The notes under the pieces: generated by a model
The model's input: only the letters and a program-made list of their open reading frames with translations
Databases searched by the model: none
Told to the model about the DNA's origin: nothing
In this document: positions 1 through 64,000 of the stretch, piece after piece
Numbering within the stretch: position 1 is the stretch's first letter
Layout: every line of letters begins with the position of its first letter
Virus record (IMG/VR): IMGVR_UViG_3300020477_000990
Coordinates: 124,001 to 188,000 of that record
DNA: 64,000 nucleotides
Reading direction: 5' to 3' (one strand)
Program-made: the position numbers and the translations under genes

Positions 1-2
1 CA

Positions 3-431
3 TTAAAAGCAAAAGAACTATTAGGCGAAGTAACTAATCCACAAGTACTTGCTCCGTTAGTATTAGTATTTTGGTCATATAGATATGGTGAAGAAGATGG
101 TTATACAGGTTATGATATAGAGCAAAAAGAAATAATTGAAGGTCAACTAAACAGCAATTATGATGGACATAATACTGATCCAATTGCAATGGCGGCAATG
201 AATGCTATACTAACTGCTGAATCATTAGGGCTTAATACTGCTTATTGTAAATGCTTTAATGAGCATGGATCAAAAAAGTTATTAGCTGGTAATAAAGATA
301 AAAACTATAAACAATTAGAACTAATGGTAGGTATTGGTTACAACAGTATAGAAACTGCACAAAATAGAAAATGTTTTAATATTGGTAATGCTAATGCAAA
401 AACAAGAACAGATTTATTTACTATAGTGTAA
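3..431 (+). CDS. Nitroreductase-family protein, 5'-truncated by window edge
   Basis: Frame is open from base 3; C-terminal AAMNAILTAESLGLNTAY...LMVGIGY resembles the nitroreductase fold. Confidence 0.6.
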   Translation, partial: LKAKELLGEVTNPQVLAPLVLVFWSYRYGEEDGYTGYDIEQKEIIEGQLNSNYDGHNTDPIAMAAMNAILTAESLGLNTAYCKCFNEHGSKKLLAGNKDKNYKQLELMVGIGYNSIETAQNRKCFNIGNANAKTRTDLFTIV

Positions 432-735
432 CGCCAGGCGCTTCAGCAATATTTTGATAATCAACTAAATCATAAAACTCATCTTTAGTTAATAAAACAC
501 CCATTTCTTTTAATTCTTCCCAATTGTCATTTAAATGACTTAATAAATGATCACGTTGTTCATGAACACCTTGCTCTACATCTTGATCCCATTCATTTAT
601 TTCATAGATAGAATCTAGTCGCTCATCTATTTCAAGTATTTTTGCTACAATCAAATGACTTTGGTTAATTAATTCCCGGTATTTTTTATGATCCAGTTTT
701 AGTTTTATTATTAATTCATCATATTTTCTTTTCAT
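421..735 (-). CDS. Hypothetical acidic helical protein
   Basis: ORF 421..750; second ATG (735) lies 5 nt after TAAATA at 741-746. Confidence 0.6.
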   Translation of the reverse strand: MKRKYDELIIKLKLDHKKYRELINQSHLIVAKILEIDERLDSIYEINEWDQDVEQGVHEQRDHLLSHLNDNWEELKEMGVLLTKDEFYDLVDYQNIAEAPGVTL

Positions 736-771
736 AAAAGTATTTAGCATAGAAAATGACGTATTTTCTCA

Positions 772-800
772 TTGACATCGTCCAATAATTCAGCTATTAT
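772..800 (+). promoter_or_regulatory. sigma70-type promoter, probably leaderless
   Basis: TTGACA 772-777, 17-nt spacer, TATTAT 795-800, ATG at 807 with no SD. Confidence 0.65.
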
Positions 801-806
801 TTTATT

Positions 807-1043
807 ATGTTTATAGATAATGAAAAAGAAAATACTGAATTAATTTATGATGAATACATGACCTTCACATTTAATTTAATTAAAGAAGGAACTGATCCTC
901 TACAATGTGCTGGAGTAATGATGGCTCAAGCATTAATGCATTATAAATCAGCATTAAGCCATGATGAGTATAATAAAATGGTTGAATTAATGTATGACTC
1001 TAAAGATTCTGTAAAGCAATTTCCAAAGCCAAAGTTGAATTAA
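807..1043 (+). CDS. Hypothetical phage protein
   Basis: 78-aa ORF directly behind a consensus promoter. Confidence 0.7.
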   Translation: MFIDNEKENTELIYDEYMTFTFNLIKEGTDPLQCAGVMMAQALMHYKSALSHDEYNKMVELMYDSKDSVKQFPKPKLN

Positions 1044-1900
1044 AAGTTAAATAATTTACGATTAACTGAATTATTGTTAATAATTAAATTATTTTTATTA
1101 TATTTTAGTTCATTATTTTTATCTAAGTTAAATGTTTTAGATATAAGATCCCAATCTTCCCAAAATAATTTTTTATTTTTAATTAATTTTATCTTTTCGT
1201 CAGTTGAATTAAACATTTTTCTTGCAGTACCTTTACCAGGAACAATAGGGTTGTCTCCACCTCCTTGATAATATTGATCCCCTAGTAATATTTTTGCATC
1301 AGATTGACTATAATCTCCTTTTAAATCTTCATAAAATGCAATATGATTTATTGTTAAAGGATAAAAATGTAATAATGAATAATCAATTGTTAATTCTTTA
1401 ATAAAATCAATAGCCATTTTGTGATTATAATCTATTTCACCTGTTTTTAATAAGTCTTTTATTATTTCTTTATTCAAATCACACAAAATACCTCTACTAA
1501 TACTTTTCTTATCTTTTCCTTTTCCTAGTATATCCCAATGCTTTCCACCTTCTGGTAGCAATATTTGAGTATGCACTAAAAAGGATAAAAATACTTCAAA
1601 TATATTCTTTCTAATTAATAATATAGTATGATAATACTCTTTTTTTAATTTTCTATCTAGATATGGTAATGCTTTGTAAAAATCAACAGCCATTTGCGGA
1701 CTACTTATAATAACATTATGCTCATCTTTTATTTTAGCTTTTTCATATAGGTTATAATTCGTCAATTTTGATCTATAATAATTTCTCATATTAATAGGCT
1801 TATATCCTCGCGGTGCTTTATATTCAGCTATTAAATCACTACCGTAGGTACTCCCATTGTGACTTAACCCTATAAAAATGATATCTTTATCTTTGCTCAT
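1040..1900 (-). CDS. Putative sulfotransferase-like (Stf0-type) protein
   Basis: N-terminal FIGLSHNGSTY (5'-PSB-like loop) and LIRKNIFEVFLS (3'-PB-like R...S). Confidence 0.45.
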   Translation of the reverse strand: MSKDKDIIFIGLSHNGSTYGSDLIAEYKAPRGYKPINMRNYYRSKLTNYNLYEKAKIKDEHNVIISSPQMAVDFYKALPYLDRKLKKEYYHTILLIRKNIFEVFLSFLVHTQILLPEGGKHWDILGKGKDKKSISRGILCDLNKEIIKDLLKTGEIDYNHKMAIDFIKELTIDYSLLHFYPLTINHIAFYEDLKGDYSQSDAKILLGDQYYQGGGDNPIVPGKGTARKMFNSTDEKIKLIKNKKLFWEDWDLISKTFNLDKNNELKYNKNNLIINNNSVNRKLFNF

Positions 1901-1931
1901 TGTATATGTATTTAACTACCATTGAATTAAC

Positions 1932-1962
1932 TTGACTTTTCCGCAGAAAACTGCTATAAATA
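1932..1962 (+). promoter_or_regulatory. Overlapping sigma70 and TATAAATA late-type promoter
   Basis: TTGACT 1932-1937, 17 nt, TATAAA 1955-1960; TATAAATA 1955-1962; ATG 1969. Confidence 0.65.
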
Positions 1963-1968
1963 TAGAGT

Positions 1969-2352
1969 ATGGAAAAGAAAATAAAGAAATTATTATCAAA
2001 CAGCATGGCTACAGGAATAGCTATTGTAGTATTAATTGTGTGCTTATGTATTATAATTAGCAATAATTCTCTCGAGAAAAGATCATTATTAGCTAATATA
2101 GAAGTATTACAACTAGAAGTCGTATCCTTAGAAAAAGATCGTAAAACTCTAGTAGATCATATAACTGAGATGGAAGATGAGCGTCAAATATACCTTGCAA
2201 CACTACAAGATATGAAGGCTTACAATGCTAAACTAGAAGCAAAAATTAAGAATTTAGAAACTGATATTACTACTGCTGAGTTTATGATTAATGATTTAGA
2301 ACAGAGTCTAGCTGACTTAAACAGCAAAATAGAAGCCCAACCTTTAGATTAA
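1969..2352 (+). CDS. Membrane-anchored coiled-coil protein (possibly i-spanin-like)
   Basis: N-terminal hydrophobic helix GIAIVVLIVCLCIII followed by heptad-rich region. Confidence 0.6.
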   Translation: MEKKIKKLLSNSMATGIAIVVLIVCLCIIISNNSLEKRSLLANIEVLQLEVVSLEKDRKTLVDHITEMEDERQIYLATLQDMKAYNAKLEAKIKNLETDITTAEFMINDLEQSLADLNSKIEAQPLD

Positions 2353-2414
2353 TTAACATTAATTTTAACCCATACCCAAGGTCTCTTTAAATAGTGTATA
2401 GCAGGGAGGGAGCT

Positions 2415-2732
2415 ATGGCACGTAAGAAGAACCGTTGGAATCAATGGCGTAAAAAAGCCCCCAAAGTACCTGATAATACCTGTCCTTTGATAGATGATAT
2501 ACTCACAGATCTCGAGAAGATCATGGAAGCAAACCCTATATTTGATGAGAAGAAATTCAAGCGAGTTGAGAAGAAATTAGAGCGTCTAAGAAGTCAAAAT
2601 GAAGCCCTAAGAAACAGCGGAATTTACTGGTATGAAAAGTGTAAAGATCACTTAAAAGAGATAAAACCAGATAATTTCGAAGATATTAAGAAGATATACA
2701 AAAAAATAAAACCATTTTTTATGGCGTCATAA
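2415..2732 (+). CDS. Hypothetical phage protein (KAPKVPDxTCP...SGIYWY type)
   Basis: SD GGGAGG before ATG 2415; clean ORF. Confidence 0.75.
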   Translation: MARKKNRWNQWRKKAPKVPDNTCPLIDDILTDLEKIMEANPIFDEKKFKRVEKKLERLRSQNEALRNSGIYWYEKCKDHLKEIKPDNFEDIKKIYKKIKPFFMAS

Positions 2733-2787
2733 AGCACGATTACACTACATGATACACTATACGACATACTAGTGAATAGTAAAAGAA

Positions 2788-3185
2788 TTGTACTATCTGT
2801 GCGTATGAGCACACCCTTGAAAGAAGGGTACCCAAAAAGAGAAACCGCGTCTCGGATCACCGGGGAATCACCACCGAAAAAGTAATTAGTATATGTATAT
2901 CCACGGTCCTCTTAACCGTTAAAAACAGGGTAACCACCATTGATCTATGCTTCCCCATCATGGCCTATATTGTCGCAATTGCGGAGCGGTCTGTCTTTGA
3001 ACAATGACCTTCGGTCATTATCTCCGATCACCCGAAGCACTTATGCTAACGGCTAGTCGCACGTTAGCATGGCGTAGCTTTGGCTGGGTCGTCTTTGATC
3101 AATTGCTCCCTGAATATGTGATCACCATGCTGTATATCGGAGCGACAGCTTCGCGACCTGTTAGCTCTAGGGTGTCGCTAACAGT
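2788..3185 (+). ncRNA. Candidate structured RNA
   Basis: Stems TGTGC/GCACA, ACCCTT/AAGGGT, AATGAC-cUUCGg-TCATT, ATGCTAAC/GTTAGCAT, GGAGC(2983)/GCTCC(3105), TGTTAGC/GCTAACA; the cUUCGg loop favours the + strand. Confidence 0.4.
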
Positions 3186-3218
3186 CAGTCTTAGATAGAT
3201 ATACAGCTATATGGTAGA

Positions 3219-3271
3219 GACCCCGCTGTAAACCATAGGGACCCCGCTGTAACATATACAGACCCCGCTGT
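3219..3271 (+). repeat. Three GACCCCGCTGT direct repeats, exact 21-bp period
   Basis: Copies at 3219, 3240, 3261. Confidence 0.95.
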
Positions 3272-3305
3272 GCGGTCTGATGGATTAGTCAGGAATGTAG
3301 CTGTG

Positions 3306-3414
3306 CCGGGACTAGATCTAGTCATTAGCTCCTGATCTCCAGCTTTAGCTCCGGGACTATATGTTGTGGTGGCCTCGATCTATGCCTCTCATGCGTAGAT
3401 TTATTCCGGGACTA
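3306..3414 (+). repeat. Three CCGGGACTA direct repeats
   Basis: Copies at 3306, 3351, 3406; partial CCGGGAC at 3495. Confidence 0.9.
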
Positions 3415-3445
3415 TATATAGTGGTTTTAATTAGACTAATTTTTA

Positions 3446-3474
3446 TTGACTCATTATCGATAATATGCTATATT
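3446..3474 (+). promoter_or_regulatory. sigma70 promoter with extended -10 inside the non-coding element
   Basis: TTGACT 3446-3451, 17-nt spacer containing palindrome ATTATCGATAAT, TGcTATATT ending 3474. Confidence 0.7.
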
Positions 3475-3645
3475 AAATATACAACATGGGTCGCCCGGGA
3501 CACGTATTCCTTACCGTATGGGGTCGGGCGGTCAAGTCGATCAAGCGTACGATCCGGCGATCAGCGTATGACGAGAAACAATGATGGAGCCCAGAGATAA
3601 TAGTAGCTGTATGACGGGGGACGGTAGGGTGATACAGCTACACCT

Positions 3646-3747
3646 TCAAAGAGGCTCAAAGCACTCAAAGAGCTTCAAAGACACTCAAAGGACTCAAAGG
3701 CGCTCAAAGGGGCTCAAAGGGCCTCAAAGGCGGGGCGAGGTTCAAAG
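3646..3747 (+). repeat. Ten TCAAAG repeats phased at about 10 bp
   Basis: Copies at 3646, 3656, 3665, 3675, 3685, 3694, 3704, 3714, 3724, 3742. Confidence 0.95.
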
Positions 3748-3788
3748 AGGCCAGATGGCCCCTCCGGGGCCTATATTGAGATTTAGTC

Positions 3789-3840
3789 TTGAGATGTTGC
3801 AAAAATACAACACATTTTGAGATGTTGTAGAAATACAACA
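3789..3840 (+). repeat. Two 24-bp direct repeats TTGAGATGTTGyArAAATACAACA, each an internal inverted repeat
   Basis: Copies 3789-3812 and 3817-3840 differ at 2 positions. Confidence 0.9.
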
Positions 3841-4169
3841 GGTGTTGTATAAAAGCCACAAGTTACCGTAACTGCTGTAAACACATTTGGAACACAATTG
3901 GAACAAGATTTCAACACAATTGTTAATAGCTTATTGGCCACAATATGTTGTAGGGTGTGTGATAAACGCGACACAACATCTTGTATGAAAAAAGACTAAT
4001 AATATCAATGGTTTAGCACGGTGAAGCTGTAGCTGTGCTATATGTAGTCAGGACCTGACTAGATATTGTGCCATGGTAAAATGGTCAGAGTTCGGCCCAA
4101 CCTTTGAGTAACAGTCTATTTCTTTCTAAATTTTCTCTGCTCTAGTTAATTTTCGACTGGAGTTAATAT

Positions 4170-4198
4170 TATAATAGCATAGGTTTCTATATTGTCAA
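4170..4198 (-). promoter_or_regulatory. Leftward sigma70 promoter with 12-bp operator, no downstream ORF
   Basis: Minus strand TTGACA-atATAGAAACCTATgc-TATTAT. Confidence 0.7.
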
Positions 4199-4221
4199 GA
4201 GGTTAATTTAAATATTTTTGG

Positions 4222-4249
4222 TTGACACATTGCGTAACCGTGCTACAAT
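4222..4249 (+). promoter_or_regulatory. Early sigma70 promoter
   Basis: TTGACA 4222-4227, 16 nt, TGcTACAAT ending 4249. Confidence 0.75.
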
Positions 4250-4322
4250 AAAGAATGAGCCTGTTGTAATGAATCGATAGGTATACTTAGATGAAGCAGG
4301 CTCATTTAAATAGAAAGGAAAT

Positions 4323-4700
4323 ATGTCAAATATAAGAATAGCTTACTACAGTCACAGCGAAACACCTATATCAACACTTACTAATTGTCCAGGAGATGAT
4401 TTAGTTAAGGTAGCTAGAATGTTAGAAACAACTGCGCCAACGTGGGAAGATGCTAAGAAGTATGTACACTTAACGCAACACACGTTGCAAGAACACTATG
4501 GTGTAGATGGTTATGGTGATCCTTTATGTACTAGAATAAGTGGTGTAAAGAATAAAGAAAACTTAATTGGTTTGTTTATTCATATGAGATCTAAATGGCA
4601 CTTTAGTGATAATGGTATTGATTGGATCCCAACTGAAGAAGAATTTCCAGTCGATTCTACCGAGCCTTATAAAGTTGTTAACGGATTTGTTAACGTTTAA
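4323..4700 (+). CDS. Hypothetical early protein
   Basis: SD AGAAAGGA, promoter upstream, terminator downstream. Confidence 0.8.
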   Translation: MSNIRIAYYSHSETPISTLTNCPGDDLVKVARMLETTAPTWEDAKKYVHLTQHTLQEHYGVDGYGDPLCTRISGVKNKENLIGLFIHMRSKWHFSDNGIDWIPTEEEFPVDSTEPYKVVNGFVNV

Positions 4701-4715
4701 TTTAAATTAAAGAAA

Positions 4716-4752
4716 TAAAAAAGCCCCAATACTTTTAGTAAAGGGGCTTTCT
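4716..4752. terminator. Bidirectional intrinsic terminator
   Basis: A-tract, AAGCCCC/GGGGCTT stem, T-tract, between convergent genes. Confidence 0.8.
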
Positions 4753-4790
4753 CTTGTTTAACACAACGTTACAATTGTACGTAACGTGCT

Positions 4791-5399
4791 CTACGCAACT
4801 TTAGTTGCTGTAAACTTTACTAGTTCCGAGGCACAATGTTGCCAAAAGTCTCCATCCAAGTTAACATCATAATTTACTGTTTCCTCAGCCTGCATTCCCT
4901 GTTCGCTATATTCGAAGTCTAAATACTTCTCTAATAGCTTTCTATTAAAGTTACATTCTTCTTCCATGTACTTTAATAAATTTTCTGTAAACCCATCGTC
5001 CGTATAAATTAAGCCATCGCTTTCTTTACTCGGGTTCCTATTAATTAATGCAGAGGGATCGTCAACTCCATCATACCATGTGCCGTCTTTTCCGCTTCCG
5101 TCATAGTATGCATTACCCGTAAGTCCGCCACTCCAATATATGTCATCAGCATTCATTGTACTCCAATCTTTTTTGTCGTACATTTGTCTGCTGTGTTGCG
5201 CCATTAAAACGAGATTGCTAACTTTTACTCCTTTAACTACTCCCTTACTCCATATACTATCTCCGCTAGTCCAAATACGTTTGTTAACGTTTACATCAAA
5301 TCGTAACGTTTCATCGTCTTTATCGTATTCGTAATTAACGTTAGCATTCTGCAAAAATTTAATGCCTGCTTGTACTTCTGCTAATGTATACTTTGCCAT
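4791..5399 (-). CDS. Hypothetical acidic early protein
   Basis: SD AGAAAGGA; own promoter (TTGACA at 5451-5446). Confidence 0.8.
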   Translation of the reverse strand: MAKYTLAEVQAGIKFLQNANVNYEYDKDDETLRFDVNVNKRIWTSGDSIWSKGVVKGVKVSNLVLMAQHSRQMYDKKDWSTMNADDIYWSGGLTGNAYYDGSGKDGTWYDGVDDPSALINRNPSKESDGLIYTDDGFTENLLKYMEEECNFNRKLLEKYLDFEYSEQGMQAEETVNYDVNLDGDFWQHCASELVKFTATKVA

Positions 5400-5422
5400 T
5401 TGTTTCCTTTCTGTTATTGTTT

Positions 5423-5451
5423 AACTATAGCATATTTTCCTGTTTTGTCAA
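5423..5451 (-). promoter_or_regulatory. Early sigma70 promoter
   Basis: Minus strand TTGACAaaacaggaaaatatgcTATAGT. Confidence 0.7.
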
Positions 5452-5535
5452 GTCTTTATGCTATTAATTTAATGTTAGTAACAAACCTAAAACTATTACT
5501 AATATTATAAATGTTTTTTTATAGTACATAATTTA

Positions 5536-5712
5536 CTATAACATACGTATTGTAACTGTATAGTGTAATGTTGACTGCTTAATTACACTTATATTTTTAC
5601 TAGCTTTTACTATGTCCAATAGCTTTAGCCTTTTAACTTCCTCTTCGTCGTTGTCGTAAATTTTTACTGTAGGTTCGAATAGCTTATCCAAACTTTCTTT
5701 AACTTTTTTCAT
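5536..5712 (-). CDS. Small hypothetical protein (start MKKVKE)
   Basis: SD AAGGAG before ATG at 5712; promoter TTGACA at 5765-5760. Confidence 0.6.
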   Translation of the reverse strand: MKKVKESLDKLFEPTVKIYDNDEEEVKRLKLLDIVKASKNISVIKQSTLHYTVTIRML

Positions 5713-5833
5713 TACTGCTCCTTTTATTACTGTAACTACTGTAACATACATTGCTTGTTTGTCAAGTACTAAGGGGCCGCGTAAGTCATTGAAATCATTA
5801 CATTTTTTTGGCGTGTTTAGACTAAAATAATGG

Positions 5834-5863
5834 TTGACATTATAGGTTTCTATGCTAATATAA
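5834..5863 (+). promoter_or_regulatory. Early sigma70 promoter with 12-bp operator
   Basis: TTGACA 5834-5839; ATAGGTTTCTAT 5842-5853; TGcTAATAT. Confidence 0.75.
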
Positions 5864-5896
5864 TATTAATGTTTAACACTAAACGAAAGGACAAAT

Positions 5897-6508
5897 ATGC
5901 CAAATTGGTGTAATAATAATATAATAATAAAAGGCCCAAAGAAAAAGATAAAGGATCTAGAAGCGGCGGCTAAAGAAGGACAATTTTGTAATTGGTTAGT
6001 TGCTATGCCGAAGGTTTTAGAAGATACAACTGCTGACGGGACTGAAAAACCTAAACTTAAAAAAGCAACAGGTTTTAGTGATTGGTACGATTGGCGAGTT
6101 GCCAATTGGGGAACCAAATGGGATGTAGATGCTTACGAAGGTTCAATAAAAATCAAAGAAGAACTATTAGGCAAAGACAATGGTAAAGCAGAGTTATCAT
6201 TTGGCTTTGATAGTGCTTGGGCACCTCCATTAGAAGCAATAGCAACTTACCTAGAGAAGAACGATGATGTTTCTATGAAACTATGGTATTATGAACCAGG
6301 TTGCGACTTTGGTGGAGTTTGGGAAGACTTTAACGATGATTGTTGGCAAATATCAGAAGTTCAAGATAGTTTTTTAATTAACGATCCTGTAGGTAGAGAG
6401 TTTAACGATTACTTTGGACTATTAGAATCTAGGGAAGAGTGGAGAGCTGATGAGGAAAATGATCCTAAGTCAGTTGCTAAATGGAAGGCAGTTCAAGGTG
6501 CAGAATAA
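5897..6508 (+). CDS. DUF1281/YubB ferredoxin-like domain protein
   Basis: MPNWCNN start, WYDWRVANWGTKWD and FDSAWAPP motifs. Confidence 0.75.
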   Translation: MPNWCNNNIIIKGPKKKIKDLEAAAKEGQFCNWLVAMPKVLEDTTADGTEKPKLKKATGFSDWYDWRVANWGTKWDVDAYEGSIKIKEELLGKDNGKAELSFGFDSAWAPPLEAIATYLEKNDDVSMKLWYYEPGCDFGGVWEDFNDDCWQISEVQDSFLINDPVGREFNDYFGLLESREEWRADEENDPKSVAKWKAVQGAE

Positions 6509-6848
6509 GGTCGCAAACGATAATTTACCTATTGACTATAAAGACTGCGATAGTAATACGGAAGTGATTGTTGATAAGAACGGTCACTTCCTAACGCATT
6601 ATGTATTAGCCGAAAGATTACTGCAAGTTGAGTATGCATCTATAAGAGATCAATTACGCAACGAACCATCAAGCGATACTTTAACATATATTCTTGAAGG
6701 TGGCTTTAGAGGCTTTCACAAATACACAATGGAACAGCAACGAGATGAATGGTTAGATGGTGCAGAAGATAGATGGTATCAGCTGTACGCAGATAAAGAA
6801 CTGCCATGGGAACCATATGAGGAGGATCCGATATGCAAAGTAAAATAA
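6450..6848 (+). CDS. Hypothetical acidic protein (true start possibly a GTG near 6498)
   Basis: ORF in a tightly packed operon; start uncertain. Confidence 0.65.
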   Translation: MRKMILSQLLNGRQFKVQNKVANDNLPIDYKDCDSNTEVIVDKNGHFLTHYVLAERLLQVEYASIRDQLRNEPSSDTLTYILEGGFRGFHKYTMEQQRDEWLDGAEDRWYQLYADKELPWEPYEEDPICKVK

Positions 6849-7015
6849 CAAAAGCACCTTTGATGTTAAAAGGAATAAATGAATCTTTTAATAAAAAAGA
6901 TAAAGAACTTATATCAGAAATGATTTGGGATAAGGTTAGAGAATTGCTTCCTGACTCTCCAGGTATTACTGGTATTAGTTATGAAATCAATGTACAAGTA
7001 CAGGAGGAAGAATAA
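6833..7015 (+). CDS. Small hypothetical protein
   Basis: SD GAGGA; coupled to neighbours. Confidence 0.65.
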   Translation: MQSKITKAPLMLKGINESFNKKDKELISEMIWDKVRELLPDSPGITGISYEINVQVQEEE

Positions 7016-7185
7016 TGGCTAAATGGAAAATCCATGTAGACCTAGATGCCGCTAGGGAAGAAGCAGAATATTTAGAGTCTTTAACAATTGAAGCCGATAA
7101 TGAAGATGAAGCCTTAACAAAAGCAGATCAGATAGTTAAGTCAAATATGTATGGTGGACCTTATTATAATGTGGAGGAGGAGTAA
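7015..7185 (+). CDS. Small acidic protein, DpnD/PcfM-like motif (not in ORF track)
   Basis: MAKWKIHVDLDAAREEAEYLESLTIEADNEDEALTKA..., SD AGGAGG, TAATG coupling both sides. Confidence 0.75.
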   Translation: MAKWKIHVDLDAAREEAEYLESLTIEADNEDEALTKADQIVKSNMYGGPYYNVEEE

Positions 7186-7448
7186 TGGCTAATAAAGATA
7201 AATTTTTGCTGAAGCCCAAAAATTTACTAGATAAATTTTTGCTGGATGATGACTCCGGGGTTAATTTAATGGATTTGTCAGTAGAAGAATTAAAGGATTA
7301 CAAAGAAACAATTATTGAAAAGATTGAAAAATATCTTCCAGAACTTTGTGATGATATAGATGAAGTAATAGCAATAAAGAAAGAAGCCGAAGATAATTGG
7401 GATGGATCAAATTATCCAGCAATCAATCCATTAGGAGAAGATGTATAA
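7185..7448 (+). CDS. Acidic hypothetical protein
   Basis: SD GGAGGAG, TAATG coupling. Confidence 0.75.
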   Translation: MANKDKFLLKPKNLLDKFLLDDDSGVNLMDLSVEELKDYKETIIEKIEKYLPELCDDIDEVIAIKKEAEDNWDGSNYPAINPLGEDV

Positions 7449-7717
7449 TGGCTTGGACTCAAGAAGAAGAAGAGAAGTATTTAAAGTCACCTTATAAGAA
7501 ATACAGTATAGGTATACCTTATACAGTATGGGTCGATGTAGATGCAAAGGATCAAGACGAAGCGGTTGACTTGGCTTGTAATGCTGAATTTAGTGTGAAC
7601 TTATATATTGGACAAAAGCAACATAGAAGAGTTCATGTAATTCCGGACGCAGAATTGCAAGAATATGTTGATCCTATGGTATGGTGTGAGGACGATGGGA
7701 CTTATAAACCTACATAA
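7448..7717 (+). CDS. Acidic protein, DpnD/PcfM-like motif
   Basis: VWVDVDAKDQDEAVDLA; start at TAATG junction 7448. Confidence 0.7.
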   Translation: MAWTQEEEEKYLKSPYKKYSIGIPYTVWVDVDAKDQDEAVDLACNAEFSVNLYIGQKQHRRVHVIPDAELQEYVDPMVWCEDDGTYKPT

Positions 7718-7736
7718 ACATTGGGAAAATTAATGG

Positions 7737-7765
7737 TTGACAACATAGAAATCTATGCTATTGTT
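7737..7765 (+). promoter_or_regulatory. Early sigma70 promoter with 12-bp operator
   Basis: TTGACA 7737-7742; ATAGAAATCTAT 7745-7756; TGcTATTGT. Confidence 0.75.
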
Positions 7766-7787
7766 AATAATAACAAGAAAGGAAAAT

Positions 7788-7991
7788 ATGTTTAAAACAT
7801 TTTTTAATATATTAGCAACACTTTTAATTGCCGTTGGTTTAATTATGATGGCGGGTAGTGCTAACGATTGTGATGGCAAGTGTATGGAAACTGCTAATAC
7901 AATTACAGAGATGCTTATGTATGCAGGCATTGGCTTAACTTTTATGATATGCGGAAGTGCAATTTTAATTTCAAATAAGAGGGAGGCGTAA
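7788..7991 (+). CDS. Two-TM membrane protein with a Cys-pair loop
   Basis: SD GAAAGGA; two hydrophobic helices flanking NDCDGKC. Confidence 0.75.
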   Translation: MFKTFFNILATLLIAVGLIMMAGSANDCDGKCMETANTITEMLMYAGIGLTFMICGSAILISNKREA

Positions 7992-8503
7992 TGTCAACAA
8001 GAAGTTGGGTAGCGGTGCAAAGTGCAAGTCACGATAAAGAAGGCGGCGTATGTCAATTTGTTTATTCGCATTATGACGGATATCCAAGTGGGGTAGGTTT
8101 AACTTTATTACAACACTATAACGCAAAATCAAAAGCAAAACAATTAATAAGCGGCGGAGACATTTCAATTATTGATTGGCATGGGCAAGACATTTTATAT
8201 TATGCAAAGCGAGGCAGTTGGAAAGATCCTAGAGGCGGAGACGATGAGCCGTGGGATCAAGTAAAACCTCGTTGGAAAAACAATAAGCAAAATTTGTTTA
8301 ATGCTTTTAGAAGCGACGAAGGAATGATGATTGCTTATCTTTACATTTATGAAACAGACTTAAAATGGCATTGCTACAAGGTTGATTATGATACAAAAGA
8401 TATTATAGAACTTGAGTTAGACAAAACACATTTATTAAAGTCTAGAAATAGTAATTACGACAACTACATTGAAGACAATGTAGAGATAGGTAAGGTAGCT
8501 TAA
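7991..8503 (+). CDS. Conserved-type phage hypothetical protein (STRS...HYDGYP)
   Basis: MSTRS and YSHYDGYPSGVG motifs typical of phage early proteins. Confidence 0.75.
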   Translation: MSTRSWVAVQSASHDKEGGVCQFVYSHYDGYPSGVGLTLLQHYNAKSKAKQLISGGDISIIDWHGQDILYYAKRGSWKDPRGGDDEPWDQVKPRWKNNKQNLFNAFRSDEGMMIAYLYIYETDLKWHCYKVDYDTKDIIELELDKTHLLKSRNSNYDNYIEDNVEIGKVA

Positions 8504-8685
8504 TGAAAACTTTTAAATGTTTAGATTGCGGAATAGATATTCCTGCGTCAACAGATCATTCTACAGACGAACCTTATATGTTTGTTTGTAATGATTGTAG
8601 AGATGAAATAGGAAATGGTAAGCAATGGGATGCTAATGGCTTACCATATAACTTTACAGACAAATATCATGATGAGGTTGCATAA
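8503..8685 (+). CDS. Zinc-ribbon protein
   Basis: CLDC...CNDC. Confidence 0.7.
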   Translation: MKTFKCLDCGIDIPASTDHSTDEPYMFVCNDCRDEIGNGKQWDANGLPYNFTDKYHDEVA

Positions 8686-8885
8686 TGGAACCGTATAAAA
8701 TTAAATGGTGCGAATCTTGTCAGGAGTCAACAGAACATTTTGACGATAGGCAATATAATACAGAACCTGAGAAATGGAATTGTATGCAATGTATTGATAG
8801 ACACGGTTCTAGCGATGCATTAGATAATGCTGAATATTTAGACGATTTAGATGAGGGCGAAGGTATATTGTACGACGAATATTAA
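8685..8885 (+). CDS. Acidic zinc-ribbon protein
   Basis: CESC...CMQC; 19 of 66 residues D/E. Confidence 0.7.
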   Translation: MEPYKIKWCESCQESTEHFDDRQYNTEPEKWNCMQCIDRHGSSDALDNAEYLDDLDEGEGILYDEY

Positions 8886-8910
8886 GCAAAACTGCGGTTC
8901 ATTTAGGGTC

Positions 8911-8940
8911 TTGACAGAATCCTATATTGTGCTATTATAA
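8911..8940 (+). promoter_or_regulatory. Early sigma70 promoter with operator overlapping -35
   Basis: TTGACA 8911-8916; ACAGAATCCTAT 8914-8925; TGcTATTAT. Confidence 0.75.
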
Positions 8941-8961
8941 TACTATAAAGGAAGGAACATT

Positions 8962-9396
8962 ATGTCAAAAAAAGAATATAGCAAAGATAAGCCACACGCA
9001 GATATCGGCAAATCAAAATATAGAGTTAGACAACATTACAACGCATGGGTTGAATATGATGTTGTAGCGGATTCAAAAGAAGAAGCGGAAAGTGCCGTTT
9101 TAGAACACGGTGGTATTGAAAAAATAGAATGGCAAGAAGGTTATTACAAAGATGAACCTGTTGAAGTTTATTGCAACGATTATAATTGGGATAGCGATGC
9201 AGATAGAGAATATGAAAAGCATCCGTTCGTTAGAGAACAAAGAATAAAAAAGGTTGCAGAATGTATTCCATACGAAGATAGCGATAGTATAGATTATTCA
9301 GATCCAGATTGGTCTACAGATGAATATGAATGGAAAAAAGAAGAGATGGATACAGAAGCTGGTTATAACATTATAAAAGATAAGGCGGCGTTTTAA
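8962..9396 (+). CDS. Acidic protein, DpnD/PcfM-like motif
   Basis: YDVVADSKEEAESAV; SD GGAAGGA. Confidence 0.75.
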   Translation: MSKKEYSKDKPHADIGKSKYRVRQHYNAWVEYDVVADSKEEAESAVLEHGGIEKIEWQEGYYKDEPVEVYCNDYNWDSDADREYEKHPFVREQRIKKVAECIPYEDSDSIDYSDPDWSTDEYEWKKEEMDTEAGYNIIKDKAAF

Positions 9397-10046
9397 TGGA
9401 TAGAATGATTAGAAATATTGCAATAGCATTAATGGCTTTAATAATCGTTCTGTTCATTTTCGATCAGAAGGCTCATGCGGTAACATTAACTACACAAGCA
9501 AAACATATTTTAAAAAGTGAGTTAGCTAATCATGAAATTAATAATCCAGAACATATAAAGCAGGTAAAGTGTTTAGCAGAAAACATTTACTTTGAAGCAA
9601 GAGCTGAAAGTGATGTAGGTAAAGCGGCTGTTGGTAATGTAACCAAGAACAGAGTATTAGATAGTAGATGGCCATCAACTTATTGTGAAGTAGTGCATGA
9701 AGGACCTGTTAGAGAGTCTTGGAAGACTAGAGGTAAAGATGTTGCTCAAGAAGATAGAGTATTTTGGCCCATCAAACATAGATGTCAATTTAGTTGGTAT
9801 TGCGATGGTAAGAAAGATGTTATATGGGCTAACTATGAAAAGACAGGACAAACAATTGAAGGCAATGCAAGAGCTTGGAGAGATTCAATCGAACTTGCAA
9901 TTTATATTACTGGATATGGTAAAATGATTATAGACGATAATACACACGGAGCCGTGTTTTATTATAATCATAATTTAGTATATCCTAACTGGGCACCAAC
10001 AAAAGAATATATTGGGGTAACAGGTAACCATACATTTATGAAATAA
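9396..10046 (+). CDS. Cell wall hydrolase, SleB/Hydrolase_2 family, with N-terminal signal anchor
   Basis: CLAENIYFEARAE...AVGNVTKNRV...CQFSWYCDG...GNHTF. Confidence 0.9.
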   Translation: MDRMIRNIAIALMALIIVLFIFDQKAHAVTLTTQAKHILKSELANHEINNPEHIKQVKCLAENIYFEARAESDVGKAAVGNVTKNRVLDSRWPSTYCEVVHEGPVRESWKTRGKDVAQEDRVFWPIKHRCQFSWYCDGKKDVIWANYEKTGQTIEGNARAWRDSIELAIYITGYGKMIIDDNTHGAVFYYNHNLVYPNWAPTKEYIGVTGNHTFMK

Positions 10047-10128
10047 TGGACGCGATAATATTATTTGTTATACCACCACTGTTAGGTTGGATAGTTTATT
10101 TGATAATAGAATTAAGGAGGAACGAAAA

Positions 10129-10206
10129 ATGGAAACATACGAAAATATTCCACATGATGTTGATATTATATTACAACTTCAAATGGAACAAGAATGGGGA
10201 AAATGA
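10129..10206 (+). CDS. 25-aa peptide METYENIPHDVDIILQLQMEQEWGK
   Basis: Strong SD AAGGAGG; ATGA coupling to next ORF. Confidence 0.5.
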   Translation: METYENIPHDVDIILQLQMEQEWGK

Positions 10207-10319
10207 AAAAAGAAAATAAAGAACTGCTAAAAGAGTTTTTACATTTCTGGCCACTTTCAATAGTAGTACCAGGAATGCTAATACTAATTCTGTTAGCTAA
10301 TGTCTTTAATTGGGCATAA
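10203..10319 (+). CDS. 38-aa single-TM peptide
   Basis: MKKENKELLKEFLHFWPLSIVVPGMLILILLANVFNWA. Confidence 0.55.
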   Translation: MKKENKELLKEFLHFWPLSIVVPGMLILILLANVFNWA

Positions 10320-10339
10320 GCTGGCCAGAAACTTTTCGG

Positions 10340-10367
10340 TTGACAAATGGCCGATCTGTGTTACAAT
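10340..10367 (+). promoter_or_regulatory. Early sigma70 promoter
   Basis: TTGACA 10340-10345; TACAAT 10362-10367. Confidence 0.7.
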
Positions 10368-10403
10368 AAGGAAATAGTCAATTCGAATATCAGGAGGTAT
10401 TAA

Positions 10404-10643
10404 ATGGCTGATTCAAATACGAAGTACACTTTTGTACTAGAAGCAATAAGAGCCGATGGGAAGAAAGTAATGAGATTTACTAACAAACCAGATAACAGAG
10501 CTCAGGTTTTAATCAACAATGGTTATAAACCAAAAGATGAACACTCTAAAGTAGAGTTCATTAAAATGGATGCACCAATGACGAAGCATGAATACGCGGA
10601 ATCATTAAAAAGTGCTCCGGCTGTAGCTGAAGCAACAGCATAA
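10404..10643 (+). CDS. Small hypothetical protein, monocistronic
   Basis: SD AGGAGG; own promoter and terminator. Confidence 0.8.
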   Translation: MADSNTKYTFVLEAIRADGKKVMRFTNKPDNRAQVLINNGYKPKDEHSKVEFIKMDAPMTKHEYAESLKSAPAVAEATA

Positions 10644-10655
10644 ATTTAATTTAAG

Positions 10656-10684
10656 AAGCCCCTGAAATATGGGGCTTTTTTTAT
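10656..10684 (+). terminator. Intrinsic terminator
   Basis: AAGCCCC-tgaaatat-GGGGCTT then T-tract. Confidence 0.85.
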
Positions 10685-10686
10685 GG

Positions 10687-10715
10687 TTGACAATATAGAA
10701 ATCTATGCTACTATA
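10687..10715 (+). promoter_or_regulatory. Early sigma70 promoter with 12-bp operator
   Basis: TTGACA 10687-10692; ATAGAAATCTAT 10695-10706; TGcTACTAT. Confidence 0.75.
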
Positions 10716-10735
10716 TATTAATGAAAGGGAACAAT

Positions 10736-11014
10736 ATGTCAAAAGAAATGAAGAAGGGCGATAAGCCATACGGACATCCATTACCATTCGATTGTGTAGT
10801 GTTAGAAGATCCTGAAGTAATAGCGAATCCATATAGTGGTGAGAAGATAAAACTTCAACCAGATGCGGTTGCCGTTTATGATTCAATTAAAGGTGCTGAA
10901 TTAATGGCACAAGGAATTGATGATGGAGGCCATCCTTTATGGAGACAAGTTAGAGCTGGATTGGATTGGTTTAGAAAACATTATGCAAAAGAATATATGG
11001 TGTTATTAGACTAA
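10736..11014 (+). CDS. Hypothetical phage protein (NPYSGE...AVYDSIKG...YMVLLD type)
   Basis: SD AAAGGGA before ATG 10736. Confidence 0.75.
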   Translation: MSKEMKKGDKPYGHPLPFDCVVLEDPEVIANPYSGEKIKLQPDAVAVYDSIKGAELMAQGIDDGGHPLWRQVRAGLDWFRKHYAKEYMVLLD

Positions 11015-11015
11015 T

Positions 11016-11255
11016 ATGAGATACAACGATTATTCAGATATCAGAAAAGGGGACCGAGTTTATTATCACAATAGACAAGGTCAACTACACTATGGCAAGG
11101 CCGTTTTATACGGCCCTGCAGGGTGGGTATTAGATTGTGCTCATGGATCACAGGTTGTAGGACATAATAAAAACTATGCAGGTCATAAGCATAGCAAAGG
11201 TAGACGAGAAGACGATCATTTTGGGAAGTGGCTTAATAGCCCATCAAGTATATGA
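11016..11255 (+). CDS. Small SH3-like beta protein
   Basis: IRKGDRVYY...GKAVL pattern. Confidence 0.6.
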   Translation: MRYNDYSDIRKGDRVYYHNRQGQLHYGKAVLYGPAGWVLDCAHGSQVVGHNKNYAGHKHSKGRREDDHFGKWLNSPSSI

Positions 11256-11359
11256 AAGAAACAATAATTTGGACAATTCTAGGTATAGTATCTGTAGTCT
11301 ATATATTATGGACAACAGAAACCCTATGTATTATGGGTTTAACTTGCTGGGGATTTTAG
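11252..11359 (+). CDS. 35-aa single-TM peptide
   Basis: MKETIIWTILGIVSVVYILWTTETLCIMGLTCWGF; ATGA overlap with previous stop. Confidence 0.55.
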   Translation: MKETIIWTILGIVSVVYILWTTETLCIMGLTCWGF

Positions 11360-11362
11360 GGG

Positions 11363-11393
11363 TTGACAGAATCCTATAATATGCTATTATAAT
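11363..11393 (+). promoter_or_regulatory. Early sigma70 promoter with operator overlapping -35
   Basis: TTGACA 11363-11368; ACAGAATCCTAT 11366-11377; TGcTATTATAAT. Confidence 0.75.
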
Positions 11394-11414
11394 AGTATGG
11401 AAGGAACAAAAACA

Positions 11415-12497
11415 ATGATGCAAAAAATTAAACCCCTATTATGGATATTCTTTGGAGTATATTTCTTTGTATGGGGACTAGCAGGATGTAATAATGATGC
11501 TCGTGCAAATGAGAAGCATGACTTATTAAAAACGAATAACGGAATTAGTAGTAAAGATACTACAATTAAAGGTTGGAAGTTTAGAGCAAATAAACATTTA
11601 AAGAAACATATTAAAAAGGGAGACCTTTTATATACATATGATGTAGTTTATGCTAAAGATGGATTTCCAGTTAGATGGGGAGACACATCACAAAAATTTG
11701 AATTAAGAGGTTTACAATGTACATCAGGAGGTTCTGGGGATTGTAAAAGAGAGAATGGTGATTCAAGTTCTAGAATAGAAACTCCAGTTAAAGATTCTTA
11801 CCATATGGGAAACAATTCCGAGTATTGGATTACTTGGTCTATATATGTTCCTGAAGATTATGTATTAATTCATAAAAAGTCTGGGTTAGGTCAATTCCAC
11901 TCTAACCAAGGACCTATGCCATCACAATGGGAATTTAAATTATATAATGATTATAAGCAAAGTGGTTTCCAATTATGGAATTCTGTATCAGGGGATATAG
12001 AAAAAAGATATGATGCTTGTTTTGGTTCAAGCAATTCTTTATCTAAGATGTCTGACAAGAGTGCTAAATTTCATTGGTGTGAAAAACAATATTGGAAATA
12101 TAATTTAATGTCTCTAGAAGAATTTTATTCACATAGAGGTAAATGGATTGACTTTATTGTAAATGTTAAATGGAGTAATAAAGATAAAGGACACTTTAAA
12201 CTTTGGATTAATGGTAAACAAGTAGTTAACCATCAAGGTAAAACAATGCACGATTCAAAACAATATGGATCAAAGTTTAAAGCAACATTCACTTATGGTA
12301 TGTACAACGATAATAAAAAAGGTATATGGGATGTCACAAAAGAAAGATTTGAACAGCCACTAACAATATATTGGGATGAAGTTTGGAGAATGAAGTCTTG
12401 TAAGAAACTAGACCTTGAAAGACTTGGATACTCATGTGATGCTTTAGACAATGGTGGTAAAGAACATCCAGACCTAATCCATGATAAGAGAAGTTAA
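11415..12497 (+). CDS. Polysaccharide lyase-like (heparin lyase I / beta-jelly-roll) lipoprotein
   Basis: Lipobox LAGC; SRIE, EYWITWSIYVP, GQFH, KWIDFIVNVKWS...GHFKLWING, YGMY, IYWDEV motifs. Confidence 0.75.
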   Translation: MMQKIKPLLWIFFGVYFFVWGLAGCNNDARANEKHDLLKTNNGISSKDTTIKGWKFRANKHLKKHIKKGDLLYTYDVVYAKDGFPVRWGDTSQKFELRGLQCTSGGSGDCKRENGDSSSRIETPVKDSYHMGNNSEYWITWSIYVPEDYVLIHKKSGLGQFHSNQGPMPSQWEFKLYNDYKQSGFQLWNSVSGDIEKRYDACFGSSNSLSKMSDKSAKFHWCEKQYWKYNLMSLEEFYSHRGKWIDFIVNVKWSNKDKGHFKLWINGKQVVNHQGKTMHDSKQYGSKFKATFTYGMYNDNKKGIWDVTKERFEQPLTIYWDEVWRMKSCKKLDLERLGYSCDALDNGGKEHPDLIHDKRS

Positions 12498-12520
12498 TTA
12501 GTATGTGTATTAAAATAAGA

Positions 12521-12750
12521 ATTGGGTGCAAGAAGCCAATAGTCGACAGACTTAAAATGTATCAGAGAGGTTTAGCCGATGCGGTGAGTTTACTCTTTAA
12601 ACAAACTCCATTGCGAAGTAGCAACGACCATGAACCACCGACTGTCTTGCTTGGGTGTATAAGAGCTGGGAAGCCAGGACACTTCGCAAACTTAGGTCGT
12701 TCACTAACTAGTCTTAGGAGCCGGGACTTCTTAAACAAAACAGGCTCCAT
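12521..12750 (+). ncRNA. Candidate structured ncRNA or leader with pseudoknot
   Basis: GC-rich intergenic island; TTGCGAAGT/ACTTCGCAA (9 bp) crossed by AACGACC/GGTCGTT (7 bp); hairpins GAGTTT/AAACTC and GGAGCC/GGCTCC both with TTAAAC in the loop. Confidence 0.55.
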
Positions 12751-12768
12751 ATTACAAGGAGAGGCAAT

Positions 12769-13002
12769 ATGAAAAAAATATTACCAATAATTGCAATAGG
12801 CTTTTTATTAAGTGCCTGTAGTGCAACAACTGGTGCTATTACTAAAAAGGATGTCACGACGCTAGGCGGATGTGTTGCTGGTGGTGTTGCTGGATCTCAA
12901 GTAGGTAGTGGTAGTGGTAAGAAATGGGCGATCATCACAGGGACGGTTCTGGGATGTCACGGTGGCTCAATTCTAGGTAAGAAAATCGATCCTGACAACT
13001 AA
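12769..13002 (+). CDS. Glycine-zipper 2TM lipoprotein
   Basis: Lipobox LSAC; GGCVAGGVAGSQVGSGSG glycine zipper; SD AGGAGAGG. Confidence 0.8.
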   Translation: MKKILPIIAIGFLLSACSATTGAITKKDVTTLGGCVAGGVAGSQVGSGSGKKWAIITGTVLGCHGGSILGKKIDPDN

Positions 13003-13006
13003 AAGG

Positions 13007-13035
13007 TTGACAGATCACAGAAGTATGTTATATTA
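13007..13035 (+). promoter_or_regulatory. Early sigma70 promoter
   Basis: TTGACA 13007-13012; TGtTATATT. Confidence 0.7.
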
Positions 13036-13067
13036 AAATATAAACAAAATAAACAAGAAGGGAACAA

Positions 13068-14126
13068 ATGTCAACATACATTAAAATCGTAGACGGAACA
13101 TACGGAAAGAAGGCCGGGAAACCTTTAAGTGTCAAGGGCACAATCTTTCCTATGCTAAAAGCATTTCAAACAGATAAACAGGGTGGCTTTGTCACAGTCG
13201 ATGCAATGAAGGTTCCAAACTTTCCTGCAAGGACTATTAAAGTAAGATGTGAATCACCTAAGTCATATGAGTTTGTTAATGAATCAGATTTCGATAAAAG
13301 TATTAGACACATTGATGCTAATGTGCCAGGCGAAACTGAATCAGAAGCAATTGATAGAATAAGAGAAAGATTCGATATTCTAGATACTATGACGGAAGCA
13401 ACTATGGAAGGAACGGTAAGAGCACTTATTGTTAGTGGCCCTCCAGGAGTTGGTAAATCATACGGTGTTGAAGAGAAGTTAAATGAAGCAAACATCTTCG
13501 ATAAAATATCTGAAAGCAAACCTAAATGGGAAGTTGTCCGTGGGGCAATGAGTGCTATTGGTTTGTATCAAAAGTTGTTTAAGTTTAGTAATAGAGGGCA
13601 CATATTAGTTTTAGATGATTGTGACTCTATCCTATTCGATGACGTTGCACTTAACATACTTAAGGCGGCGTTAGATAGTAGTAAGAAAAGATACATATCA
13701 TGGAATACAGAATCAAGAGTATTGGCCAACGAAGGTGTGCCAGATAGGTTTGAATTCCAAGGTAGTGTTATCCTAATTACAAACATTAAGTTCAACTATG
13801 TTAAGTCCAAGAAGTTGCAAGATCACTTACAAGCGGTAATGTCAAGATGCCATTACTTAGACTTAACAATGGATAGTGTGCGTGATAGGATGTTGCGTTG
13901 CAAACAGATAATAGCAGATGGTGAAATGTTATCCCCATATAAATTTAGTGCTGAACAAGAGCAAAAACTAATAGACTTTATATGGGAGCATAGAGATTCA
14001 CTAAATGAGATTAGTTTAAGAATGGTGACTAAGATTGCTGACTTAATGAAGATGAGTAATGATTGGGAGAAATTAGCCAGAGCAACTTGTATGAAGCGAG
14101 CAATGGCTCAGAATAGAGTTGCTTAA
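13068..14126 (+). CDS. P-loop AAA-type ATPase
   Basis: Walker A GPPGVGKS, Walker B LVLDDCD, sensor ILITN, AVMSRC. Confidence 0.85.
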   Translation: MSTYIKIVDGTYGKKAGKPLSVKGTIFPMLKAFQTDKQGGFVTVDAMKVPNFPARTIKVRCESPKSYEFVNESDFDKSIRHIDANVPGETESEAIDRIRERFDILDTMTEATMEGTVRALIVSGPPGVGKSYGVEEKLNEANIFDKISESKPKWEVVRGAMSAIGLYQKLFKFSNRGHILVLDDCDSILFDDVALNILKAALDSSKKRYISWNTESRVLANEGVPDRFEFQGSVILITNIKFNYVKSKKLQDHLQAVMSRCHYLDLTMDSVRDRMLRCKQIIADGEMLSPYKFSAEQEQKLIDFIWEHRDSLNEISLRMVTKIADLMKMSNDWEKLARATCMKRAMAQNRVA

Positions 14127-14138
14127 ACTACACAGAAT

Positions 14139-14200
14139 TGGTGCTTGTTCTGTTCCTTTCTAAAGCACCATGGGGGTAATTACTTAGGTTTTTGCCCCCA
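14139..14200 (+). other. Twin hairpin; first loop is complementary to the phage early RBS
   Basis: TGGTGCTT/AAGCACCA with loop GTTCTGTTCCTTTCTA; TGGGGGTAA/TTGCCCCCA. Confidence 0.55.
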
Positions 14201-14232
14201 AAACTTTCCATAAAATAAGAGAAAATAAGGGG

Positions 14233-14261
14233 TTGACATAATAGAATCCTATGTTATATTA
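14233..14261 (+). promoter_or_regulatory. Early sigma70 promoter with 12-bp operator
   Basis: TTGACA 14233-14238; ATAGAATCCTAT 14241-14252; TGtTATATT. Confidence 0.75.
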
Positions 14262-14291
14262 ATACTATAAACACTTAACAAAAGGAACAAA

Positions 14292-14642
14292 ATGAATAAA
14301 GTTCGTGGAATAGTCAACTCAGAAGATCCTAATATTCGTATACACAATGAAGGTATATCAGCGGCCAAGAAAGCGGCTAAAGAATATATGGATAAACACG
14401 GTGAGCCAATGTACTGTGGCTTTGCTTGGGTTAATATTAAACCTGGTACTAGCCAATTTGCTAGATCATTAAAGAAGCATAACCTTGTAGATACTACAAG
14501 TTACTATGGTGGTTATGATATATGGGATCCAGCAGGGTTCAATACACAATCAATGGATATAAAAGAAGTAGGTGCAGAGGCTTATGCTAATGTACTTGAG
14601 TCTTATGGTATTAATGCATCAATGATGTCAAGAGCTGATTAA
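14292..14642 (+). CDS. Conserved-type phage hypothetical protein (CGFAWV motif)
   Basis: CGFAWVNIKP...QSMDIKE motif; SD AAAGGA. Confidence 0.75.
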   Translation: MNKVRGIVNSEDPNIRIHNEGISAAKKAAKEYMDKHGEPMYCGFAWVNIKPGTSQFARSLKKHNLVDTTSYYGGYDIWDPAGFNTQSMDIKEVGAEAYANVLESYGINASMMSRAD

Positions 14643-14652
14643 GGAGGGCTAT

Positions 14653-14940
14653 ATGAGTAAACATAAGGTAATAGATCTAATTAAGCAAGTTAAGTCACTA
14701 ACTACTAGAGATGACTTAATTGCTATATCTAATGCGGCACACACTAGATTAGATTGGGTTAATAGATGTAAGGCACAGGACTTTACTAGAGGTGATAGAG
14801 TATCATTTACATCTAGTAGATCAGGCCGTACAATGAAGGGTACTGTAAGGAAGGTTAATATCAAGTATGTTATAGTAGACATAGATGGTACTAGCATGAG
14901 CTACAGAGTACCTGGTTCATATTTGAAATTAGTAGCATAA
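14653..14940 (+). CDS. SH3/KOW-like small protein
   Basis: FTRGDRVSF...GTVRKVNIKYVIV; SD AAGGAGG. Confidence 0.7.
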   Translation: MSKHKVIDLIKQVKSLTTRDDLIAISNAAHTRLDWVNRCKAQDFTRGDRVSFTSSRSGRTMKGTVRKVNIKYVIVDIDGTSMSYRVPGSYLKLVA

Positions 14941-14980
14941 GAGCTATACAGTAGTACTGTTGTATAGAGCTACAATACTA

Positions 14981-15004
14981 AAGGCCCTACGGGGCCTTTT
15001 TTTA
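14981..15004 (+). terminator. Intrinsic terminator closing the early module
   Basis: AGGCCC-tacg-GGGCCT then long T-tract. Confidence 0.85.
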
Positions 15005-16165
15005 TGAAATTTATTTCGTAAAAGAAAAATAAAAAAATAAAATAATTTTCCCCTGGCCGACCATGTAAATATTCGCACCCTAAAATCGAGGAGACCTAGG
15101 CTATGACGGACGTTATATTTTTTGGGTAAAAAAGGAGAGGTGTAATATAAAGGGCGGTGCTAAAAAAATTGCAGTAAAAAATTTTTAGTTAAACATATAG
15201 AAATCTGTAATGTAGTATTTTTAATAGAAAACAACCCATATATCCAATATACCCCGCGGCAAGAACAATGATGAACTCAACAGAAACGACAGTAGATCAA
15301 CTGTTATAAAGATTGTTGTCCCCCATTCTTATGAAGCAGTAAAGAACTGTGAACTCACAATGAGCTACACAATGAATCCACGATGAAGCATTGTGATGAT
15401 GCTTAAAAATTAAAATGCTATAAAAAATAGCATTTATAACAATACCTCGCGGGAGAGGTATAACTTAATGGATCACTATGACGCTAAAATGGAAAACTGT
15501 GGTAACTGTTAAGGGCTCAACAATTATAGGTTTCTAACCTACAAATATCATGTAGCCAAATATAAACCACCATACAAGTGCTATTAAAATCAACACTATT
15601 GTTGCTATGTCATCACGCATAACACTATTTAAGCAGAGGCATTAACAAACAGGACACACGGGCTTTAAAATAGGATTAAAGGCTCTTATATACGTAGTAC
15701 TAGCTATGCTTATGAACTGTACGCAAATATGCGTTAGGCCTGTTTGTAGCATACTGCTACGGTGAAGTGATTAGTCTACGGAGTGTAATAAACTGTAACA
15801 ATCTTAATAGCTATTAGGCATGGTGGGGCATGGTGGTTGCTGTAGTTAAGAGTCTTCTGCGAGAGCTGGAAAAGGAACGTAAGTTCCGTTCCACTAGCGA
15901 GCAGATATATCCGTATGAACGAGCTATATTATATCCTTTTAATAAAGTTTATTAGATTTTGTAATTTTGGTCGCAAATACAAGCAAATACAATTATAACC
16001 GCCGCACATACAAACTATACAATATAAACCCCACATACACCGCAAATACAATATAATACTATATACCCCGCACATACAAAAAATCGCAAATACAAACTAT
16101 GCAATATAAACACCCCTACAAAAAAATTTTCGCATACACATAAAATACAATATACGCCCCTTGCG
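15005..16165. other. Second large non-coding element (candidate terminus / pac / origin)
   Basis: No ORF of 60 aa or more in about 1.2 kb; many short inverted repeats; repeat array at right end. Confidence 0.7.
15973..16150 (+). repeat. GCA(A/C)ATACAA repeat array, strongly A/C-skewed
   Basis: Exact copies at 15973, 15983, 16004, 16042, 16070, 16086 plus degenerate copies. Confidence 0.9.
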
Positions 16166-16176
16166 TAAATACTATT

Positions 16177-16503
16177 ATGGAACTGTTGATTAAAGCAATT
16201 ATAGGTGGTATCATTATAGCTACAGTTAGTACTATCGGAGGACGTTATCCTACTGTAGGAGCATTTGTATTAGGTATACCATTAGCAACATTTGTTTCAT
16301 TTATCTTTATGCACTATGCAGGTGTTGACATACAAACATTTAAACTCATTAGTATACAGACTGTATACTTTGTTCTAGTCAGCTTATTGTTCTTTCCGGT
16401 GTTCATATATATGATATCCACTCATGGCTTTTGGATATCAATGCTAGTTTCAGTACTAATTACAGGTACCTTAATGATGTGTTTATTCAAGTATATACAA
16501 TAA
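16177..16503 (+). CDS. DUF3147/GlpM-like 4-TM membrane protein
   Basis: LLIKAIIGGIIIATVSTIGGRYPTVGAFVLGIPL pattern. Confidence 0.7.
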   Translation: MELLIKAIIGGIIIATVSTIGGRYPTVGAFVLGIPLATFVSFIFMHYAGVDIQTFKLISIQTVYFVLVSLLFFPVFIYMISTHGFWISMLVSVLITGTLMMCLFKYIQ

Positions 16504-16511
16504 ATATTTGT

Positions 16512-16592
16512 ATGGAATCGTATGTAATACAAGGTATATTAATTATAGTTGTAGTAGTTTTTGCTATGTACATGGGAATATACGTGTGGTAA
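16512..16592 (+). CDS. 26-aa TM peptide
   Basis: MESYVIQGILIIVVVVFAMYMGIYVW; ATG 5 nt after TAAATA. Confidence 0.5.
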   Translation: MESYVIQGILIIVVVVFAMYMGIYVW

Positions 16593-16596
16593 TGTT

Positions 16597-16692
16597 ATGG
16601 AACTGTTTAAAATAGTCTTAGGACTGTTTGCACTTTTTATAATAATAGCATTTGCACTAGGTTACATTCATGGAACATTGATTTGGTTATAA
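16597..16692 (+). CDS. 31-aa TM peptide
   Basis: MELFKIVLGLFALFIIIAFALGYIHGTLIWL. Confidence 0.5.
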   Translation: MELFKIVLGLFALFIIIAFALGYIHGTLIWL

Positions 16693-16693
16693 T

Positions 16694-16909
16694 ATGAGTT
16701 TTGAAAAAACACATAATCAATTCCATAAAGTTTATATGCACAATGTTGATAATGGAAAGACTGATACGATTTATTTAGGTTACTATACTAAACGTCTAGC
16801 TTGGCAAGAATTTAAAGAATTAAGAGATTCAAACAAATGGACTTGTATAGTATTTGATGATATAACTAAAGAAGAATTTGATAAAAGAATAAAAAGGTAT
16901 ACACCATAA
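16694..16909 (+). CDS. Hypothetical protein
   Basis: Packed ORF. Confidence 0.65.
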   Translation: MSFEKTHNQFHKVYMHNVDNGKTDTIYLGYYTKRLAWQEFKELRDSNKWTCIVFDDITKEEFDKRIKRYTP

Positions 16910-17133
16910 TGTGGGAACTAATAGCAATACTATGTACGATTGAAGGTTGTCAAGTATTTCCTGATGACGAAGGACGTGTATTTGAAGATATGCGTAAATG
17001 TGAAGAGTATGCTGAATATAGATTTTATGATACTATGGAAGAAATAAAGTTACGTGAAGCAGAAGGTCGTATGCACAAACAGTACTATTTTGAAGTAGGC
17101 TGTGAAAAGTATGATATAAACATAGACTCATGA
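16909..17133 (+). CDS. Small secreted-type Cys protein
   Basis: Hydrophobic N-terminus, FEDMRKCEEYA motif; resembles 17827..18138. Confidence 0.65.
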   Translation: MWELIAILCTIEGCQVFPDDEGRVFEDMRKCEEYAEYRFYDTMEEIKLREAEGRMHKQYYFEVGCEKYDINIDS

Positions 17134-17366
17134 AATGGTCATTAAACAAACGTAGGATGTGGTATAAACTAACAGGCATACCTATTTGGCTACATACTCA
17201 TTGCGTTAATAAAGAAACTGAACTACCATTGTTTAAAGATAAGTTTTGGGTAGAAGGTTGGAAATGCCAAGATTGTAATATGACTATTACAGAGCAAGAT
17301 GAATTTAATAGAAAAGTACTTGGTGAATATACAATTAATACGTTAGATCCTAAAGCATTTATGTAG
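17130..17366 (+). CDS. Possible zinc-binding small protein
   Basis: HTHC...WKCQDC. Confidence 0.6.
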   Translation: MKWSLNKRRMWYKLTGIPIWLHTHCVNKETELPLFKDKFWVEGWKCQDCNMTITEQDEFNRKVLGEYTINTLDPKAFM

Positions 17367-17367
17367 G

Positions 17368-17409
17368 TTGACAACATATTACAACTATAATACAATAATA
17401 TGATAAGTA
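17368..17409 (+). promoter_or_regulatory. Dual promoter for rplL: sigma70 plus TAAGTA late-type box
   Basis: TTGACA 17368-17373, 17 nt, TACAAT 17391-17396; TAAGTA 17404-17409. Confidence 0.6.
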
Positions 17410-17440
17410 TGTATTAACCAAGTATATAATGAAAGGCTTT

Positions 17441-17827
17441 ATGACAGAAGAAGCAAATAAAATAGAAGTATTAGTAAAACAGTTAGGGCAACTAACAGTA
17501 GTAGAAGCAGGTCAACTTGCAAAACAATTAGAAAAAGAATGGGACCTAGATTTAGATTCATTAACAGCAGGTGCTGGTGCTCAAGCGGCGGCTCCAGTAG
17601 ATGAAGGCAAAACAGAATTTGATGTATTACTTACAGGCTTTGACGATAGTAAAAAAATTGCAGTACTTAAAGCAATTAAAACAATTAAAGATATAGGCTT
17701 AATGGACGCAAAAAAATTTGTGGAAGGAGATTTACCGGCAACAGTAGCAGACGAAGTTTCAAAAGAACAAGCTGAAAAATTTAAAAAAGAAATTGAAGAT
17801 GCTGGTGGACAGGTACAATTAAAATAA
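17441..17827 (+). CDS. rplL: 50S ribosomal protein bL12 (L7/L12), full length
   Basis: NTD LGQLTVVEAGQLAKQLEKEW, Ala-rich hinge, CTD KTEFDVLL...KKIAVLKAI...GLMDAKKFVE...AEKFKKEIEDAGGQVQLK; SD AAAGG before ATG 17441. Confidence 0.95.
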   Translation: MTEEANKIEVLVKQLGQLTVVEAGQLAKQLEKEWDLDLDSLTAGAGAQAAAPVDEGKTEFDVLLTGFDDSKKIAVLKAIKTIKDIGLMDAKKFVEGDLPATVADEVSKEQAEKFKKEIEDAGGQVQLK

Positions 17828-18138
17828 TGTTTAAAATTTTAGTATTAGCATATCTCATTGGACAAGACCCTATAGCAACGCAACAAACATTTGCTATGGA
17901 AAAAACATTTAGTACAATGGAAGAATGTAAAATAGAATTAATGATGCAAACTCGTGATAACGGAACTTATGATGTGTTATGGGAATTTGTAGAAGACATG
18001 GATTTCAAATATGATTGGTTAGTAGCTGGTTGTAAGAATGAAGAAACCGGAGAGGAGTTTCAAATTAGTCCAGAATATCCGTTAGGTAAACCTGACGAAT
18101 TACAAGATGTGGCAGTTGATAAACAGTTAGAAGTATGA
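17827..18138 (+). CDS. Small secreted-type protein
   Basis: MFKILVLAYLIG signal-like start; FSTMEECKIEL. Confidence 0.7.
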   Translation: MFKILVLAYLIGQDPIATQQTFAMEKTFSTMEECKIELMMQTRDNGTYDVLWEFVEDMDFKYDWLVAGCKNEETGEEFQISPEYPLGKPDELQDVAVDKQLEV

Positions 18139-18260
18139 CGTGGTTGTTAATAGGAATAGTATTAGGTTTTACAATTAGAGTTTATATGTCGCCACCACAT
18201 AAATCAGAAAAAGAAAAGTTTGAAGATAAATGGAATTGGACTGGATTTGGAGGAGGTTAA
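18135..18260 (+). CDS. 41-aa TM peptide
   Basis: MTWLLIGIVLGFTIRVYMSPPHKSEKEKFEDKWNWTGFGGG; ATGA overlap. Confidence 0.55.
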   Translation: MTWLLIGIVLGFTIRVYMSPPHKSEKEKFEDKWNWTGFGGG

Positions 18261-18276
18261 TTTATAGGTAAACACA

Positions 18277-18639
18277 ATGAACCAGAAGTTGTTTAAAATT
18301 TTATTATATACATTTATGTTTTCCGGAATAGCCAATGCAAATGAAAACGAGCAAAATATAGAACTGGTTACAAAGAAGTTTGCAAACCATTTACTCCATG
18401 AAGTTGTCCCAGAAATAACAATACCAGAATATCTAAAAAATAAATTACCAGACAGTATTAGTTTTAGTGGCTTTGATGAAATGCATTATGATCGTAATGG
18501 TAACACTTACACCATAGATCCATTTAATCCAATTGATAAAATAGAATATAATTTTGGAGAAGATAAAAATAAATCAATAACTTATGACAGTAATGGTCAA
18601 GTGTACTTTCAATTTAAAAAATCATTTAACTGGAAATAA
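18277..18639 (+). CDS. Secreted/outer-membrane hypothetical protein
   Basis: Signal peptide ending GIANA; C-terminal YFQFKKSFNWK. Confidence 0.65.
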   Translation: MNQKLFKILLYTFMFSGIANANENEQNIELVTKKFANHLLHEVVPEITIPEYLKNKLPDSISFSGFDEMHYDRNGNTYTIDPFNPIDKIEYNFGEDKNKSITYDSNGQVYFQFKKSFNWK

Positions 18640-19467
18640 TAAATTATTAGCTTCTGTATAAAGTTGATTACCAAATTCTTTATGCACACTAGGACCCAAA
18701 TGCCAACCATCTCTAGCATTATCATCACGACCTAATTTTTCTTTAACGGCAGAGTGTACAGTTTTTAAATCACGGACTTTTAAACTTATTAGCCTTGTGT
18801 TCTTACAAATAAGATTTACCATATTAAAGTTTTTTATAAAATTTTCTCTAACAGTAATGTTATCAAATCCTGCAGATCGATCTGGTACAATTTTTTTATG
18901 TATAACAGTTCCATCTTCTTGAATAAACTCTCCCCAGTTTAACCAAGCATATAATACGACAACAAGATCAGGTTTAATAGTGTCAATTGATCTATAAAGT
19001 AATCTTGTAATGTAATCATTAGGAACACCAGCTACACCTAAATTAATAAGTTTAGTATTGTTTATTTTTTCTTTATTAAATCTTTGTTTTAAATGATACG
19101 GCCATATTTGTTTGTCATCTAAACCAGTACCAAACGTACTACTTGAACCACAAACTAATATTGTAAAATTTGAAGGAGAATCTATTTCATCTCCTCTATA
19201 ACCTAAACTGTTAAAAGTATAGTTAACATTATCCGATGTATAGTTCCAATCTTTATGAGGTGGGTTTAATTTTAAATTGTTAAAGTTTTTTTCATTGTCT
19301 ATTGAAAACCATTTAGCAGTTGAGTTTCGTTTAACACCTTTAACCCAATCACATTGTAACCCATTAGTTTCATCTATCCATTTAAATGATTTTGCTTCGT
19401 TGATAATATCAGGTACACCTAATGTCCAATATTGATCATTAATATCCGTTGTCGTTAAAGTCGTCAT
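18622..19467 (-). CDS. SGNH/GDSL-like protein
   Basis: VCGSSSTFG, NLGVAGVPND, DGWH. Confidence 0.7.
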   Translation of the reverse strand: MTTLTTTDINDQYWTLGVPDIINEAKSFKWIDETNGLQCDWVKGVKRNSTAKWFSIDNEKNFNNLKLNPPHKDWNYTSDNVNYTFNSLGYRGDEIDSPSNFTILVCGSSSTFGTGLDDKQIWPYHLKQRFNKEKINNTKLINLGVAGVPNDYITRLLYRSIDTIKPDLVVVLYAWLNWGEFIQEDGTVIHKKIVPDRSAGFDNITVRENFIKNFNMVNLICKNTRLISLKVRDLKTVHSAVKEKLGRDDNARDGWHLGPSVHKEFGNQLYTEANNLLFPVK

Positions 19468-19759
19468 ATAGTGTGTACGTGGCAGTTAATTCATCACCTG
19501 CTTTAATTGGTCTAATAGTCATTAAATAACACACAGGTTTTTGATGCCAATATCCTTTTATATTTCTGCAATTTGGATTATCTGAATGATTATAAAATGC
19601 ACCTAAGGCAGTTCTAATCGCACCATGTGGAAAGTTTTTATCTAATATATGAACAATACCTAATACAATATCTTCTTTAAAATCTTTAGTAGCAAATAAT
19701 CCTAATCCTTGCACATTAGATTCTTTGATAGTAATTCCGTCTGGTAGTGGCTTGTACAT
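19439..19759 (-). CDS. SET-domain protein (lysine methyltransferase fold)
   Basis: GLGLFAT...NHSDNPN...IKAGDELTATY. Confidence 0.85.
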   Translation of the reverse strand: MYKPLPDGITIKESNVQGLGLFATKDFKEDIVLGIVHILDKNFPHGAIRTALGAFYNHSDNPNCRNIKGYWHQKPVCYLMTIRPIKAGDELTATYTLYDDFNDNGY

Positions 19760-19763
19760 AATA

Positions 19764-20045
19764 TTAATCTAAGTCTAAGTGGTCGTCAGTTTCAACTAAT
19801 GGTAAAATAGTTCCATCATACATTGGTTCGCTGTGGTCACCCCAACCTAGAAGATCATACTCTTCTCTAGTAATACTCCATTCAGAAGTAAGAACTAGAT
19901 CATTGCCAACCATTGCTTTTTTAAATTTAATTCTTCCATTAGCATTAGCCTGTGTACCCATGTTTGTACTTGATGTTCCTTCTAACCATGCATTTACTAT
20001 ATCAACTGCGTTATCAGTACCGTCTGTTTTAAAAGATATAATCAT
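19764..20045 (-). CDS. Hypothetical protein
   Basis: SD AGGA; TAAATA upstream at 20077-20072. Confidence 0.7.
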   Translation of the reverse strand: MIISFKTDGTDNAVDIVNAWLEGTSSTNMGTQANANGRIKFKKAMVGNDLVLTSEWSITREEYDLLGWGDHSEPMYDGTILPLVETDDHLDLD

Positions 20046-20074
20046 AATAATCCTTGTTTCCTGTAAATATATAT

Positions 20075-20239
20075 TTATTGTTTATTCTTTTTTAATTTAG
20101 CAATACGTTCTTTTTTAGCTTTAATGCTTTGATCATAGCTCATACGTAATTCTTTTATTTCTTCAATAACACGATCGGCAAAGTCTTTTCTAGCTTTTCT
20201 TATATTTTTTTCTGTACCCACCCAAATAACTTTGATCAT
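20075..20239 (-). CDS. 54-aa basic protein (not in ORF track)
   Basis: MIKVIWVGTEKNIRKARKDFADRVIEEIKELRMSYDQ...; ATGA overlap. Confidence 0.55.
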   Translation of the reverse strand: MIKVIWVGTEKNIRKARKDFADRVIEEIKELRMSYDQSIKAKKERIAKLKKNKQ

Positions 20240-20448
20240 TTAACCCGGCTATCGTAGACATATTCACGTCCACGCATTTCACAAATCCAAACACTTCCAC
20301 GATACTGTTTAAATACCATTTTAATAGATTTTTCTAGGATTATTGTTTTATCACCATTTGGATGATTTTTAATTACTACTCCATTAGCAGTAACGCCATT
20401 ATCTGTACAGGTAATTTTTACTATTTCTTCTTCTTGTTCTCTATACAT
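20236..20448 (-). CDS. Hypothetical protein
   Basis: Promoter TTGACA upstream near 20485-20480. Confidence 0.7.
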   Translation of the reverse strand: MYREQEEEIVKITCTDNGVTANGVVIKNHPNGDKTIILEKSIKMVFKQYRGSVWICEMRGREYVYDSRVK

Positions 20449-20485
20449 ATAATTTATAATATACTACAATATTAAAATTTGTCAA

Positions 20486-20821
20486 CTATAATATTTTTAA
20501 TTTAAAGTTAAAGCAATCTGTTTTCTTTTGAAAAGTCATAACAGCCCGTTGTCTAGCTGGCCAAGAACGTGATGGTTGACAATCTTCAAAGAACCACCCA
20601 AACTTACCATCACAATATTTGTCACACCAATTAATAATTTTCATATTAATATCTAACTTAACTAATGGAACATTATATTTAAAAGATTGATTAAATCCAC
20701 AACCTTTTCTTATAAGGCCGTTATTTTCTAAACGACAATCATCATATAACCAATCACTATCCATAATACCACTTTTAACGGCTTCTCTTATATTTCTTTT
20801 AATTACAGCACGATTAATCAT
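20486..20821 (-). CDS. Hypothetical protein
   Basis: WCDKYCDGKFGW...F...DCFNFKL pattern. Confidence 0.65.
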   Translation of the reverse strand: MINRAVIKRNIREAVKSGIMDSDWLYDDCRLENNGLIRKGCGFNQSFKYNVPLVKLDINMKIINWCDKYCDGKFGWFFEDCQPSRSWPARQRAVMTFQKKTDCFNFKLKIL

Positions 20822-20898
20822 TTTTTGTAATAGTGTATGACTAATAATACTCCTACAACAATAATAGTTGCGTATGTAAAAGCAGTATAACTATCCAT
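20818..20898 (-). CDS. 26-aa TM peptide
   Basis: MDSYTAFTYATIIVVGVLLVIHYYKK. Confidence 0.45.
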   Translation of the reverse strand: MDSYTAFTYATIIVVGVLLVIHYYKK

Positions 20899-20900
20899 GT

Positions 20901-21011
20901 TTATCTGTAAATAAAAGGATCTTGTTTCTTTAGTTTTTTAATTTTTTTACGGTATGCTCGCCAGATTTTAAAGTCAACCCATTTGTCTTTTAACCATCTA
21001 ATAATAAACAT
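20901..21011 (-). CDS. 36-aa basic peptide
   Basis: MFIIRWLKDKWVDFKIWRAYRKKIKKLKKQDPFIYR. Confidence 0.5.
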   Translation of the reverse strand: MFIIRWLKDKWVDFKIWRAYRKKIKKLKKQDPFIYR

Positions 21012-21013
21012 AC

Positions 21014-22195
21014 TTAATCCCTTTTGTAATATTTATATTCAGTAATGTCAGCTAGTTCTGGAAACACGTCTTCAAAGTGTTCATTTCGAAATTTATCTAC
21101 ACGTAGCGTCCAGTCAATAAATTTCATCCAATCATGATATCCATAATCATCTTGATTCATATAATCAATAAATGTTTGTATATCTTTATTTTTATGTTCT
21201 AGTAATTTATTAGAAATAGATCTTTTAGCATCGTTAGGTAAACATTTAATATTATAATGCATTGGATAGTGCAAACTATTTAGATATACACTTATACCAA
21301 ATTCTTTAGCCCATGCTAAAAATTCGGGTATGTATAGCACGTTAAAGACGTTGATTGTATGACATATACCAACAGTAAATTTTTTACTTTGTTTATTTTT
21401 AAATTCATTAATAACGTGTAATGCATTTTTCCATTTAGCAGGATGCCTTTGGTATTCAAATTGCTTACCAATACCATCTATAGAAAATTGAATGTCAACA
21501 GACTTAAAGTGGGGCCATATACTTTGCAATGCTTCATTAGGTAATTGTGTTCCATTTGTATTATAATGAATTCCTATGTTTTTAGCATAACCTTGTTCAA
21601 CGCAAAATTGTAATAACTCAAATTGTTCTTTAATTAAAAAAGGTTCTCCTCCAGTAAAGTCGATATATTCTAATGTTGGTAATAATTCTTTAAGCTCACG
21701 CCAAAACTTTTTGTTAGTTTCTGGCCATCCATGCCTAGTGTGTTTTTCTATAGTGTTATCTTCTTTATCATAATGTTGTTGTTCAGCTATCCATTTACTA
21801 GAAGAATGTGTTCCACATATACGACATTTTAAATTACAAATGTTTCCTAGTTTTAAATCAAGATATTTTAACTTAGGTTCCTGTATTATTTCCTTTGTAA
21901 AATGATGTTGATATTTTTTATTATCTCTAATTCTTTTTGAAACTTTACCACTTGCTTCTTCACTCCAGCATTTAGCACACCCACTAGGTTTTTTACCATT
22001 TAGGAATTCTTTTCTTAGGTTTCTATAATAATCACTATTCCAAGCGTCATCAAATGTGTTATTAGATAAATTGAATGGTTGCTTGTTTTTATCAGTCATG
22101 TTATTATTATACATACAGCAAGGTTTAATCCACCCTGCGGCTGTGGACTCTAATGAGATCCATGGTAATATACAAAATGATTTAGGTACGTGCAT
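21014..22195 (-). CDS. Radical SAM protein with N-terminal twitch/SPASM-like Cys cluster
   Basis: CNLKCRIC; FCILPW...PCC...CAKCW; FTGGEP; YNTNG; start 22195 is 5 nt after TAAATA. Confidence 0.9.
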   Translation of the reverse strand: MHVPKSFCILPWISLESTAAGWIKPCCMYNNNMTDKNKQPFNLSNNTFDDAWNSDYYRNLRKEFLNGKKPSGCAKCWSEEASGKVSKRIRDNKKYQHHFTKEIIQEPKLKYLDLKLGNICNLKCRICGTHSSSKWIAEQQHYDKEDNTIEKHTRHGWPETNKKFWRELKELLPTLEYIDFTGGEPFLIKEQFELLQFCVEQGYAKNIGIHYNTNGTQLPNEALQSIWPHFKSVDIQFSIDGIGKQFEYQRHPAKWKNALHVINEFKNKQSKKFTVGICHTINVFNVLYIPEFLAWAKEFGISVYLNSLHYPMHYNIKCLPNDAKRSISNKLLEHKNKDIQTFIDYMNQDDYGYHDWMKFIDWTLRVDKFRNEHFEDVFPELADITEYKYYKRD

Positions 22196-22227
22196 AACTA
22201 TATTTAACATAGCACAAAAAGGATAAA

Positions 22228-22629
22228 ATGTCTATAGAAGAAAAATATAAGAGCTATCAAGAACAATTAGAAGTACTTACTGAAAATATGGACAAATATC
22301 AGTACCTAATTAACATTGGGTCAAAAAATTCGATGCCAGAAGAATATAAATTAGACTCATTTAAAGTACATGGCTGTATGAGTCAAGTATGGCTAGTACC
22401 AAAATATAATGAAGGTAAAATAACTTTTATGGCTGACTCTGATGCACATATTACTAGAGGAGTAGTTACTATGGTAGCAGATATTTTTAGTGGGTCAACA
22501 GCAAAACAAATACAAGAAACAAATATTGATACTATAATTAATGGACTAGGTTTATTAAGTATTTTATCGCCCAATCGACGTAATGGTGCTTATAATATGT
22601 TTCATAAGGTAAAAGATTATGCCAACTAA
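22228..22629 (+). CDS. sufE: SufE family Fe-S sulfur-transfer protein
   Basis: KVHGCMSQVWL, ADSDAHITRG, LSPNRRNG. Confidence 0.9.
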   Translation: MSIEEKYKSYQEQLEVLTENMDKYQYLINIGSKNSMPEEYKLDSFKVHGCMSQVWLVPKYNEGKITFMADSDAHITRGVVTMVADIFSGSTAKQIQETNIDTIINGLGLLSILSPNRRNGAYNMFHKVKDYAN

Positions 22630-23434
22630 AATAGCTTGTATTGGTTGCAGTTGGACTGAAGGTATTGCAGTAGATGGTCAACTTATGGACCACCAAGATA
22701 CATATCCATATCTATTATCTAAATACTTAAGAGAAAATGCAAAAAATAATGTTATGTATAATGCTGGAAGGTCGGCGGCAGGAACAGAGTATTATCATTT
22801 AGTTACTGATTATCTAATTAAAAAATTTAATCCAGATATCTTTGTTATACAATTTACAACACATGATCGTGGAATATTACCGTTAGATCCAATTGATGAA
22901 AACGAGAAAAGATTAAATTTTGGTTATGATACTATTGATAACACTTATTGTAAAATTTGGGATAACAATAAAAGTATAATGCATTTAAGTCCTGGAATGG
23001 GTGCAAGTGCCAGTAAGCATAGTTCAGAAACACAATGGGATGGTTTAATAGATAAAATTTATAACGAACGAATAAAAGGAAAAATGGCTCCAGAAGTTGA
23101 ATTAGATACATTAAAAAAATATATTGCGTTGTGGTGGGAGCAATCAAAAAATTCAGATATACAAAAATATTTTTATTATTCTCATATGTATAGTTTGCTT
23201 GATTATTTAGAAGAATTAGGAAAGCAAGTAATTCCTTTTCATTGGATGAGATATAAACCAGAATTTAGAACTAAACTTTTTGAATTGAGACCATATCCAT
23301 CTATAGAAGGATTTTTAGGTAATAAACGTTTTAAAGATTTAACTCACGATAACGGATTTCATTTTGGTGTAGAAGGACACACTACGATAGTTCAGGAACT
23401 TTTAGGTCCTGCAATTCAGGAAATAATTCAATAG
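22619..23434 (+). CDS. SGNH/GDSL-like protein
   Basis: CIGCSWTEG, NAGRSAAG, DNGFH. Confidence 0.7.
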   Translation: MPTKIACIGCSWTEGIAVDGQLMDHQDTYPYLLSKYLRENAKNNVMYNAGRSAAGTEYYHLVTDYLIKKFNPDIFVIQFTTHDRGILPLDPIDENEKRLNFGYDTIDNTYCKIWDNNKSIMHLSPGMGASASKHSSETQWDGLIDKIYNERIKGKMAPEVELDTLKKYIALWWEQSKNSDIQKYFYYSHMYSLLDYLEELGKQVIPFHWMRYKPEFRTKLFELRPYPSIEGFLGNKRFKDLTHDNGFHFGVEGHTTIVQELLGPAIQEIIQ

Positions 23435-24611
23435 CATTTTCATTACGTAATTTATCAACCATATTAGTTCTTTCCCAAAACTTTGGAATAAGATGTGATG
23501 AATCTTTTTCATACATAAAGTGAATTAATTTATCATAACGTTTTTCTTTATTGTGTGTATACTTGTCAAACCATTCTTGTTCTTGAACGTATCTTTCTTC
23601 TAAACGTTTTTTCATTTCCATTGGAAGTATTTGTATAGAAAGTTCTTCTGGTACAAACAACGGATTAATCAAACTGCCACCAACAGCGTCAACCCAACCT
23701 TTTTGTATCCATTCATGATGAAAGTCTGGTACATGGAAACTATTATATACATTTAAACAAGTTGCAAGGAACACATATACATCTGGACAAATATCAAACA
23801 TACGTTTTCTATTTTCTTCAACTTGTTCCCATGATTGTCCTTTACGTAAGTATTCTCCACGTTTACCCATGCCATCTAACGAAGCACCTATTTTAACAGA
23901 TTCAAAACGATTCCATATTTCCATAACGTCTAATTTTTTAAATACCATTTGTGAAAAGTTTGTGTTGTACTTTAATCTTACGTGATACATTTTACGTTCA
24001 TCAAGTTTTTTTAGAATTCTATAATGCTCTTCCATAATTAATGGTTCACCACCTGCAAAGTATATTTCTTCTAAGCCGTCCATATATGGTTCAACTTTTT
24101 TCCAAAATGTTTCTTCGTCTTTATAAGGTCTTATAATTTTAGGCTGATCCAATGGGCCATATAATTTTACATTATCTTCATACCAACTTGATGATAAGTC
24201 TGGTCCACAAGTTCTACATTTAAAATTACACAAATTTGAAAATCTAAAATCAATATAAGGTAAGTTAATTTTATCAACTGTACCATCTTCTTTAGTGGTA
24301 CCAATCTTATCAAAATGATTTTCAAATGCTTCGTTGGCCCAAGTTCTTGTTGTATTCAATCCACTTGACTCCATGGAATAACAACGAGTACATTCTTTTG
24401 TTGGTTTATCTTTTAACATTGCTACACGCATTTTCTTTAACTTATCTGAATTCCAAATTTCTTCAAATGATTGATCTTTTAAGTTACCAAGTATCTCATT
24501 CATAGGAGCCATACAACAAGGTAACACTCTACCATCTGGCCATGAGTGTAAATGTGTCCAAGGTAACATACAAAATCGTTTTGATTTTTTTAATGCGTAA
24601 TCTTTATCCAT
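23382..24611 (-). CDS. Radical SAM protein with N-terminal twitch/SPASM-like Cys cluster
   Basis: CNFKCRTC; FCMLPW...PCC...CTRC; FAGGEP. Confidence 0.9.
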   Translation of the reverse strand: MDKDYALKKSKRFCMLPWTHLHSWPDGRVLPCCMAPMNEILGNLKDQSFEEIWNSDKLKKMRVAMLKDKPTKECTRCYSMESSGLNTTRTWANEAFENHFDKIGTTKEDGTVDKINLPYIDFRFSNLCNFKCRTCGPDLSSSWYEDNVKLYGPLDQPKIIRPYKDEETFWKKVEPYMDGLEEIYFAGGEPLIMEEHYRILKKLDERKMYHVRLKYNTNFSQMVFKKLDVMEIWNRFESVKIGASLDGMGKRGEYLRKGQSWEQVEENRKRMFDICPDVYVFLATCLNVYNSFHVPDFHHEWIQKGWVDAVGGSLINPLFVPEELSIQILPMEMKKRLEERYVQEQEWFDKYTHNKEKRYDKLIHFMYEKDSSHLIPKFWERTNMVDKLRNENAIELFPELQDLKVPELS

Positions 24612-25632
24612 TTACTTTTTCCTCAATGACGTTAATTAATAAAGGTATTGGTAGTTCAGATAATTTAATATGGTTTCGTGATATTAAACTTTGTGTTGCA
24701 TTTGAATTTACCATTTCATTCATTTTGTTAATGTCAATATTGATTAACCTTCTTAAGTTATCCTCTTTGATTCTATGCAATCTATCTGGATAGTTTACAT
24801 AATCAAAACTATAGTTAAACATATTATGATATGGTTTAATACCAAAAAATTCTTCTAAATGCTTACACATCTTTTTTGAACCCAATGGTATAAACGGTGT
24901 TTTATATAATATTGGCTTCCACGTCTTTTCAGTAATAAAAATACTAGTATCACTAACAATACTTTCTGTTACTATATCAAAACAAGATTCTCTATATTGT
25001 GGTGGAAGTATTTCCTGATTACTTTGTTCGTCAATTGTTTTTGCATCAAAATCTAAAGTTATTGTTTGGCCTTGAAAGTTTTCATTTGCTAAATGCTTTG
25101 TGTTAGGACCGTATCTATTTAGATATGTTATATAACCACGATGGTACCAATCGTTTGAAAAAATTGATTCTACTAAATGAAATCTATGTGGTTTCGCCGC
25201 GGCGTTCATGCAAATAAAATGCTTTGGCTTTTTATCCATATACTTCTTTTTGATTTTATGTTTGTAATAATGATCTATAGTTCTTTTTAATAATGTGTAT
25301 GGATAATAAACACAATGCCCAATAACCTTTGGCTCTTTATGATTCGTTTGCCAATGCGTATAGTTTTTTTCTAAATTAGCATCGCACATTACTAATACGA
25401 TTTTGTTATGATCGTATTCACGTAATATAGTATGCAGTCGTTGTAAAAATTCATCAGGACGTTTTAAATGAATTTCACCTTCATATGAATTTGATATAAC
25501 AATATATGGTTTTTCTTTTGCGTTTAACCATAAGTCGCGAGTATTTAATAAGTCTCTAAATCCTCGATCACGACCACAATCAAAATCGTATATAAGATAT
25601 GTTTTATTATTTTGAACTATAGTATTTGGCAT
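24604..25632 (-). CDS. GT10 (fucosyltransferase)-like glycosyltransferase, TEKT family
   Basis: FICMN...KPHR; FDIVTES...FITEKTWKP. Confidence 0.55.
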   Translation of the reverse strand: MPNTIVQNNKTYLIYDFDCGRDRGFRDLLNTRDLWLNAKEKPYIVISNSYEGEIHLKRPDEFLQRLHTILREYDHNKIVLVMCDANLEKNYTHWQTNHKEPKVIGHCVYYPYTLLKRTIDHYYKHKIKKKYMDKKPKHFICMNAAAKPHRFHLVESIFSNDWYHRGYITYLNRYGPNTKHLANENFQGQTITLDFDAKTIDEQSNQEILPPQYRESCFDIVTESIVSDTSIFITEKTWKPILYKTPFIPLGSKKMCKHLEEFFGIKPYHNMFNYSFDYVNYPDRLHRIKEDNLRRLINIDINKMNEMVNSNATQSLISRNHIKLSELPIPLLINVIEEKVNG

Positions 25633-26227
25633 GGTTTGTATCTAACCTCTTTAATATACTTTTTGCCATTGAGGTACTGTAACTATCAATAGCATTATCC
25701 CAATTGTCTTTAGTTGTAAAAACATCTTGAGGAGTTAAATCTGAATGAAGCCAACTTATGACTCCGCCCCTAGGCCAAGCACCTTCTAATTCGTCATCTA
25801 GTTGCTCAGGACTCCATAAAGCACAACCTACTGCAACTTTAAATAATTTTGGTCCATTGTCTTCTGATATTAGTTGTAATAAATGTTTGCTTGATGTAAC
25901 TGAAATTCCAGATGAAATATTAACGGTATCTTTATCATGATAGTCATGGCTATGTATTATAAAAACTTGTGATGTGTTTACAGGTCCACCATAATAGATT
26001 GGTTGGTTTTTCCATTTGTCAATACATTTTAAACCCATATCTAAACATATTTCTTCTAGGTTTAAACTTCTAGATGGCTTATTAAAAATAACAGCACTTG
26101 CTCCACTGGCGTCATGCCTTATTACTGCTGAAGTAGTTTTATAAAATCTAGGATCAGCCATATGTGGCATAGCAATTAGCATACGCCCTCTAATTCTTTT
26201 TAAGCCTTTATGTGTTTCATTACTCAT
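25607..26227 (-). CDS. YqgE/AlgH family protein
   Basis: LIAMPHMADPRF...IFNKP...YGGPV...GCALWSPEQLDDEL. Confidence 0.9.
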   Translation of the reverse strand: MSNETHKGLKRIRGRMLIAMPHMADPRFYKTTSAVIRHDASGASAVIFNKPSRSLNLEEICLDMGLKCIDKWKNQPIYYGGPVNTSQVFIIHSHDYHDKDTVNISSGISVTSSKHLLQLISEDNGPKLFKVAVGCALWSPEQLDDELEGAWPRGGVISWLHSDLTPQDVFTTKDNWDNAIDSYSTSMAKSILKRLDTNHAKYYSSK

Positions 26228-26237
26228 ATACTATTAC

Positions 26238-27557
26238 TTATCTTGCTAAAAATTCTAGCAATTTGTTCCACCTTTTGTTATGATTTCTGTTAAAAAAATG
26301 ATTCCTGTTATGTTCTAGTTTTTTCCAAACACTCCAGTAAATATTATGTAATTCTTTGATATCCATTTTGCATATACGTTCAATATTGTTCATAATAATT
26401 TTTAATCTTTTAGCTCGATCTAAAATATAATCATATGACTCATCAAACATTTCAGGAAATGTTTCATATCCTTCTGAACGCAAATACTCTAGGCAACCAG
26501 GGCCACTAGTAATAATAAATGGATGGTAGTTTACAAATGGCATATAAGTTTTTTCAGTAACAAACAAAGGAGCACCTGGCTGTGATTCAAATACAGTTTC
26601 AGTTACAAAACTAAAATATGTTTCTTTAAAATGATCTTTAATTAGTACACGTTGATTCATTCCATCGCCTATAGAATTAGAATCATGATCAAGTATTATT
26701 GGTGTTTTTTCTTTAAGCCACAATTTACTATATTCGTCTATTGTATTTGCTAATTGTAAATCTTCTTGTGTTAAATAACTTCTTAAATTGCCAATGCTAT
26801 CAGGAGTAAAGTATCGATTTAAAAAACTATGTATAGTTTGATCTTGCCAACCTTTTCTATATATTTCACTCATTATATAAATTCTATGTTCTCTTGGATT
26901 TGCATTTTTACATAAGAATTTGTGTGAACGTATATGTCCATTTGTTAATTCGTCTGGTTGTATTAATTCATTTGCTACACCTTTTGTTTTGTGATTTTTA
27001 AAGTATCTTACATCACACTCATGACGATAGTTTGTTTCAAATATATTAAATGGATAAACATTTATTTTTTGATCATCACCAATTCTTTTTGCTCTTTGGT
27101 ATGCTTTATAACTTCCTACTATGTTTAAGTCTCCATAAACCATATACACTTTTTCAAAAGGAATTCCTTTATCATTAATACTCCAGATTATATCATCTAA
27201 AAATCGTGGCATAGATAAATGAAAACCTTCTGATGGGAACCATATTAATACTCTTATATTATTATTTGGATTACGTAATAATTCTAATATAGGTTCGTCA
27301 ATATAATGGAAAACGTTTTCATAAAAGAAAGCTAAATCAATCCATTCTGGCTGTATATGATAATACGTTATTTCATTTGTATGTGTGTCATTTATACTTT
27401 TAGAATTCCATTGTATATTTTGTACTTCTAGCATTTTTTCTAAATAGTTTGCTTTTACATTTCCATACCCATTTGAATTTATTTTTCTTTTGTGTGGAGG
27501 TATAGAGTTTGGTATAGGCACACCGTTAATCCAATTTTGATATAATAAATTAAGCAT
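26238..27557 (-). CDS. GT10-like glycosyltransferase, TEKT family
   Basis: FLCKN...REHR; FSFVTET...FVTEKTYMP; start MLNLLY. Confidence 0.55.
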   Translation of the reverse strand: MLNLLYQNWINGVPIPNSIPPHKRKINSNGYGNVKANYLEKMLEVQNIQWNSKSINDTHTNEITYYHIQPEWIDLAFFYENVFHYIDEPILELLRNPNNNIRVLIWFPSEGFHLSMPRFLDDIIWSINDKGIPFEKVYMVYGDLNIVGSYKAYQRAKRIGDDQKINVYPFNIFETNYRHECDVRYFKNHKTKGVANELIQPDELTNGHIRSHKFLCKNANPREHRIYIMSEIYRKGWQDQTIHSFLNRYFTPDSIGNLRSYLTQEDLQLANTIDEYSKLWLKEKTPIILDHDSNSIGDGMNQRVLIKDHFKETYFSFVTETVFESQPGAPLFVTEKTYMPFVNYHPFIITSGPGCLEYLRSEGYETFPEMFDESYDYILDRAKRLKIIMNNIERICKMDIKELHNIYWSVWKKLEHNRNHFFNRNHNKRWNKLLEFLAR

Positions 27558-28323
27558 TTTCAATCCAAGGTTTAATAACTTGTTTAGCAAAGTTCCAGTG
27601 GCAATCTGTTGACGGATGACCAATCATAATTTTTTGACCGTCAACATCATGCCACCCTTTTGCCGGAACATTAACTTTGTCTTCGTGTAATGCTCCAGTA
27701 AAACCGTTTGCAATCCCCCATTCAGCTATTCCACCATACTTTCCATGAAACCAAAATTGATTCCAATCAATTTGATCCCACCAATTGGTTAATTCAGCTG
27801 AACTTTGTATTTGTTTTTCGTATTGTTCAAATTCGTTTTTCCAACATATGAATAAAGTTTTTACGTCATTTATTTTACATAGTTTTTGTAAATGTACAAT
27901 TCCTATTAAAGTTCTTAATATTTGCTGTACATCTGAATGAGTATATTTTATATAAGCATCTAACCGATCGCTAATATGTTTACTTGTTCGAAATAAGTCA
28001 AAGTTATTTTGTTGAATGCCTCTCCACCAACGTTGGTCTCCTGTACTTTTAATCCAAGTATAATTTTCTTTTGGTACAATGTAATTGTTTGATGATTCTA
28101 TTTTTTCATCTATTACTATTTCGAATCTGTTAATTCCACTTATTTGTGATATAATGTGAGTATAAGGATAAGTTAATAATTCTAAACTAGCATTTCGCAA
28201 ACTCATTTCATTACCACTTCCACCTTCAGCAATATTAGTTAAATCAAATTGTTCTTTTAAATAATTTGCCCAAGAGTTAGGTGCATGAGTAAATGAACAG
28301 CCAGTAGTTAGAATTTTATACAT
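27550..28323 (-). CDS. SGNH/GDSL-like protein
   Basis: TTGCSFT, NIAEGGSGN, GHP. Confidence 0.7.
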   Translation of the reverse strand: MYKILTTGCSFTHAPNSWANYLKEQFDLTNIAEGGSGNEMSLRNASLELLTYPYTHIISQISGINRFEIVIDEKIESSNNYIVPKENYTWIKSTGDQRWWRGIQQNNFDLFRTSKHISDRLDAYIKYTHSDVQQILRTLIGIVHLQKLCKINDVKTLFICWKNEFEQYEKQIQSSAELTNWWDQIDWNQFWFHGKYGGIAEWGIANGFTGALHEDKVNVPAKGWHDVDGQKIMIGHPSTDCHWNFAKQVIKPWIENA

Positions 28324-28762
28324 TTACATTTCCTAGTGTTGCTAATATACTATAAATTATATTTGCCCACTTGTCAGCATCTTTTTCTGTAATAACAATG
28401 TCAGCGTCATCACCATTTGCTATAATAGGTTTTACAAACATTTCATTTGTATCGTTAAAATCTGATTTTTCTATAGTATTCATCCAAATAGTATAATCGG
28501 CTTTAAATATTTTTCTTGTTTCTAAAGTAGGGCAAATGAAATCAGCTATTACATGATGTCCTTCTTCGATCCATGCATCTGCAATATCACTCATACGTTT
28601 GGCTTGTCTTATTCTACCCATTTCACTATAGTCAAAATTTTGATCTGACTTTCTAATAGCATCAGCATTTAACCATTTTGCATTTAATAATGGATATAAC
28701 TTTGATGCCAAAGTTGTTTTACCTGATCCTGGTAATCCCATTATTAGTATTTTACTCTTCAT
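28316..28762 (-). CDS. cysC: Adenylyl-sulfate (APS) kinase-like P-loop kinase
   Basis: GLPGSGKTT, LNADAIR, GRIRQA, IADFICP. Confidence 0.75.
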   Translation of the reverse strand: MKSKILIMGLPGSGKTTLASKLYPLLNAKWLNADAIRKSDQNFDYSEMGRIRQAKRMSDIADAWIEEGHHVIADFICPTLETRKIFKADYTIWMNTIEKSDFNDTNEMFVKPIIANGDDADIVITEKDADKWANIIYSILATLGNVNV

Positions 28763-29573
28763 TTATTAACCTTTCTACGATATCATTTGCAAAACTTTTT
28801 TGTGCATCTGTTGTAGGATGACTTCCTGGAAATTGTTCGTATCCATTATCAATGCACCATTCTTTAAGACCACCATATTGGTTAGTCCATTCTTTTGTAT
28901 GACTATGATGAAACCACCAAGAGTTCCAGTCTATTAATTCCCATAAGTGAATTGCATTATCGTATTTGTTTACAATTAACTCACCACGTTCATTTGAGTT
29001 GTTTCCGTCTTGATTGTTTTGCCCTGTAAATATATCTTGCCAACACATATTAATTAATCTTAAATTGTTTGATTTACAATACCATTGTATTCTTAATATA
29101 TGTTCTAATGTTTGAACAAATTGTAATTCTTCGTTATGGAAATTTGCAAGATACATTTTCATATGTTGATTAACATCTGCATTGTCAAATTGCCAATGCC
29201 CAAAGCCTCCACCACTCTTTAACCAGTTAGAGTCTTTATGTGATTTCCATTTTCCAGTTAATGGTTGATTTTGGAACCCACCATTACCTTTCATGTCATT
29301 GTAAATTTTATTATAATTGTTACTTTCATGGTTATAAAATAATTCAAATCTATTTGGATTTGACCACATAACAATTACAGTTGGATCTTTATCTAAATAA
29401 TGTGGAATGTTAGCAAGTAAGTTTCTGCTAATTAAAGCATTACCGCTAGCCATTTCTGAACAATCAATTATTTCATAACTGTTTCCTAAATGATTAGGCC
29501 ATGCAATGTTAGGTTCTACTTTATGTCCAGTAAAACTACACCCAGATATTATTAAGTACTTTTTGTTTTCCAT
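28752..29573 (-). CDS. SGNH/GDSL-like protein
   Basis: ISGCSFT, ASGN, SHP. Confidence 0.7.
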   Translation of the reverse strand: MENKKYLIISGCSFTGHKVEPNIAWPNHLGNSYEIIDCSEMASGNALISRNLLANIPHYLDKDPTVIVMWSNPNRFELFYNHESNNYNKIYNDMKGNGGFQNQPLTGKWKSHKDSNWLKSGGGFGHWQFDNADVNQHMKMYLANFHNEELQFVQTLEHILRIQWYCKSNNLRLINMCWQDIFTGQNNQDGNNSNERGELIVNKYDNAIHLWELIDWNSWWFHHSHTKEWTNQYGGLKEWCIDNGYEQFPGSHPTTDAQKSFANDIVERLINEE

Positions 29574-30564
29574 AAATTTTTTTATATATTGTTTTTAAAT
29601 ATTTTTCACGCCAATCAGTATTAAGTGCTAATTGCTGATTGTATAGCATTTTTTCCTTTACTTGCTCAACTATTTCTGATTGTATAAATGGTAATGGTGT
29701 TGAACAAAATTTTAATATTTCTTTTTCAGGGTTATTGTTGTAATCAAATATTTCATCATACAGTTTAAATCCAAATGATTCTAAAGCGTCATAATAATCA
29801 ACAGGTTGGCCTACGCCATAAAATAAAAATAGTTGCAAGTTTAATATTGGTTTCCATGTTTTCTCAGTAAAAAATACTGTGTTGTCTTCGTGAGTTTCAT
29901 TTATAACATTTAGCCAAGATTGATACATCATATCTATTGGAACTATTTTGTCGTCTGTGTTTAATCTATCAGTTCCAGCATCTAATATAATTGGTTCAAC
30001 TTTTTCTCCAGTAGTATTATAATTACCAACTAAACTTATGTAATTGTCCATTAGTCTGTTTTCTTTACAAAAATTTACAAATTGTAAACGTTTTGGTTTA
30101 ACGGCACCGTTAAGGCTCATCATATGGCAAGTTCTATTTTCATTAAAATTATTAACATACTCATATTTCTTTTGTACGTCTAAGAAGTAAAAAGGATATG
30201 TATGCCTATGCTTAATAATTTCTTTTTGGTTACTTTCTCTGCACCAAGAAAGATATTGCTGATCAAAATTAATACTAGGCATAATCATATGAATATCATT
30301 TGGATCTATTTTACTTTCTTCTAATATTGTATGTAACTTTTCAAATACTGGTAATCCATCATCTAACGATGGACCTGGAATGTCAGCTTCAGTTAATTCT
30401 TCAATAATAAATTTGCATTCTTCATTTTGTTTTTTAGCTTTGTTATAAATTTTGTTATGTGTTATCATTAATGGCAAAGGATGTCCACTAAACAATCCTT
30501 CACGTTCTCCATTTTTACTTGGAGTATAACGCCAATATGGATAACTGTTATACAATACTCTCAT
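29536..30564 (-). CDS. GT10-like glycosyltransferase, TEKT family
   Basis: MMSLNG..KPKR; LNVINET...FFTEKTWKP. Confidence 0.55.
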   Translation of the reverse strand: MRVLYNSYPYWRYTPSKNGEREGLFSGHPLPLMITHNKIYNKAKKQNEECKFIIEELTEADIPGPSLDDGLPVFEKLHTILEESKIDPNDIHMIMPSINFDQQYLSWCRESNQKEIIKHRHTYPFYFLDVQKKYEYVNNFNENRTCHMMSLNGAVKPKRLQFVNFCKENRLMDNYISLVGNYNTTGEKVEPIILDAGTDRLNTDDKIVPIDMMYQSWLNVINETHEDNTVFFTEKTWKPILNLQLFLFYGVGQPVDYYDALESFGFKLYDEIFDYNNNPEKEILKFCSTPLPFIQSEIVEQVKEKMLYNQQLALNTDWREKYLKTIYKKIYGKQKVLNNIWV

Positions 30565-31696
30565 TAAATATTCCTTCAACTAATTTTATATGTGTCTCAG
30601 CTCTGCTTATTAAGTTAGCATAATTATAAACAGCATTTGAAAACATATCAACTGGTACACCATCTTTACATAATTTTTCAACTTGATCAATTGCTAAATT
30701 CATTCTTTTATATGCATCCGGTTCTTTATCATACTCTTCATTTATATATGGATCAAATGTTTTATAACCTTGTTCTTTTAAATTATGTAAAAAGTTTTGT
30801 GTTGATAAAGCAATAAATGGATGACAGTTTATAATTGCTTTGTATATTTTTTCTGTTGGAAAAAATTGTGGATTACAATTATGAGCACCACTATGTGTTT
30901 CTGATACTACACTAAAGTAAGTATCTAAATATAATTTTTTATCAAAAGGATAACCACTAAAGTGCTTTCCATATAATCCTTGTTTAACATTATGTTCATC
31001 TAATGAGTGAGGCCAATGCTTACATAATTTATCGTAGTCTGTTTTACTAATTAAGTCTTTGACTTCATTATAATAATCTTCTAGGCTAGGGTATTTTTCA
31101 ATATCTTCTTCTGTTCTTGTTAAAGTAATTAACCCATTATTCATTAATCTACGTTGCCAATATAAAACAATTTGTCTTAATCTCATAAACTTATCAGGCT
31201 TACCATTTAATGATAAGAATGATCTTACTGCAACTTTACGTTTTGCTTCAAATGGAGATACGTGTTCACAAATCTTTTGATCTAATATTTTTTTATAAGC
31301 ATCAACTTCATAATATGGAAATGTAATAATGTTAAATGCTTTTGGCTTTAAGTTATGTTTTTTTGCTATAATCTCATGTGTTTCTTTACCTAAATCTGTT
31401 GAGTAAAAATAATAAATTTTATGTGCTGGCACACCTTCTTTAACTAAATCGTGTCCTAATAGTATTTGTTTCTCAACGTGTTTGTCATGAGCGAACGCAG
31501 GTTCACGCATATAACATATAGCTAGTTTTTTACTAAACTTAATGGCATTCATTGGTCCGTGATACCAAACATCATGATGTATAAAAGGATAATCAACGTC
31601 ACTTCCGTAAAATGCTAGTTCATAATGATCTTTACTATTAATAAATTGACTTATTGACTCTTCTTTAATATATTGTCCAATAGTTAATGGAATCAT
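30548..31696 (-). CDS. GT10-like glycosyltransferase, TEK family
   Basis: FLSLNGK...MR; FSVVSET...FPTEKIYKA. Confidence 0.55.
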   Translation of the reverse strand: MIPLTIGQYIKEESISQFINSKDHYELAFYGSDVDYPFIHHDVWYHGPMNAIKFSKKLAICYMREPAFAHDKHVEKQILLGHDLVKEGVPAHKIYYFYSTDLGKETHEIIAKKHNLKPKAFNIITFPYYEVDAYKKILDQKICEHVSPFEAKRKVAVRSFLSLNGKPDKFMRLRQIVLYWQRRLMNNGLITLTRTEEDIEKYPSLEDYYNEVKDLISKTDYDKLCKHWPHSLDEHNVKQGLYGKHFSGYPFDKKLYLDTYFSVVSETHSGAHNCNPQFFPTEKIYKAIINCHPFIALSTQNFLHNLKEQGYKTFDPYINEEYDKEPDAYKRMNLAIDQVEKLCKDGVPVDMFSNAVYNYANLISRAETHIKLVEGIFNESIV

Positions 31697-32205
31697 TTTG
31701 TTACCTTACTGTATAATGCAAAGTCACCTGAATACAAGCGACTTAAATCATTTGAATATTTTTTAATTACGATATCGTGTATTTTTTGAATATTTAAATC
31801 GTCTTCTCTTCTTGATTCTTTTTTAATTTTAATATCTGATATTGTAGTAAAGTCATCATCAAAATTTTCTAATGTTCCAATAAAATTAAAATCATTTTTT
31901 TTAATATAAAGACTATAAGGAACACAATGCTCGTTGAAGTTGTCAAAATTACTTATAATGCTTTTAATTTTTTCTTCTGCTTCTTGTTCTGTATAACAGT
32001 TTTCTTGAAACAAATAACTTCTAAGTCGCATCATAGGTAATCTAATAAATGTAAAAGTTGGTTTAGCCTTTTTCTTTTTTGTTTCTTTCATAGATAAAGT
32101 ATTAATTATAATTGACGATGCACATTTAGGAACTACAATATAGTTCCATGTTTTATTAGAAAATATTCTTCCTGCATATCCAAATGAATTTATTATAGCA
32201 TTCAT
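31693..32205 (-). CDS. Sulfotransferase family 2-like protein
   Basis: VVPKCASS (5'-PSB) and FTFIRLPMMRLRSY (3'-PB). Confidence 0.7.
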   Translation of the reverse strand: MNAIINSFGYAGRIFSNKTWNYIVVPKCASSIIINTLSMKETKKKKAKPTFTFIRLPMMRLRSYLFQENCYTEQEAEEKIKSIISNFDNFNEHCVPYSLYIKKNDFNFIGTLENFDDDFTTISDIKIKKESRREDDLNIQKIHDIVIKKYSNDLSRLYSGDFALYSKVTK

Positions 32206-32879
32206 ACGTTTTCCTCTACCCATGGAAGTATAATTTCTTCTGCAAATTTATCATGCTGTTCTTTAGTAGGATGATTACCTTCTGCAAATCCTGGATCCCA
32301 CATTTCATCTACGCACCATTCTGCCATGCCTCCTGTTTTCTTATGAAACCAAAATTGATTCCAATCAACCAATGATACATCTATATCTATTTTTGATAAT
32401 TCATCTTTCCACCAAAAGTTTAACATTGGTATTCTATTAAGTTTGCAATACCATTGTGTTCTTGCTATGTGTTCTAAACTTTCGATAGCACCTTGTTGTT
32501 CGTTATAAATTTTTCTATATGGCTCAAACAAATGTTTTTCAGCTGAATCATTTTCTGATACTTTGTTGTCTACACCATTGCCACCATTTTTAATCCAATA
32601 GCCATTTCGTGTTTTATCTATATATGGTGAACCTTGTTCAAAGCCAAAATCGTGTTCGGTTAAAAATGCACGTCTATGAATTCCACTCCATTGGCATATT
32701 AAGACTCTAGGAAAGTCTTTTAATGTTTCACACATCTTTATTGCTTGTCTGGAAATATAGTCATTACCTGCGGCACAAGAGGCCACATTTCTTACGATAT
32801 ATTTTTCATCGAGTTTACCTGCCCAGGTCATTTCACTATTATATGTGAAGCTACACCCAGCCACTATCACATTGGTCAT
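32202..32879 (-). CDS. SGNH/GDSL-like protein
   Basis: VAGCSFT, NVASCAAGND, NHP; TTGCAT-17-TATAAT just upstream of ATG 32879. Confidence 0.7.
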   Translation of the reverse strand: MTNVIVAGCSFTYNSEMTWAGKLDEKYIVRNVASCAAGNDYISRQAIKMCETLKDFPRVLICQWSGIHRRAFLTEHDFGFEQGSPYIDKTRNGYWIKNGGNGVDNKVSENDSAEKHLFEPYRKIYNEQQGAIESLEHIARTQWYCKLNRIPMLNFWWKDELSKIDIDVSLVDWNQFWFHKKTGGMAEWCVDEMWDPGFAEGNHPTKEQHDKFAEEIILPWVEENV

Positions 32880-32922
32880 ACTAATATTATACACAAATAA
32901 TAAGATAAATGCAAATAGAAAA

Positions 32923-33486
32923 TTATAATATGTGGTCAGCTAATTTTAAATCAACTAGCTGTCTGGCCGTAAAATATTGATCACTTGGTGTGTTTAGTTT
33001 TCTTCGTACTTCTGAAAGAGTCATTCCAGTTGCTTCACGTAATATGTTCAAACATCTTAATTCACAGTTGGCATTTTCTTTCATTTGTGACCTCATATCG
33101 TGCATTTTAGATTCCATAACATCAGAATGTTGATGGTTCATTATTCCAGTATTTTTTCCAATGTATCTTTCACCCTGTTTACCCATAGCAAATATTAAAA
33201 ATCCAGCACTCATAATAGCACCAATTCCTATTGTAGAAATTGGATGGTAGCTATTTCGCATAGCGTCAATAAGTGCAAAAGCTTCATATAAATCACCACC
33301 AGTTGTATTAATGTATAGTTTTAATGTTCTTTTTGGTTTCTTAGATAAGTTAGATGATAGTATCCATTTAACAGTTGCAGACACATTATCGTTGTCAATT
33401 TCACCAGTTAGATAGTGAATATCATTGTCATGTAAGTGACTGTCTATTTTATCTGCCGCTGTGTATTGATCGTATTTTTTACTCAT
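32923..33486 (-). CDS. clpP: ClpP-like serine protease subunit
   Basis: LYINTTGG, catalytic MSAG, MNHQ, YFTA...LKLADHIL. Confidence 0.85.
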   Translation of the reverse strand: MSKKYDQYTAADKIDSHLHDNDIHYLTGEIDNDNVSATVKWILSSNLSKKPKRTLKLYINTTGGDLYEAFALIDAMRNSYHPISTIGIGAIMSAGFLIFAMGKQGERYIGKNTGIMNHQHSDVMESKMHDMRSQMKENANCELRCLNILREATGMTLSEVRRKLNTPSDQYFTARQLVDLKLADHIL

Positions 33487-33549
33487 TTAATGCACCTATA
33501 TGCACTATTTAGTGCATTTGAAATTATTATAGTATATTATAAAAAGATG

Positions 33550-33783
33550 TTATTTTTTTGACTTTTTTGGAGGGTAAGTAGCATTTTTCATACCAGCGCC
33601 AGCTGTAAAACTAGGGCCTACTTTAGGGCCATATCTTTTATTAGTATTGCTAATTTTTCCACCAATTTGTGCATCTTCTCTTTTAACTACTTTTTTTGCA
33701 CGTTTCTTACTTCCAACGCCTACAGGAGCTATTGCTCCAGCAAATCCACCAGCTACTGTTTCTGTGATATCTTTAATTCTCAT
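33550..33783 (-). CDS. Small basic virion-associated-type protein
   Basis: MRIKDITETVAGGFAGAIAP; ATG 8 nt after TAAATA. Confidence 0.6.
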   Translation of the reverse strand: MRIKDITETVAGGFAGAIAPVGVGSKKRAKKVVKREDAQIGGKISNTNKRYGPKVGPSFTAGAGMKNATYPPKKSKK

Positions 33784-33869
33784 AACAAAATTATTTATCA
33801 AAAATTATTATATACGTACATTACTTTGTATATAAATATTTAATAACATAGCAGTTAAAATGAGGTAAA

Positions 33870-34343
33870 ATGGCTTATAATACACCAGTTAATTACAGAA
33901 CTAATGACGTAACGGCATCCGGAACGATCTCTCCTTCTAGTAGTGGAGCCGAGTCAAGTAGCAACTATGTTACTGAAAGAATTTATAAAGGCTTTAGTTC
34001 TAATAATCCAAATGCTGTAAACAATATGCTTTATGATGCAGATTTAATTAAACAAGATATATATAACCATTTTATGACAGCTAAAGGTGAAAGAGTGATG
34101 CTACCTAACTTTGGTAGCATTATTTGGGATTACTTGTATGACCCACTTGACAGCCAAACAAAAAGTATAGTTGAAGAAGATGCTAGAAGTATTGTTGCCG
34201 CTGACCCTAGAGTAGAATTATTAAATATAGAGGTTGTTGGTTTTGAACAAGGAATAGTAGTTAATATTAGATTAAACATTTTACCTCAAAACATGGTTGA
34301 AGATATGGCCATTACATTTAACAACAATGGGAGTGCAATATAA
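33870..34343 (+). CDS. Baseplate wedge subunit, T4 gp25/GPW-like
   Basis: YKGFSS...DLIKQDIYNHFMTAKGERVMLPNFGSIIWDYLYDP...DPRV. Confidence 0.9.
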   Translation: MAYNTPVNYRTNDVTASGTISPSSSGAESSSNYVTERIYKGFSSNNPNAVNNMLYDADLIKQDIYNHFMTAKGERVMLPNFGSIIWDYLYDPLDSQTKSIVEEDARSIVAADPRVELLNIEVVGFEQGIVVNIRLNILPQNMVEDMAITFNNNGSAI

Positions 34344-37300
34344 TGGGACAACTAGTTAGACAAAGTAATTTATTTTCCGCAGAAGATTGGAAAGTAGTTT
34401 ATCGTAGTTTTAAAGATGCTGATTTTAAATCATATGACTTTGATACTATTCGAGCATCAATGTTAAATTATATTAGTAGAAACTATCCAGAGAATTTTAA
34501 TGACTATATTAATTCATCTGAATTTATAGCTATACTTGATTTGTTAGCTTTCTTAGGTCAAAGTTTATCATTTAGAATTGATATTAATGCTAGAGAGAAT
34601 TTTATTGATACAGCAACAAGAAGAGATTCAATTTTAAAACTAGCAAATATGTTAAGCTACAAACCAAAAAGAAATGTTCCGGCACGTGGCTTATTAAAAT
34701 TATCAGTAATTAAAACAAGTGAACCAATTACTGATTCATTAGGAAATAATTTAAGTAATACTGAAATTAAATGGAATGATCCAAACAATGCTAATTGGTA
34801 TGAACAATTTATTGCTGTATTAAATTCTTCGTTTATTACAACAAATAAATTTGGAAAACCAACACAGTCAGCAAAGATTAGTTCTATAACAAATGACTTA
34901 TATACTTTTAATAATACTAAAGCAATTTCAGTAACACAACCATTTAATAGTAAAGTAAACAATAAATCATATTCATTTGATGTTGTACCAGCAACATTTA
35001 ATACAGCAGGTTATATCGAAGAACAAACACCTGATCCATTAAATGCTTATAATTTAATTTATAAAAATGATGGAAAAGGATTTGATAGTGCCAATACTGG
35101 ATTTTTTGTTTATTTTAAAGAAGGTTCGCTATCATATAAAGATTTTAATTTTGATTCTCCGGTTGAAGATAGAGTGCAATCAATTGAAGTTAATGACATT
35201 AATAATTTAGATGTTTGGGTACAAGAAATTAACTCATCTGGGTTAACAGAAAAAACATGGTCAAAAGTTCCAACGTTATCAGGACAAAATATAATTTATA
35301 ATAGTTTAGCATTAGGAACTAGAACAATATACGAAGTACAATCAAAAGTTAATGATCAAGTTGATATTAAATTTTCAGATGGACAATTTGGTAATATTCC
35401 AGTTGGCTTATATAGAATTTGGTATAGAACTAGTGCAACCAAAGGAGAAGAAATTTCTCCATCAGATATTAAAGGAAAAGGTGTTTCGTTTAGTTATGTA
35501 AACCAAGAAGGCCAAACTTATGATTTAACAGTTCAATTTAATCTTGAATATAATGTTTCGAATTCATTTTCAAGAGAAACAATTGATGAAGTTAAAATAA
35601 ATGCAGGATCAAGTTACTATACACAAGATAGAATGATTAATGCAGAAGACTATAATGTATTTCCAATTACAAAAGTTTCTGGAATACAAAAGTTAAAAGC
35701 ATTAAACAAAACACACGCAGGGCATTCAAGATTTATTGACATTCAAGATCCGACAGGTACAGTTGCAAATGTTAATTGCGTTGGTGAAGATGGAATTTTA
35801 TATAAAGAACCAAATAATACTGAAAAGGTTTTATCAGTAATTGATACAAGTTCATATGATAGTATGGTATTAGAAGTTGAAAAATTAATTCAATCTATTC
35901 AAACACAAAACTTTTATTTTGATCCATATAAAAAAGCAATCGAGGCAATACCTATTAGTGGATATCCTTCTAAATTTGTTTTCTTATCAGCAGGTGATGA
36001 CATTGTATATTGGAGACCAATGCCAGTTGCAACATCAGGATATTATGGATATATTACACAATCGGCTCCAGCTGAAAGCGAATCTACTGCAAAAAATAAT
36101 ACAAACTTAAAGAAAGTTTGGAAAGCACCAACAACAGATAAGCATGGACTAATACGTCCAGGTTCAAGAATTGAATTTATTGATGACTATAATAATCCAA
36201 CAAAAACAATTTGGGCAACAGTTAAAGGTGTTACAGCAAATGGTGATCCTGCTAATTTAACAAATGGACCAATTCAATTAAGTGAATCAATCCCAGCTGG
36301 TTATAGAGCTAGAGCTATTATTCCAAATATAAGAACAACATTTACAACTACTGAAAGAACAGCAATTAGATCTAAATTAAGTGAGTCAACTGCAATTTTA
36401 AGCAAATTTGGTCTTGGGTATAGTTATTATAATTCTGCAACAAAAGAAGAGAGTTGGTATATTATTGATGCAAATAAAGTTGATGTATCAAGTGAGTTTA
36501 ATGTAGTTAACAATACAATTGGTGGCGGATCACAAGGAACAAATAACGATTCAAGTTGGTTAGTAAAAGCAGAGTTTACAGAAAAAGGTGCAAACACAAA
36601 TGCTAAATTTACATTTACATCAAGAGGATTAGATTATATATTTCAATCAACCAATGATGTTAGATTCTTTTATGTTAAAGATTATAAAACATTAGATAGT
36701 GCAACAGGTTTAACTATTCAAGATAAAATCGATATTTTAGCTGATGTAAACAGTAAAATTGAAGAAGGTACTGGAGCATCTGTTTTAGCAACAATTGATG
36801 TATCATTAACAGCACATCAGGCAACTACAGTTGGCAAAGATGAAATTGTAACTCAAGCTAATTCAGGAGCAAAAGGAAAAGTTAAAACGGCAGTAGCAGG
36901 TGGACAAACAATTGAGTTAACAGGAGTTTCCGGAACGTTTACAACTAACGTAGCTGATACATTAACAGGATCAGCAACAGGGGCGTTAAGTGCCTATGTA
37001 ACAAACGTAACAGGAGGTGCAGTTACAGGATTTACTAATACATCAGGAGATACATTATCGTATACTACTCCAGTTGGATTAAATTATACTACAGCACCTA
37101 AAATTTCAATGTCAGGAGGACTTGGTAGCGGAGCATCTGCAATTGCAACAGTTCATAAAGGTTTAGTAATAGCAATGCCTATTATTGATGGTGGATCAGC
37201 ATACAAGTTTCCACCAACGGTTACAATAACACCAGAGTCAATTGGTGCTAAATTAGATGAAACTATTTCTTTATCAGTAGTTGAGAATGCTTCAGAACAA

Positions 37301-38293
37301 GATGGTTATGTCGACGATAGAAAAGTAAAAGTTTCAACTTATGATTCAGATGAAGATGGTATGCCAGATCTTCCTTTAGCTATTGACAAGTTAGTTCAAG
37401 ACACATCTAATTCTAAAAATTTTATATTCTTTGAAAACTATACTGACTTTGATAACTATGTTTATTATAAATTAACAACATCAGTAACTCAACGTTCAGC
37501 ATTAACTAATAGTGGTATTGAATTTTTAACAACTACTAATAAATTTTATAGCGGTGGTGTATTACAAACAACAACAGGCTCTGAAGGAGCATACCAGGCA
37601 ACAATAGGAACTACAACTTATAAAGCATTTATTGGTAGATCATATTATACACCAGCAGGAATAAGTGATCCAATGTTTTTCCATTGGAAACATACTGCAC
37701 CTAGAGACCAAAGAATTGATCCAAGTATTAGCAATATTATCGAATTGATAGTATTAACTTCAACGTATTACGATAATGTTTTAAGTTGGACAGCTAATGA
37801 AAAATCAGTTAGTGAGTTTCCAGAAGAACCAACAGTAGAAGAATTGAATGAAATGTTTTCTTCTAATTTAAATTCATATAAAGCAATTGGAGATCAAATA
37901 ATTTATACTCCTGCGAAATTTAAATTATTGTTTGGTTCAACAGCGTCAGCAAATTTACAAGGTACATTTAAAATTGTAAAATCAGTAGGATCTACAATGA
38001 CAGATAATGAAATTAAATCAAGAACAATAACTGCCATTGATACATTTTTTGATATTACAAATTGGAATTATGGTGAAAGTTTTTATTATACAGAATTATG
38101 TGCATATATCCACAGCCAACTAGCTACACAAATAAGTTCAGTTGTTATTGTTGGTTCTGATGCAGAATCCAAGTTTGGAGATTTATTTGAGATTGTTTCT
38201 GATTCAAACGAGTTATTTTATTCAACAGCAACAGTTGACAATGTTGAAATCGTAAATGCATATACAGATCAAAATTTAAAAAAGGGGTCGTAG
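34343..38293 (+). CDS. Baseplate wedge protein, T4 gp6-like, with inserted repeats
   Basis: DFKSYDFDTIRASM...SSEFIAILDLLAF...ENFIDTATRRDSILKLA; QDRMINAEDY. Confidence 0.85.
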   Translation: MGQLVRQSNLFSAEDWKVVYRSFKDADFKSYDFDTIRASMLNYISRNYPENFNDYINSSEFIAILDLLAFLGQSLSFRIDINARENFIDTATRRDSILKLANMLSYKPKRNVPARGLLKLSVIKTSEPITDSLGNNLSNTEIKWNDPNNANWYEQFIAVLNSSFITTNKFGKPTQSAKISSITNDLYTFNNTKAISVTQPFNSKVNNKSYSFDVVPATFNTAGYIEEQTPDPLNAYNLIYKNDGKGFDSANTGFFVYFKEGSLSYKDFNFDSPVEDRVQSIEVNDINNLDVWVQEINSSGLTEKTWSKVPTLSGQNIIYNSLALGTRTIYEVQSKVNDQVDIKFSDGQFGNIPVGLYRIWYRTSATKGEEISPSDIKGKGVSFSYVNQEGQTYDLTVQFNLEYNVSNSFSRETIDEVKINAGSSYYTQDRMINAEDYNVFPITKVSGIQKLKALNKTHAGHSRFIDIQDPTGTVANVNCVGEDGILYKEPNNTEKVLSVIDTSSYDSMVLEVEKLIQSIQTQNFYFDPYKKAIEAIPISGYPSKFVFLSAGDDIVYWRPMPVATSGYYGYITQSAPAESESTAKNNTNLKKVWKAPTTDKHGLIRPGSRIEFIDDYNNPTKTIWATVKGVTANGDPANLTNGPIQLSESIPAGYRARAIIPNIRTTFTTTERTAIRSKLSESTAILSKFGLGYSYYNSATKEESWYIIDANKVDVSSEFNVVNNTIGGGSQGTNNDSSWLVKAEFTEKGANTNAKFTFTSRGLDYIFQSTNDVRFFYVKDYKTLDSATGLTIQDKIDILADVNSKIEEGTGASVLATIDVSLTAHQATTVGKDEIVTQANSGAKGKVKTAVAGGQTIELTGVSGTFTTNVADTLTGSATGALSAYVTNVTGGAVTGFTNTSGDTLSYTTPVGLNYTTAPKISMSGGLGSGASAIATVHKGLVIAMPIIDGGSAYKFPPTVTITPESIGAKLDETISLSVVENASEQDGYVDDRKVKVSTYDSDEDGMPDLPLAIDKLVQDTSNSKNFIFFENYTDFDNYVYYKLTTSVTQRSALTNSGIEFLTTTNKFYSGGVLQTTTGSEGAYQATIGTTTYKAFIGRSYYTPAGISDPMFFHWKHTAPRDQRIDPSISNIIELIVLTSTYYDNVLSWTANEKSVSEFPEEPTVEELNEMFSSNLNSYKAIGDQIIYTPAKFKLLFGSTASANLQGTFKIVKSVGSTMTDNEIKSRTITAIDTFFDITNWNYGESFYYTELCAYIHSQLATQISSVVIVGSDAESKFGDLFEIVSDSNELFYSTATVDNVEIVNAYTDQNLKKGS

Positions 38294-38296
38294 GCA

Positions 38297-41200
38297 ATGG
38301 CTGAGCAATTTGTTGCATCAAAACAATTACCAGTAGTTTTACAATCAACAAAGTTAAAAAACTTTTTTGATTCTACAGTTGACCAATGGTTTAAAAATGA
38401 AGACAATGAATTCACTCATGGATTTGTTGGAAGACGTGAAGGTAGAATTTTTGAACCAAAAAAAGATGCCTACTTAGGTGAACCGTCAGTTGATAGATTT
38501 AATTATCAACTTGAACCTTCGGTTGTAGTTAGAGATAATACTACACAAGGAATTTCATATCAAACTACATACGATGACTTTGTTAATAAATTAAGATTTG
38601 ATGGCGGCCAAATTCTAAATCATAAAAAATTATTTGAAGAAGATTATTATTCTTTTGCTCCACCTATTGACATTGATAAATTTTTAAACTATGCTAATTA
38701 TTATTGGTATCCAACTAAAGATGATTTGTCAACAGAAACAAGTGGAGTATTTCCAAGTTTACCAGCAATTGTAGTTGACGGGTCTGGTGCTACACCTATT
38801 GATCCAGCAACAGATATTATTGGAAAGCAAACATATACAGCACCAGATGCCACGGTGTTTACAAATGGTTTACAAATAAAATTTGGTCAATCAGTTACTA
38901 ATGATGCATATAAATTTAGACATACAATTACTGCAATAAATTTAAATGGCGGTGGATCTCAGTATGCAGTAAATGATAAAATTATAGTTTCAACTGTTAC
39001 TATTGGACACGTTACAAGTATTAATGCAGGGGGAACAATCACAGGAGTAGAATTAACAAATCCAGTTCTTGGTGATGGTGTTACTCCAACAGCGGTAACA
39101 ATCACAACTGCAAGTGGTAATGGTGCATTATTAACTGTTACTACATCACAAACTGATATTACTTACATAATTGAAGGTGTAGGAACAGAAATTAAATTAA
39201 TTGATATAAAAGATTTAAGGAACTTAAATGGACTAACAACTTCGTCAAAAGATTATCTAACAATGCAACGAGGTTGTAAAGATGGTAACATTTGGTCAAA
39301 AACAAACGGATGGGTACATAAAAATACATTAGACAACTATCCTAGTGTAACAACTACAACAGAAGAACAACACCTATGGGATACAGAAGGATGGGCAGGT
39401 CTTCAAACTTGGGATAGTATAACAGTATCGTCTACAACTGCATTTACAAAAACAACCGGTAGAAGAGCTACAAGACCAATTATTGAATTTAATAGTAATA
39501 TGGAATTATACGATTATGGAAAAAATCATATACTTGATGTTACAGTTATTGAAGATACATTAACAAAAACACAAATAGAATCTTATGCTAATATAACTAT
39601 TGATGGTAGGCAAATTCAAAATAGAGATACTATATTATTTCCAAGTGCGGCCAGCCAAGATGATTATGTAGCTTGGGATGGAAACTTGTGGGATCATGAT
39701 ACTGACTCAGATATATCAACAGGTGGCGGTGGACAAACTGGTGGTGATTTAGGTTGGGACGTATCTAGTTCAGCTTTTACAATTGAAGGATCTATTTGGC
39801 AAGTATCTGGTGTAGGAACAGCTCTAACACTTACACAGGTTATTACTAGTGTAAATGAAAATGATAAAGTTTATATTGATAAAGGTACAAAATATGGTAG
39901 TACTGAATGGTACTATGATGGATACAATTGGAATCAAGCACAATTAAAATCTAAAGTAAATATTGCACCATTGTTTAATTTATTTGATAATAATAAAGTT
40001 ATATTAAATGATACAGGAATATATCCATCGTCAACGTTTACAGGTTCAAAAGTATTTGGCTATAAAGTTGGTTCAGGAACCAACGATGCTGAATTAGGAT
40101 TTCCACTATCATATGTGTCTGGTAGTGGTCAAAGTGATATTGAGTTTTGTAACTATCTTAATGTCGATTCATACACATATAATACCTCAACTGCGATATC
40201 AGGATACAAGTTTTATAAGCAATTCTTGTATCCTGAAACTATTGCTAAAACTACAAACTATGAAGTAAATATAAATCCTAGTCAAAGAAATACAGCAAAC
40301 AATGTATTTTATATAAATGGTGAAGAAAGCCCAATATTGATTTTACAAAGAGGAGACACATATAATTTTAAATTTAGTTCTCCAGAAAGTGGAAGTACAG
40401 GTTACACAGGAGTAAATCATCCATTTTATATTTCAACAGGAACTCCTTGGTCATCGGGAACATATACTGGTGAATATACAACTGGTGTAACAGGATCTAG
40501 AGCATACTATGGTGGTGCTTATAGTACATTAGAATTTATAGTTCCGTCAAATGCTCCAGATACATTGTACTATCATTCTGCTACAAGTAATAATCCTGTT
40601 AAATTAGTTATAGTTGATAATCCTATTACTAAAATTAATGAAGCTACAGAAACATTTTATAGAAATGAATGGAACAAAAATTTAGGAAGTAAAAAATTAA
40701 AACAACGTTTAGTTCAAGAACATACAGTTTCAAATACAAATTTAACTACTAAACCAACACTAGAAGTTATACCAACATCTATTATAGATATGGAAGTATA
40801 TAAAAATGGAATTAGACAAAAGTTTGGTACAGATTATACTACAACTGCAAGTGTTATAATTAACTTTACAACTGCATTAGTTGAAAATGATTTTATTAAA
40901 ATTTATTACGAGACAAATGATAATACTCCAATTCGTCAAGTAAACTATTTTGAAATACCAAAGAACCTTGAATCAAATGCTTCAAATGAAGAAGTTGTTT
41001 CAGGAACATATTCAGAATTTTTCCAACACTTTGAATCTATAGTTCAAAACCAAATTGGGTTTACTGGTGATGTAAGTGGAGCAAATAATTATCGCGATAC
41101 TGAAAAAGATTTAGGAAAAGGTAAAGTTATTTTACAACATGATGGTTCACTAATGAAAGTAATGGCATTTGCTAATAATGATGACCTGGATATTATATCA

Positions 41201-44200
41201 TCAATAAGATATGTAAAAAATAGATATCAAGAGTTTCAATTAAAATTTTTAAATGCTGTAAATAAAATTCAAGTATCACAAGATGCTTCTTTGTTAACAA
41301 CTTCACAAATTGTTGATAAAGCAATTAAAAATATTACTATAGATAAAATTGCAACTGATCCATTTACATATTCATTTATGATGGCTAGTGGTGATAGATA
41401 TACTTCAGAATCTCATACTATTACAACAACTAATTATACTTGGGGAAATACAAACACATTCTTACAAAGTAGTGATACACAAGAAGTATTTAATCAAGAG
41501 CCTGGCTTAACAATTGCATCAGCATATGATCCAAAAAATGATTATGATAGTAAAGCATTATACGTTTATAAAAATAATGTATTAATGACATATAATCATG
41601 ATTATATTGTAAGTTATTCTTCATCTGGAACAAAAATTATCTTTATAGGATATGCGGCAAATAAACCAAAAGTTAATGATGTAATTTCAATTAGATATTA
41701 TACAACAATTCAACCAACTTGGATACCACCTACTCCAGCAAAACTAGGAGCGGCAAAAGTTTACCAACCGGTTGAAATATCTGATACTATAACATATTCA
41801 AGTGGAACTAGAAACTTTATACAATGTCATGATGGGTCATTTGTTTTAAAATATAATGATTTAAGAGATACTGCATTATTAGAATTAGAAAAAAGAATTT
41901 ATAACACAATCAATAGAAGATTTACTTCTAGGGATTATGTTCCATTATTAGAAATTAATCAAAAACAACCAAACTATTTTAATTCAACTAGTTGGTCTAG
42001 AAATGATATTATTAATTTAATGCGTCCAATATTTACAAGATGGGCATCAGAAAATGCATTAAACTATCATGAGAATACTGGTTATAATAATGTTCTAACA
42101 TTAACAGGAGTTTCTGGTACATTTAAAGTTGGAGAATCTGTTTCTGGTGCAAGTTCTAAAGCAAAAGGTGTAATTACAAAAATTGCAAGTAATGTAATAA
42201 CTATAAACCAAGTTATTGATAGTTTCCAACTTAATGAAAAAATAACTGGTGCAACAAGTGGTGCAGAAGGTACAACAGATCCAAATGGTGGTATTACTAT
42301 TGATTGGAAAGTAATGAATTACTCTTCATTAAAAGATCCAAATGGAAATAGTTTACCAGGACACTGGCGTGGTATGTATCGTTGGTTCTATGGAACAGAT
42401 AGACCACATACTCATCCATGGGAAATGTTAGGCTTTGCACAAAAACCAATTTGGTGGGATAATTATTATTCTTGGACGGCATCGTCGACAAGAGCAAAAT
42501 TAATAAGTGATGTTGAACAAGGTATTATTAGATCAGGCTTACGTGAAAACTATACTGATAAATCATATCTTAACGCAAATAATGTTTATAAAAAACCAAA
42601 CTTTGCGTCATATGTTCCGGTTGATAATACTGGAAAACTATTAAGTCCAAAAGAAATAGGAATTATTTCAGATAATCCTACAGAATATAATTCACAACTT
42701 GATTGGAAATTTGGAGATGGTGCTCCAGTTGAAAATGCATTTGTTGTTTCTCCGGTATATCAATATGCAATACAAAAAATATTATATTTGACAGCACCAG
42801 GTTTATATGTTGACTTGCTTTGGAATTCAAATGATATATTAAAATCATCAGCTGATGCAACTCAAATTATTGACTCTGTAAGTGGTAAAAGACCTAACAA
42901 TAAAAACTATTATGTCCATAGAGAAGTAGATGCTAATAGTATAACATATAACAGAGCTGGAGTACAAAACTTTTTAGTTGAGTATTTAAATTATGTAGGT
43001 AAGTCAGTTACAGATTCATTTGGTAATGTAATTAGAAACCTACAAACAAATTTATCATATCGTTGTGCAGGGTTTATAGACTCATCAACACTTAAAATTG
43101 AATCACAAGCATATGACTCAGTAAGTAATTCAACTAGCATTGTAATTCCAACAGAAGATATTAATATATCATTACATACAGGTGGAAGCATTGATGAAGT
43201 ATCATATAGTGGTTTTATTGTTCAGGTAGTTGAGCAAGGATATAAGATTTTTGGATACGATATAGTACATCCATACTTTAATGTACTTAGACCAATGATT
43301 TCAGGTAGATCAAAAAAACTTAGAATTGGTGGAAAAGAAGTTTCTCCAGTTTCTTATAAACCTGGAACAACGTATCATACAGATGAAATTGTTAAACATG
43401 AAGACAAATATTATCAAAGCATCACTACTCAAGTAACATTAACAACTGATACTAATCCAGATTTACAAAAATGGAAAGTGCTTAAAGTTTTACCAACAGT
43501 AGGTGGAACAGAAGTAGACCACTATTATGATTTTGATGAATCTAATGTATATCAAATTGATTATGGAACTGTATATAAAACTAGACAACAAGTTTATGAT
43601 GCAATAGTAGGATATGGAAAATATTTAGAATTAGTTGGATGGGACTTTAGTGAGTTTAATGTTGATATTGGAGAAAATAAAAATTGGGATTATAGTGCCA
43701 AAGAATTTTTATTTTGGAGTTTAGGAAAATGGGAAAAAGGAAATTATGTTACATTAAGTCCTAGTGCTGATAAATTAAAATTTATACCAGCTTCAGGTGT
43801 TGTCCAAAGTATTAAAGATATTAATAATGGTGTATATAGTGCATTAAACAAAGAAGGTTTTGGACTAGATTCAAAACAACTAGATGTTATACGTGATGAT
43901 GACATGGTAACAATATCACAAAAAGATGGAATTGGAATTTATGGATTAAGATTATCAGTTAAAGAAACTGAGCATATGATTACATTAGAAAACAAAACTA
44001 TCTTTAATGATACAATTTATAATACAATATTAGCACAAAGACAGCCACGTGTAAAAATTAATACAACTAGAACATTAGGATGGCATGGTAAACTTGAAGC
44101 AGATGGTTATATTATAAGTGGAACGTCATTGCTTAATAACTTTGAAAAATCAGTAACTGATTCTGGAAAATATTATGATATAGAATCTTCTCTTGTAGCT

Positions 44201-47200
44201 ACTAATTTTAGAGATTCAGCTATGCACTTAATTGGATACCAAGAAAGAAATTATTTAACTAATTTACAAATTAGTAAAACAAATCAAGTTAAGTTTTATC
44301 AAGGAATGATAAAACAAAAAGGTACACAAAATAGTATTGATAGATTATTAAGATCAACAACTGTAAGTACTGATCAAACATTTGATACATATGAAGAATG
44401 GGCATTTAAAGTTGGTGAATTTGGCTCAACAGCTTTTGATCAAAAAATTGAATTAAGATTAAGAGCAAACGAAGTTGTTAGTGATCCACAAACATTTGAG
44501 TTTTTATTACCATCAGATGCATCAACAACTTCAGGCTATGATAGTCCAACTGATGATGTAATTACAATTGATATTGATGATACAGTACGTTGGTTGAAAA
44601 AACCTAAAGGTGAAAAAACGTTAGCTAATTTATGGCCAGTAGTGTCTACAGTTAATACAGTAGTTCCTACATCAGGTTATGTACATTATGATGATCCAAC
44701 TTATAGAGCATTGAATTCAAATGCACTTGCTAACGTTTATTCATCAGAAACTTCAAATATAGCAATTGGGTCAACAACTTGGGTAGCAAAAGATGATGTA
44801 GCTGGAAGAGATTGGAATGCATATAAATTATATGATACCGGAGATACTATTGATAACGTAGTATCAAATGGTGATGCCAATACTGCAATGAAAGTTACAG
44901 TATCTGGTACAGGCTCAAGTATTGGAGTAGCAAAAGATTTAATTATACATAAAACATATGACGGTGATGGAACACTTGTTATGGATCCTACTAGTTGGGG
45001 CACACACAAAATAACATTATCAACTGCAACGCCAACGGCACCTACAATTACAATTCCATTTTCTGATGTAGCAGGTAGTGGTGCAGAAATGGCAGTAGGG
45101 AATATTAATGGAACGGTATCAACAGTAACAGTTACAGCAGGTGGTGATGGCTTTGCTGTAGGAGATGTAATTTCATTCTCAGGCAGTAATGGAGCAGGTG
45201 GACAAATGACTGTTAATAAAGTTGCCGGCGGAGCAGGTGCTACAGCATCGGCAGTTATAGCAGATACTTTCCCAATTACTTCAATACAAGTTTTAGAACA
45301 AGGTACAGGTTACAGTTCTGCAACTGTTAATATTTCAGGTGGTGGGGGTTCTGGTGCTACTGCAACAGCAACTATTGCCGGCGGTAAAATTACTGCTATT
45401 ACATTAACTGGTGCAGGTTCAGGATATACATATCAGCCTACGATTACAATTACAGGTGATGGAGATGACGCAACTGCTTTTGCTACACTTGGATCAAAAG
45501 CAGATGGACAAATTACATCAATTACTGTTAGCGGAGGCGGAACTGGTTATACAGCAACACCAACAGTTAAAATTACAGACGCTTCTGGTACAGGTGCAAC
45601 TGCAACGGCAGTTATGTCAGCTGGAGCGGTTGCAAGTGTTACAATAACTAATTCAGGTTCAGGATATACAGCACCAACAATTTCATTTACTGGCCCATTA
45701 AGTGGTGCAACTACAGGATCAGAACTAACACTTAATAATGGTGGAGATAATTATGCAGAAGCACCAACGGCATATTCAGTAGTTGATTCTTCAGGCACAA
45801 CAAAAACATCCGGAGTACATTATACACCAGCAACATTTACATATACAGGTGATGGTGCTAGTGGAGTATTTGGTGAAATAAAAGATATTACAATTACAGC
45901 AGGTGGTTCAAATTACCAATCACCAAGTATTAAAATTATTAATGCATCAGGAACAACAGTACATACATTAACAACACCAACTAACATTACACTTACATCA
46001 GGATCTATTACTGCGGTAACAGTTCCAACTGGAGCATGGAATAAAGGATTTAGTGCAGGAGTAATAAGTACTGCAACTGGAAAAATAACAGTTACAGATA
46101 CTAAAGCAAATCATACAGTTAACTTGTCTCCGTCATTAGCTAAAGTACACGCATTAACATCATTAACAGCAAACGTAACTACAGCATTTGATGGGACACC
46201 ATCTGTAACATTAGAAAAATCAGAAGACAATGGAGCATCATGGAGTGCATTATCTACTGCCGCTGTTGATTTAACTACCGTTGCTTCAGCAAACGTTAAT
46301 GTTACAGGAACAATAACTGACAATGCAAACGCAATTGTTAGAGCAAGTATTTCAGTTTCAACAGGAACAACTGGAAATGTTTCTTTATCATTAAATTATA
46401 CTAAAAAAGAATACGCAATAACTAAAAATGGTAATGCTGAATATATTTCAACTGCTGATAATACAACAATTAATTCATCTGGTATTAAATTATTAGATTG
46501 GAAAGATGTTAGATTAAACAATGCGTTAGCAACTGATAAAGCACACGTTGTAACTAGTACAGCAACAACACTTACAAATTTCTTAACAGGAACAGGTTTA
46601 AGCAATAGTGTTTGGACAGAAGGTGCTCTTGTTTGGTTAGATGATGACTTTACTGGTAAGTGGGGAGTATATAGATATACTGCCAATGCAACAATAGTTT
46701 CAAGTTATAATAATATACGTGGAAGTGAACCTGCAAGTTTTTCAGCGGCAGGTGGTACATGGATTTTACATAGTGGAGTAGATTACAGTAACACTTCACA
46801 AACTACTACATCATATTTTGCAAAAACAAAACGTAGACAAAAAGATAGAATAGATACAAAACAATTTAATAAAACGGTTATGTATGATGATAGAAGTCAT
46901 CAAGTTGATTTAAGTATGAATATATTTGATCCATTAAAAGGAATTTTACCTGCATCTGCAGATAGAGAAATCTCATACAAGTCAGAGTTAGATCCTGCAA
47001 TATATAATAATCATAGTGATACTACTTTAATTAGTACAAGTAATCCATGGAAGGATGACTATGTTGGAAAAGTTTGGTGGGATCAATCAACGGCAAGATT
47101 TATTGAATATGAAAGTCATGATAATGATTATAGAAGAACACATTGGGGTCGTTTGTTTGATGGAGCGTCAATTGACGTTTATGAGTGGGTTAAATCAACT

Positions 47201-50200
47201 AAAACACCAAGCACTTATTCAGGAACAGGAACAGTTAAGACAACAACAAATTATGTAAGTGAAACTGTTATTGATGCTTATACTAAAACAAATTTAACTT
47301 ATTACTATTATTGGGTTAAAGATAAAACTACAGTACCAAAATTAGATTCAAGAATAAATGATGTTGCTACGGTATCAAATACAATTCAATCTCCATTAAC
47401 ACAAGGGTTAAGTTATTTTGCACCAGTATCACCGAATTCATTTATGATATCAAATGTAGTTCATAATTTAACTAAAGACAATACTGTATTACAAATTAAT
47501 TATAGAGATCGTGCTGTAAAAGATAAAACAGATGGAGTACACGCACAATGGTTATTAATTAAAGAAAATTACAATGATGCACAAATTCCAAATCAAATTT
47601 GGAATAAAATGGTAGATAGTATTTGTGGTTATGATGCTACAGAAAAAACTGTACCAGATACAACATTGTCAATAAATGATCAATATGGAAATAAAGTTAG
47701 ACCAAGACAAACTTGGTTTAAAGATATTAAAAAAGCAAGAAAGGTATTATTCCAATCATTGAATAATATTACAACTAATATTAGTTTAGATGTTGAAAAT
47801 TCTAATTGGGATAGTACAGTTACAACATCAGTATATAATGAAAAAACAAATTGGTATTACAATACTACATTTAATGATGATACGATTATAGATGAAATTG
47901 TTGATTATAAAGCTGATATAGTTATTGCAAATTTAAATGAAGGTGATGTAGTTAAAGTAAATTATGATTATGCATCTAAATGGGCATTATACAAATATAC
48001 TGATGCAGATTATTTGGCTGGTACAACAACATCAATTGATACAGGTAATTTATCTTTAGTAAGAATTGGTTTACAAACAGCAACCACTAAACTTAAAACG
48101 ACAGTATATACTGAAGATAATTCTATAGCATTGGCTACAGAGTTAAGACAATATTTAACAGCATTAAGAAACAATGTGTTTATTAGTGATAAACTAGGAA
48201 AACAAAATGAAGTACTGTATTCATTAATAAGATATGTATCTAGTGAACAAAGTCATGTAGATTGGTTATTTAAAACAACATACATGAATGTAATTCAACA
48301 AGATACTACATTAACACAAAAAGCATCTTATGAAAAAGATCCGTTTAATGATATTAAATCATACGTTGAAGAAGTTAAACCATACAAAGCTAAAATTAGA
48401 GATTTCTTAAGTAAAAAATCTCCAGCAAGAGAAAATGCAAATATGGCAATGAGTGACTTTACATCTACGTCAGATTATGCAATTAATTCTAGTGGTAGTG
48501 GAACAACAAATCCTACTCCAAAATTTACAACTAAATTAGCATTTGATAGAATTAGTAAAAAAATAACAATACTATCTCCAACAACTAATAATATTGATGC
48601 ATGGATGGGAGTAACAGTTGCTACAATATCTGGAGCAACAAAATCAAACCCAGTTAGCATAACAGCTACCGGACATGGCTTTACAAGTGGAAGACAAGTA
48701 ACAATTGATGGTGTAAATGGAATGACTAACCTTAATACTAATACATATACTATTACAAGAGTTGATGATAATACATTTACTTTAAACTCTACTGATGGTA
48801 CAACCTATGGAGCATATACATCTGGTGGTACAGCAACGGCAGTTGGAGTATCATATACAGCAGGTAAAGAACTTAAACACAATGGTGGCTACTGGCAAGT
48901 TACAACAAATCATACTTCAGGAACATTTATATCTGATGTACAAACAGGTAAATTACAACATTATAATTTTAGTCCTGTAACTGCTCCAACAGATGTTGCA
49001 AGTATTAATCAAATTAAACAAGCAACACCAGAATCATCACACGTTGATAGATTAGCAAAATATCATTTTGCAAGTGAGTTAGCAAACGTTGATACTGCAA
49101 ATACATCTTCAGTAAGTTCGTTTGTAACGTCATTAGAAAATGCTATATCATCTTATACAGATTTAGATATACAACCAATTGGATTTGTTGTTAATAGAGA
49201 TAGAATAGGTCAAGAGTTAACTTCTTTTGCATGGGATAGTTTAAAATGGGATGCCACAGCATTAACTACAAATCCAACAATTGGATTTGCTGATGAGTCA
49301 ACTCAAAATTGGTATGATTCAAAATTTGTAAATGAAAACTTACAATGGAAAACAGGAACAGTATTTGCTAAAGATTCATTTGTAAAATATTCTGACTTAA
49401 CACACTTTACAGCTTGGACGGCATCAACAAGTTATACTGTTGGTGATATTGTTAAACATGAAAACAAAGTTTATGTTGCAAACGTAACACATAAAAATTT
49501 AACAGCAGAAACAACTATGCAAACATCACGTTGGGATGAAGTTGTAGATTTAATTTATTATACAAACGCAGAACATACTGCCGCGGCAACATTTAAAACA
49601 GATTATGATGCAGGCAAGTGGGTATTGGTACAAAAAGTTTTAGACTCTTCAGGATTTGCAAGACCAAACAACGATCCATATCCAGAAGAAGTATTACCAA
49701 TTACTCCTAGAGAAAGTTTATTCATAACTGTTAAAACTTATACAAATGTAACTGGTAGTGGTACTAATGCAGATCCATATGTTGGAGATGGAGACTTATC
49801 ACAATTCCAAATGCATTATAGACCATATGGAACAGTTACATATTTGAGACAAAAATTTGTTGACGATAGCGGAGGAAATTCAACTACAGATCATACAACA
49901 TTAAGTGACGCTTGTAGTGAATATTCAAATATCATTGTAGTATCTGATGCAAGTAAATTACCTACTCCTAAACAATCACAATTAAGTGCTGATGGAGTAT
50001 ATACTGCACAGCCAGGAATAATTTATATTGGTACTGAAAGAATAGAATATAATAAAATTAGCGGAAATAAACTTTTAGATGTAGTTCGTGGTACTAGAGG
50101 AACTACTATTGGAAGTTATAGTCCAGGAGCGGAAGTATATAGTGGAAATACACATATTCCAAGTGCAACTAGTGGATATTATAATGATACCGGTTATAGT

Positions 50201-50257
50201 GTACTTGATAGTGCAAATTCAAATAAATCTTCAGCAAAATACTTGCGAAATGAATAA
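38297..50257 (+). CDS. Giant 3986-aa baseplate/tail structural protein with modular inserts
   Basis: Follows gp25/gp6-like genes; N-terminal LPVVLQS...FNYQLEP; cupredoxin-like, Gly/Thr-rich ~40-aa repeats, FCCH-like and CBM5/12-like segments. Confidence 0.8.
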   Translation: MAEQFVASKQLPVVLQSTKLKNFFDSTVDQWFKNEDNEFTHGFVGRREGRIFEPKKDAYLGEPSVDRFNYQLEPSVVVRDNTTQGISYQTTYDDFVNKLRFDGGQILNHKKLFEEDYYSFAPPIDIDKFLNYANYYWYPTKDDLSTETSGVFPSLPAIVVDGSGATPIDPATDIIGKQTYTAPDATVFTNGLQIKFGQSVTNDAYKFRHTITAINLNGGGSQYAVNDKIIVSTVTIGHVTSINAGGTITGVELTNPVLGDGVTPTAVTITTASGNGALLTVTTSQTDITYIIEGVGTEIKLIDIKDLRNLNGLTTSSKDYLTMQRGCKDGNIWSKTNGWVHKNTLDNYPSVTTTTEEQHLWDTEGWAGLQTWDSITVSSTTAFTKTTGRRATRPIIEFNSNMELYDYGKNHILDVTVIEDTLTKTQIESYANITIDGRQIQNRDTILFPSAASQDDYVAWDGNLWDHDTDSDISTGGGGQTGGDLGWDVSSSAFTIEGSIWQVSGVGTALTLTQVITSVNENDKVYIDKGTKYGSTEWYYDGYNWNQAQLKSKVNIAPLFNLFDNNKVILNDTGIYPSSTFTGSKVFGYKVGSGTNDAELGFPLSYVSGSGQSDIEFCNYLNVDSYTYNTSTAISGYKFYKQFLYPETIAKTTNYEVNINPSQRNTANNVFYINGEESPILILQRGDTYNFKFSSPESGSTGYTGVNHPFYISTGTPWSSGTYTGEYTTGVTGSRAYYGGAYSTLEFIVPSNAPDTLYYHSATSNNPVKLVIVDNPITKINEATETFYRNEWNKNLGSKKLKQRLVQEHTVSNTNLTTKPTLEVIPTSIIDMEVYKNGIRQKFGTDYTTTASVIINFTTALVENDFIKIYYETNDNTPIRQVNYFEIPKNLESNASNEEVVSGTYSEFFQHFESIVQNQIGFTGDVSGANNYRDTEKDLGKGKVILQHDGSLMKVMAFANNDDLDIISSIRYVKNRYQEFQLKFLNAVNKIQVSQDASLLTTSQIVDKAIKNITIDKIATDPFTYSFMMASGDRYTSESHTITTTNYTWGNTNTFLQSSDTQEVFNQEPGLTIASAYDPKNDYDSKALYVYKNNVLMTYNHDYIVSYSSSGTKIIFIGYAANKPKVNDVISIRYYTTIQPTWIPPTPAKLGAAKVYQPVEISDTITYSSGTRNFIQCHDGSFVLKYNDLRDTALLELEKRIYNTINRRFTSRDYVPLLEINQKQPNYFNSTSWSRNDIINLMRPIFTRWASENALNYHENTGYNNVLTLTGVSGTFKVGESVSGASSKAKGVITKIASNVITINQVIDSFQLNEKITGATSGAEGTTDPNGGITIDWKVMNYSSLKDPNGNSLPGHWRGMYRWFYGTDRPHTHPWEMLGFAQKPIWWDNYYSWTASSTRAKLISDVEQGIIRSGLRENYTDKSYLNANNVYKKPNFASYVPVDNTGKLLSPKEIGIISDNPTEYNSQLDWKFGDGAPVENAFVVSPVYQYAIQKILYLTAPGLYVDLLWNSNDILKSSADATQIIDSVSGKRPNNKNYYVHREVDANSITYNRAGVQNFLVEYLNYVGKSVTDSFGNVIRNLQTNLSYRCAGFIDSSTLKIESQAYDSVSNSTSIVIPTEDINISLHTGGSIDEVSYSGFIVQVVEQGYKIFGYDIVHPYFNVLRPMISGRSKKLRIGGKEVSPVSYKPGTTYHTDEIVKHEDKYYQSITTQVTLTTDTNPDLQKWKVLKVLPTVGGTEVDHYYDFDESNVYQIDYGTVYKTRQQVYDAIVGYGKYLELVGWDFSEFNVDIGENKNWDYSAKEFLFWSLGKWEKGNYVTLSPSADKLKFIPASGVVQSIKDINNGVYSALNKEGFGLDSKQLDVIRDDDMVTISQKDGIGIYGLRLSVKETEHMITLENKTIFNDTIYNTILAQRQPRVKINTTRTLGWHGKLEADGYIISGTSLLNNFEKSVTDSGKYYDIESSLVATNFRDSAMHLIGYQERNYLTNLQISKTNQVKFYQGMIKQKGTQNSIDRLLRSTTVSTDQTFDTYEEWAFKVGEFGSTAFDQKIELRLRANEVVSDPQTFEFLLPSDASTTSGYDSPTDDVITIDIDDTVRWLKKPKGEKTLANLWPVVSTVNTVVPTSGYVHYDDPTYRALNSNALANVYSSETSNIAIGSTTWVAKDDVAGRDWNAYKLYDTGDTIDNVVSNGDANTAMKVTVSGTGSSIGVAKDLIIHKTYDGDGTLVMDPTSWGTHKITLSTATPTAPTITIPFSDVAGSGAEMAVGNINGTVSTVTVTAGGDGFAVGDVISFSGSNGAGGQMTVNKVAGGAGATASAVIADTFPITSIQVLEQGTGYSSATVNISGGGGSGATATATIAGGKITAITLTGAGSGYTYQPTITITGDGDDATAFATLGSKADGQITSITVSGGGTGYTATPTVKITDASGTGATATAVMSAGAVASVTITNSGSGYTAPTISFTGPLSGATTGSELTLNNGGDNYAEAPTAYSVVDSSGTTKTSGVHYTPATFTYTGDGASGVFGEIKDITITAGGSNYQSPSIKIINASGTTVHTLTTPTNITLTSGSITAVTVPTGAWNKGFSAGVISTATGKITVTDTKANHTVNLSPSLAKVHALTSLTANVTTAFDGTPSVTLEKSEDNGASWSALSTAAVDLTTVASANVNVTGTITDNANAIVRASISVSTGTTGNVSLSLNYTKKEYAITKNGNAEYISTADNTTINSSGIKLLDWKDVRLNNALATDKAHVVTSTATTLTNFLTGTGLSNSVWTEGALVWLDDDFTGKWGVYRYTANATIVSSYNNIRGSEPASFSAAGGTWILHSGVDYSNTSQTTTSYFAKTKRRQKDRIDTKQFNKTVMYDDRSHQVDLSMNIFDPLKGILPASADREISYKSELDPAIYNNHSDTTLISTSNPWKDDYVGKVWWDQSTARFIEYESHDNDYRRTHWGRLFDGASIDVYEWVKSTKTPSTYSGTGTVKTTTNYVSETVIDAYTKTNLTYYYYWVKDKTTVPKLDSRINDVATVSNTIQSPLTQGLSYFAPVSPNSFMISNVVHNLTKDNTVLQINYRDRAVKDKTDGVHAQWLLIKENYNDAQIPNQIWNKMVDSICGYDATEKTVPDTTLSINDQYGNKVRPRQTWFKDIKKARKVLFQSLNNITTNISLDVENSNWDSTVTTSVYNEKTNWYYNTTFNDDTIIDEIVDYKADIVIANLNEGDVVKVNYDYASKWALYKYTDADYLAGTTTSIDTGNLSLVRIGLQTATTKLKTTVYTEDNSIALATELRQYLTALRNNVFISDKLGKQNEVLYSLIRYVSSEQSHVDWLFKTTYMNVIQQDTTLTQKASYEKDPFNDIKSYVEEVKPYKAKIRDFLSKKSPARENANMAMSDFTSTSDYAINSSGSGTTNPTPKFTTKLAFDRISKKITILSPTTNNIDAWMGVTVATISGATKSNPVSITATGHGFTSGRQVTIDGVNGMTNLNTNTYTITRVDDNTFTLNSTDGTTYGAYTSGGTATAVGVSYTAGKELKHNGGYWQVTTNHTSGTFISDVQTGKLQHYNFSPVTAPTDVASINQIKQATPESSHVDRLAKYHFASELANVDTANTSSVSSFVTSLENAISSYTDLDIQPIGFVVNRDRIGQELTSFAWDSLKWDATALTTNPTIGFADESTQNWYDSKFVNENLQWKTGTVFAKDSFVKYSDLTHFTAWTASTSYTVGDIVKHENKVYVANVTHKNLTAETTMQTSRWDEVVDLIYYTNAEHTAAATFKTDYDAGKWVLVQKVLDSSGFARPNNDPYPEEVLPITPRESLFITVKTYTNVTGSGTNADPYVGDGDLSQFQMHYRPYGTVTYLRQKFVDDSGGNSTTDHTTLSDACSEYSNIIVVSDASKLPTPKQSQLSADGVYTAQPGIIYIGTERIEYNKISGNKLLDVVRGTRGTTIGSYSPGAEVYSGNTHIPSATSGYYNDTGYSVLDSANSNKSSAKYLRNE

Positions 50258-50297
50258 ACAGAGTATATTATAATAAGTATAAATATATACAGTTAAT

Positions 50298-50945
50298 ATG
50301 GAAAAGAATATGGAAAACGATACAAACAAAGAACAGCAAGAAACTATGCCAAATGAAGGTGCAAAAGTTAAAATGCAAGGTCATTTGCTTATTCGTGATG
50401 CTGAAACAGGTGAAGAGCTAGTTAATAAAAGAAATGCTATTCACTTTGGTAATATGGCGTTTGTAATTGCAAACGCAATGTCGTATTGGAAAACAGCTGA
50501 TAACGGCATATATCATATGGCATTTGGTAATGGTGGGTCAGACGTACTTAATACTGGTGAAATAAAATATAAAGCTACAAATACAGCTAATATTAAAGAT
50601 GATTCAGCGGCATTATACAATAGAACATATTATAAAATTATTGGTAAAGATCCAAATACAGATACTAAAAATAATGTAAGTATTGTAACTAGTTCTAGTT
50701 CATATACAGATTTAAAAATTACTTGTACATTAGATTTTGGAGAACCAGCAAGTCAAACAACTTCAGATACTGCTACTTCTGATTCAGCAACAGATTATAT
50801 ATTTGATGAATTAGGGTTATATGCTTATAATGTTAGTGGTATTGGTAGTGAATATTTGTTAACTCATGTTATATTCCATCCAGTACAAAAAAGTTTAAAT
50901 AGAGTAATTGAGATAGTATATACTATCAGGGTACAGCTACAATAA
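50298..50945 (+). CDS. Baseplate/tail-associated structural protein
   Basis: GHLLIRDAETGEELVNKRNAIH...FDELGL...THVIFHPVQKSLNR; position in tail module. Confidence 0.65.
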   Translation: MEKNMENDTNKEQQETMPNEGAKVKMQGHLLIRDAETGEELVNKRNAIHFGNMAFVIANAMSYWKTADNGIYHMAFGNGGSDVLNTGEIKYKATNTANIKDDSAALYNRTYYKIIGKDPNTDTKNNVSIVTSSSSYTDLKITCTLDFGEPASQTTSDTATSDSATDYIFDELGLYAYNVSGIGSEYLLTHVIFHPVQKSLNRVIEIVYTIRVQLQ

Positions 50946-51053
50946 TCTAAGTATATAGTTATATTATTGTGGTGTTTAATATAAATAACTTATATAAAGT
51001 TGGTATTTTATATACTACTTTAATAAAGATTGAAACGCAGGAGAAATTAAATT

Positions 51054-52391
51054 ATGCCATATACAGTAAGCAACACTAGAGGAAGTACAGTTGCAACAGT
51101 ACAAGACGGTACTACCGTAGCAGTAGGTGGTGTTACACTAATTGGTAAAAACTTCACAGGATATGGTGATATTATTGCCGAGGATTTTGTAAAATTATTA
51201 GAAAATAATGCAAACACAACTGCACCAGCAGATCCACAAGAAGGACAACTTTGGTGGGATACAACTAATCAATCTTTAAAAACAAGACTTTCAGGAACCA
51301 ACGGCTGGCTTCCATTAACAGTACACGTAGGAGCAACATATCCACACGCGGCAACAAAAGGCTCTTTATGGTACAATACAGATACAAAACAACTTAATGT
51401 TAATACAGATGGTTCAGCAACAGGTTACAAACAATTTTCAACAGCATCTGATAAATCATTTTCACAAGTTTTAACACTAGCGGCAACACACGTAGATGAT
51501 GCCGCGGCAAATAATAACGGTTATGTTGTATCAGATAATATTGAAGTAATAGCAGAAGTTGTTCAAGCTAAAAACGGTGACATTGAAGTAACAAGAGTTG
51601 TTTCTCCTTGTCATTTTAGATTTGCAGATCCAGGAAGTGGTGCAAACGTAAAAATAGAAAAAGCAATTTTTGATGGATACACAGCGGCTATTACAGTAAG
51701 TTCATCAACATCAACGCAAACAGGTACATTAATTCACGGAGTTAATACTTGGGACAGTTTACAATCAGAAGGTGTGTCAGCAGACGGACTTGTAATTGGT
51801 GGTACAACTTATGCGGCAACAGATTTTTTAAGATTATCAAAAAACACAGGACAACACGAAATTAATACTAAAATAGTTCCACCTTCACATGGTACACCAG
51901 GTCAAGCGGCAACAACACAACAAGGTACAGCTACTATTGATTTAGGTGGCGATGGAAGATTTTTTAGAAACGTTTATGCAATGTCAATGATTGCACAATA
52001 CGGTGATATAGCGGAACGTTATGAAGCTGACGATGAATATGATTTCGGAACAGTTGTTTCACTAGCAGGTGAAAAAGAAGTTACACAAACAACAGAATTT
52101 AAAGATACAAAAGTATTTGGTGTTGTATCACAAAAACCAGGTCTAAAGTTAAATGCTTTAGCTGGAGATGATGCAACCCATCCATATATTGCTTACCAAG
52201 GTCGAGTGCTAACGAAAGTTATTGGCCCAGTAAGTAAAGGTGATCGTATTGTTTCTAGTTCGACGCCAGGCGTAGCACAACTAGTAGAAGACGAGAACAA
52301 TGTTGATTACCGTGCGGTTATTGGCCGCAGTCTTGTCGACAAGACTTCGGAAGAAGTCGAAATAATTCCAATTGCAATAGGAGTAAAATAA
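51054..52391 (+). CDS. Tail fibre-like protein with C-terminal peptidase_G2/chaperone-like domain
   Basis: N-terminal LIGKNFTGYG...EGQLWWD; C-terminal YGDIAERY...GTVV...FGVVS..PG...QGRV..KV.GPV.KGD. Confidence 0.75.
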   Translation: MPYTVSNTRGSTVATVQDGTTVAVGGVTLIGKNFTGYGDIIAEDFVKLLENNANTTAPADPQEGQLWWDTTNQSLKTRLSGTNGWLPLTVHVGATYPHAATKGSLWYNTDTKQLNVNTDGSATGYKQFSTASDKSFSQVLTLAATHVDDAAANNNGYVVSDNIEVIAEVVQAKNGDIEVTRVVSPCHFRFADPGSGANVKIEKAIFDGYTAAITVSSSTSTQTGTLIHGVNTWDSLQSEGVSADGLVIGGTTYAATDFLRLSKNTGQHEINTKIVPPSHGTPGQAATTQQGTATIDLGGDGRFFRNVYAMSMIAQYGDIAERYEADDEYDFGTVVSLAGEKEVTQTTEFKDTKVFGVVSQKPGLKLNALAGDDATHPYIAYQGRVLTKVIGPVSKGDRIVSSSTPGVAQLVEDENNVDYRAVIGRSLVDKTSEEVEIIPIAIGVK

Positions 52392-52392
52392 G

Positions 52393-53325
52393 ATGGCTTA
52401 CCAACAAGGTGATACAATTACAGCGGCAGATTATAATACATTTGCCACTAATATTAACACGATTATTGGTACTGGCTCAACAGATAGTGGTTATGGACTT
52501 TCAGAGATCGCGGCGGTTTCTGCAGGTAACACAATAACAGCGGCTCAATGGAACAGCTTGTTATCAGGCTTACAAAAAGGCGCAAACCACCAAGGTACTA
52601 CATTGACGAATGCGTCAAATACTGTAGCACAGGGAGGTAACATCTTGCCATTATCTAACCTAGAGGCAGATATCACATTAATTACAACTAATAAATTAAC
52701 AGCGGCAGGTGCCAATATGGCGGCTGACACAGGTATTACAAGCACAAAAACAGCGGCTTGGACAGGAACAGAAAATCACATTTTCACAGTTACGTTTGCA
52801 TCAGCAAACGCGGCTAGACACTTTTTTAATTCAGGTGGTGAAATTAGATTAGCTGGTTCACGTGCAGGTGGTTCTTCAACTGATCAAAATACTGATTGGA
52901 CAAACTTATTATCTAATATGGGTACAGTTAAGTTTGCCGAAGGTGCAACAACATATACTGGTTCAGGCGGAACAGCGGCATCAGTTGGTTTTGACGATTT
53001 AACAACTTCAAATCAACAAATCTTTACGGCAACAGGTGCAGGTAACTATTCAAGCAACGATTATACAGCATACGCAAAAGCAGATGCGGCATATGGTTCA
53101 GCAACAGTAATTACTTTTACACTTGACTTTAAAGATGATCACGCGGCACAAACAGGAACTTACACAGGTGGCGGTTTAGGTACTGCTCCAAATGAAGGAA
53201 ATGCTTGGTCTGGCGCTGATGAAGTTGACGGAACGTTAACTAGCACAATTACTACATTTAGAGCGGATAACGCCTCTTATGTACAAGTTGCTAACCCAAC
53301 TTTCGCTACTACTGACGCACTATAA
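52393..53325 (+). CDS. Tail structural protein
   Basis: MAYQQGDTITAADYN...ITAAQWN...RHFFNSGGEIR; T/S/G/A-rich. Confidence 0.65.
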   Translation: MAYQQGDTITAADYNTFATNINTIIGTGSTDSGYGLSEIAAVSAGNTITAAQWNSLLSGLQKGANHQGTTLTNASNTVAQGGNILPLSNLEADITLITTNKLTAAGANMAADTGITSTKTAAWTGTENHIFTVTFASANAARHFFNSGGEIRLAGSRAGGSSTDQNTDWTNLLSNMGTVKFAEGATTYTGSGGTAASVGFDDLTTSNQQIFTATGAGNYSSNDYTAYAKADAAYGSATVITFTLDFKDDHAAQTGTYTGGGLGTAPNEGNAWSGADEVDGTLTSTITTFRADNASYVQVANPTFATTDAL

Positions 53326-53344
53326 TATTATAGTTAAAAAGTAT

Positions 53345-53393
53345 TTGACTTTTAAGCCTCCGTTATGTATAATAATATATACATAAACGGAGG
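53345..53393 (+). promoter_or_regulatory. sigma70 promoter embedded in an RBS-sequestering inverted repeat
   Basis: TTGACT-17-TATAAT; arms CCTCCGTTATGTATA (53357-53371) and TATACATAAACGGAGG (53378-53393). Confidence 0.75.
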
Positions 53394-53399
53394 TTTTTT

Positions 53400-53750
53400 A
53401 TGAGTGATGATCGCTTACACAAAGCACTTGAATTTGCCAATTATAGGCAGACATTCTTTAATCAAAAGCAAATCCTGAAAAATAAAAGTCAGGCATTGTT
53501 ATCATATTCTATAGAAGGTGGAACTTTTAAAGTTACACAGGAACTAATAGCATTTGTTGGAACATTTGTTCAACAAGGATATGAGGAAATAGTATTGCTA
53601 GATGTTAATGAAAATCCTATTAAGATTAATGACTTAAAGTCTTTCTTAACAGAAATTACATCGCGTTATTTTGAGGTAACAAATGATTACCACAAACAAT
53701 ATAGCGAAATGCAAACTAAAAGAAGAACTGCAAAATTGGTAGAGGCATGA
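53400..53750 (+). CDS. Hypothetical protein (possible tail assembly chaperone)
   Basis: SD GGAGG; first gene of the GT operon. Confidence 0.7.
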   Translation: MSDDRLHKALEFANYRQTFFNQKQILKNKSQALLSYSIEGGTFKVTQELIAFVGTFVQQGYEEIVLLDVNENPIKINDLKSFLTEITSRYFEVTNDYHKQYSEMQTKRRTAKLVEA

Positions 53751-54628
53751 GTCAAGGAATAGTATTTTTCGCACATAACAATACAGAAATTGATTATGGT
53801 AGCATAGCATTAGCCAATGCTCTAATGATTAAACATCATATGGGCATTGATGCTATTACTATGGTTACTGACGAAGGAACTATGAGACATTTAAAAGAGC
53901 AATATGATCAAAAGTTAATTGATAATGCATTTGAAAATATTAAAATCCAACAAAGACGTAGAGTAGAAAATAATAAACGTTATAGAGATACAAGACATAC
54001 AGTTAACTTATTACAATTTTATAATATTAATAGGTCAACTGTTTTTACACAATCACCATATGATGAAACTTTAGTTATTGATGTTGATTATTTAATTTGT
54101 AATGATACATTAAATCAGGTTTGGAAACATAAAGAAGATTTAATGATTAATGCAAAAAGTTTTGATTTATTAACTGGAAGACATCTTAAAGAGTTTGATC
54201 GTGTAGATGATTTTGGAATTGATTTTTATTGGGCTACTGTATTTTTCTTTAGAAAAAATACTAAAACAGAATTGTTTTTTAATTTATTAGAATCTATAAA
54301 AGAAAACTATCCTTACTTTAAAACTTTATATGGTATTAATACATATAACTTTAGAAATGATCATGCGTTTAGTATTGCTGTTCATATGTTTAATGGTTTT
54401 GCAAAAAGTCGATTAGTGAAAAACCTCCCAGTCGACTTTTTACAACACACATTAGATTATGATGAATTATATAATGTTAATGATAAAGGATCATTGTCAT
54501 TTCTATTAGAGAAAACAAGTGAACCAGGAAAGTTTATTCCAGCACGTACTGATGGAGTCAATGTTCATGTTATGAACAAATATTCTTTAGTAAGACAAAG
54601 TAAAAAGATAGTGGAGATGTATAGATGA
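53747..54628 (+). CDS. GT-A fold nucleotide-diphospho-sugar transferase-like protein
   Basis: GIVFFAHN...DYGSIA; SPYDETLVIDVDY (DxD); FRND. Confidence 0.7.
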   Translation: MSQGIVFFAHNNTEIDYGSIALANALMIKHHMGIDAITMVTDEGTMRHLKEQYDQKLIDNAFENIKIQQRRRVENNKRYRDTRHTVNLLQFYNINRSTVFTQSPYDETLVIDVDYLICNDTLNQVWKHKEDLMINAKSFDLLTGRHLKEFDRVDDFGIDFYWATVFFFRKNTKTELFFNLLESIKENYPYFKTLYGINTYNFRNDHAFSIAVHMFNGFAKSRLVKNLPVDFLQHTLDYDELYNVNDKGSLSFLLEKTSEPGKFIPARTDGVNVHVMNKYSLVRQSKKIVEMYR

Positions 54629-55176
54629 AAATTTTATTAACTGATATTGATGGAGTAATATTAAATTGGTCTGATCATTTTCAAAAATATTTAAAACAAT
54701 ATTATCCAGATGTAGCTTTATGGGATCCAACAGTTTTTGCTCAATCAGATAAAACTGCTGATATTATTAAGCATTATAATTATACTGCTTGGATAGGTTA
54801 TTTGCCACCATTAAGAGATGCACAAGATATATTACCAAAGTTTAAACAAGATGGTTGGGAAATTATTGCTTGTACATCTATGGGATCTGATCAATATGCA
54901 AACGCATTACGTAAAATGAATATTGAAAGTTTATTTCCAAATGTTTTTTCTAGAATTGATATTATTCCTTTTATGGAACCAAAAAATAAATGGTTAACAC
55001 AATATAGAGATAGTGGTGCTATTTGGGTAGAAGATAAATGGACAAACGCAGTAGCAGGTGCTAATATTGGGCTTAAGACATACTTAATGAAGCATGAATA
55101 CAATGCACAATATAGTGCAAACAATATTGAAAAAGTTGATAATTGGATACAAATTTATAATAAGGTAAACAAATGA
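54625..55176 (+). CDS. HAD-superfamily phosphatase / 5'-nucleotidase-like
   Basis: LTDIDGV (motif I), ACTS, WVEDK..N. Confidence 0.8.
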   Translation: MKILLTDIDGVILNWSDHFQKYLKQYYPDVALWDPTVFAQSDKTADIIKHYNYTAWIGYLPPLRDAQDILPKFKQDGWEIIACTSMGSDQYANALRKMNIESLFPNVFSRIDIIPFMEPKNKWLTQYRDSGAIWVEDKWTNAVAGANIGLKTYLMKHEYNAQYSANNIEKVDNWIQIYNKVNK

Positions 55177-56048
55177 AACAAGGTTATTTGGTAATAGCAC
55201 AGAATTCAAAAGATGCAGAAGGTAAGCCTATTAATTATGTACGTATGGCTTATGCATTAGCATTAAGCATTAAACATACACAATCACAAATTAAAAATAT
55301 TTCTATTGCTGTTATTAACAAAAATGATGTACCTGAACATTATAGATATGTATTTGATGAAGTTATTGAATTACCTTTTCAAGATGATGCTGAAATGGTT
55401 GATTGGAAAATTAATAATAAATGGAAATATTTTCATTGTACACCATATGAGCAAACAGTAATATTAGATACTGATATGTTGTTTATGACTGATGTAAGCC
55501 ACTGGTGGGAATATTTTACACATTGGGATATGATGGCAACAACTAACGTTCAAACCTATCGTGGAGAAACAATAATTGATAATCAATATAGAAAAACTTT
55601 TGGACCTAATTTGTTACCAAATGTTTATACTGCATTTTTTTATTTTAATAAAAAATCTGATATGGTGAATGAATACTTTAGTGTAGTTGAAGATATATTT
55701 AGAAAATGGGAATACTATAGAGATACAGCACTTGTATTACCAAAACAAGAATTTTTAAGTGCAGATGTTGTATATGCAATGGCTATGAAAATGTTAGATA
55801 TAGTTGAGTTTGCAACCAATCCTGTTGTTACTTGTCCAACATTTGTGCATATGAAAGCAAGATTACAAAATTGGAAATCTGGATCAACAGAAGATTGGAC
55901 TAAACATATAGGAGCATATTTTACACCAGATTGCAGATTAAAGATTGGAAATTATCAACAAACATTACCGGTTCATTATGTTGCAAAAGATTTTCTTACA
56001 AATGAGATTATTAAAAATTATGAGGAGCAAGTAAATGTCAGAGTTTAG
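55173..56048 (+). CDS. GT-A fold glycosyltransferase-like protein, paralog of 53747
   Basis: GYLVIAQN...NYVRMA; TPYEQTVILDTDM (DxD). Confidence 0.7.
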   Translation: MKQGYLVIAQNSKDAEGKPINYVRMAYALALSIKHTQSQIKNISIAVINKNDVPEHYRYVFDEVIELPFQDDAEMVDWKINNKWKYFHCTPYEQTVILDTDMLFMTDVSHWWEYFTHWDMMATTNVQTYRGETIIDNQYRKTFGPNLLPNVYTAFFYFNKKSDMVNEYFSVVEDIFRKWEYYRDTALVLPKQEFLSADVVYAMAMKMLDIVEFATNPVVTCPTFVHMKARLQNWKSGSTEDWTKHIGAYFTPDCRLKIGNYQQTLPVHYVAKDFLTNEIIKNYEEQVNVRV

Positions 56049-56649
56049 AATTCTATATTATGATCTAGAAACAAAAGACATTATTAAAATTATTCGTGAA
56101 GTGGATAGTAAACTTAATGATCCGTATTTTGAAATAACTTATGATGAAATAAAAGATTTTATTGATGGAACAAAAGTACCATCACAATATTATATAGAAT
56201 TAAATCCAAAAGATCCAAATGATTTTACAATTAAGAAAAAAGAAATACATTTAAACATACGAGAAATTGATAAAACTTTGCATAAAATTAGAATTGGAAC
56301 TGATGATGATGTAAGTTATGATATTAGAGTTGTACATAACAAGAAAGATAAAACAATTAGTTTTGAATTTAATCCTACATTAAAATCTTATATGGCTAGT
56401 AAGTATCAACTTACTGGTAAAACACAAAAATTTACAAATCCAGAAATGTTAGTTATTAATGGAACAAGTATATTAAACTTTTTTATAACACAAACAGGTG
56501 ATCCACATGACTTATTTGCGTCTTATTATGTGCCAGTTGTACAATTGCTTACTGAAGATAAGCTAGTAGCAGGGTATAAAGGAGAGTTAAATACTTGTAA
56601 TGTATATACAAGAAGAATTTATGATGATTACTTAATGGTGGAAAAATAG
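56035..56649 (+). CDS. Hypothetical protein
   Basis: Packed ORF in operon. Confidence 0.7.
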   Translation: MSEFRILYYDLETKDIIKIIREVDSKLNDPYFEITYDEIKDFIDGTKVPSQYYIELNPKDPNDFTIKKKEIHLNIREIDKTLHKIRIGTDDDVSYDIRVVHNKKDKTISFEFNPTLKSYMASKYQLTGKTQKFTNPEMLVINGTSILNFFITQTGDPHDLFASYYVPVVQLLTEDKLVAGYKGELNTCNVYTRRIYDDYLMVEK

Positions 56650-56650
56650 T

Positions 56651-57685
56651 ATGGAAATAGATACAAGTACAAAAGTTGATGATAAATCTAAGATAAAAAT
56701 ATCTGATATTGATATATTTTACCTATCATATGATGAGCCTAATAAACAAGAGCATTGGGCAGATATCAAAAGTAAAGTTCCATGGGCTAAATGGGTAGAT
56801 GGCGTTGAAGGATCAGATGCGGCACACAAAGCCTGTGCTAATAGAAGTGATACTACTAGGTTTATTACTGTAGATGGCGATAATAAGTTAGTTAATTATG
56901 AAAAATTAATTGATTTAGAACTTGACTTTTCTGATTATGAAAATTTAAATTTAGAAGAGTCTGTAGTATCTTTTACAGGTTATAATAACATTAACGGATT
57001 AATGTATGGTAATGGTGGTATTAAGTGCTGGCCAAAACAAGCAGTTCTTGATATGAAAACACACGAAGCGGCTGAGTCAGAAGGATCAGCTGTAGACTTC
57101 TGTTGGGATATGAATTATATACAATTAAACGAATGCTTTTCGCACGTATATAATAACGCAACACCGCATCAAGCCTGGCGTGCCGGATTTAGAGAAGGTG
57201 TAAAAATGTCTTTAGACAGAGGATTTAAAGTTGATTCAGTTAACTTTGAAAAAAATATCCATGACAAAAATTATCATAGACTTTTAATTTGGGCGTCTGT
57301 AGGACGAAATGTTGATAATGGTTTATGGGCAATATACGGAACAAGACTTGGTTGCTATATGACAAATTGTACTGATTGGGATTTTGTTAATGTAAGAGAT
57401 TTTGAATGGCTTAATAAATTTTGGAAAGAAGAAGTTAAACCACAATTTACAGGTAATGACCAAATGTGTCATTACGAAAAGTATCAATGGGATAAAGAAA
57501 AACTTTTAAAAGAGTCTCTTAGACTTGGTAAAGAATTAAGAAGCAAACTTGGATTACAATTAGGTGATTTAGGACCAGATGATTCAGCATTCTTTAAAAA
57601 AGTATATTGGAATCCGCCTCGCTCTGGAGCATTTGTAACAGAAAAAGGACAAGACGGAATTACTCGTTATAAAGTATTGAAATGA
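56651..57685 (+). CDS. GT-A fold glycosyltransferase-like protein
   Basis: DIFYLSYDEP...AHKACA...FITVDGDN (DxD)...YGNGGIKCW...AWRAGFREG. Confidence 0.65.
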   Translation: MEIDTSTKVDDKSKIKISDIDIFYLSYDEPNKQEHWADIKSKVPWAKWVDGVEGSDAAHKACANRSDTTRFITVDGDNKLVNYEKLIDLELDFSDYENLNLEESVVSFTGYNNINGLMYGNGGIKCWPKQAVLDMKTHEAAESEGSAVDFCWDMNYIQLNECFSHVYNNATPHQAWRAGFREGVKMSLDRGFKVDSVNFEKNIHDKNYHRLLIWASVGRNVDNGLWAIYGTRLGCYMTNCTDWDFVNVRDFEWLNKFWKEEVKPQFTGNDQMCHYEKYQWDKEKLLKESLRLGKELRSKLGLQLGDLGPDDSAFFKKVYWNPPRSGAFVTEKGQDGITRYKVLK

Positions 57686-59088
57686 CCGATGAAGTACGCA
57701 AGATCAAACAAACTAGAGATAGATTAAATGCAGTATCGCCTAGCTTCTGTACAGCAAAATGGTTACAAGTTACCATGCACTTACAGAATGGCCATACGCA
57801 TTCTTGCCACCATCCACAAACACACAAAATACCGTTAGAAGAATTACGTACAAACCCAACAGCACTTCATAATACAGAGCTAAAGAAAAAGCAACGTAGA
57901 ATGATGTTAGATGGTACACGTCCAAAAGAGTGCCAGTATTGTTGGAACGTAGAAGATTTAGGTGAGGATAGAATTAGCGATCGATACCTCAAATCCCATG
58001 ACACTTGGGCTCTTCCTCACCTAGACACAATAGCAAAGTCTGATTGGAAAGCAAACGTTAATCCAAGATATGTTGAAGTATCTTTTTCAAATGTTTGTAA
58101 TTTAAAATGTTCTTATTGTTCTCCAGCATTTAGTTCTAAATGGGTTGAAGAAATTGTACAACATGGTCCTTATCCAACATCAGATAAATTTAATAACTTA
58201 GATTGGTTACAGCAACAAAACAAAATGCCAATACCACATAGAGAATCAAATCCTTATGTAGAAGCATTTTGGAAATGGTTTCCAGATTTATATAAAACGT
58301 TAGAAGTATTTAGAATAACAGGTGGAGAACCTTTAATGTCTAAAGATACTTTTAAAGTTTTTGATTATATAATTGACAACCCAAATCCTAATTTAGAATT
58401 AAGTATTAATTCTAATGCCTGTGTGCCAGATGTTTTATTTGACAAATATATTGAAAAAATGAAACGTATTACTGGAGAAAACAAAGTTGGTAGAACAAGA
58501 TTATATACGTCAGTTGACACTTGGGGTGTACAAGCAGAATATATTAGAGATGGATTTAATTATTACCAATGGCACGACAATATTGAAAAAGTATTAAAAG
58601 AATTACCTTTAACAAAAGTGACTGTTATGTGTACAACTAATTTATTAAGTATGCCAAACTTTCATCATTTAGTAGATGACATTTATCATTGGAAAAATGA
58701 TTTTTATTCAAATGAACGCAGGGTTCCTATTACATTAGATATGGCTATATTAAGGCATCCGGTACACCAAAGTGCTGTAATATTACCACCAGAATATGCT
58801 AGTATGATGAATCCAGCATTAGCTTATATGGAGAGTCATGCAGAAACGCATAGCAATCCATATAAAGGATTCTTTGATTTTGAAATTGAAAAAATGAAAA
58901 GGTTTATTGAATATGTTAAAGCAGGACCCAATGAAGCTGAACGTATTAATTTAGATGTGTCTAGAAAAGACTTTAAATACTTTATAGATGAACATGATAG
59001 AAGACGAGGTACAAATTTTAAAAAGACATTTCCTGAGTTAGTAGAATTTTATAACTTATGTGGACAAAGTATTAAAGAGTTAGCATGA
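57682..59088 (+). CDS. Radical SAM protein with N-terminal Cys cluster
   Basis: CNLKCSYC; FCTAKW...SCHHP...ECQYCW; ITGGEP. Confidence 0.9.
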   Translation: MTDEVRKIKQTRDRLNAVSPSFCTAKWLQVTMHLQNGHTHSCHHPQTHKIPLEELRTNPTALHNTELKKKQRRMMLDGTRPKECQYCWNVEDLGEDRISDRYLKSHDTWALPHLDTIAKSDWKANVNPRYVEVSFSNVCNLKCSYCSPAFSSKWVEEIVQHGPYPTSDKFNNLDWLQQQNKMPIPHRESNPYVEAFWKWFPDLYKTLEVFRITGGEPLMSKDTFKVFDYIIDNPNPNLELSINSNACVPDVLFDKYIEKMKRITGENKVGRTRLYTSVDTWGVQAEYIRDGFNYYQWHDNIEKVLKELPLTKVTVMCTTNLLSMPNFHHLVDDIYHWKNDFYSNERRVPITLDMAILRHPVHQSAVILPPEYASMMNPALAYMESHAETHSNPYKGFFDFEIEKMKRFIEYVKAGPNEAERINLDVSRKDFKYFIDEHDRRRGTNFKKTFPELVEFYNLCGQSIKELA

Positions 59089-60608
59089 CAAAGAAACGTA
59101 AAGACGAAACATATCAACAGTATAGGGATAGGGTAATTAACCCAATATCGTCATCATGGTGTGGCGCCAAATGGTATAATGCTACTATATGGTTGAATAG
59201 CGGTACTACTGCAAGTTGTCATCACCCTCCTGCACATAAAGTACCATTAGAAGAAGTATTAGCAAATCCAAAAGCAATACATAATACCAAATATAAAAAA
59301 ATGGTACGTAAACAAATGCAATGTGGTGAAAGACCTAAAGAGTGTGAGTATTGTTGGAAAGTTGAGGACTTAGGTCCTAATAACGTTTCTGATAGAGTTT
59401 ATAAAACAGTTATATATACAGAAGATCAAATAGCCAAAGCAAGTAAAATGGATTGGCAAGATGATGTTGATTTACATACATTAGAAATTGCTTTTGATGC
59501 CAATTGTAATTATGCTTGTTCTTATTGCAATGCTAGTTTCTCAACAACATGGCAAAATGATATTAAGAAAAATGGAGCATATCAAAATTTAGTTAGTGAT
59601 GGTGCAAGAGCATTTCAACAAGATGGTAAATGGGCAATGCCATATGGAAAGAAAAATATAGGTAATCCTTATGTAGATGCTTTCTTTAAATGGTGGAAGT
59701 CAGACTTACATAAAACTTTACAAGAGTTAAGAGTAACAGGTGGTGAAGCAACAATGTCACAGGACTTTTGGCGTTTACTAGAATGGTGGCAAACTAATAA
59801 AGATTGTGAAGTACGTTTAGCAGTTAATTCTAATTTAGGAACTAAACCAGAACTTATTGATAAGTTAGCACGAGAAAGTCATGCATTTAAAGAGTTTGAT
59901 TTATATACTTCTAATGAATCGTTTGGCGGCCATGCAGAATATATTAGAGATGGATTAATATGGAATACTTGGTTAGGTAATATTCACAAAATGATGGAAC
60001 AAGGTAATGTACGTGAATTACATATGATGATGACTATTAATGCATTGTGCTTGTTTAGTATTACAGAATTTATGGACGAAATGATTAAACTAAAAGAACG
60101 TTATGGACAATTTGCACCTGCAATGAGTTTTAATATATTACGTTTTCCTAGTTTTCAATCAGCAGTAACATTGCCACAAGATATTAAAAAACGTTTAGCT
60201 GACAATTTAGAAAATTGGTTAGAAAATGTTGGAAAGAAACACGAATTGTTTTTTGATATGGAACAAGATGGTGTAAGTAGATTAATAAATTATTTACGTG
60301 AAGTAGAAGTAGGTCACCAAGGTACTTCATCTATAGAAACACGTGAAAGAGATTTTAAATCATTTTATAGTCAATATGATATCAGAAGAAACAAATCATT
60401 TGAAAACACATTTCCTGAAGATGTTGTTAAATGGTATAAATCAATACCAGATACAAATTTACAAAAGTTACAAGGTATAGTTGATGGTGATTCAACTAAA
60501 GGTAATATGATGAAAAAAGAATTAGAGGAAAGAGCTAAAACAGAAGGCTGGGTTATGAATCCGCAAGGCCCTAACCCAGGATCACAAGAATATAAAGAAA
60601 AAGTATGA
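59085..60608 (+). CDS. Radical SAM protein, tandem paralog of 57682
   Basis: CNYACSYC; WCGAKW...SCHHP...ECEYCW; VTGGEA. Confidence 0.9.
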   Translation: MTKKRKDETYQQYRDRVINPISSSWCGAKWYNATIWLNSGTTASCHHPPAHKVPLEEVLANPKAIHNTKYKKMVRKQMQCGERPKECEYCWKVEDLGPNNVSDRVYKTVIYTEDQIAKASKMDWQDDVDLHTLEIAFDANCNYACSYCNASFSTTWQNDIKKNGAYQNLVSDGARAFQQDGKWAMPYGKKNIGNPYVDAFFKWWKSDLHKTLQELRVTGGEATMSQDFWRLLEWWQTNKDCEVRLAVNSNLGTKPELIDKLARESHAFKEFDLYTSNESFGGHAEYIRDGLIWNTWLGNIHKMMEQGNVRELHMMMTINALCLFSITEFMDEMIKLKERYGQFAPAMSFNILRFPSFQSAVTLPQDIKKRLADNLENWLENVGKKHELFFDMEQDGVSRLINYLREVEVGHQGTSSIETRERDFKSFYSQYDIRRNKSFENTFPEDVVKWYKSIPDTNLQKLQGIVDGDSTKGNMMKKELEERAKTEGWVMNPQGPNPGSQEYKEKV

Positions 60609-60952
60609 GTTACATGAAAAACAAACACCCCCCATATCCTGATCCAAAAAGATTAAGGGAGCTATCAAAATTAATTGACAGATATCGTGAAAATATATTT
60701 TTAGTTTGCTTAACTGAAGGCATAACAAAAAAAGATATAATATCATACTGCACAAGATTATGTGCAATAAGGCATCTAGACGAATTATTAAATAATCCTT
60801 GTCCAATGAGATTAATATCTGAAATAGAAGATTTAGCTGAATATAAAAGATTATGCCCACATCAACAAAAACGAGTTGATAAAATAAAATACGGGTCAAC
60901 TGATGCAGAATGGCCTAAGCATTGGGGTTATTGGTCATATGATGGAGCATAA
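60605..60952 (+). CDS. Hypothetical Cys-containing protein
   Basis: Packed ORF. Confidence 0.6.
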   Translation: MSYMKNKHPPYPDPKRLRELSKLIDRYRENIFLVCLTEGITKKDIISYCTRLCAIRHLDELLNNPCPMRLISEIEDLAEYKRLCPHQQKRVDKIKYGSTDAEWPKHWGYWSYDGA

Positions 60953-61577
60953 AAATTTAGCAATATGTGGCTGTAGTTGGGCTAGTGATTTTAATAGCTC
61001 AACGTATTCAAATGATGAAGTTACAAACAATTCTCAATTATGGCAATATAATTTAGGTTATAAGCCTACAATTTATGCAAGGCCAGGAGCAACTAATTTA
61101 AAAATATATACGCAAGTAGATGAAGCAATTGAAAATGGATTTGATAGTTGTTTAGTATTATTAACATCACCTACTAGAATTAATATTGCTTGGAAAGATA
61201 CAGATGGGTGGAAAGCTGACAGTAAGTTTAGATGGGGCCGAACTGATGTTGTAAACAAATATGCTACATCTGAAATTAAAGAATATATTGGAAAATACTT
61301 TAATGAAGAGATAGAAGTATTAAATTCATTCATTATTACTGAAGCAATTTATTATAAATTAAAAGAAACTGGAAAACCTTTTTATATTTTTACCAATGCA
61401 TTTACAGATTATATTCATAAAGACTGGAAAGTTTTTAATAAAAAAGAAATAATTCAAGATGGCCCGATTAATTTAATTAAAGATAATAATTATGTAGGAG
61501 ATAATGTTCCTAATCATTTATCCTTACTTGGACAAGATAAAGCAAAAAAACTTGTAATCGCAACAATTTACCCGTAA
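60942..61577 (+). CDS. SGNH/GDSL-like protein
   Basis: ICGCSWAS, ARPGATN, NH. Confidence 0.65.
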   Translation: MEHKNLAICGCSWASDFNSSTYSNDEVTNNSQLWQYNLGYKPTIYARPGATNLKIYTQVDEAIENGFDSCLVLLTSPTRINIAWKDTDGWKADSKFRWGRTDVVNKYATSEIKEYIGKYFNEEIEVLNSFIITEAIYYKLKETGKPFYIFTNAFTDYIHKDWKVFNKKEIIQDGPINLIKDNNYVGDNVPNHLSLLGQDKAKKLVIATIYP

Positions 61578-61598
61578 TCGGCCTAAAAAAATAAAAAG

Positions 61599-61629
61599 AC
61601 TTGACAAGATCAAGTTCTGAATATAATAT
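61599..61629 (+). promoter_or_regulatory. sigma70 promoter with inverted repeat over -35
   Basis: TTGACA 61601-61606; ACTTGA-caaga-TCAAGT 61599-61615. Confidence 0.65.
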
Positions 61630-61664
61630 AGTAATTATTAAACTTAACTACCTAGGAGATTAAA

Positions 61665-61928
61665 ATGGGATTAAGCAACATAAAAGTAAAAGGTTCTTCA
61701 CAGTATAAGTTAGGAACTCAAAAACAGAGAATCCTACAATACTATTGGGGTACTGGTACTACAGTAACTACAAAAAATTTGGTATCAAGATATAAAATCA
61801 TGAAACCAACTGCAAGAATTTGTGAGTTGAGACAAGATGGTTTTGATATTAGATCTTTACGATTTGTTACTAGAGATACGAAAAGAAGTGCGGTAAAATA
61901 CCGTATTATGCAACGTAAAGCCGCTTAA
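61665..61928 (+). CDS. Winged helix-turn-helix DNA-binding protein
   Basis: TQKQRIL...PTARICELRQDGFDI; basic; SD AGGAG. Confidence 0.75.
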   Translation: MGLSNIKVKGSSQYKLGTQKQRILQYYWGTGTTVTTKNLVSRYKIMKPTARICELRQDGFDIRSLRFVTRDTKRSAVKYRIMQRKAA

Positions 61929-61958
61929 TTATAGATAATTAGGCCTAATTACACATAT

Positions 61959-61995
61959 AAAAGCCTGTAAGTCATTGATTTTACAGGCTTTTTTT
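61959..61995 (+). terminator. Intrinsic terminator with GTCATTGATT loop
   Basis: AAGCCTGTAA/TTACAGGCTT stem then T-tract. Confidence 0.8.
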
Positions 61996-62009
61996 GTGGC
62001 TTTTTTTGG

Positions 62010-62038
62010 TTGACAGATTTCTATAGTATGCTATTATA
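62010..62038 (+). promoter_or_regulatory. sigma70 promoter with operator overlapping -35
   Basis: TTGACA 62010-62015; ACAGATTTCTAT 62013-62024; TGcTATTAT. Confidence 0.75.
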
Positions 62039-62063
62039 GTTGAATATGTGGAGGTTATTAATT

Positions 62064-62636
62064 ATGTATAAATTAAAAACAATAGTTGCAGGTTTGTTTG
62101 CTATATTATTATTAACAAATTGTACAGCAACAACTGGTCAAACTGTTTCTAAAACAGATACCTATACATTAGGTGGAGCAGTAGTTGGCGGAGTTATTGG
62201 TAATCAATTTGGTAGTGGAAGTGGTAAGACTGCGGCTACTATAGTTGGAATATTACTAGGTTCAAACATTGGTAATAATATTGGTCAACAATTAGATCAA
62301 TATGATGAACTAAAACATCAAAAAGCGGCCTATCAAGCATTAGAGTATACTAAAGACGGAGTTCCAGTTAGATGGTCAAATCCAAATGGTCATAAAGGTG
62401 GAATAATGATTACAGATACTTACTATATTGAAAACGGCCAGGTACCTTGTCGTAAGTTTTATCAAGAAGTACAAATTGGTGCTAGAATAGAAACAGGTGA
62501 AGGAATTGCTTGTAGAACAGCATCAGGTAAATGGGAACTTATGAAAGATCCTAAAGTAAAGATTGAAAATGGTATGCAAGTCACTAATGATAAAGGCCAA
62601 TATATGCTAACACCTGTTGGCGTTGGTTGGAATTAA
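62064..62636 (+). CDS. RT0821/17-kDa surface antigen-like glycine-zipper lipoprotein
   Basis: Lipobox LTNC; GGVIGNQFGSGSG; WSNP...CRKF...ACR...GKW; SD GGAGG before ATG 62064. Confidence 0.85.
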   Translation: MYKLKTIVAGLFAILLLTNCTATTGQTVSKTDTYTLGGAVVGGVIGNQFGSGSGKTAATIVGILLGSNIGNNIGQQLDQYDELKHQKAAYQALEYTKDGVPVRWSNPNGHKGGIMITDTYYIENGQVPCRKFYQEVQIGARIETGEGIACRTASGKWELMKDPKVKIENGMQVTNDKGQYMLTPVGVGWN

Positions 62637-64000
62637 CTTGTATATTCTTCCCTAGCATAAGGTTCTCTAGATGGGAACCTTGTTAGGATTGTTCCTACCC
62701 TCTCAGTATTTCTCGTATCAGTATCAGGACTTCTTGTATAAAGAGTATTTGTAAAATACAATTCACCTTTAGCATTTGCTTTAACAGTCAGCCCACCATA
62801 ATTACTTGCACCAGCGGCTTCTGGTCCATTCATATGAACATTTGTTGCAGTTTCTATATGATCACCGCCACTTTTAATATTAGTACTTGCAGAAGCAGTA
62901 AAATGATTTGCTCCTGTAGTTGATAAATGGAAATCACTTCCGGAAGTAATTTTTGTATTGTTACCTGTTTTAATGTTTACTGAACCTTCAACATCTAAAT
63001 TTAAATTACCTTCAACTGACGTTAATATGTTTGTTGTATCAGATGGTTGTCCACTATCACTAGTTTTATGAGCTTTAATATTAATATGTCTTCCTGACTC
63101 AATATTAAAATCTCTATCTGCTCTAAAATTAATATCTTTTTGTGAACGCACACTAATTGAATCATTTGCCCAAACATCTATTTTACCATCATTATCAATT
63201 TCAACATATCCAGATCCTTTTTTATTAATAATATAAACATTACCATTAGATTCATCTAATAATATTTGGGCTCCAGATTTAGTTCTTAATCTAATTAATT
63301 GTTGGTCACCATCATCCATTACAAATTGGTTTGCATCTGGTGTTAATATACCAAATACTTTTGAAGGTGTTTCACGTCTAGCTGATGACGATGTTAATCC
63401 TCTATTAGTATCAGATTCTAATCCTTGTTCTCTTAATCCTTCAAAGTGTGGAGTATGTGTAGGTCTTTTAATACCTGATTCTGGTTCACTAGTACTTTTT
63501 CGTTCTTTTGTCCAGTCAACGTCATCTGCTATTTCTGATAATTTATTGTATTCAGTTACTGGACAATCTTTTGATTCTTCATCATTAGATGTAAATGTTC
63601 CTGAACGAGCAATTCCTGGAACCATATGATTCATTAAATGTTGATATAAACAACCAACAACTACACCTCTAGAAATATCACCACCAACAAACATTACTAA
63701 AACTTTATTTCCAACATCAGGTGGAATCATCCACATACCATAACTTCTTTGTGAACCACTATATGTTTTAGATGGATCTGTATTTAAATGTGGAGTAACT
63801 ATTTCGCCTGGGGCAATATTATTATTAATATTTGTTGCTCCAGCAAATGGAGAAGACCAACGAACAGTTAAATTAAGATGTGTTTCATTAACATCAAATG
63901 AGTCTGGTAAAAAATCTACATTAACGTTTGCTCCAATTAAGCGAACAGTTAGCCTACCATTTTTTTGTATATCAGCGGCACTAATAACGATAGCTTCGTA
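62633..64000 (-). CDS. Baseplate hub / spike protein, T4 gp5/Vgr OB-fold-like, 5'-truncated
   Basis: Frame open to window end; GRLTV...SPF...SYGMWMIPPDVGNKVLVMF; RLRTKSGAQILL beta-helix region. Confidence 0.85.
   Translation of the reverse strand, partial: YEAIVISAADIQKNGRLTVRLIGANVNVDFLPDSFDVNETHLNLTVRWSSPFAGATNINNNIAPGEIVTPHLNTDPSKTYSGSQRSYGMWMIPPDVGNKVLVMFVGGDISRGVVVGCLYQHLMNHMVPGIARSGTFTSNDEESKDCPVTEYNKLSEIADDVDWTKERKSTSEPESGIKRPTHTPHFEGLREQGLESDTNRGLTSSSARRETPSKVFGILTPDANQFVMDDGDQQLIRLRTKSGAQILLDESNGNVYIINKKGSGYVEIDNDGKIDVWANDSISVRSQKDINFRADRDFNIESGRHINIKAHKTSDSGQPSDTTNILTSVEGNLNLDVEGSVNIKTGNNTKITSGSDFHLSTTGANHFTASASTNIKSGGDHIETATNVHMNGPEAAGASNYGGLTVKANAKGELYFTNTLYTRSPDTDTRNTERVGTILTRFPSREPYAREEYTS

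Follow-up and report, generated by a model that had tools for sequence, protein, structure and literature searches.

Known late promoters and leaderless mRNAs

The late promoters of phage T4 (TATAAATA), which are read by gp55 together with gp33 and the gp45 clamp, consist of an A/T-rich -10-type box that spans positions -13 to -6 (PMC2988020) and lack a -35 element; as far as is known, T4 late mRNAs have leaders bearing Shine-Dalgarno (SD) sequences. Similar late promoters, ATAAATA / GATAAATA, have been predicted in the jumbo phages CBB, GAP32, and PA5oct, and PA5oct gp346 is annotated as "sigma factor for late transcription." Leaderless mRNAs are exemplified by lambda cI transcribed from PRM and by the many leaderless genes of Mycobacterium, Deinococcus, and Caulobacter, in which a -10 box about 6-7 nt before the ATG is not accompanied by an SD, an arrangement modeled the same way by GeneMarkS-2 class C. 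In other jumbo phages with mapped transcription start sites, no leaderless mRNAs were found in phiKZ, and the untranslated regions in AR9 were 26-491 nt long. In the pelagimyophages, prediction of late promoters was reported to have failed (PMC7029224).

The sequence analyzed here (the window) is a 64,000-nt stretch, positions 124,001 to 188,000, of IMG/VR record IMGVR_UViG_3300020477_000990, a complete marine jumbo phage genome of 328,149 bp (referred to as G000; 31.8% GC) that is distantly related to the PA5oct, Atu_ph07, and Rak2 group. In this phage, about one promoter in three, late (TAAATA) and early (sigma-70-like) alike, sits so close to the ATG that the mRNA is inferred to have no leader or ribosome-binding site. 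This layout is shared by uncultured relatives and by the cultured SAR11 phage HTVC008M; no description of it was found, and leaderless placement is not mentioned in the PA5oct or CBB papers.

Promoters abutting start codons in the window

An initial annotation of the window listed TAAATA boxes 5, 6, or 8 nt before the ATG, a TAAGTA box at 7 nt, and two sigma-70-like promoters in a similar position, none with an SD. This observation was confirmed, as each of these sites exists at the listed coordinates and the absence of SDs holds. Four sigma-70-like promoters (before ATG 10721, 11397, 20448, and 62046) were added in the current analysis. The sites, along with the phage bL12 gene, are as follows.

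733-746 (-): late box TAAATA (746-741), 5-nt spacer cTTTT with T at -1, ATG 735; gene 421-735 (104 aa, no family found), no SD, divergent from gene 807
772-809 (+): sigma-70-like promoter, TTGACA 772-777, N17, TATTAT 795-800, 6 nt, ATG 807; gene 807-1043, SD energy +1.2
1898-1914 (-): late box TAAATA (1914-1909), 8-nt spacer catatAca, ATG 1900; gene 1040-1900 (286 aa), predicted 3-nt leader
1957-1971 (+): late box (TA)TAAATA 1957-1962, 6-nt spacer, ATG 1969; gene 1969-2352, a coiled-coil protein; back-to-back with the 1914 box in a 68-nt divergent spacer
10687-10723 (+): sigma-70-like promoter, TTGACA, N16, TACTAT, 6 nt, ATG 10721; gene 10721-11014, SD energy +2.2
11363-11399 (+): sigma-70-like promoter, TTGACA, N16, TATTAT, 6 nt, ATG 11397; gene 11397-12497, SD energy +1.8
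16166-16179 (+): late box TAAATA (16166-16171), 5-nt spacer ctatT, ATG 16177; gene 16177-16503, a 108-aa hydrophobic protein
16501-16514 (+): late box TAAATA (16501-16506), 5-nt spacer tttgT, ATG 16512; only a 26-aa hydrophobic ORF (16512-16592), so that its coding status is uncertain
17429-17827 (+): phage bL12 gene with both the N-terminal and C-terminal domains; no SD, a TAAGTA lies 21 nt upstream
20446-20485 (-): sigma-70-like promoter, TTGACA 20485-20480, -10 element TATATT or TATTAT, 7-9 nt, ATG 20448; gene 20236-20448
22193-22206 (-): late box TAAATA (22206-22201), 5-nt spacer tagtT, ATG 22195; radical SAM gene 21014-22195
26225-26240 (-): variant box TAAGTA (26240-26235), 7-nt spacer, ATG 26227; gene 25607-26227
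32877-32914 (-): sigma-70-like promoter, TTGCAT (32914), N17, TATAAT, 6 nt, ATG 32879; gene 32202-32879
33781-33797 (-): late box TAAATA (33797-33792), 8-nt spacer atttTGtt, ATG 33783; gene 33550-33783, predicted 3-nt leader
62010-62048 (+): sigma-70-like promoter, TTGACA, N16, TATTAT, 8 nt, ATG 62046; gene ends at 62636

Genome-wide distribution and spacing of the boxes

The pattern is far beyond chance in the whole genome. TAAATA is found in 490 copies, the fewest among the 15 permutations of its letters (752-1252 copies for the others), with 71 copies in the window against 182 expected. At the same time, it is the most enriched hexamer upstream of genes (93 copies against 10.8 expected), and about 25% of all copies lie within 55 nt upstream of a gene in sense orientation, which comprises 3.6% of the sequence space. 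The distance from the box to an ATG that opens an ORF of at least 60 codons, a histogram proposed beforehand as a test of the leaderless layout, shows the predicted peak, with 24 copies at exactly 5 nt and 11 copies at exactly 8 nt, against a mean of about 2 for other gaps (Poisson P of about 1e-17 and 1e-5, respectively). The sigma-70-like promoters (TTGAC-N16-18-TAnnnT) show an equally sharp peak 6 nt before the ATG, with 12 cases at gap 6 and 17 cases at gaps 5-8.

The short-gap TAAATA genes lack SD sequences: their mean anti-SD duplex energy is -0.76 kcal/mol, which is the background level, with 9% of the genes at or below -4.5, as compared to 7% for the random control and 55% for leadered TAAATA genes, whose mean energy is -4.3. 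The start codons of the short-gap genes appear authentic, as only 3 of 39 genes have a downstream in-frame start with an SD, and in most of them the ATG is the first start codon of the ORF. In this class, 39 of 40 starts are ATG, but this does not discriminate, because 94% of SD-led genes also use ATG. The 5' ends of the predicted leaderless genes are not less structured than those of SD genes, which counts against the leaderless reading.

A pyrimidine/purine pair at spacer positions 5 and 6 is seen in both the short-gap and the leadered classes. All 21 gap-5 genes have T at -1, whereas gap-8 genes have T at spacer position 5 in 10 of 12 cases and a purine at position 6 in 12 of 12. The leadered TAAATA copies, which are independent of any ATG, have a purine at the same position in 79% of cases, against 42% for copies inside genes (P of about 1e-12). 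The base before the box is A in 59% of promoter copies and in 4% of coding copies. A position weight matrix shows only this (G)A preference before the box and no conserved -35 element; the first TA of the T4 octamer is not conserved.

Late sigma factor and genomic context

The genome encodes a gp55-like late sigma factor at G000 192150-192956 (+), which matches the profile phrog_12791 with an E value of 3.1e-82 and T4 gp55 with an E value of 8.7e-5 (37% identity over residues 51-116). Judging by the sequence, it is expressed from a sigma-70-like promoter with an SD. A search with the gp45 sliding clamp profile phrog_223 gave no hit at E of 1 or below, although the clamp may be too divergent for that profile, so that full T4-style activation is unproven. 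The TAAATA boxes precede the genes for the terminase large subunit, head closure, and three virion structural proteins, as well as many radical SAM genes of unknown timing. Of the 39 short-gap genes, 11 are divergently oriented, with the box being the only shared element in a 21-130-nt spacer; 4 follow tRNA genes; and in 6, the TAA of the box serves as the stop codon of the upstream gene.

Conservation in relatives and in HTVC008M

In 80 relatives with 55-93% terminase identity, the terminase ATG is mostly preceded by an intrinsic terminator, then TAAATA, and then 5 variable nt, and the protein homology starts at residues 1-5. The neighboring genes show 96 gap-5 contexts, and five large relatives have 30 instances of TAAATA-N4-TATG against 7 for the control pattern. 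In some relatives, the terminase gene is preceded by TAAGTA-N5/6-ATG, as is the PA5oct head protease gene.

The same signature is found at late structural genes of the Pelagibacter phage HTVC008M, which has 12 gap-5 cases against a background of 0-3; of 12 pattern hits, 11 are annotated CDS starts, and TAAATA is again the rarest permutation. HTVC008M belongs to a different T4-superfamily lineage (Kyanoviridae, 147 kb), with annotated T4-type gp55 (185 aa), gp33-like, and gp45 genes. Both phages encode bS21 and NAD synthase, and bL12 and radical SAM genes have been reported in pelagimyophages.

In contrast, T4, whose late boxes likewise precede structural genes, has the box-to-+1 distance that is inferred here but no excess of box-N5-ATG (3 against 2 for the control). 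PA5oct has the same box, the same sigma family, and the same order of structural genes, but its box usually lies 20-35 nt upstream with an SD in between, and there is no genome-wide excess of box-N4-TATG (6 against 7). The signature was likewise not detected in SCTP-2, 121Q, P-SSM2, and Vibrio phage 2.275.O. In comparison with the cellular and lambda leaderless genes, the arrangement described here is found in a virulent jumbo phage, at dozens of genes, and on a phage-specific late promoter as well as on sigma-70-type promoters.

Interpretation

The most likely explanation (probability of about 0.75) is that the phage has two promoter types, sigma-70-like promoters (TTGACA-N16-18-TAnnnT), presumably read by the host holoenzyme, and (G)(A)TAAATA boxes, presumably read by the host core RNA polymerase carrying the gp55-like sigma factor, and that in roughly a third of the transcription units of both types the promoter abuts the first gene. 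The normal start point, 7 nt after the T that ends a sigma-70-type -10 element or 6 nt after the last A of TAAATA, would then fall on the A of ATG; aligned on T(-7), both types give the same +1. In a second late subclass (gap 8), it would fall 3 nt before the ATG. Such mRNAs would begin with AUG, or with RNN-AUG, and would have to be translated by the leaderless route, in which the ribosome recognizes a 5'-terminal AUG, whereas downstream genes in the same operons use ordinary SDs. The motif, its spacing, the lack of SD, the authenticity of the start codons, the conservation across relatives, and the presence of the late sigma factor are all established by this analysis, while the form of the polymerase that reads the box, the exact transcription start site, and the mode of translation are inferred from geometry and conservation; the only RNA runs that contain the phage are stored as assembled contigs, cover fragments, and show no 5' ends. 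The preference for gaps of 5 and 8 nt, with few cases at 6 or 7, has no mechanistic explanation, and the gene calls used here were home-made and crude.

The interpretation offered in the initial annotation is only partly supported. TAAATA behaves as a T4-type late promoter box, and its spacing puts the canonical +1 on the A of ATG. However, the proposed shift from SD-led early genes to leaderless initiation later in infection is not supported, because the sigma-70-like early promoters peak just as sharply next to the ATG and because most late TAAATA promoters (about 90 copies at 10-60 nt, with roughly 16 expected by chance) have leaders with SDs. The strong SDs that had been attributed to early genes belong to operon-internal genes, so that the divide is between promoter-proximal and internal genes rather than between early and late ones. 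The suggested link to the phage bL12 remains conjectural: the bL12 gene is real but is only one of several translation genes in the genome, which also encodes IF1, IF3, and bS21.

An alternative possibility, considered unlikely, is that the boxes are promoters but the proteins are made mainly from longer read-through transcripts by translational coupling or reinitiation, with the transcripts that start at the ATG being minor or poorly translated. Indeed, many boxes sit 0-20 nt after a co-oriented gene, six share its stop codon, and leaderless mRNAs in E. coli are usually translated weakly; where the box overlaps the upstream stop codon (about 10 genes), read-through transcripts and termination-reinitiation could also deliver ribosomes. 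However, the divergent, tRNA-flanked, and terminator-flanked cases have no upstream coding transcript, and the genes include essential ones, such as the terminase. Further, the spacing to the ATG and the T at -1 are conserved over 55-93% protein identity and in HTVC008M, which would be pointless if the start site were irrelevant to translation.

Even less likely, TAAATA could act in the mRNA, as an A/U-rich non-SD ribosome-binding or enhancer element on longer transcripts, for example, bound by bS1 or by ribosomes modified with the phage bS21. The 5-8-nt spacing resembles that between SD and start codon, about 10 boxes overlap the end of an upstream co-oriented gene and would be contained in read-through RNA, and the phage encodes bS21, IF1, IF3, and bL12. 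However, about 90 copies of the same box lie 10-60 nt upstream of genes that have their own SD, boxes directly follow tRNA genes or, in relatives, intrinsic terminators, and 11 genes are divergent, so a promoter must lie in the spacer. In addition, the box matches the late-promoter consensus of T4, CBB, and PA5oct in a genome with a gp55-like sigma factor, sigma-70-like promoters with a clear -35 element show the same geometry, the spacing is stricter than for an SD, and a pyrimidine/purine pair is conserved at the predicted +1.

Finally, an artifact of chance in an AT-rich genome, miscalled starts, or recent duplication of a promoter-plus-gene cassette (8 of the 39 predicted leaderless genes are radical SAM paralogs) is effectively refuted, as a motif-only count that uses no gene calls gives the same peaks, the 14 other permutations do not (apart from overlapping shifts of the same motif and ATAATA at gap 5, with 15 cases), the flanks of the paralogs share nothing beyond the box, the HTVC008M hits coincide with independently annotated starts, and orthologous conservation is seen in 80 loci.

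A more speculative and rather doubtful possibility is that leaderless initiation is a host-lineage-specific expression strategy, adopted convergently by two separate T4-superfamily lineages that infect SAR11-like marine Alphaproteobacteria, this jumbo clade and the pelagimyophages. In this phage, it could be actively supported by the phage-encoded IF3, IF1, bS21, and bL12, which would retune host ribosomes towards 5'-AUG initiation and so favor phage messages over host ones.

If the main reading is correct, it would show that a phage-specific late promoter of the gp55 type can be fused directly to start codons, so that a large share of the messages of a virulent phage, including those of essential packaging and virion genes, bypass SD-dependent initiation. 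The late promoters that could not be predicted in pelagimyophages may simply sit on top of the start codons, a prediction directly testable in HTVC008M, which is cultured on "Ca. Pelagibacter ubique"; if so, there is an easy rule for annotating start sites and operons in a very abundant group of marine phages. The layout also suggests a functional reason for the ribosomal proteins and initiation factors that marine and huge phages carry.

Genome context and relatives

The window (bases 124,001-188,000) is part of a single 328,149-bp contig with 31.8% GC, the ends of which repeat a tRNA gene. This contig is an IMG/VR virus record rated complete, with direct terminal repeats, and it recurs in marine metagenomes from ten studies. 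The window encodes a 1316-aa baseplate wedge protein and a 3986-aa virion protein. The nearest cultured relatives of the wedge protein, with 38-44% identity, are the jumbo phages SCTP-2, Atu_ph07, PA5oct, and the 121Q/Rak2 group. No nucleotide-level relative is present in the phage collection: a megablast search of that collection with 6 kb of the giant gene returned nothing, and relatives were reached only through protein comparisons.

Distance between TAAATA boxes and start codons

The initial annotation described TAAATA late-type boxes, as well as two sigma-70 promoters, that lie so close to the ATG that the mRNAs would be leaderless, with no Shine-Dalgarno (SD) sequence. Every site on which this claim rested is present at the claimed spacing, and the observation is confirmed. 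Genes were called with a purpose-built codon and dicodon model, which gave 429 genes covering 93% of the genome, and a test that needs no gene calls was also run. TAAATA is the most enriched hexamer in the 40 nt before start codons, found in 93 genes against 10.8 expected. It is nevertheless the rarest of the 15 permutations of its letters, with 490 copies against 752-1252 for the others, and the window contains 71 copies against 182 expected from shuffles. When only the hexamer, the gap, and an ATG opening at least 60 codons were counted, TAAATA showed 24 cases at gap 5 and 11 at gap 8, against about 2 elsewhere. The other permutations showed only overlapping shifts of the same signal, apart from ATAATA at gap 5 (15 cases). 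The histogram of box-to-ATG distances, which had been named beforehand as a potential refutation of the observation, therefore supports it.

The short-gap class has background-level complementarity to the anti-SD, with a mean of -0.76 kcal/mol, whereas genes with TAAATA 10-45 nt upstream average -4.3 kcal/mol, and 55% of them have a recognizable SD. Only 3 of the 39 short-gap genes have a downstream in-frame start with an SD, and in most of them the ATG is the first possible start of the ORF. A requirement for AUG does not discriminate between the classes, as this genome uses ATG almost everywhere. A test for less structure at the 5' ends of the predicted leaderless genes found no difference.

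TAAATA as a predicted late promoter

In promoter positions, the box is preceded by A in 59% of cases, often as GA, but copies inside genes are preceded by A in only 4% of cases, which indicates selection against spurious (A)TAAATA. The 90 copies with leaders, which are independent of any ATG, show T at spacer position 5 and a purine at position 6 in 79% of cases, against 42% for the copies inside genes (P about 1e-12). All 21 gap-5 genes have T just before the ATG, while gap-8 genes have T at position 5 in 10 of 12 cases and a purine at position 6 in 12 of 12. This is the pyrimidine(-1)/purine(+1) signature of a start site six nucleotides after the box, and it matches phage T4, whose octamer begins at -13 and so ends at -6 (PMC2988020). 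Gap-5 mRNAs would therefore begin with AUG, and gap-8 mRNAs would begin with RNN-AUG.

Of the 39 short-gap genes, eleven are divergently oriented, with the box as the only shared element in a 21-130-nt spacer, such as the back-to-back boxes at window positions 1909-1914(-) and 1957-1962(+). Four genes follow tRNA genes. In six cases, for example at genome (G000) positions 45301, 104370, 203938, 250903, 290787, and 318715, all outside the window, the TAA of the box is the stop codon of the preceding gene, so that the stop codon, the predicted promoter, and the next start codon are packed into 14-17 nt.

The genome encodes a gp55-like late sigma factor (phrog_12791, E 3e-82; T4 gp55, E 9e-5), whose gene lies just outside the window and is itself expressed from a sigma-70-like promoter with an SD. 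A search with the gp45 clamp profile (phrog_223) gave no hit, which is not taken to mean that the clamp is absent. Boxes at gap 5 or 8 precede the genes for the terminase large subunit, the head-closure protein, and three virion structural proteins, as well as many radical SAM paralogues. At least eleven diverged radical SAM paralogues (phrog_14086 and phrog_21308) are scattered through the genome, eight of them with a TAAATA box 5-8 nt before the ATG, and pelagimyophages have been reported to carry radical SAM genes as well. The paralogues are found at the following positions:

Window 21014-22195(-)
Window 23382-24611(-)
Window 57682-59088
Window 59085-60608
Genome, outside the window: 95253, 224363, 250903, 277300, 289668, 290787, and 302589

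The related phages CBB and GAP32 have already been predicted to use ATAAATA as a late promoter (PMC5259590). In PA5oct, GATAAATA is seen 20-35 nt upstream of late genes, with SDs in between. PA5oct (NC_071039) has isolated examples of the layout described here, namely, TAAGTA-N5-ATG before the head maturation protease gene and GATAAATA-N5-ATG before a 41-aa ORF (positions 1088(-) and 35565(+)), but no genome-wide excess.

Several other features of the genome were noted:

Window 2394-4300: ORF-poor stretch, GC-richer than its surroundings (about 40% GC), beginning just after a TAAATA box (2388-2393)
Window 15077-15960: ORF-poor stretch, beginning just after a TAAATA box (15066-15071), with a fold z-score of -2.1
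Window 15970-16150: imperfect tandem-like repeats of CGCAAATACAA / CACATACAA(A), immediately upstream of the predicted leaderless gene at 16177
Genome 226300-227860 (positions 6300-7860 of genome segment L012), outside the window: stretch between the head-closure and terminase genes

The two ORF-poor stretches gave no credible hit in Rfam searches but could be late-expressed noncoding RNAs. The repeats could represent an origin of replication or a regulator-binding array. The stretch at 226300-227860 is the only part of a 6-kb test stretch with appreciable coverage in two marine metatranscriptome runs and may be a highly expressed late gene. These runs hold parts of the phage only as assembled contigs, with fragmentary coverage and no 5' ends, so they are uninformative about start sites, and contamination by DNA is not excluded.

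Sigma-70-like promoters

The early, sigma-70-like promoters, taken as sites matching TTGAC-N16-18-TAnnnT, show an equally sharp peak. The -10 hexamer ends 6 nt before an ORF-opening ATG in 12 cases and 5-8 nt before it in 17, alongside a second population with 17-40-nt leaders. Six nucleotides after T(-7) is again +1, and two unrelated promoter types thus converge on the same geometry. In the window, this applies to the ATGs at 807, 10721, 11397, and 32879(-) and, less exactly, to those at 20448(-) and 62046. The strong SDs (-10 to -12.6 kcal/mol) that the initial annotation attributed to early genes belong to operon-internal genes of the 5.9-14.9-kb cluster. Accordingly, the proposed switch from SD-led early genes to leaderless late genes is not supported; the contrast is between promoter-proximal and internal genes, and late and early promoters are also interspersed along the genome. 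Overall, the interpretation offered in the initial annotation is only partly supported.

Conservation in uncultured and cultured phages

A set of 80 IMG/VR loci encoding terminases 55-93% identical to the one in this phage was examined. In most of them, the terminase ATG is preceded by TAAATA and five variable nucleotides, usually ending in a pyrimidine, and an intrinsic terminator often abuts the box. A few loci have TAAGTA instead, and a few have a leader with an SD. Protein homology starts at residues 1-5. Across these 520 kb, there are 96 distinct contexts at gap 5, 26 at gap 4, 10 at gap 6, 5 at gap 7, and 8 at gap 8. Five large relatives carry 30 copies of TAAATA-N4-TATG against 7 of the reversed control pattern.

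Counts of box-to-ATG patterns in cultured phages (phage: pattern hits, control hits; pattern used)
PA5oct: 6, 7; TAAATA-N4-TATG
SCTP-2: 9, 9; TAAATA-N4-TATG
T4: 3, 2; TAAATA-N4-TATG
121Q: 3, 9; TAAATA-N4-YATG
Vibrio phage 2.275.O: 0, 3; TAAATA-N4-YATG
Prochlorococcus phage P-SSM2: 2, 4; TAAATA-N4-YATG
Sinorhizobium phage Phosso: 3, 1; TAAATA-N4-YATG
Agrobacterium phage Atu_ph07: 10, 3; TAAATA-N4-YATG
Pelagibacter phage HTVC008M: 12, 1; TAAATA-N4-YATG

The strongest excess by far is in HTVC008M. Atu_ph07 shows a modest excess, the counts for Phosso are too small to judge, and the other phages show none. In HTVC008M, TAAATA is again the rarest permutation, and gap 5 has 12 cases against a background of 0-3. 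Of the 12 pattern hits, 11 are annotated CDS starts, among them those of the head-closure, tail-tube-cap, and baseplate-wedge genes. The tape-measure start (16007) also has the box at gap 5, with an A at -1.

Translation genes and the likely host

The phage carries an unusually full translation-initiation set, together with ClpX, NAD synthase, an alphaproteobacterial-type two-piece tmRNA, and 16 distinct tRNA genes. The bL12 noted in the initial annotation is real and full length. All of the following genes except that for bL12 lie outside the window:

Window 17429-17827: bL12
Genome 24872-25090: IF1
Genome about 94937-95270 (positions 14937-15270 of genome segment L005): two-piece (permuted) tmRNA (Rfam RF01849, 131.6 bits; ARAGORN tag ADENLALAA), overlapped at its 3' end by a predicted TAAATA-N7-ATG radical SAM gene (95253-96584)
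Genome 273525-274796: ClpX
Genome 274793-275350: IF3, full length, with N and C domains
Genome 275381-275713: bS21 with an N-terminal extension of roughly 40 aa, itself predicted to be leaderless from a sigma-70-like promoter (TTGACA-N16-TATTAT-6 nt-ATG)
Genome 275682-276476: NAD synthase

IF3 is reported to antagonize initiation on leaderless mRNAs in E. coli (Tedin et al. 1999). A link between this toolkit and leaderless expression, which the initial annotation had suggested for bL12, is therefore an attractive hypothesis, but on present evidence no more than that. In a check for co-occurrence of phage IF3 with the promoter signature, the IF3_N domain was not found in PA5oct, SCTP-2, and T4 or in seven partial relatives, which are fragments only 21-44% complete.

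The tmRNA type, the low GC content, the marine origin, and the gene repertoire and promoter signature shared with pelagimyophages suggest a SAR11-like or other marine alphaproteobacterial host. The bL12 protein gave no host signal, as its best cellular matches are at most 44% identical over the full length and are taxonomically scattered.

Interpretation

The positions of the boxes, their spacing to the ATG, the lack of SDs, and the conservation of this layout are direct results of the sequence analysis. In contrast, the transcription start sites, the leaderless state of the mRNAs, and the identity of the host are inferred. Among the alternatives, translation mainly from read-through transcripts is possible for the roughly 10 boxes that overlap an upstream gene, but it does not explain the conserved spacing elsewhere. 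An A/U-rich ribosome-binding site acting at the mRNA level is contradicted by the copies with leaders, by the terminator, tRNA, and divergent contexts, and by the parallel sigma-70-like class. Chance, mis-called starts, and paralogue duplication are excluded.

T4-type late promoters and leaderless mRNAs are each known, but literature searches that combined leaderless mRNAs with TATAAATA, gp55, late promoters, jumbo phages, or HTVC008M found no description of the arrangement seen here, although the literature covered was incomplete and this is not proof of novelty. The observed layout extends to the whole genome, to a large uncultured clade, and to a cultured SAR11 phage. The published survey of pelagimyophages states that late-promoter prediction failed in those genomes (PMC7029224); promoters fused to start codons would explain that failure.

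What the first reader, a model, noticed from the sequence alone, without database searches (positions are those of the whole stretch)
2733..4320. 1.6 kb composite non-coding element with replication-origin-like architecture
Seen, left to right: a hairpin-rich GC island, three 21-bp-phased repeats, a second repeat family, an AT-rich stretch (about 3415-3485) with a promoter, ten 10-bp-phased repeats, inverted-repeat clusters, then an inward-facing promoter. Known: iterons plus an adjacent AT-rich unwinding element is the layout of plasmid and lambdoid origins. Inference: this is an origin or a genome-end/packaging site. Such cis elements are poorly mapped in large marine phages.
Basis: partly seen in the sequence, partly recalled or inferred. 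Interest (0 to 1): 0.8.

Follow-up and report, generated by a model that had tools for sequence, protein, structure and literature searches.

The report
Conserved non-coding RNA locus, marine jumbo phage
The 1.6-kb gene-free stretch is real and is conserved in over a hundred marine phage contigs, but most of it encodes at least two previously undescribed structured RNAs with their own promoters and terminators, and the "ten 10-bp repeats" sit inside one of those RNAs, so an origin or packaging role stays untested.

Summary

The window comes from a 328-kb IMG/VR phage contig with about 30% GC. The locus is its only GC-rich island and has no conserved ORF. It lies upstream of the same 125-aa gene in many marine contigs and is better conserved than that protein. 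A 28-nt word in it occurs in 112 metagenome loci, once per contig.

Compensatory base changes show two plus-strand structured RNAs:
- RNA-L, with its core at 3003-3086.
- The P1 RNA, about 330 nt long from about 3481. It is driven by the conserved sigma-70 promoter inside the "AT-rich stretch". It contains the 10-11 UCAAAG units and ends in the "inverted-repeat cluster", which includes terminator hairpins.

The "inward-facing promoter" (P2) is conserved, and a small covarying hairpin favours a minus-strand RNA that carries the 28-nt word.

No Rfam family matches.

The very AT-rich character of that stretch is not conserved in most relatives. No initiator, terminase or partition gene was found in the neighbours scanned.

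My best reading is an early ncRNA locus whose P1 RNA is a multivalent binding platform. An RNA-assisted origin remains possible.

The parts
2835..3135 (+). RNA-L, a structured RNA. Its core is hairpin Ha (3003-3019, UUC loop) plus a long irregular hairpin Hc (3029-3050 paired with 3063-3086) that carries the invariant word GGCGTAGC. The outer limits are approximate and no promoter was found.
   Evidence: On alignment A6 (23 sequences), 25 pairs are 96.3% paired against 17-41% when the partners are slid. Thirteen pairs change on both sides, and 0 of 500 shuffles reach this. Ha has about 8 different perfect stems. Invariant U.G pairs mean the plus strand is the one that folds. An RNA-library contig covers 2962-3113 at 100% identity. 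No Rfam family matches.
3125..3212 (+). Extra hairpin domain found only in the window and its closest relative L073. It is bounded by the inverted repeat GCTGTATATC / GATATACAGC.
   Evidence: Inverted repeat I23. The insertion is visible in alignments A1 and A2.
3219..3271 (+). Three copies of GACCCCGCTGT, 21 nt apart. The third copy can pair with GCGGTCTG just downstream (by eye).
   Evidence: The 9-mer CCCCGCTGT is present in 1-4 copies in class A and class B relatives, 700-980 nt left of block Y, with spacings of 21, 27, 30, 32 and 37 nt.
3305..3425 (.). Three boxes GGGACTAnATnTAGTs (12-bp palindrome core ACTAnATnTAGT) plus the word GATCTATGCC at 3377. I read these as DNA sites for a dimeric regulator upstream of P1 (inference).
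   Evidence: The boxes are conserved in relatives as CACTATATnTAGTs. Related copies lie at 4040-4066.
3446..3474 (+). Promoter P1: TTGACT, 17-nt spacer, extended -10 TGcTATATT. It is followed by an invariant TAAATA. The inferred transcription start is about 3481.
   Evidence: The same promoter was found upstream of block Y in 60 related loci. The hexamer positions are invariant in alignment A1. AT-richness of the stretch is not conserved in most relatives.
3481..3644 (+). Structured 5' domain of the P1 RNA. In the window it includes the 10-bp hairpin 3603-3612 / 3632-3641.
   Evidence: In the sister clade (A5, 17 sequences), 28 pairs are 97.1% paired against 33-40% when slid. Sixteen pairs change on both sides, and 0 of 500 shuffles reach this. 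One helix is also supported on an alignment that includes the window (A4). The covariance model built from that clade finds window 3478-3581 only weakly (E 0.22). Fold z-score is -2.4.
3645..3752 (+). Array of ten YTCAAAG units at 3645, 3655, 3664, 3674, 3684, 3693, 3703, 3713, 3723 and 3741. It is 64% purine and 12% T, with G/C-rich spacers, and lies inside the P1 transcription unit.
   Evidence: Relatives mostly carry 10-11 units (range 4-16), spaced 9 nt (157 cases) or 10 nt (186 cases). A strain variant has one extra 9-nt unit.
3757..3771 (+). G+C hairpin GGCCCC-TCC-GGGGCC after the array.
   Evidence: Read directly from the sequence. It forms in the predicted fold.
3792..3861 (+). Cluster of conserved hairpins TGTTGyA-loop-TrCAACA: two perfect copies and one degenerate copy. 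The first is followed by CATTTTGAG. I infer that these are the terminators and 3' end of the P1 RNA.
   Evidence: Most relatives listed have one such hairpin, usually GGGG...CCCC-extended, followed by 5-8 T in 9 nt on the plus strand, 300-420 nt after P1. Of 95 hairpins, 41 have a T-run after them on the plus strand, against 15 with the equivalent on the minus strand. The motif occurs nowhere else in the window. The simple terminator scan listed none in the window itself.
3880..3922 (+). Four 11-nt repeats AACACAATTGG, specific to this lineage.
   Evidence: Present only in the window and L073 in alignment A1.
3987..4017 (.). Block X: GAAAAAAGACTAATAATATCAATGGTTTAGC. Positions 4003-4015 fit the IHF consensus WATCAANNNNTTR, with an A-rich tract upstream.
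   Evidence: Nearly invariant in class A and recognisable in class B. The IHF consensus is from general knowledge and binding was not tested.
4040..4066 (.). Palindrome ATATGTAGTCAGG-A-CCTGACTAGATAT. It contains two inverted copies of the ACTAnAT box.
   Evidence: Inverted repeat I12.
4083..4110 (-). Block Y: GGTCAGAGTTCGGCCCA-N-CCTTTGAGTA, an ultra-conserved 28-mer. It lies downstream of P2, so it would be transcribed on the minus strand, where it carries one CUCAAAG unit in the same RNA sense as the array.
   Evidence: An exact 22-nt pattern from it hits 112 metagenome loci, two IMG/VR contigs (one of them the window's own) and one MAG contig, always once per stretch. Only the N position varies. 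It is absent from 50,697 GenBank phage records.
4126..4145 (-). 5-bp hairpin in the P2 transcript. On the plus strand it reads CTAAA...TCTAG.
   Evidence: Among 19 distinct sequences, two positions covary (T-A to C-G, and C-G to A-T). The only non-Watson-Crick pair is A.C on the plus strand, which is G.U on the minus strand.
4171..4198 (-). Promoter P2: TTGACA, 16-nt spacer, TGcTATTAT, firing leftward into the locus. The inferred start is about 4164.
   Evidence: Present in 33 of 33 distinct class A flanks and 28 of 39 class B flanks.
4222..4249 (+). Promoter P3: TTGACA, 16-nt spacer, TGcTACAAT, for the 125-aa gene at 4323-4700. It stands back to back with P2.
   Evidence: Present in 26 of 33 class A flanks.

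Best explanation
The stretch is a conserved non-coding RNA locus of an uncultured lineage of marine jumbo phages, together with the DNA control sites of those RNAs.

Shown:
- At least two plus-strand RNAs fold into conserved structures: RNA-L and the 5' domain of the P1 RNA.
- Near-consensus sigma-70 promoters with extended -10 elements (P1, P2, P3) are conserved at fixed places.

Inferred:
- The P1 RNA is about 330 nt in the window and up to about 420 nt in relatives. It is made by the host RNA polymerase early in infection.
- It has three parts: a folded 5' domain, a purine-rich and probably unpaired tract of 10-11 UCAAAG units every 9-10 nt, and a cluster of conserved hairpins, at least one of which terminates it.
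- The even spacing and the typical unit number of 10-11 suggest a multivalent platform that binds many copies, or an oligomer, of one RNA-binding factor from phage or host. It would either sequester that factor or assemble it.
- P2 makes a convergent minus-strand RNA. Its invariant 28-nt block carries one more unit in the same RNA sense, so the two RNAs may compete for the same factor.
- The palindromic ACTAnATnTAGT boxes and the IHF-like site are read as DNA sites that regulate P1 and P2.
For: - The locus is conserved in position and sequence upstream of homologues of the 125-aa gene, although that protein is only about 55% identical. Non-coding identity to the L026-L029 group is about 73%.
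- Covariation with controls is strong for RNA-L and for the P1 5' domain.
- Many invariant G.U pairs fix the plus strand as the one that folds.
- P1 was found in 60 related loci, and P2 in 33 of 33 class A flanks.
- Plus-strand hairpin-plus-T-run terminators lie 300-420 nt after P1 in most relatives listed.
- Most class A relatives keep 10-11 array units with 9/10-nt spacing, always downstream of P1 on the RNA-sense strand.
- Core GC is 0.43-0.48 whatever the flank GC (0.28-0.45), as expected for RNA genes.
- The P2 hairpin covaries and favours the minus strand.
- RNA-library contigs cover 2962-3113 and 3346-3518, and there is some depth over 3561-3757.
- The ORFs are not conserved and are broken by indels that are not multiples of three.
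- The nearest isolated phage, PA5oct, has an RNA-seq-defined 619-nt lncRNA in a comparable gene-free stretch.
Against: - No transcript ends were mapped. RNA-library coverage is low, has no strand information, and could include DNA.
- One RNA contig crosses the P1 promoter.
- The binding factor is unknown, and no RNA-binding protein was found among the neighbours scanned.
- G/C-rich spacers alternating with A-tracts about every 9.5 bp also fit DNA wrapped on a protein core.
- In class B relatives the repeat word differs (CTCACTG, CTCAATG) and its spacing looks irregular by eye, while block Y keeps CTCAAAG. One common factor for the array and block Y is therefore doubtful.
- As RNA, block Y itself folds better on the plus strand.
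- The RNA-L promoter and the 3' end of the P2 RNA were not found.
- The covariance model from the sister clade recognises the window only weakly.
Confidence: 0.5

Rival explanations
1. Replication origin. The CCCCGCTGT copies and/or the TCAAAG array would bind an initiator. P1 and P2 transcription would open or prime the DNA, as in R-loop or ColE1-like and T4 ori-like logic. The structured RNAs would then be primer and control RNAs rather than free regulators. This reading can coexist with the RNA genes.
For: - One copy per contig.
- The locus lies in a transition between divergent gene blocks at a local minimum of cumulative GC skew.
- Repeat families are conserved.
- There is an IHF-like site.
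- The promoters converge.
- The P1 transcript is purine-rich and G exceeds C.
Against: - The AT-rich stretch is not conserved as AT-rich in most relatives.
- The CCCCGCTGT copy number (1-4) and spacing (21-37 bp) vary without a constant phase.
- No initiator, helicase or primase gene was recognised in the neighbours scanned.
- I saw no DnaA-box word when reading the alignment.
- The skew tracks gene orientation, and similar switches occur at about 19 kb and 33.5 kb.
- A 28-mer that is invariant across lineages with about 55% protein identity is unusual for initiator sites, which normally co-evolve with their protein (inference).
Confidence: 0.2
2. One very large multi-domain RNA of about 1.1-1.3 kb, of the GOLLD/ROOL/OLE type. 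The short invariant words (TACGACATAC, CCCCGCUGU, CUAUGCC, GGCGUAGC, blocks X and Y) would form a conserved core and the variable helices would covary. P1 would be a secondary internal promoter.
For: - The pattern is invariant short words separated by covarying, variable helices.
- In the one class B locus I read, I saw a promoter-like site about 1.1 kb left of block Y and no P1 equivalent.
- An RNA-library contig crosses P1.
- GC content is constant across the whole core.
Against: - P1 and a plus-strand terminator are conserved in the middle of class A.
- P2 points the opposite way, and the hairpin beside block Y favours the minus strand.
- Palindromic boxes with 2-4-nt centres look like DNA sites.
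- The tandem array varies in copy number between strains.
- No long-range covarying pairs were found. The only long-range helix predicted is invariant.
Confidence: 0.1
3. A packaging or segregation site. The roughly 100-bp array of 10-11 units every 9.5 bp would be DNA wrapped around an oligomeric ring or filament, such as a small terminase or a ParR/TubR-like centromere binder. The IHF-like site and block Y would serve as bending and cleavage or nucleation sites.
For: - The unit number is mostly 10-11.
- The period is below 10.5 bp, and A-tracts alternate with G/C spacers, as in DNA wrapped on a protein core (inference).
- There is an IHF-like site.
- One copy per contig.
Against: - No terminase, ParM/ParA/TubZ or ParR-like gene was recognised in the neighbours scanned.
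- The locus is in the middle of the 328-kb contig.
- Class B arrays look irregular in spacing and lack A-tracts.
- The array lies inside a transcript whose flanks are under RNA-structure selection.
- Contig ends near block Y are expected anyway where many strains share an identical word (inference).
Confidence: 0.08
4. Only a transcription-control region. The promoters and operators would serve the flanking genes, and the transcripts themselves would have no function.
For: - Three strong promoters and several palindromes are present.
- P3 clearly serves the 125-aa gene.
Against: - Over 1 kb of sequence is conserved better than the neighbouring protein.
- Compensatory changes keep the helices.
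- P1 points at no gene and is followed by terminators.
Confidence: 0.05

Closest known systems
Protein-sponge small RNAs (CsrB/RsmZ for CsrA, CrcZ for Hfq/Crc). From general knowledge.
   Same: An RNA a few hundred nucleotides long with its own promoter and terminator, carrying many copies of one short motif that could hold many copies of one protein.
   Different: The motif is UCAAAG, not GGA or the A-rich CA motif. The units are evenly spaced every 9-10 nt in a purine-rich tract and are not predicted to sit in hairpin loops. The partner protein is unknown. No Rfam model matches.
TRAP-binding trp leader RNA of Bacillus, with 11 (G/U)AG repeats wrapped on an 11-mer ring. From general knowledge.
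   Same: About 10-11 evenly spaced short repeats in a transcript, with a largely constant number, as expected if each subunit of a ring binds one repeat.
   Different: The repeat word and period differ (6-mers every 9-10 nt, against triplets every 5-6 nt). No TRAP-like gene was seen in the neighbours scanned, and the rest of the 328-kb genome was not examined.
Iteron-type origins (plasmid oriV, lambda ori) and T4 origins that use a promoter transcript. From general knowledge.
   Same: Direct repeats, a nearby promoter, an IHF-like site, one copy per genome, and a position at a switch in gene orientation.
   Different: There is no conserved AT-rich unwinding element. The repeat spacing is not constant. 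No initiator gene is adjacent. The repeats are embedded in RNA genes that are under structural selection.
ColE1 RNA II / RNA I (structured primer RNA with an antisense partner). From general knowledge.
   Same: Structured transcripts from opposing promoters within about 700 bp in a non-coding region.
   Different: Overlap of the two transcripts is not shown. There is no sequence or Rfam similarity. The genome is a 328-kb phage, not a small plasmid.
PA5oct ncRNA004, the 'putative lncRNA' at 246116-246734 (PMC7318152).
   Same: PA5oct is the nearest isolated phage by the AAA protein (47% identity). It has a 1.8-kb gene-free stretch at a divergence of leftward and rightward genes, 2-3 kb upstream of that AAA gene, with a 619-nt plus-strand RNA defined by RNA-seq and a TTGACA-type promoter in front of it.
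   Different: nhmmer finds no detectable sequence similarity. No other neighbouring gene is shared. PA5oct lacks the TCAAAG array and instead has about 1 kb of very AT-rich repeats. The resemblance is positional only.
GOLLD and ROOL large non-coding RNAs of phages and prophages. From general knowledge.
   Same: Large, conserved, structured non-coding RNAs of unknown function carried by phages.
   Different: No Rfam match. Here there are internal promoters and terminators, tandem short repeats, and an opposing promoter.
Plasmid R1 parC centromere (ten 11-bp repeats bound by ParR). From general knowledge.
   Same: About ten direct repeats at roughly one helical turn apart.
   Different: No parM/parR-like genes are adjacent. 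The period is 9.5 bp, not 11 bp. The array is downstream of a promoter inside a structured RNA gene and does not flank the promoter.

Membership tests
Iteron-type replication origin | Three or more direct repeats with constant, helically phased spacing that bind a cognate initiator | tested here: inconclusive
   The window has three copies 21 bp apart. Relatives have 1-4 copies at 21, 27, 30, 32 or 37 bp. Binding cannot be tested here.
Iteron-type replication origin | Adjacent AT-rich DNA-unwinding element conserved among relatives | tested here: not met
   The stretch has 16-17% GC only in the window and L073. The mean in relatives is 0.32, which is about genome level. What is conserved are the -35 and -10 hexamers.
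Iteron-type replication origin | Initiator (Rep/O/DnaA-like) or helicase-loader gene next to the repeats | tested here: not met
   The neighbours scanned within about 3 kb give no such hit in Pfam, PHROGs or NCBIfam. The 125-aa neighbour has an unnamed fold. An AAA protein with a weak DnaC-like PHROG hit lies 9 kb away.
Iteron-type replication origin | Supports autonomous or phage-dependent initiation of replication | not testable with these tools
   This needs marker-frequency analysis, nascent-strand mapping or a replicon assay.
cos/pac packaging site | Genome termini or a headful series starting at the site, and small-terminase binding | not testable with these tools
   Only assembled contigs were available. 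The locus is mid-contig. No terminase gene was recognised among the neighbours scanned.
Type II/III partition centromere (parC/tubC) | Repeat array next to or within the promoter of a parR-parM or tubR-tubZ operon | tested here: not met
   No such genes were recognised in the neighbours scanned. The array lies 165 nt downstream of P1 inside an RNA gene.
Any described RNA family (Rfam 15, including GOLLD, ROOL, IMES, CsrB/RsmZ, CrcZ, ribozymes, tmRNA and RNase P) | Covariance-model score at or near the gathering threshold | tested here: not met
   No match at gathering score in the window. Only two chance-level hits up to E 5 in 2500-4500. In six relatives the only matches are tRNAs elsewhere. 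ARAGORN finds no tRNA or tmRNA.
Structured non-coding RNA gene (generic) | Base pairs maintained by compensatory changes beyond the controls | tested here: met
   RNA-L: 13 of 25 pairs change on both sides, 96.3% paired, 0 of 500 shuffles. P1 5' domain: 16 of 28 pairs, 97.1% paired, 0 of 500 shuffles. Slid controls give 17-41% paired.
Structured non-coding RNA gene (generic) | Own promoter and terminator in the right orientation, conserved in relatives | tested here: met
   For the P1 RNA, the promoter was found in 60 related loci, and a plus-strand hairpin with a T-run is seen in most relatives listed. This is not met for RNA-L, whose promoter was not found.
Structured non-coding RNA gene (generic) | Detected as a discrete transcript | tested here: inconclusive
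   RNA-library contigs cover 2962-3113 and 3346-3518 at low depth, without strand information and without ends.
Protein-sponge sRNA (works like; not a family member) | Repeated motif shown to bind a defined protein | not testable with these tools
   The motif array is present and conserved. No partner has been identified.

The most novel reading that the evidence does not exclude
The locus is an RNA-governed replication or genome-handling module of a jumbo phage. The structured, purine-rich P1 RNA would stay on the DNA, or wrap a 10-11-subunit ring, to nucleate initiation. The convergent P2 RNA with the invariant 28-mer would act as its antagonist. This is ColE1-like or TRAP-like logic that has not been described for large virulent phages.
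Probability: 0.15. Interest if true: 0.85.

Novelty: new variant of a known kind. Interest (0 to 1): 0.62.

Why it matters
Non-coding functions of jumbo phages are almost unmapped. In the one related isolate with RNA-seq data (PA5oct), four ncRNAs were reported and none has a known role (PMC7318152).

This locus is conserved across more than a hundred marine metagenome contigs, and near-identical sequence turns up in sequencing runs from several studies. It is better preserved than the proteins around it, and it contains RNA structures proven by covariation that match no described family. Its layout is unusual: a folded domain, a regular 10-11-unit motif array, a cluster of one conserved hairpin, and an opposing RNA with an invariant 28-mer.

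It provides clear, testable objects:
- two or three RNAs to synthesise and use as baits;
- one 28-nt word that works as a specific probe for this phage lineage in metagenomes;
- a defined place to test for origin activity.

If the array RNA sequesters a host factor, it would be a new takeover device. If the locus is an RNA-controlled origin, it would be a new kind of origin for large phages.

Tried and rejected
- **Known RNA families and tRNA/tmRNA.** Nothing was found.
- **Similarity to GenBank phages.** There is none for the locus, for the first 20 kb, or for block Y.
- **Coding.** The longest ORFs are 79 aa. They are not conserved and are broken by indels of 1, 2 and 11 nt in the closest relative.
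- **The 125-aa syntenic neighbour as a clue.** The model is good (pLDDT 80). It has no PDB match and hits only unnamed AlphaFold clusters.
- **Other neighbours and the class B 62-aa Lys-rich ORF.** No Pfam, PHROG or NCBIfam function was found.
- **Homology to PA5oct ncRNA004.** None by nhmmer, and no shared synteny beyond the AAA gene.
- **Covariance model R1 from the sister clade.** It gives only E 0.1-0.2 in the window clade and nothing in class B. The RNAs have diverged strongly.
- **Strict helical phasing.** Rejected. The array period is 9/10 nt and the CCCCGCTGT spacing varies.
- **10-nt complementarity between 2992-3001 and 3674-3683.** The relatives do not keep the matching word in alignment A1 (read by eye), so I treat it as chance.
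- **The invariant TAAATA after the P1 -10 as a T4-type late promoter.** The phage's late word appears to be the full TATAAATA, which P1 lacks.
- **Contig ends at block Y as genome termini.** These are better explained by assembly breaks at a word shared by many co-occurring strains.
- **Resemblance of the array unit to a NusA KH-binding oligo, and of block Y to a 5S rRNA segment.** Both are recollections only. They could not be verified in the paper library, and by my rough estimate the 5S resemblance is no better than chance. I do not rely on either.
Full report
**Source and setting.** The window is part of IMGVR_UViG_3300020477_000990, a 328,149-bp viral contig. Window position 1 is about contig position 124,001. 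The genome has about 30% GC. It encodes T4-like baseplate proteins and several radical-SAM enzymes. It has no close relative among 50,697 GenBank phage records. The nearest isolate by one AAA protein is the Pseudomonas jumbo phage PA5oct, at 47% identity. Near-identical DNA is held by marine metagenome runs from several studies.

**Observation.**
- The 44-53% GC island spans about 2801-3900.
- GACCCCGCTGT occurs three times at 21-bp spacing, against 0.15 expected.
- There are three CCGGGACTAnAT boxes.
- A 16%-GC stretch holds a near-consensus promoter.
- There are ten YTCAAAG units. Six exact 10-nt pairs are found against 0.03 expected.
- TGTTGyA...TACAACA palindromes are present.
- Back-to-back promoters lie at 4198-4171 (-) and 4222-4249 (+).
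- None of these specific words occurs elsewhere in the 64 kb.
- No ORF exceeds 79 aa.

**Conservation.**
- Homologues of the downstream 125-aa gene are only about 55% identical. In other marine contigs they are nevertheless preceded by a gene-free gap of 1.4-1.9 kb.
- Those gaps align with the window at about 73% identity over 1 kb for one group, and in blocks for a more distant group.
- A 28-nt word, block Y at 4083-4110, is invariant except at one position. A 22-nt pattern from it hit 112 metagenome stretches, a second IMG/VR contig and one contig binned in a Porticoccaceae MAG, always once per stretch.
- Two architectures share it. Class A is window-like. Class B shares only short words (CCCCGCTGT, CTATGCC, block X, block Y), has a different repeat word (CTCACTG, CTCAATG), and carries a 62-aa Lys-rich ORF.
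- The GC content of the core is 0.43-0.48 in all of them, whatever the flanks.

**RNA evidence.**
- RNA-L. On 23 distinct sequences, 25 pairs of RNA-L (window 3019-3086 in alignment A6) are 96.3% paired, against 17-41% when the partners are slid. Thirteen pairs change on both sides, and no shuffle in 500 reaches this (first seen). The adjacent hairpin 3003-3019 has about eight different perfect stems.
- P1 RNA 5' domain. Downstream of promoter P1, the first 160 nt form helices in the sister clade with 97.1% pairing. Sixteen of 28 pairs show double changes, with 0 of 500 shuffles. One of these helices also shows compensatory changes in the alignment that includes the window. The window was recognised only weakly by the clade model (E 0.22).
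- Strand. Numerous invariant G.U pairs mean the plus strand folds.
- P1 promoter. It was found in 60 related loci.
- Terminators. Between 300 and 420 nt after it, most relatives listed have one of the TGTTGCA...CAACA hairpins followed by a T-run on the plus strand.
- Consequence. The "AT-rich stretch", the "ten repeats" and the "inverted-repeat clusters" are therefore the promoter, body and terminator region of one RNA gene.
- Array. Most class A relatives keep 10-11 units, spaced 9 or 10 nt. A strain variant has one more unit.
- P2. The promoter is present in 33 of 33 class A flanks. The 5-bp hairpin next to block Y covaries at two positions, and its only mismatch is G.U on the minus strand. 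A minus-strand RNA carrying block Y is therefore likely.
- Transcription data. RNA-library contigs cover 2962-3113 (exactly the RNA-L core) and 3346-3518. Depth is low, and neither strand nor ends are known.
- Known families. No Rfam family matches the window or six relatives.

**Against the origin reading as stated.**
- The AT-richness of the promoter stretch is not conserved in most relatives.
- The CCCCGCTGT number and spacing vary.
- No replication, packaging or partition gene was recognised among the neighbouring genes scanned.

**In its favour.**
- The element is single-copy.
- It lies between a leftward gene block (window -7354 to -485) and a rightward one (5897-18000), at a local minimum of cumulative GC skew. 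The skew follows gene orientation, however, and similar switches occur at about 19 kb and 33.5 kb.
- The 9.5-bp period with A-tract and G/C alternation would also suit DNA wrapped on a protein core.

**Comparison.** PA5oct has a 1.8-kb gene-free stretch at a similar divergence point, 2-3 kb upstream of the AAA homologue. It holds a 619-nt RNA-seq-defined "lncRNA" (PMC7318152). There is no sequence similarity and no further synteny, so the parallel is positional only.

**Verdict.** The element is best described as a conserved locus of new structured RNAs plus their control sites. The P1 RNA most likely acts as a multivalent binding platform (inferred). An RNA-assisted origin, a packaging or centromere-like site, or a single giant RNA remain possible, with lower probability. 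Transcript-end mapping and RNA-versus-DNA binding tests would decide.

Noticed in passing
window 21014-22210(-), 23382-24611(-), 57682-59088(+), 59085-60608(+): The window holds four radical-SAM genes, two of them with SPASM domains, in two pairs. This is an unusual load of peptide- or cofactor-modifying enzymes for a phage.
   Followed up: no
window 34343-38293 and 38297-50257: A 1316-aa baseplate-wedge-like gene is followed directly by a 3986-aa ORF. The giant ORF was not analysed.
   Followed up: no
window, upstream of ORFs starting at 1969, 33870, 50298 and 51054: The T4-type late-promoter word TATAAATA occurs five times in 64 kb. Four of these lie within 90 nt upstream of ORF starts, next to baseplate and other structural-type genes. 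This suggests T4-like late transcription.
   Followed up: partly
L144 (PBJN01000001.1, 19.7-kb contig of a Porticoccaceae MAG), 3037-3059: Block Y occurs on a contig binned with a marine gammaproteobacterial MAG. This is either a clue to the host or phage DNA that was mis-binned.
   Followed up: no
window 3674 and 3721-3763: A contig from another metagenome run (X5) carries one extra 9-nt unit (TCAAAGGAC) and several small indels in and after the array. The array therefore varies in copy number between strains.
   Followed up: partly
L032 4395-4583(-), L048 5017-5205(+): In these two class B relatives a 62-aa Lys-rich ORF sits between their repeat array and block X (reading further L031-like relatives suggested the same). 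It has no Pfam hit. No comparable minus-strand ORF is seen in the window. It is a candidate binder of the adjacent repeats.
   Followed up: partly
class B loci, about 600-700 nt left of block Y (for example in L048 and L051): A further near-invariant word of about 30 nt, AGAGTATTcaAACTATGCCTsTCGCCACC, is present. It may be related to the GATCTATGCC word at window 3377.
   Followed up: no
window 4258-4304: The hairpin GAGCCTG...CAGGCTC lies in the leader of the 125-aa gene. It is an insertion absent from relatives in alignment A1.
   Followed up: no
L146 (PA5oct 245980-247788): After its ncRNA004, PA5oct has about 1 kb of extremely AT-rich DNA with 52-nt and 23-nt direct repeats 64 bp apart. 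This looks more like an origin than anything in the window.
   Followed up: no
L048 2258-2430(-), L032 941-1014(+): tRNA genes lie 2-4 kb from the locus in class B contigs. None is present in the 64-kb window.
   Followed up: no

What the first reader, a model, noticed from the sequence alone, without database searches (positions are those of the whole stretch)
2788..3185. Candidate ~400-nt structured RNA upstream of the iterons
At least six helices, including a cUUCGg tetraloop (3003-3019), a long-range GGAGC/GCTCC pairing, and an internal duplication GGTCTGTCTTTGAAC (2988) / GGTCGTCTTTGATC (3087). I could not match it to tmRNA, RNase P or an intron. It could be a standalone phage ncRNA or a ColE1 RNA II-like primer transcript fed from the late promoter near 2387.
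Basis: inference. Interest (0 to 1): 0.65.

Follow-up and report, generated by a model that had tools for sequence, protein, structure and literature searches.

The report
Conserved hairpin module beside phage iterons
A roughly 125-base stretch in a gene-free region of an uncultured marine jumbo phage keeps the same hairpin folds in several diverged relatives, so it is a real and undescribed structured element, but it is much smaller than the 400-nt RNA proposed, and whether it works as RNA or as single-stranded DNA is still open.

Summary
The window comes from a 328-kb marine jumbo phage, a distant relative of Rak2, PA5oct and Atu_ph07. The finding lies in a 1.59-kb ORF-free gap (2733-4322) that holds the most GC-rich stretch of the genome and is full of iterons.

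The helices are in the sequence, but the proposed 400-nt fold is not supported:
- The whole stretch folds with z of only about -2 on either strand.
- Its long-range pairs break in relatives.
- The "cUUCGg tetraloop" is really a 7-bp stem with a UUC triloop.

A smaller core is real (2998-3121): two triloop hairpins, a 24-pair bulged hairpin at 3029-3086, and a conserved 3' tail.
- It folds with z = -5.6.
- Compensatory changes keep the fold in at least four phage lineages. Of 35 pairs, 15-18 changed on both sides, 93% of cells stay paired against 25-40% in shifted controls, and 0 of 500 shuffles reach the observed values.
- The genome has one copy, and Rfam has no match.

Which strand folds, and whether it folds as RNA or DNA, is unresolved. 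I found no promoter, terminator or transcript data.

My best reading is a cis-acting, protein-docking hairpin module of an origin-like control region, probably as plus-strand RNA. A single-stranded DNA origin hairpin is the main rival.

The parts
2733..2790 (+). Conserved block that starts at the stop codon of the upstream ORF (AGCAC...ACACTA...CATACTAGT)
   Evidence: It differs at one of about 55 positions from the L072-type relatives, while the ORF just upstream is only 48-69% identical. It is partly kept in L138, where the upstream ORF is unrelated. The motif occurs once in the genome.
2798..2829 (+). Two adjacent short hairpins (2798-2813 and 2813-2829)
   Evidence: Perfect stems in the window. 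In the L072 type, the two changes in the second stem turn U-A into U.G, and the other changes fall in loops. No equivalent was recognised in L138.
2842..2853 (+). Invariant 12-mer AAACCGCGTCTC, followed by ATCACC
   Evidence: Identical in the window, the L072 type and L138. It occurs once in the 328-kb genome. It is conserved as sequence, not as a helix.
2903..2919 (+). Hairpin ACGGU-7-ACCGU directly after TATCCAC
   Evidence: In the L072 type the stem is unchanged and the loop differs. L138 has ACCG-8-CGGU at the same place, so one pair flips from G-C to C-G. This rests on my manual alignment, because MAFFT misplaces the hairpin.
2998..3028 (+). Core, part 1: hairpin b (3003-3019, 7 bp, UUC triloop) and mini-hairpin c (3020-3028, AUC-UCC-GAU)
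   Evidence: The pair 3008/3014 is C-G in the window, G-C in the L072 type and A-U in L138. Hairpin c is AAGCC-UUC-GGCUU in L138 and AGCC-UCC-GGCU in L081. Both loops stay U-Y-C in every lineage.
3029..3086 (+). Core, part 2: long bulged hairpin (24 pairs) with an invariant tandem U.G, two bulged bases and an invariant GGCGUAGC (3071-3078)
   Evidence: 14 of its 24 pairs changed on both sides and stayed paired; 92.7% of cells are paired. The basal 7 pairs are entirely different in L138 yet still complementary in a MAFFT-only alignment. A shortened version occurs in L104 and L093. The terminal loop is not conserved.
3097..3121 (+). Conserved unpaired 3' tail (GATCAA..GCTCCCTGA.TAT.TGA)
   Evidence: Kept in L123, and in L138, L081 and L080 as GCCCCUGA...UAUGA/UAUGUGA. 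GCTCCCTGA occurs once in the genome.
3129..3184 (+). Two lineage-specific hairpins (3129-3149 and 3158-3184)
   Evidence: Among 13 close variants the stems never vary while the loops are hypervariable. L123 has two hairpins of unrelated sequence in the same interval. They are absent from L081 and L138.
3219..3271 (+). Three 11-bp iterons GACCCCGCTGT at a 21-bp period
   Evidence: These are the only three copies in the genome. They are kept in L123 (3 exact copies plus a degenerate one), L138 and L081 (2 each) and in far relatives L008, L012 and L061 (54% amino-acid identity in a marker protein), at the syntenic place.
3306..3425 (+). Three CCGGGACTATAT-type repeats
   Evidence: Family D3. Related ACCACTATATCTAGT repeats occur in L093 and L007.
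3446..3474 (+). Sigma-70-type promoter TTGACT-17-TATATT firing rightward, away from the candidate
   Evidence: 10 of 12 consensus positions, TG-extended. An equivalent promoter stands at the same place in L123, L138, L081 and L062.
3646..3771 (+). Array of about 10 TCAAAG heptamers at a roughly 10-bp period, then the hairpin GGCCCC-UCC-GGGGCC (3757-3771)
   Evidence: Relatives carry their own heptamer at the same place.

Best explanation
The stretch 2788-3185 is not one 400-nt RNA. It is the left part of a conserved 1.6-kb non-coding control region of a marine jumbo phage. That region has several iteron families, a conserved rightward early-type promoter and a heptamer array at a 10-bp period, and it is most likely a replication origin or control locus.

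Embedded in it is a module of about 125 nt (2998-3121). As a single strand it folds into two short hairpins with U-Y-C triloops and one 24-pair bulged hairpin, followed by a conserved unpaired tail.

Proposed mechanism: the plus strand is transcribed, probably by read-through from the upstream gene because the module has no promoter of its own. The folded RNA then acts in cis. Its invariant internal-loop region (tandem U.G, two bulged bases, GGCGUAGC) would be a docking or processing site for a phage or host protein, placed 130 nt from the 11-bp iterons.

Shown: the fold, its maintenance by compensatory change, its single copy, and its fixed orientation relative to the downstream promoter.

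Inferred: that it is RNA, that the plus strand folds, the protein partner, and any link to replication.
For: Fold and covariation
- The core folds far better than shuffles in three lineages (z from -3.6 to -5.65).
- A MAFFT-only alignment of the window, L072 and L138 gives 35 pairs, 15 of them with compensatory changes.
- On five sequences, 93% of cells are paired against 25-40% when partners are slid by 1-3 columns. 18 of 35 pairs changed on both sides, and 0 of 500 shuffles reach the observed values.

Selection
- Against relatives at about 90% identity, only 4 of 46 variable sites fall in the 89 stem positions defined on the window alone (P 0.011). All four keep pairing.
- Fourfold-degenerate sites of the flanking genes differ by about 10%.
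- No gene is called in the gap on about 30 independent contigs.

Context
- The module is linked to the iterons in the window and in L123, L138 and L081.
- It has the same orientation relative to the downstream sigma-70 promoter in all lineages, including L093 and L104.

Hints that it is plus-strand RNA
- 14 cells are G.U (valid on the plus strand only) against 3 that are A.C (valid on the minus strand only).
- A tandem U.G stays invariant while its neighbours covary.
- A plus-strand ORF ends upstream of the module in three lineages.
Against: - No plus-strand promoter or terminator flanks the module, and I obtained no transcript data.
- Both strands fold equally well.
- The G.U excess rests on about 5 pair positions against 3, so the strand is not settled.
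- Most stems are perfect Watson-Crick inverted repeats, as DNA-level elements also are.
- Only about 5 independent sequence types were available, and one of the alignments was fitted to the model.
- The covariance models did not find the module in the larger related contigs G001, G002, G004 and G005.
- The origin assignment rests on architecture only. GC skew gives no origin signal, and no DnaA boxes were found.
Confidence: 0.42

Rival explanations
1. Single-stranded DNA element of the origin. When the iteron region is opened, one DNA strand extrudes the hairpins, and a primase, helicase loader or initiator recognises them. This resembles the ssi sites next to the iterons of IncQ oriV, or G4-type complementary-strand origins.
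For: - The module sits 35-130 bp from the conserved 11-bp iterons in four lineages.
- No transcription signals were found.
- Both strands are equally stable and the stems are mostly perfect Watson-Crick.
- On the minus strand the triloops read C-GAA-G or C-GGA-G in every lineage. From my own knowledge, this is the d(C-GNA-G) class of very stable DNA mini-hairpins known from phage single-strand origins.
- Only 5 such hairpins exist in the 328-kb genome, and 2 of them are in this gap.
Against: - The invariant tandem T.G (or C.A on the other strand) and the two bulges would weaken a DNA hairpin.
- L093 and L104 keep the hairpin without the GACCCCGCTGT iterons.
- Phages with T4-like virion modules are not known to use ssi-type origins (own knowledge).
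- No cognate primase was identified.
Confidence: 0.3
2. One reading: a roughly 400-nt multi-helix RNA (2788-3185), either free-standing or a ColE1 RNA II-like primer transcribed from near 2387 into the iterons.
For: - The upstream gene and the candidate are on the same strand with no terminator between them.
- The region is the most GC-rich of the genome.
- Local hairpins are enriched.
Against: - The whole stretch has z of only about -2.
- A relative at about 90% identity breaks 10 of the 17 substituted pairs of the global fold.
- The GGAGC/GCTCC closing helix is not kept in L160.
- The 5' half has no conserved fold.
- Variant L157 replaces everything left of about 2880 with a 20-nt tandem array.
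- The upstream gene, and hence any promoter in front of it, is not conserved between lineages.
- TTTAAATA is no more frequent than base composition predicts.
Confidence: 0.07
3. Double-stranded DNA operators. The inverted repeats are binding sites for dimeric DNA-binding proteins and never fold.
For: - The stems are perfect palindromes.
- The region is packed with other protein-site-like repeats.
- GATCACC occurs 3 times here out of 8 in the whole genome.
Against: - The basal 7 pairs of the long hairpin are completely different in L138 yet still complementary.
- One pair takes three different Watson-Crick identities.
- A 24-pair arm with conserved bulges and non-Watson-Crick positions is not a typical operator.
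- The GATCACC copies are not conserved.
Confidence: 0.1
4. Chance hairpins in neutral GC-rich spacer DNA.
For: Overall divergence of 2733-3215 from the L072 type (9.7%) equals the fourfold-site divergence of the neighbouring genes (about 10%).
Against: - Substitutions avoid the stems, and those in stems keep pairing.
- The core differs at only 5 of 124 positions from the L072 type and is invariant among 13 population variants.
- The fold survives in lineages whose flanking protein is only 55% identical.
Confidence: 0.03

Closest known systems
ssi (single-strand initiation) hairpins next to the iterons of IncQ plasmids (RSF1010/R1162 oriV), and G4-type complementary-strand origins
   Same: Conserved stem-loops lie a short distance from a small set of direct-repeat iterons. 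The stems are conserved while the apical loops are free to vary.
   Different: No plasmid-type primase or initiator was identified, and the host replicon is a 328-kb phage with T4-like structural genes. The hairpin here carries conserved bulges and G.T positions. Function on DNA is untested. The comparison rests on my own knowledge of those systems.
ColE1 RNA II primer and T4 R-loop or oriE-type origin transcripts
   Same: A non-coding, GC-rich, hairpin-rich stretch lies upstream of origin-like repeats. Next door, an early-type promoter reads through an iteron array, as is described for T4 oriE (own knowledge).
   Different: The candidate has no dedicated promoter and no antisense RNA with a promoter and terminator, and its 400-nt fold is not conserved. 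The conserved promoter at 3446-3474 fires away from the candidate.
RNase III processing or stabiliser hairpins of phage mRNAs (T7 R sites), and the CUUCGG hairpins of T4 intercistronic regions
   Same: An irregular helix of more than 20 bp with a conserved internal distortion lies in an intergenic region downstream of an ORF on the same strand. Short, very stable C...G-closed loops are also present.
   Different: The loops here are UUC or UCC triloops, not UUCG tetraloops. The module lies 270-400 nt beyond the stop codon. Cleavage is untested.
Double-strand origins of rolling-circle plasmids and CRESS viruses (iterons plus a nick hairpin, e.g. pMV158 with three 11-bp repeats)
   Same: Three 11-bp direct repeats lie near a hairpin.
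   Different: The apical loop of the long hairpin is not conserved, so no nick motif is present. I did not search for a Rep gene.
N4 virion-RNA-polymerase hairpin promoters
   Same: On the minus strand, 3003-3019 is a 7-bp stem with a 3-nt G-R-A loop. This matches the geometry of those promoters (own knowledge).
   Different: No T7-like or N4-like RNA polymerase domain was found in the genome (a weak test). The 3986-aa protein is a virion structural protein. Such hairpins are not spread over the genome.

Membership tests
Any Rfam 15 family (tmRNA, RNase P, group I/II introns, 6S, GOLLD, ROOL and others) | Covariance-model match at or above the family's gathering score | tested here: not met
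   There were 0 matches in the whole window at gathering score. With E up to 10 on 2600-4400, there were only two chance-level hits, both outside 2788-3185.
Structured nucleic-acid element (generic) | Base pairs maintained by compensatory substitutions among homologs | tested here: met
   15 of 35 pairs are compensatory in a MAFFT-only alignment. 18 of 35 pairs, 93% of cells paired and 0 of 500 shuffles reaching the observed values on the model-fitted alignment. This holds only for the core 2998-3086.
ColE1 RNA II-type primer | Dedicated promoter upstream that fires toward the origin | tested here: not met
   No plus-strand sigma-70-like site lies in 2733-3440. The upstream ORF and its leader are not conserved between lineages.
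ColE1 RNA II-type primer | Conserved multi-stem fold of the whole primer | tested here: not met
   The global fold is broken in relatives. The 5' half has no conserved fold.
ColE1 RNA II-type primer | Persistent RNA-DNA hybrid processed by RNase H, and control by an antisense RNA I | not testable with these tools
ssi-type origin hairpin (IncQ or G4 type) | Conserved hairpin(s) adjacent to initiator iterons | tested here: met
   The module lies 35-130 bp upstream of the GACCCCGCTGT iterons in the window, L123, L138 and L081. L093 and L104 keep the hairpin without these iterons.
ssi-type origin hairpin (IncQ or G4 type) | Recognition of the folded DNA strand by a cognate primase | not testable with these tools
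Rolling-circle double-strand origin | Conserved nick sequence in the hairpin loop | tested here: not met
   The apical loop of the 3029-3086 hairpin differs completely between lineages.
N4-type hairpin promoter | Phage-encoded T7-like or N4-like single-subunit RNA polymerase | tested here: inconclusive
   PF00940 was not found in the genome, but the control search matched nothing in any genome either. The giant 3986-aa ORF is a structural protein.
DnaA-dependent (oriC or P1 oriR-like) origin | DnaA boxes (TTATCCACA with at most 1 mismatch) | tested here: not met
   There are none in 2733-4322, and sites with up to 2 mismatches are no denser there than in the genome. GATC reaches 8 per 500 nt, which ties the genome maximum, but the sites are not conserved.

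The most novel reading that the evidence does not exclude
The core (2998-3121) is a previously undescribed structured RNA class specific to a clade of marine Rak2-like jumbo phages. It is made from the phage's origin region and works with the 11-bp iterons, for example as the docking site or primer-processing signal for the initiator. That would be a phage analogue of RNA-dependent origin firing.
Probability: 0.25. Interest if true: 0.65.

Novelty: new member of a known kind. Interest (0 to 1): 0.45.

Why it matters
Replication origins and non-coding RNAs of jumbo phages with T4-like virion genes are almost unknown, and these marine phages are uncultured.

This locus gives a concrete cis-element with real covariation that sits beside lineage-conserved iterons. 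It offers an anchor for finding the origin or control region in related metagenomic genomes, and a defined target for RNA-seq mapping or binding studies.

If it is RNA, it is a new motif for Rfam-type catalogues. If it is DNA, it would show plasmid-like single-strand initiation signals in a jumbo phage.

Tried and rejected
- **Rfam.** Nothing at gathering score or at permissive thresholds.
- **GenBank phages.** blastn of the gap found no match.
- **IMG/VR pattern scans.** Exact or degenerate patterns gave nothing, or only the two far relatives already known. The looser pattern returned 80 listed loci of at least 118 hits, and the covariance model rejected all of them.
- **Upstream ORF as an anchor.** It gave one non-syntenic locus, L003. 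The downstream ORF gave none in IMG/VR.
- **Closer IMG/VR relatives G001-G005.** No homolog of 2788-3185 by blastn or by covariance model.
- **Extending the L123-type contig.** The exact-protein look-ups found nothing longer.
- **Global MFE as a conserved structure.** Rejected.
- **A coding explanation.** The longest ORF is 64 aa, and no gene is called on any related contig.
- **DnaA boxes.** Rejected.
- **Dam or GATC heptamers.** Enriched in this genome but not conserved.
- **TACACTATAC or CATACTAGT as a genome-wide promoter motif.** Not repeated elsewhere.
- **N4-like RNA polymerase.** No support.
- **attC-like or boxB-like readings of single hairpins.** The motifs are not conserved in relatives.
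- **GC skew.** It rises monotonically and gives no origin signal.
- **Literature search for origins of jumbo phages.** Nothing applicable.
- **A conserved fold for the transcript region downstream of the 3446 promoter.** None found on a poor alignment.

Full report
**Setting**

The window is bases 124001-188000 of a 328,149-bp IMG/VR virus record with 31.8% GC. The record carries 16 tRNA genes and a permuted tmRNA. Its baseplate wedge protein is about 38-44% identical to those of Salicola phage SCTP-2, Agrobacterium phage Atu_ph07, Pseudomonas phage PA5oct and the Rak2/121Q group. It is therefore an uncultured marine jumbo phage with T4-like structural genes.

The finding lies in a 1.59-kb gap without credible ORFs (2733-4322). 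This gap contains the most GC-rich 300-nt stretch of the genome, with a peak of 0.547. Gene callers left the equivalent gap empty on about 30 independent related contigs.

**Layout of the gap**

From left to right:
- The candidate, 2788-3185.
- Three 11-bp GACCCCGCTGT iterons at a 21-bp period (3219-3271).
- Three CCGGGACTATAT-type repeats (3306-3425).
- A good sigma-70-type promoter firing rightward (3446-3474).
- About ten TCAAAG heptamers at a 10-bp period (3646-3747).
- The hairpin GGCCCC-UCC-GGGGCC (3757-3771).
- Further repeat families (3789-3922).
- Divergent promoters at about 4198 (minus strand) and 4222 (plus strand).

**Checking the observation**

The helices, the CUUCGG sequence, the GGAGC and GCTCC pentamers and the internal duplication are all present. 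An objective rule finds 7 perfect hairpins against 3.0 +/- 1.7 in shuffles, and 45 against 16 stem base pairs.

Three points differ from the description:
- The full 398 nt folds only slightly better than shuffles, and equally on both strands (z = -1.99 and -2.18).
- The CUUCGG hairpin is a 7-bp stem with a UUC triloop, not a tetraloop.
- The duplicated GTCTTTGA(A/T)CAAT is an inverted copy of the TCAAAG iteron (pair I25).

Rfam has no match at any threshold.

**Finding homologs**

GenBank phages and IMG/VR gave no DNA homolog of the candidate.

A scan of metagenome contigs with the neighbouring 202-aa protein gave 80 loci. Contigs L072 and L097 align over the whole gap at about 80% identity. 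Exact-protein look-ups added about 25 more contigs of this "L072 type", which give 13 distinct versions of the candidate at about 90% identity. Fourfold-degenerate sites of the flanking genes differ by about 10%, so overall the candidate evolves at roughly the neutral rate.

The substitutions are not evenly spread, however:
- Only 4 of 46 variable sites hit the 89 stem positions defined on the window alone (P 0.011).
- All four keep pairing: C-G to G-C at 3008/3014, and two U-A to U.G changes at 2824 and 2825.
- Loops of the 3' hairpins are hypervariable between invariant stems.
- The core 2998-3121 differs at only 5 of 124 positions from the L072 type and is invariant within that type.

The long-range pairs of the global MFE fold are not kept. 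Ten of the 17 substituted pairs are broken. The GGAGC partner is lost in L160, and variant L157 replaces everything left of about 2880 with a 20-nt tandem array.

**Distant homologs and covariation**

A profile search with nhmmer and reading of the sequences revealed much more diverged versions:
- L138, whose flanking protein is 55% identical.
- L081 and L080.
- The end of L123.

A MAFFT-only alignment of the window, L072 and L138 over 2990-3122 gives an RNAalifold structure of 35 pairs, 15 of them with compensatory double changes. These include seven consecutive basal pairs of the long hairpin that are entirely different in sequence.

A covariance model built from that alignment (R1) recovers L081 (E 3e-11) and L080. 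It finds a single copy in the phage's own genome and none in four larger related contigs.

On the five-sequence alignment:
- 93% of cells are paired, against 25-40% when partners are slid by 1-3 columns.
- 18 of 35 pairs changed on both sides.
- None of 500 shuffles reaches the observed values.

A second model (R2) gives weak hits in L104 and L093. By eye these hold a shortened hairpin with the same centre, CUU-R-UGC ... GCA-Y-GGC. They belong to the clade of L004 and L007, which lacks the GACCCCGCTGT iterons.

The core folds with z = -5.65 on the plus strand and -5.57 on the minus strand in the window, and between -3.4 and -4.8 in L138 and L081.

The 5' half (2826-2996) shares strong sequence motifs with L138, such as an invariant AAACCGCGTCTC, but no common fold. 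The two 3' hairpins are lineage-specific.

**What it is**

The evidence establishes a conserved, single-copy, structured module of about 90-125 nt. It consists of two U-Y-C triloop hairpins, a 24-pair hairpin with two conserved bulges, an invariant tandem U.G and an invariant GGCGUAGC, and an unpaired tail. It lies inside a conserved iteron-rich non-coding region, always in the same orientation relative to the downstream rightward promoter.

The evidence does not establish which strand folds, or whether the folded molecule is RNA or DNA:
- G.U cells outnumber A.C cells 14 to 3, but over only about 5 against 3 positions.
- Both strands are equally stable.
- No promoter or terminator flanks the module.

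I favour plus-strand RNA acting in cis as a protein-docking or processing hairpin (confidence 0.42). The reasons are the conserved non-Watson-Crick positions flanked by covarying pairs, and the plus-strand ORFs that end upstream in three lineages.

The main rival is a single-stranded DNA origin hairpin of the ssi type (0.3). It is favoured by the fixed proximity to the iterons, the lack of transcription signals, and the fact that the triloops read C-GRA-G on the minus strand. That class is known from my own knowledge as unusually stable DNA mini-hairpins at phage single-strand origins. Only 5 such hairpins occur in the genome, 2 of them in this gap.

The remaining alternatives are less likely:
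- Double-stranded operators fit the covariation poorly.
- Chance is excluded in practice.

**Origin assignment**

Calling the gap a replication origin is an inference from architecture: several iteron families, 10-bp phasing and promoters. GC skew is uninformative. No DnaA boxes are present. GATC is enriched but its sites are not conserved.

**Novelty**

No Rfam family, no annotated phage record and no paper found in the library search describes this element. It is best classed as a new member of a known kind: a conserved cis-acting hairpin module at a phage control or origin region. It is of moderate interest until its strand and molecule are known.

Noticed in passing
window 3446-3771: A conserved sigma-70-type promoter (3446-3474) reads into a GC-rich stretch. 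It then meets about ten TCAAAG heptamers at a 10-bp period and a GGCCCC-UCC-GGGGCC hairpin. Relatives keep the layout but use their own heptamer: TCAATG/TCAGAG in L138, ATCAAT in L062, TCACGA/TCACTA in L007. A short GGGGCGAGGTT follows the array in both the window and L062. This could be an initiator- or partition-protein array, or a repeat-bearing early RNA.
   Followed up: partly
window 3219-3271; L008 1008-1040; L012 1132-1165; L062 1501-1532: The 11-bp iteron GACCCCGCTGT (three copies here, and nowhere else in the genome) is kept at the syntenic place in phages whose marker protein is only 54% identical. That is unusually deep conservation for a non-coding repeat.
   Followed up: partly
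window 4084-4110 and 4100-4200: A 27-nt element is 96% identical in the distant relative L012 and contains an inverted iteron copy (CCTTTGAGT). The surrounding 100 nt are 97% identical to L097, although neighbouring stretches are 54-78% identical.
   Followed up: no
G000:C1:94952-95270 (outside the window) and genome-wide: The phage carries a permuted tmRNA with tag ADENLALAA and 16 tRNA genes. The record starts and ends inside a tRNA-Ala gene, and this overlap is what is scored as terminal repeats.
   Followed up: no
L157 1-150: One population variant of the L072 type replaces the left part of the candidate (everything left of window position about 2880) with five copies of a 20-nt tandem repeat (GAATTAACGAACGCAGACCT). 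This shows the region is modular.
   Followed up: no
L004 2352-2870; L007 2443-3114; L093 2393-2630; L104 409-638: In a sister clade, the equivalent gap holds a small conserved protein (MATKDT...) behind a strong promoter. L004 and L007 also have a basic 78-83-aa protein on the opposite strand. GGGCTCGCTATT repeats flank these genes. None of this is present in the window.
   Followed up: no
window 16046-16160: Another repeat-rich non-coding spot, with ATACAATATA units next to CCCCGCACATACA-like units.
   Followed up: no
window 21014-24611 and 57682-59088: Three radical-SAM-domain proteins (phrog_14086) lie in one window of a phage genome.
   Followed up: no
window 38297-50257: A 3986-aa ORF next to the baseplate wedge gene matches a virion structural protein family (phrog_10938). 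It carries a CBM_5_12 carbohydrate-binding module and an E1_FCCH-like domain near its C-terminus.
   Followed up: partly
window 2415-2732 against L097 and L181: The ORF just upstream of the conserved non-coding block is only 48-69% identical to its counterpart in phages whose neighbouring genes are 87-95% identical. The switch to high identity occurs exactly at the stop codon, which suggests a recombination boundary.
   Followed up: partly
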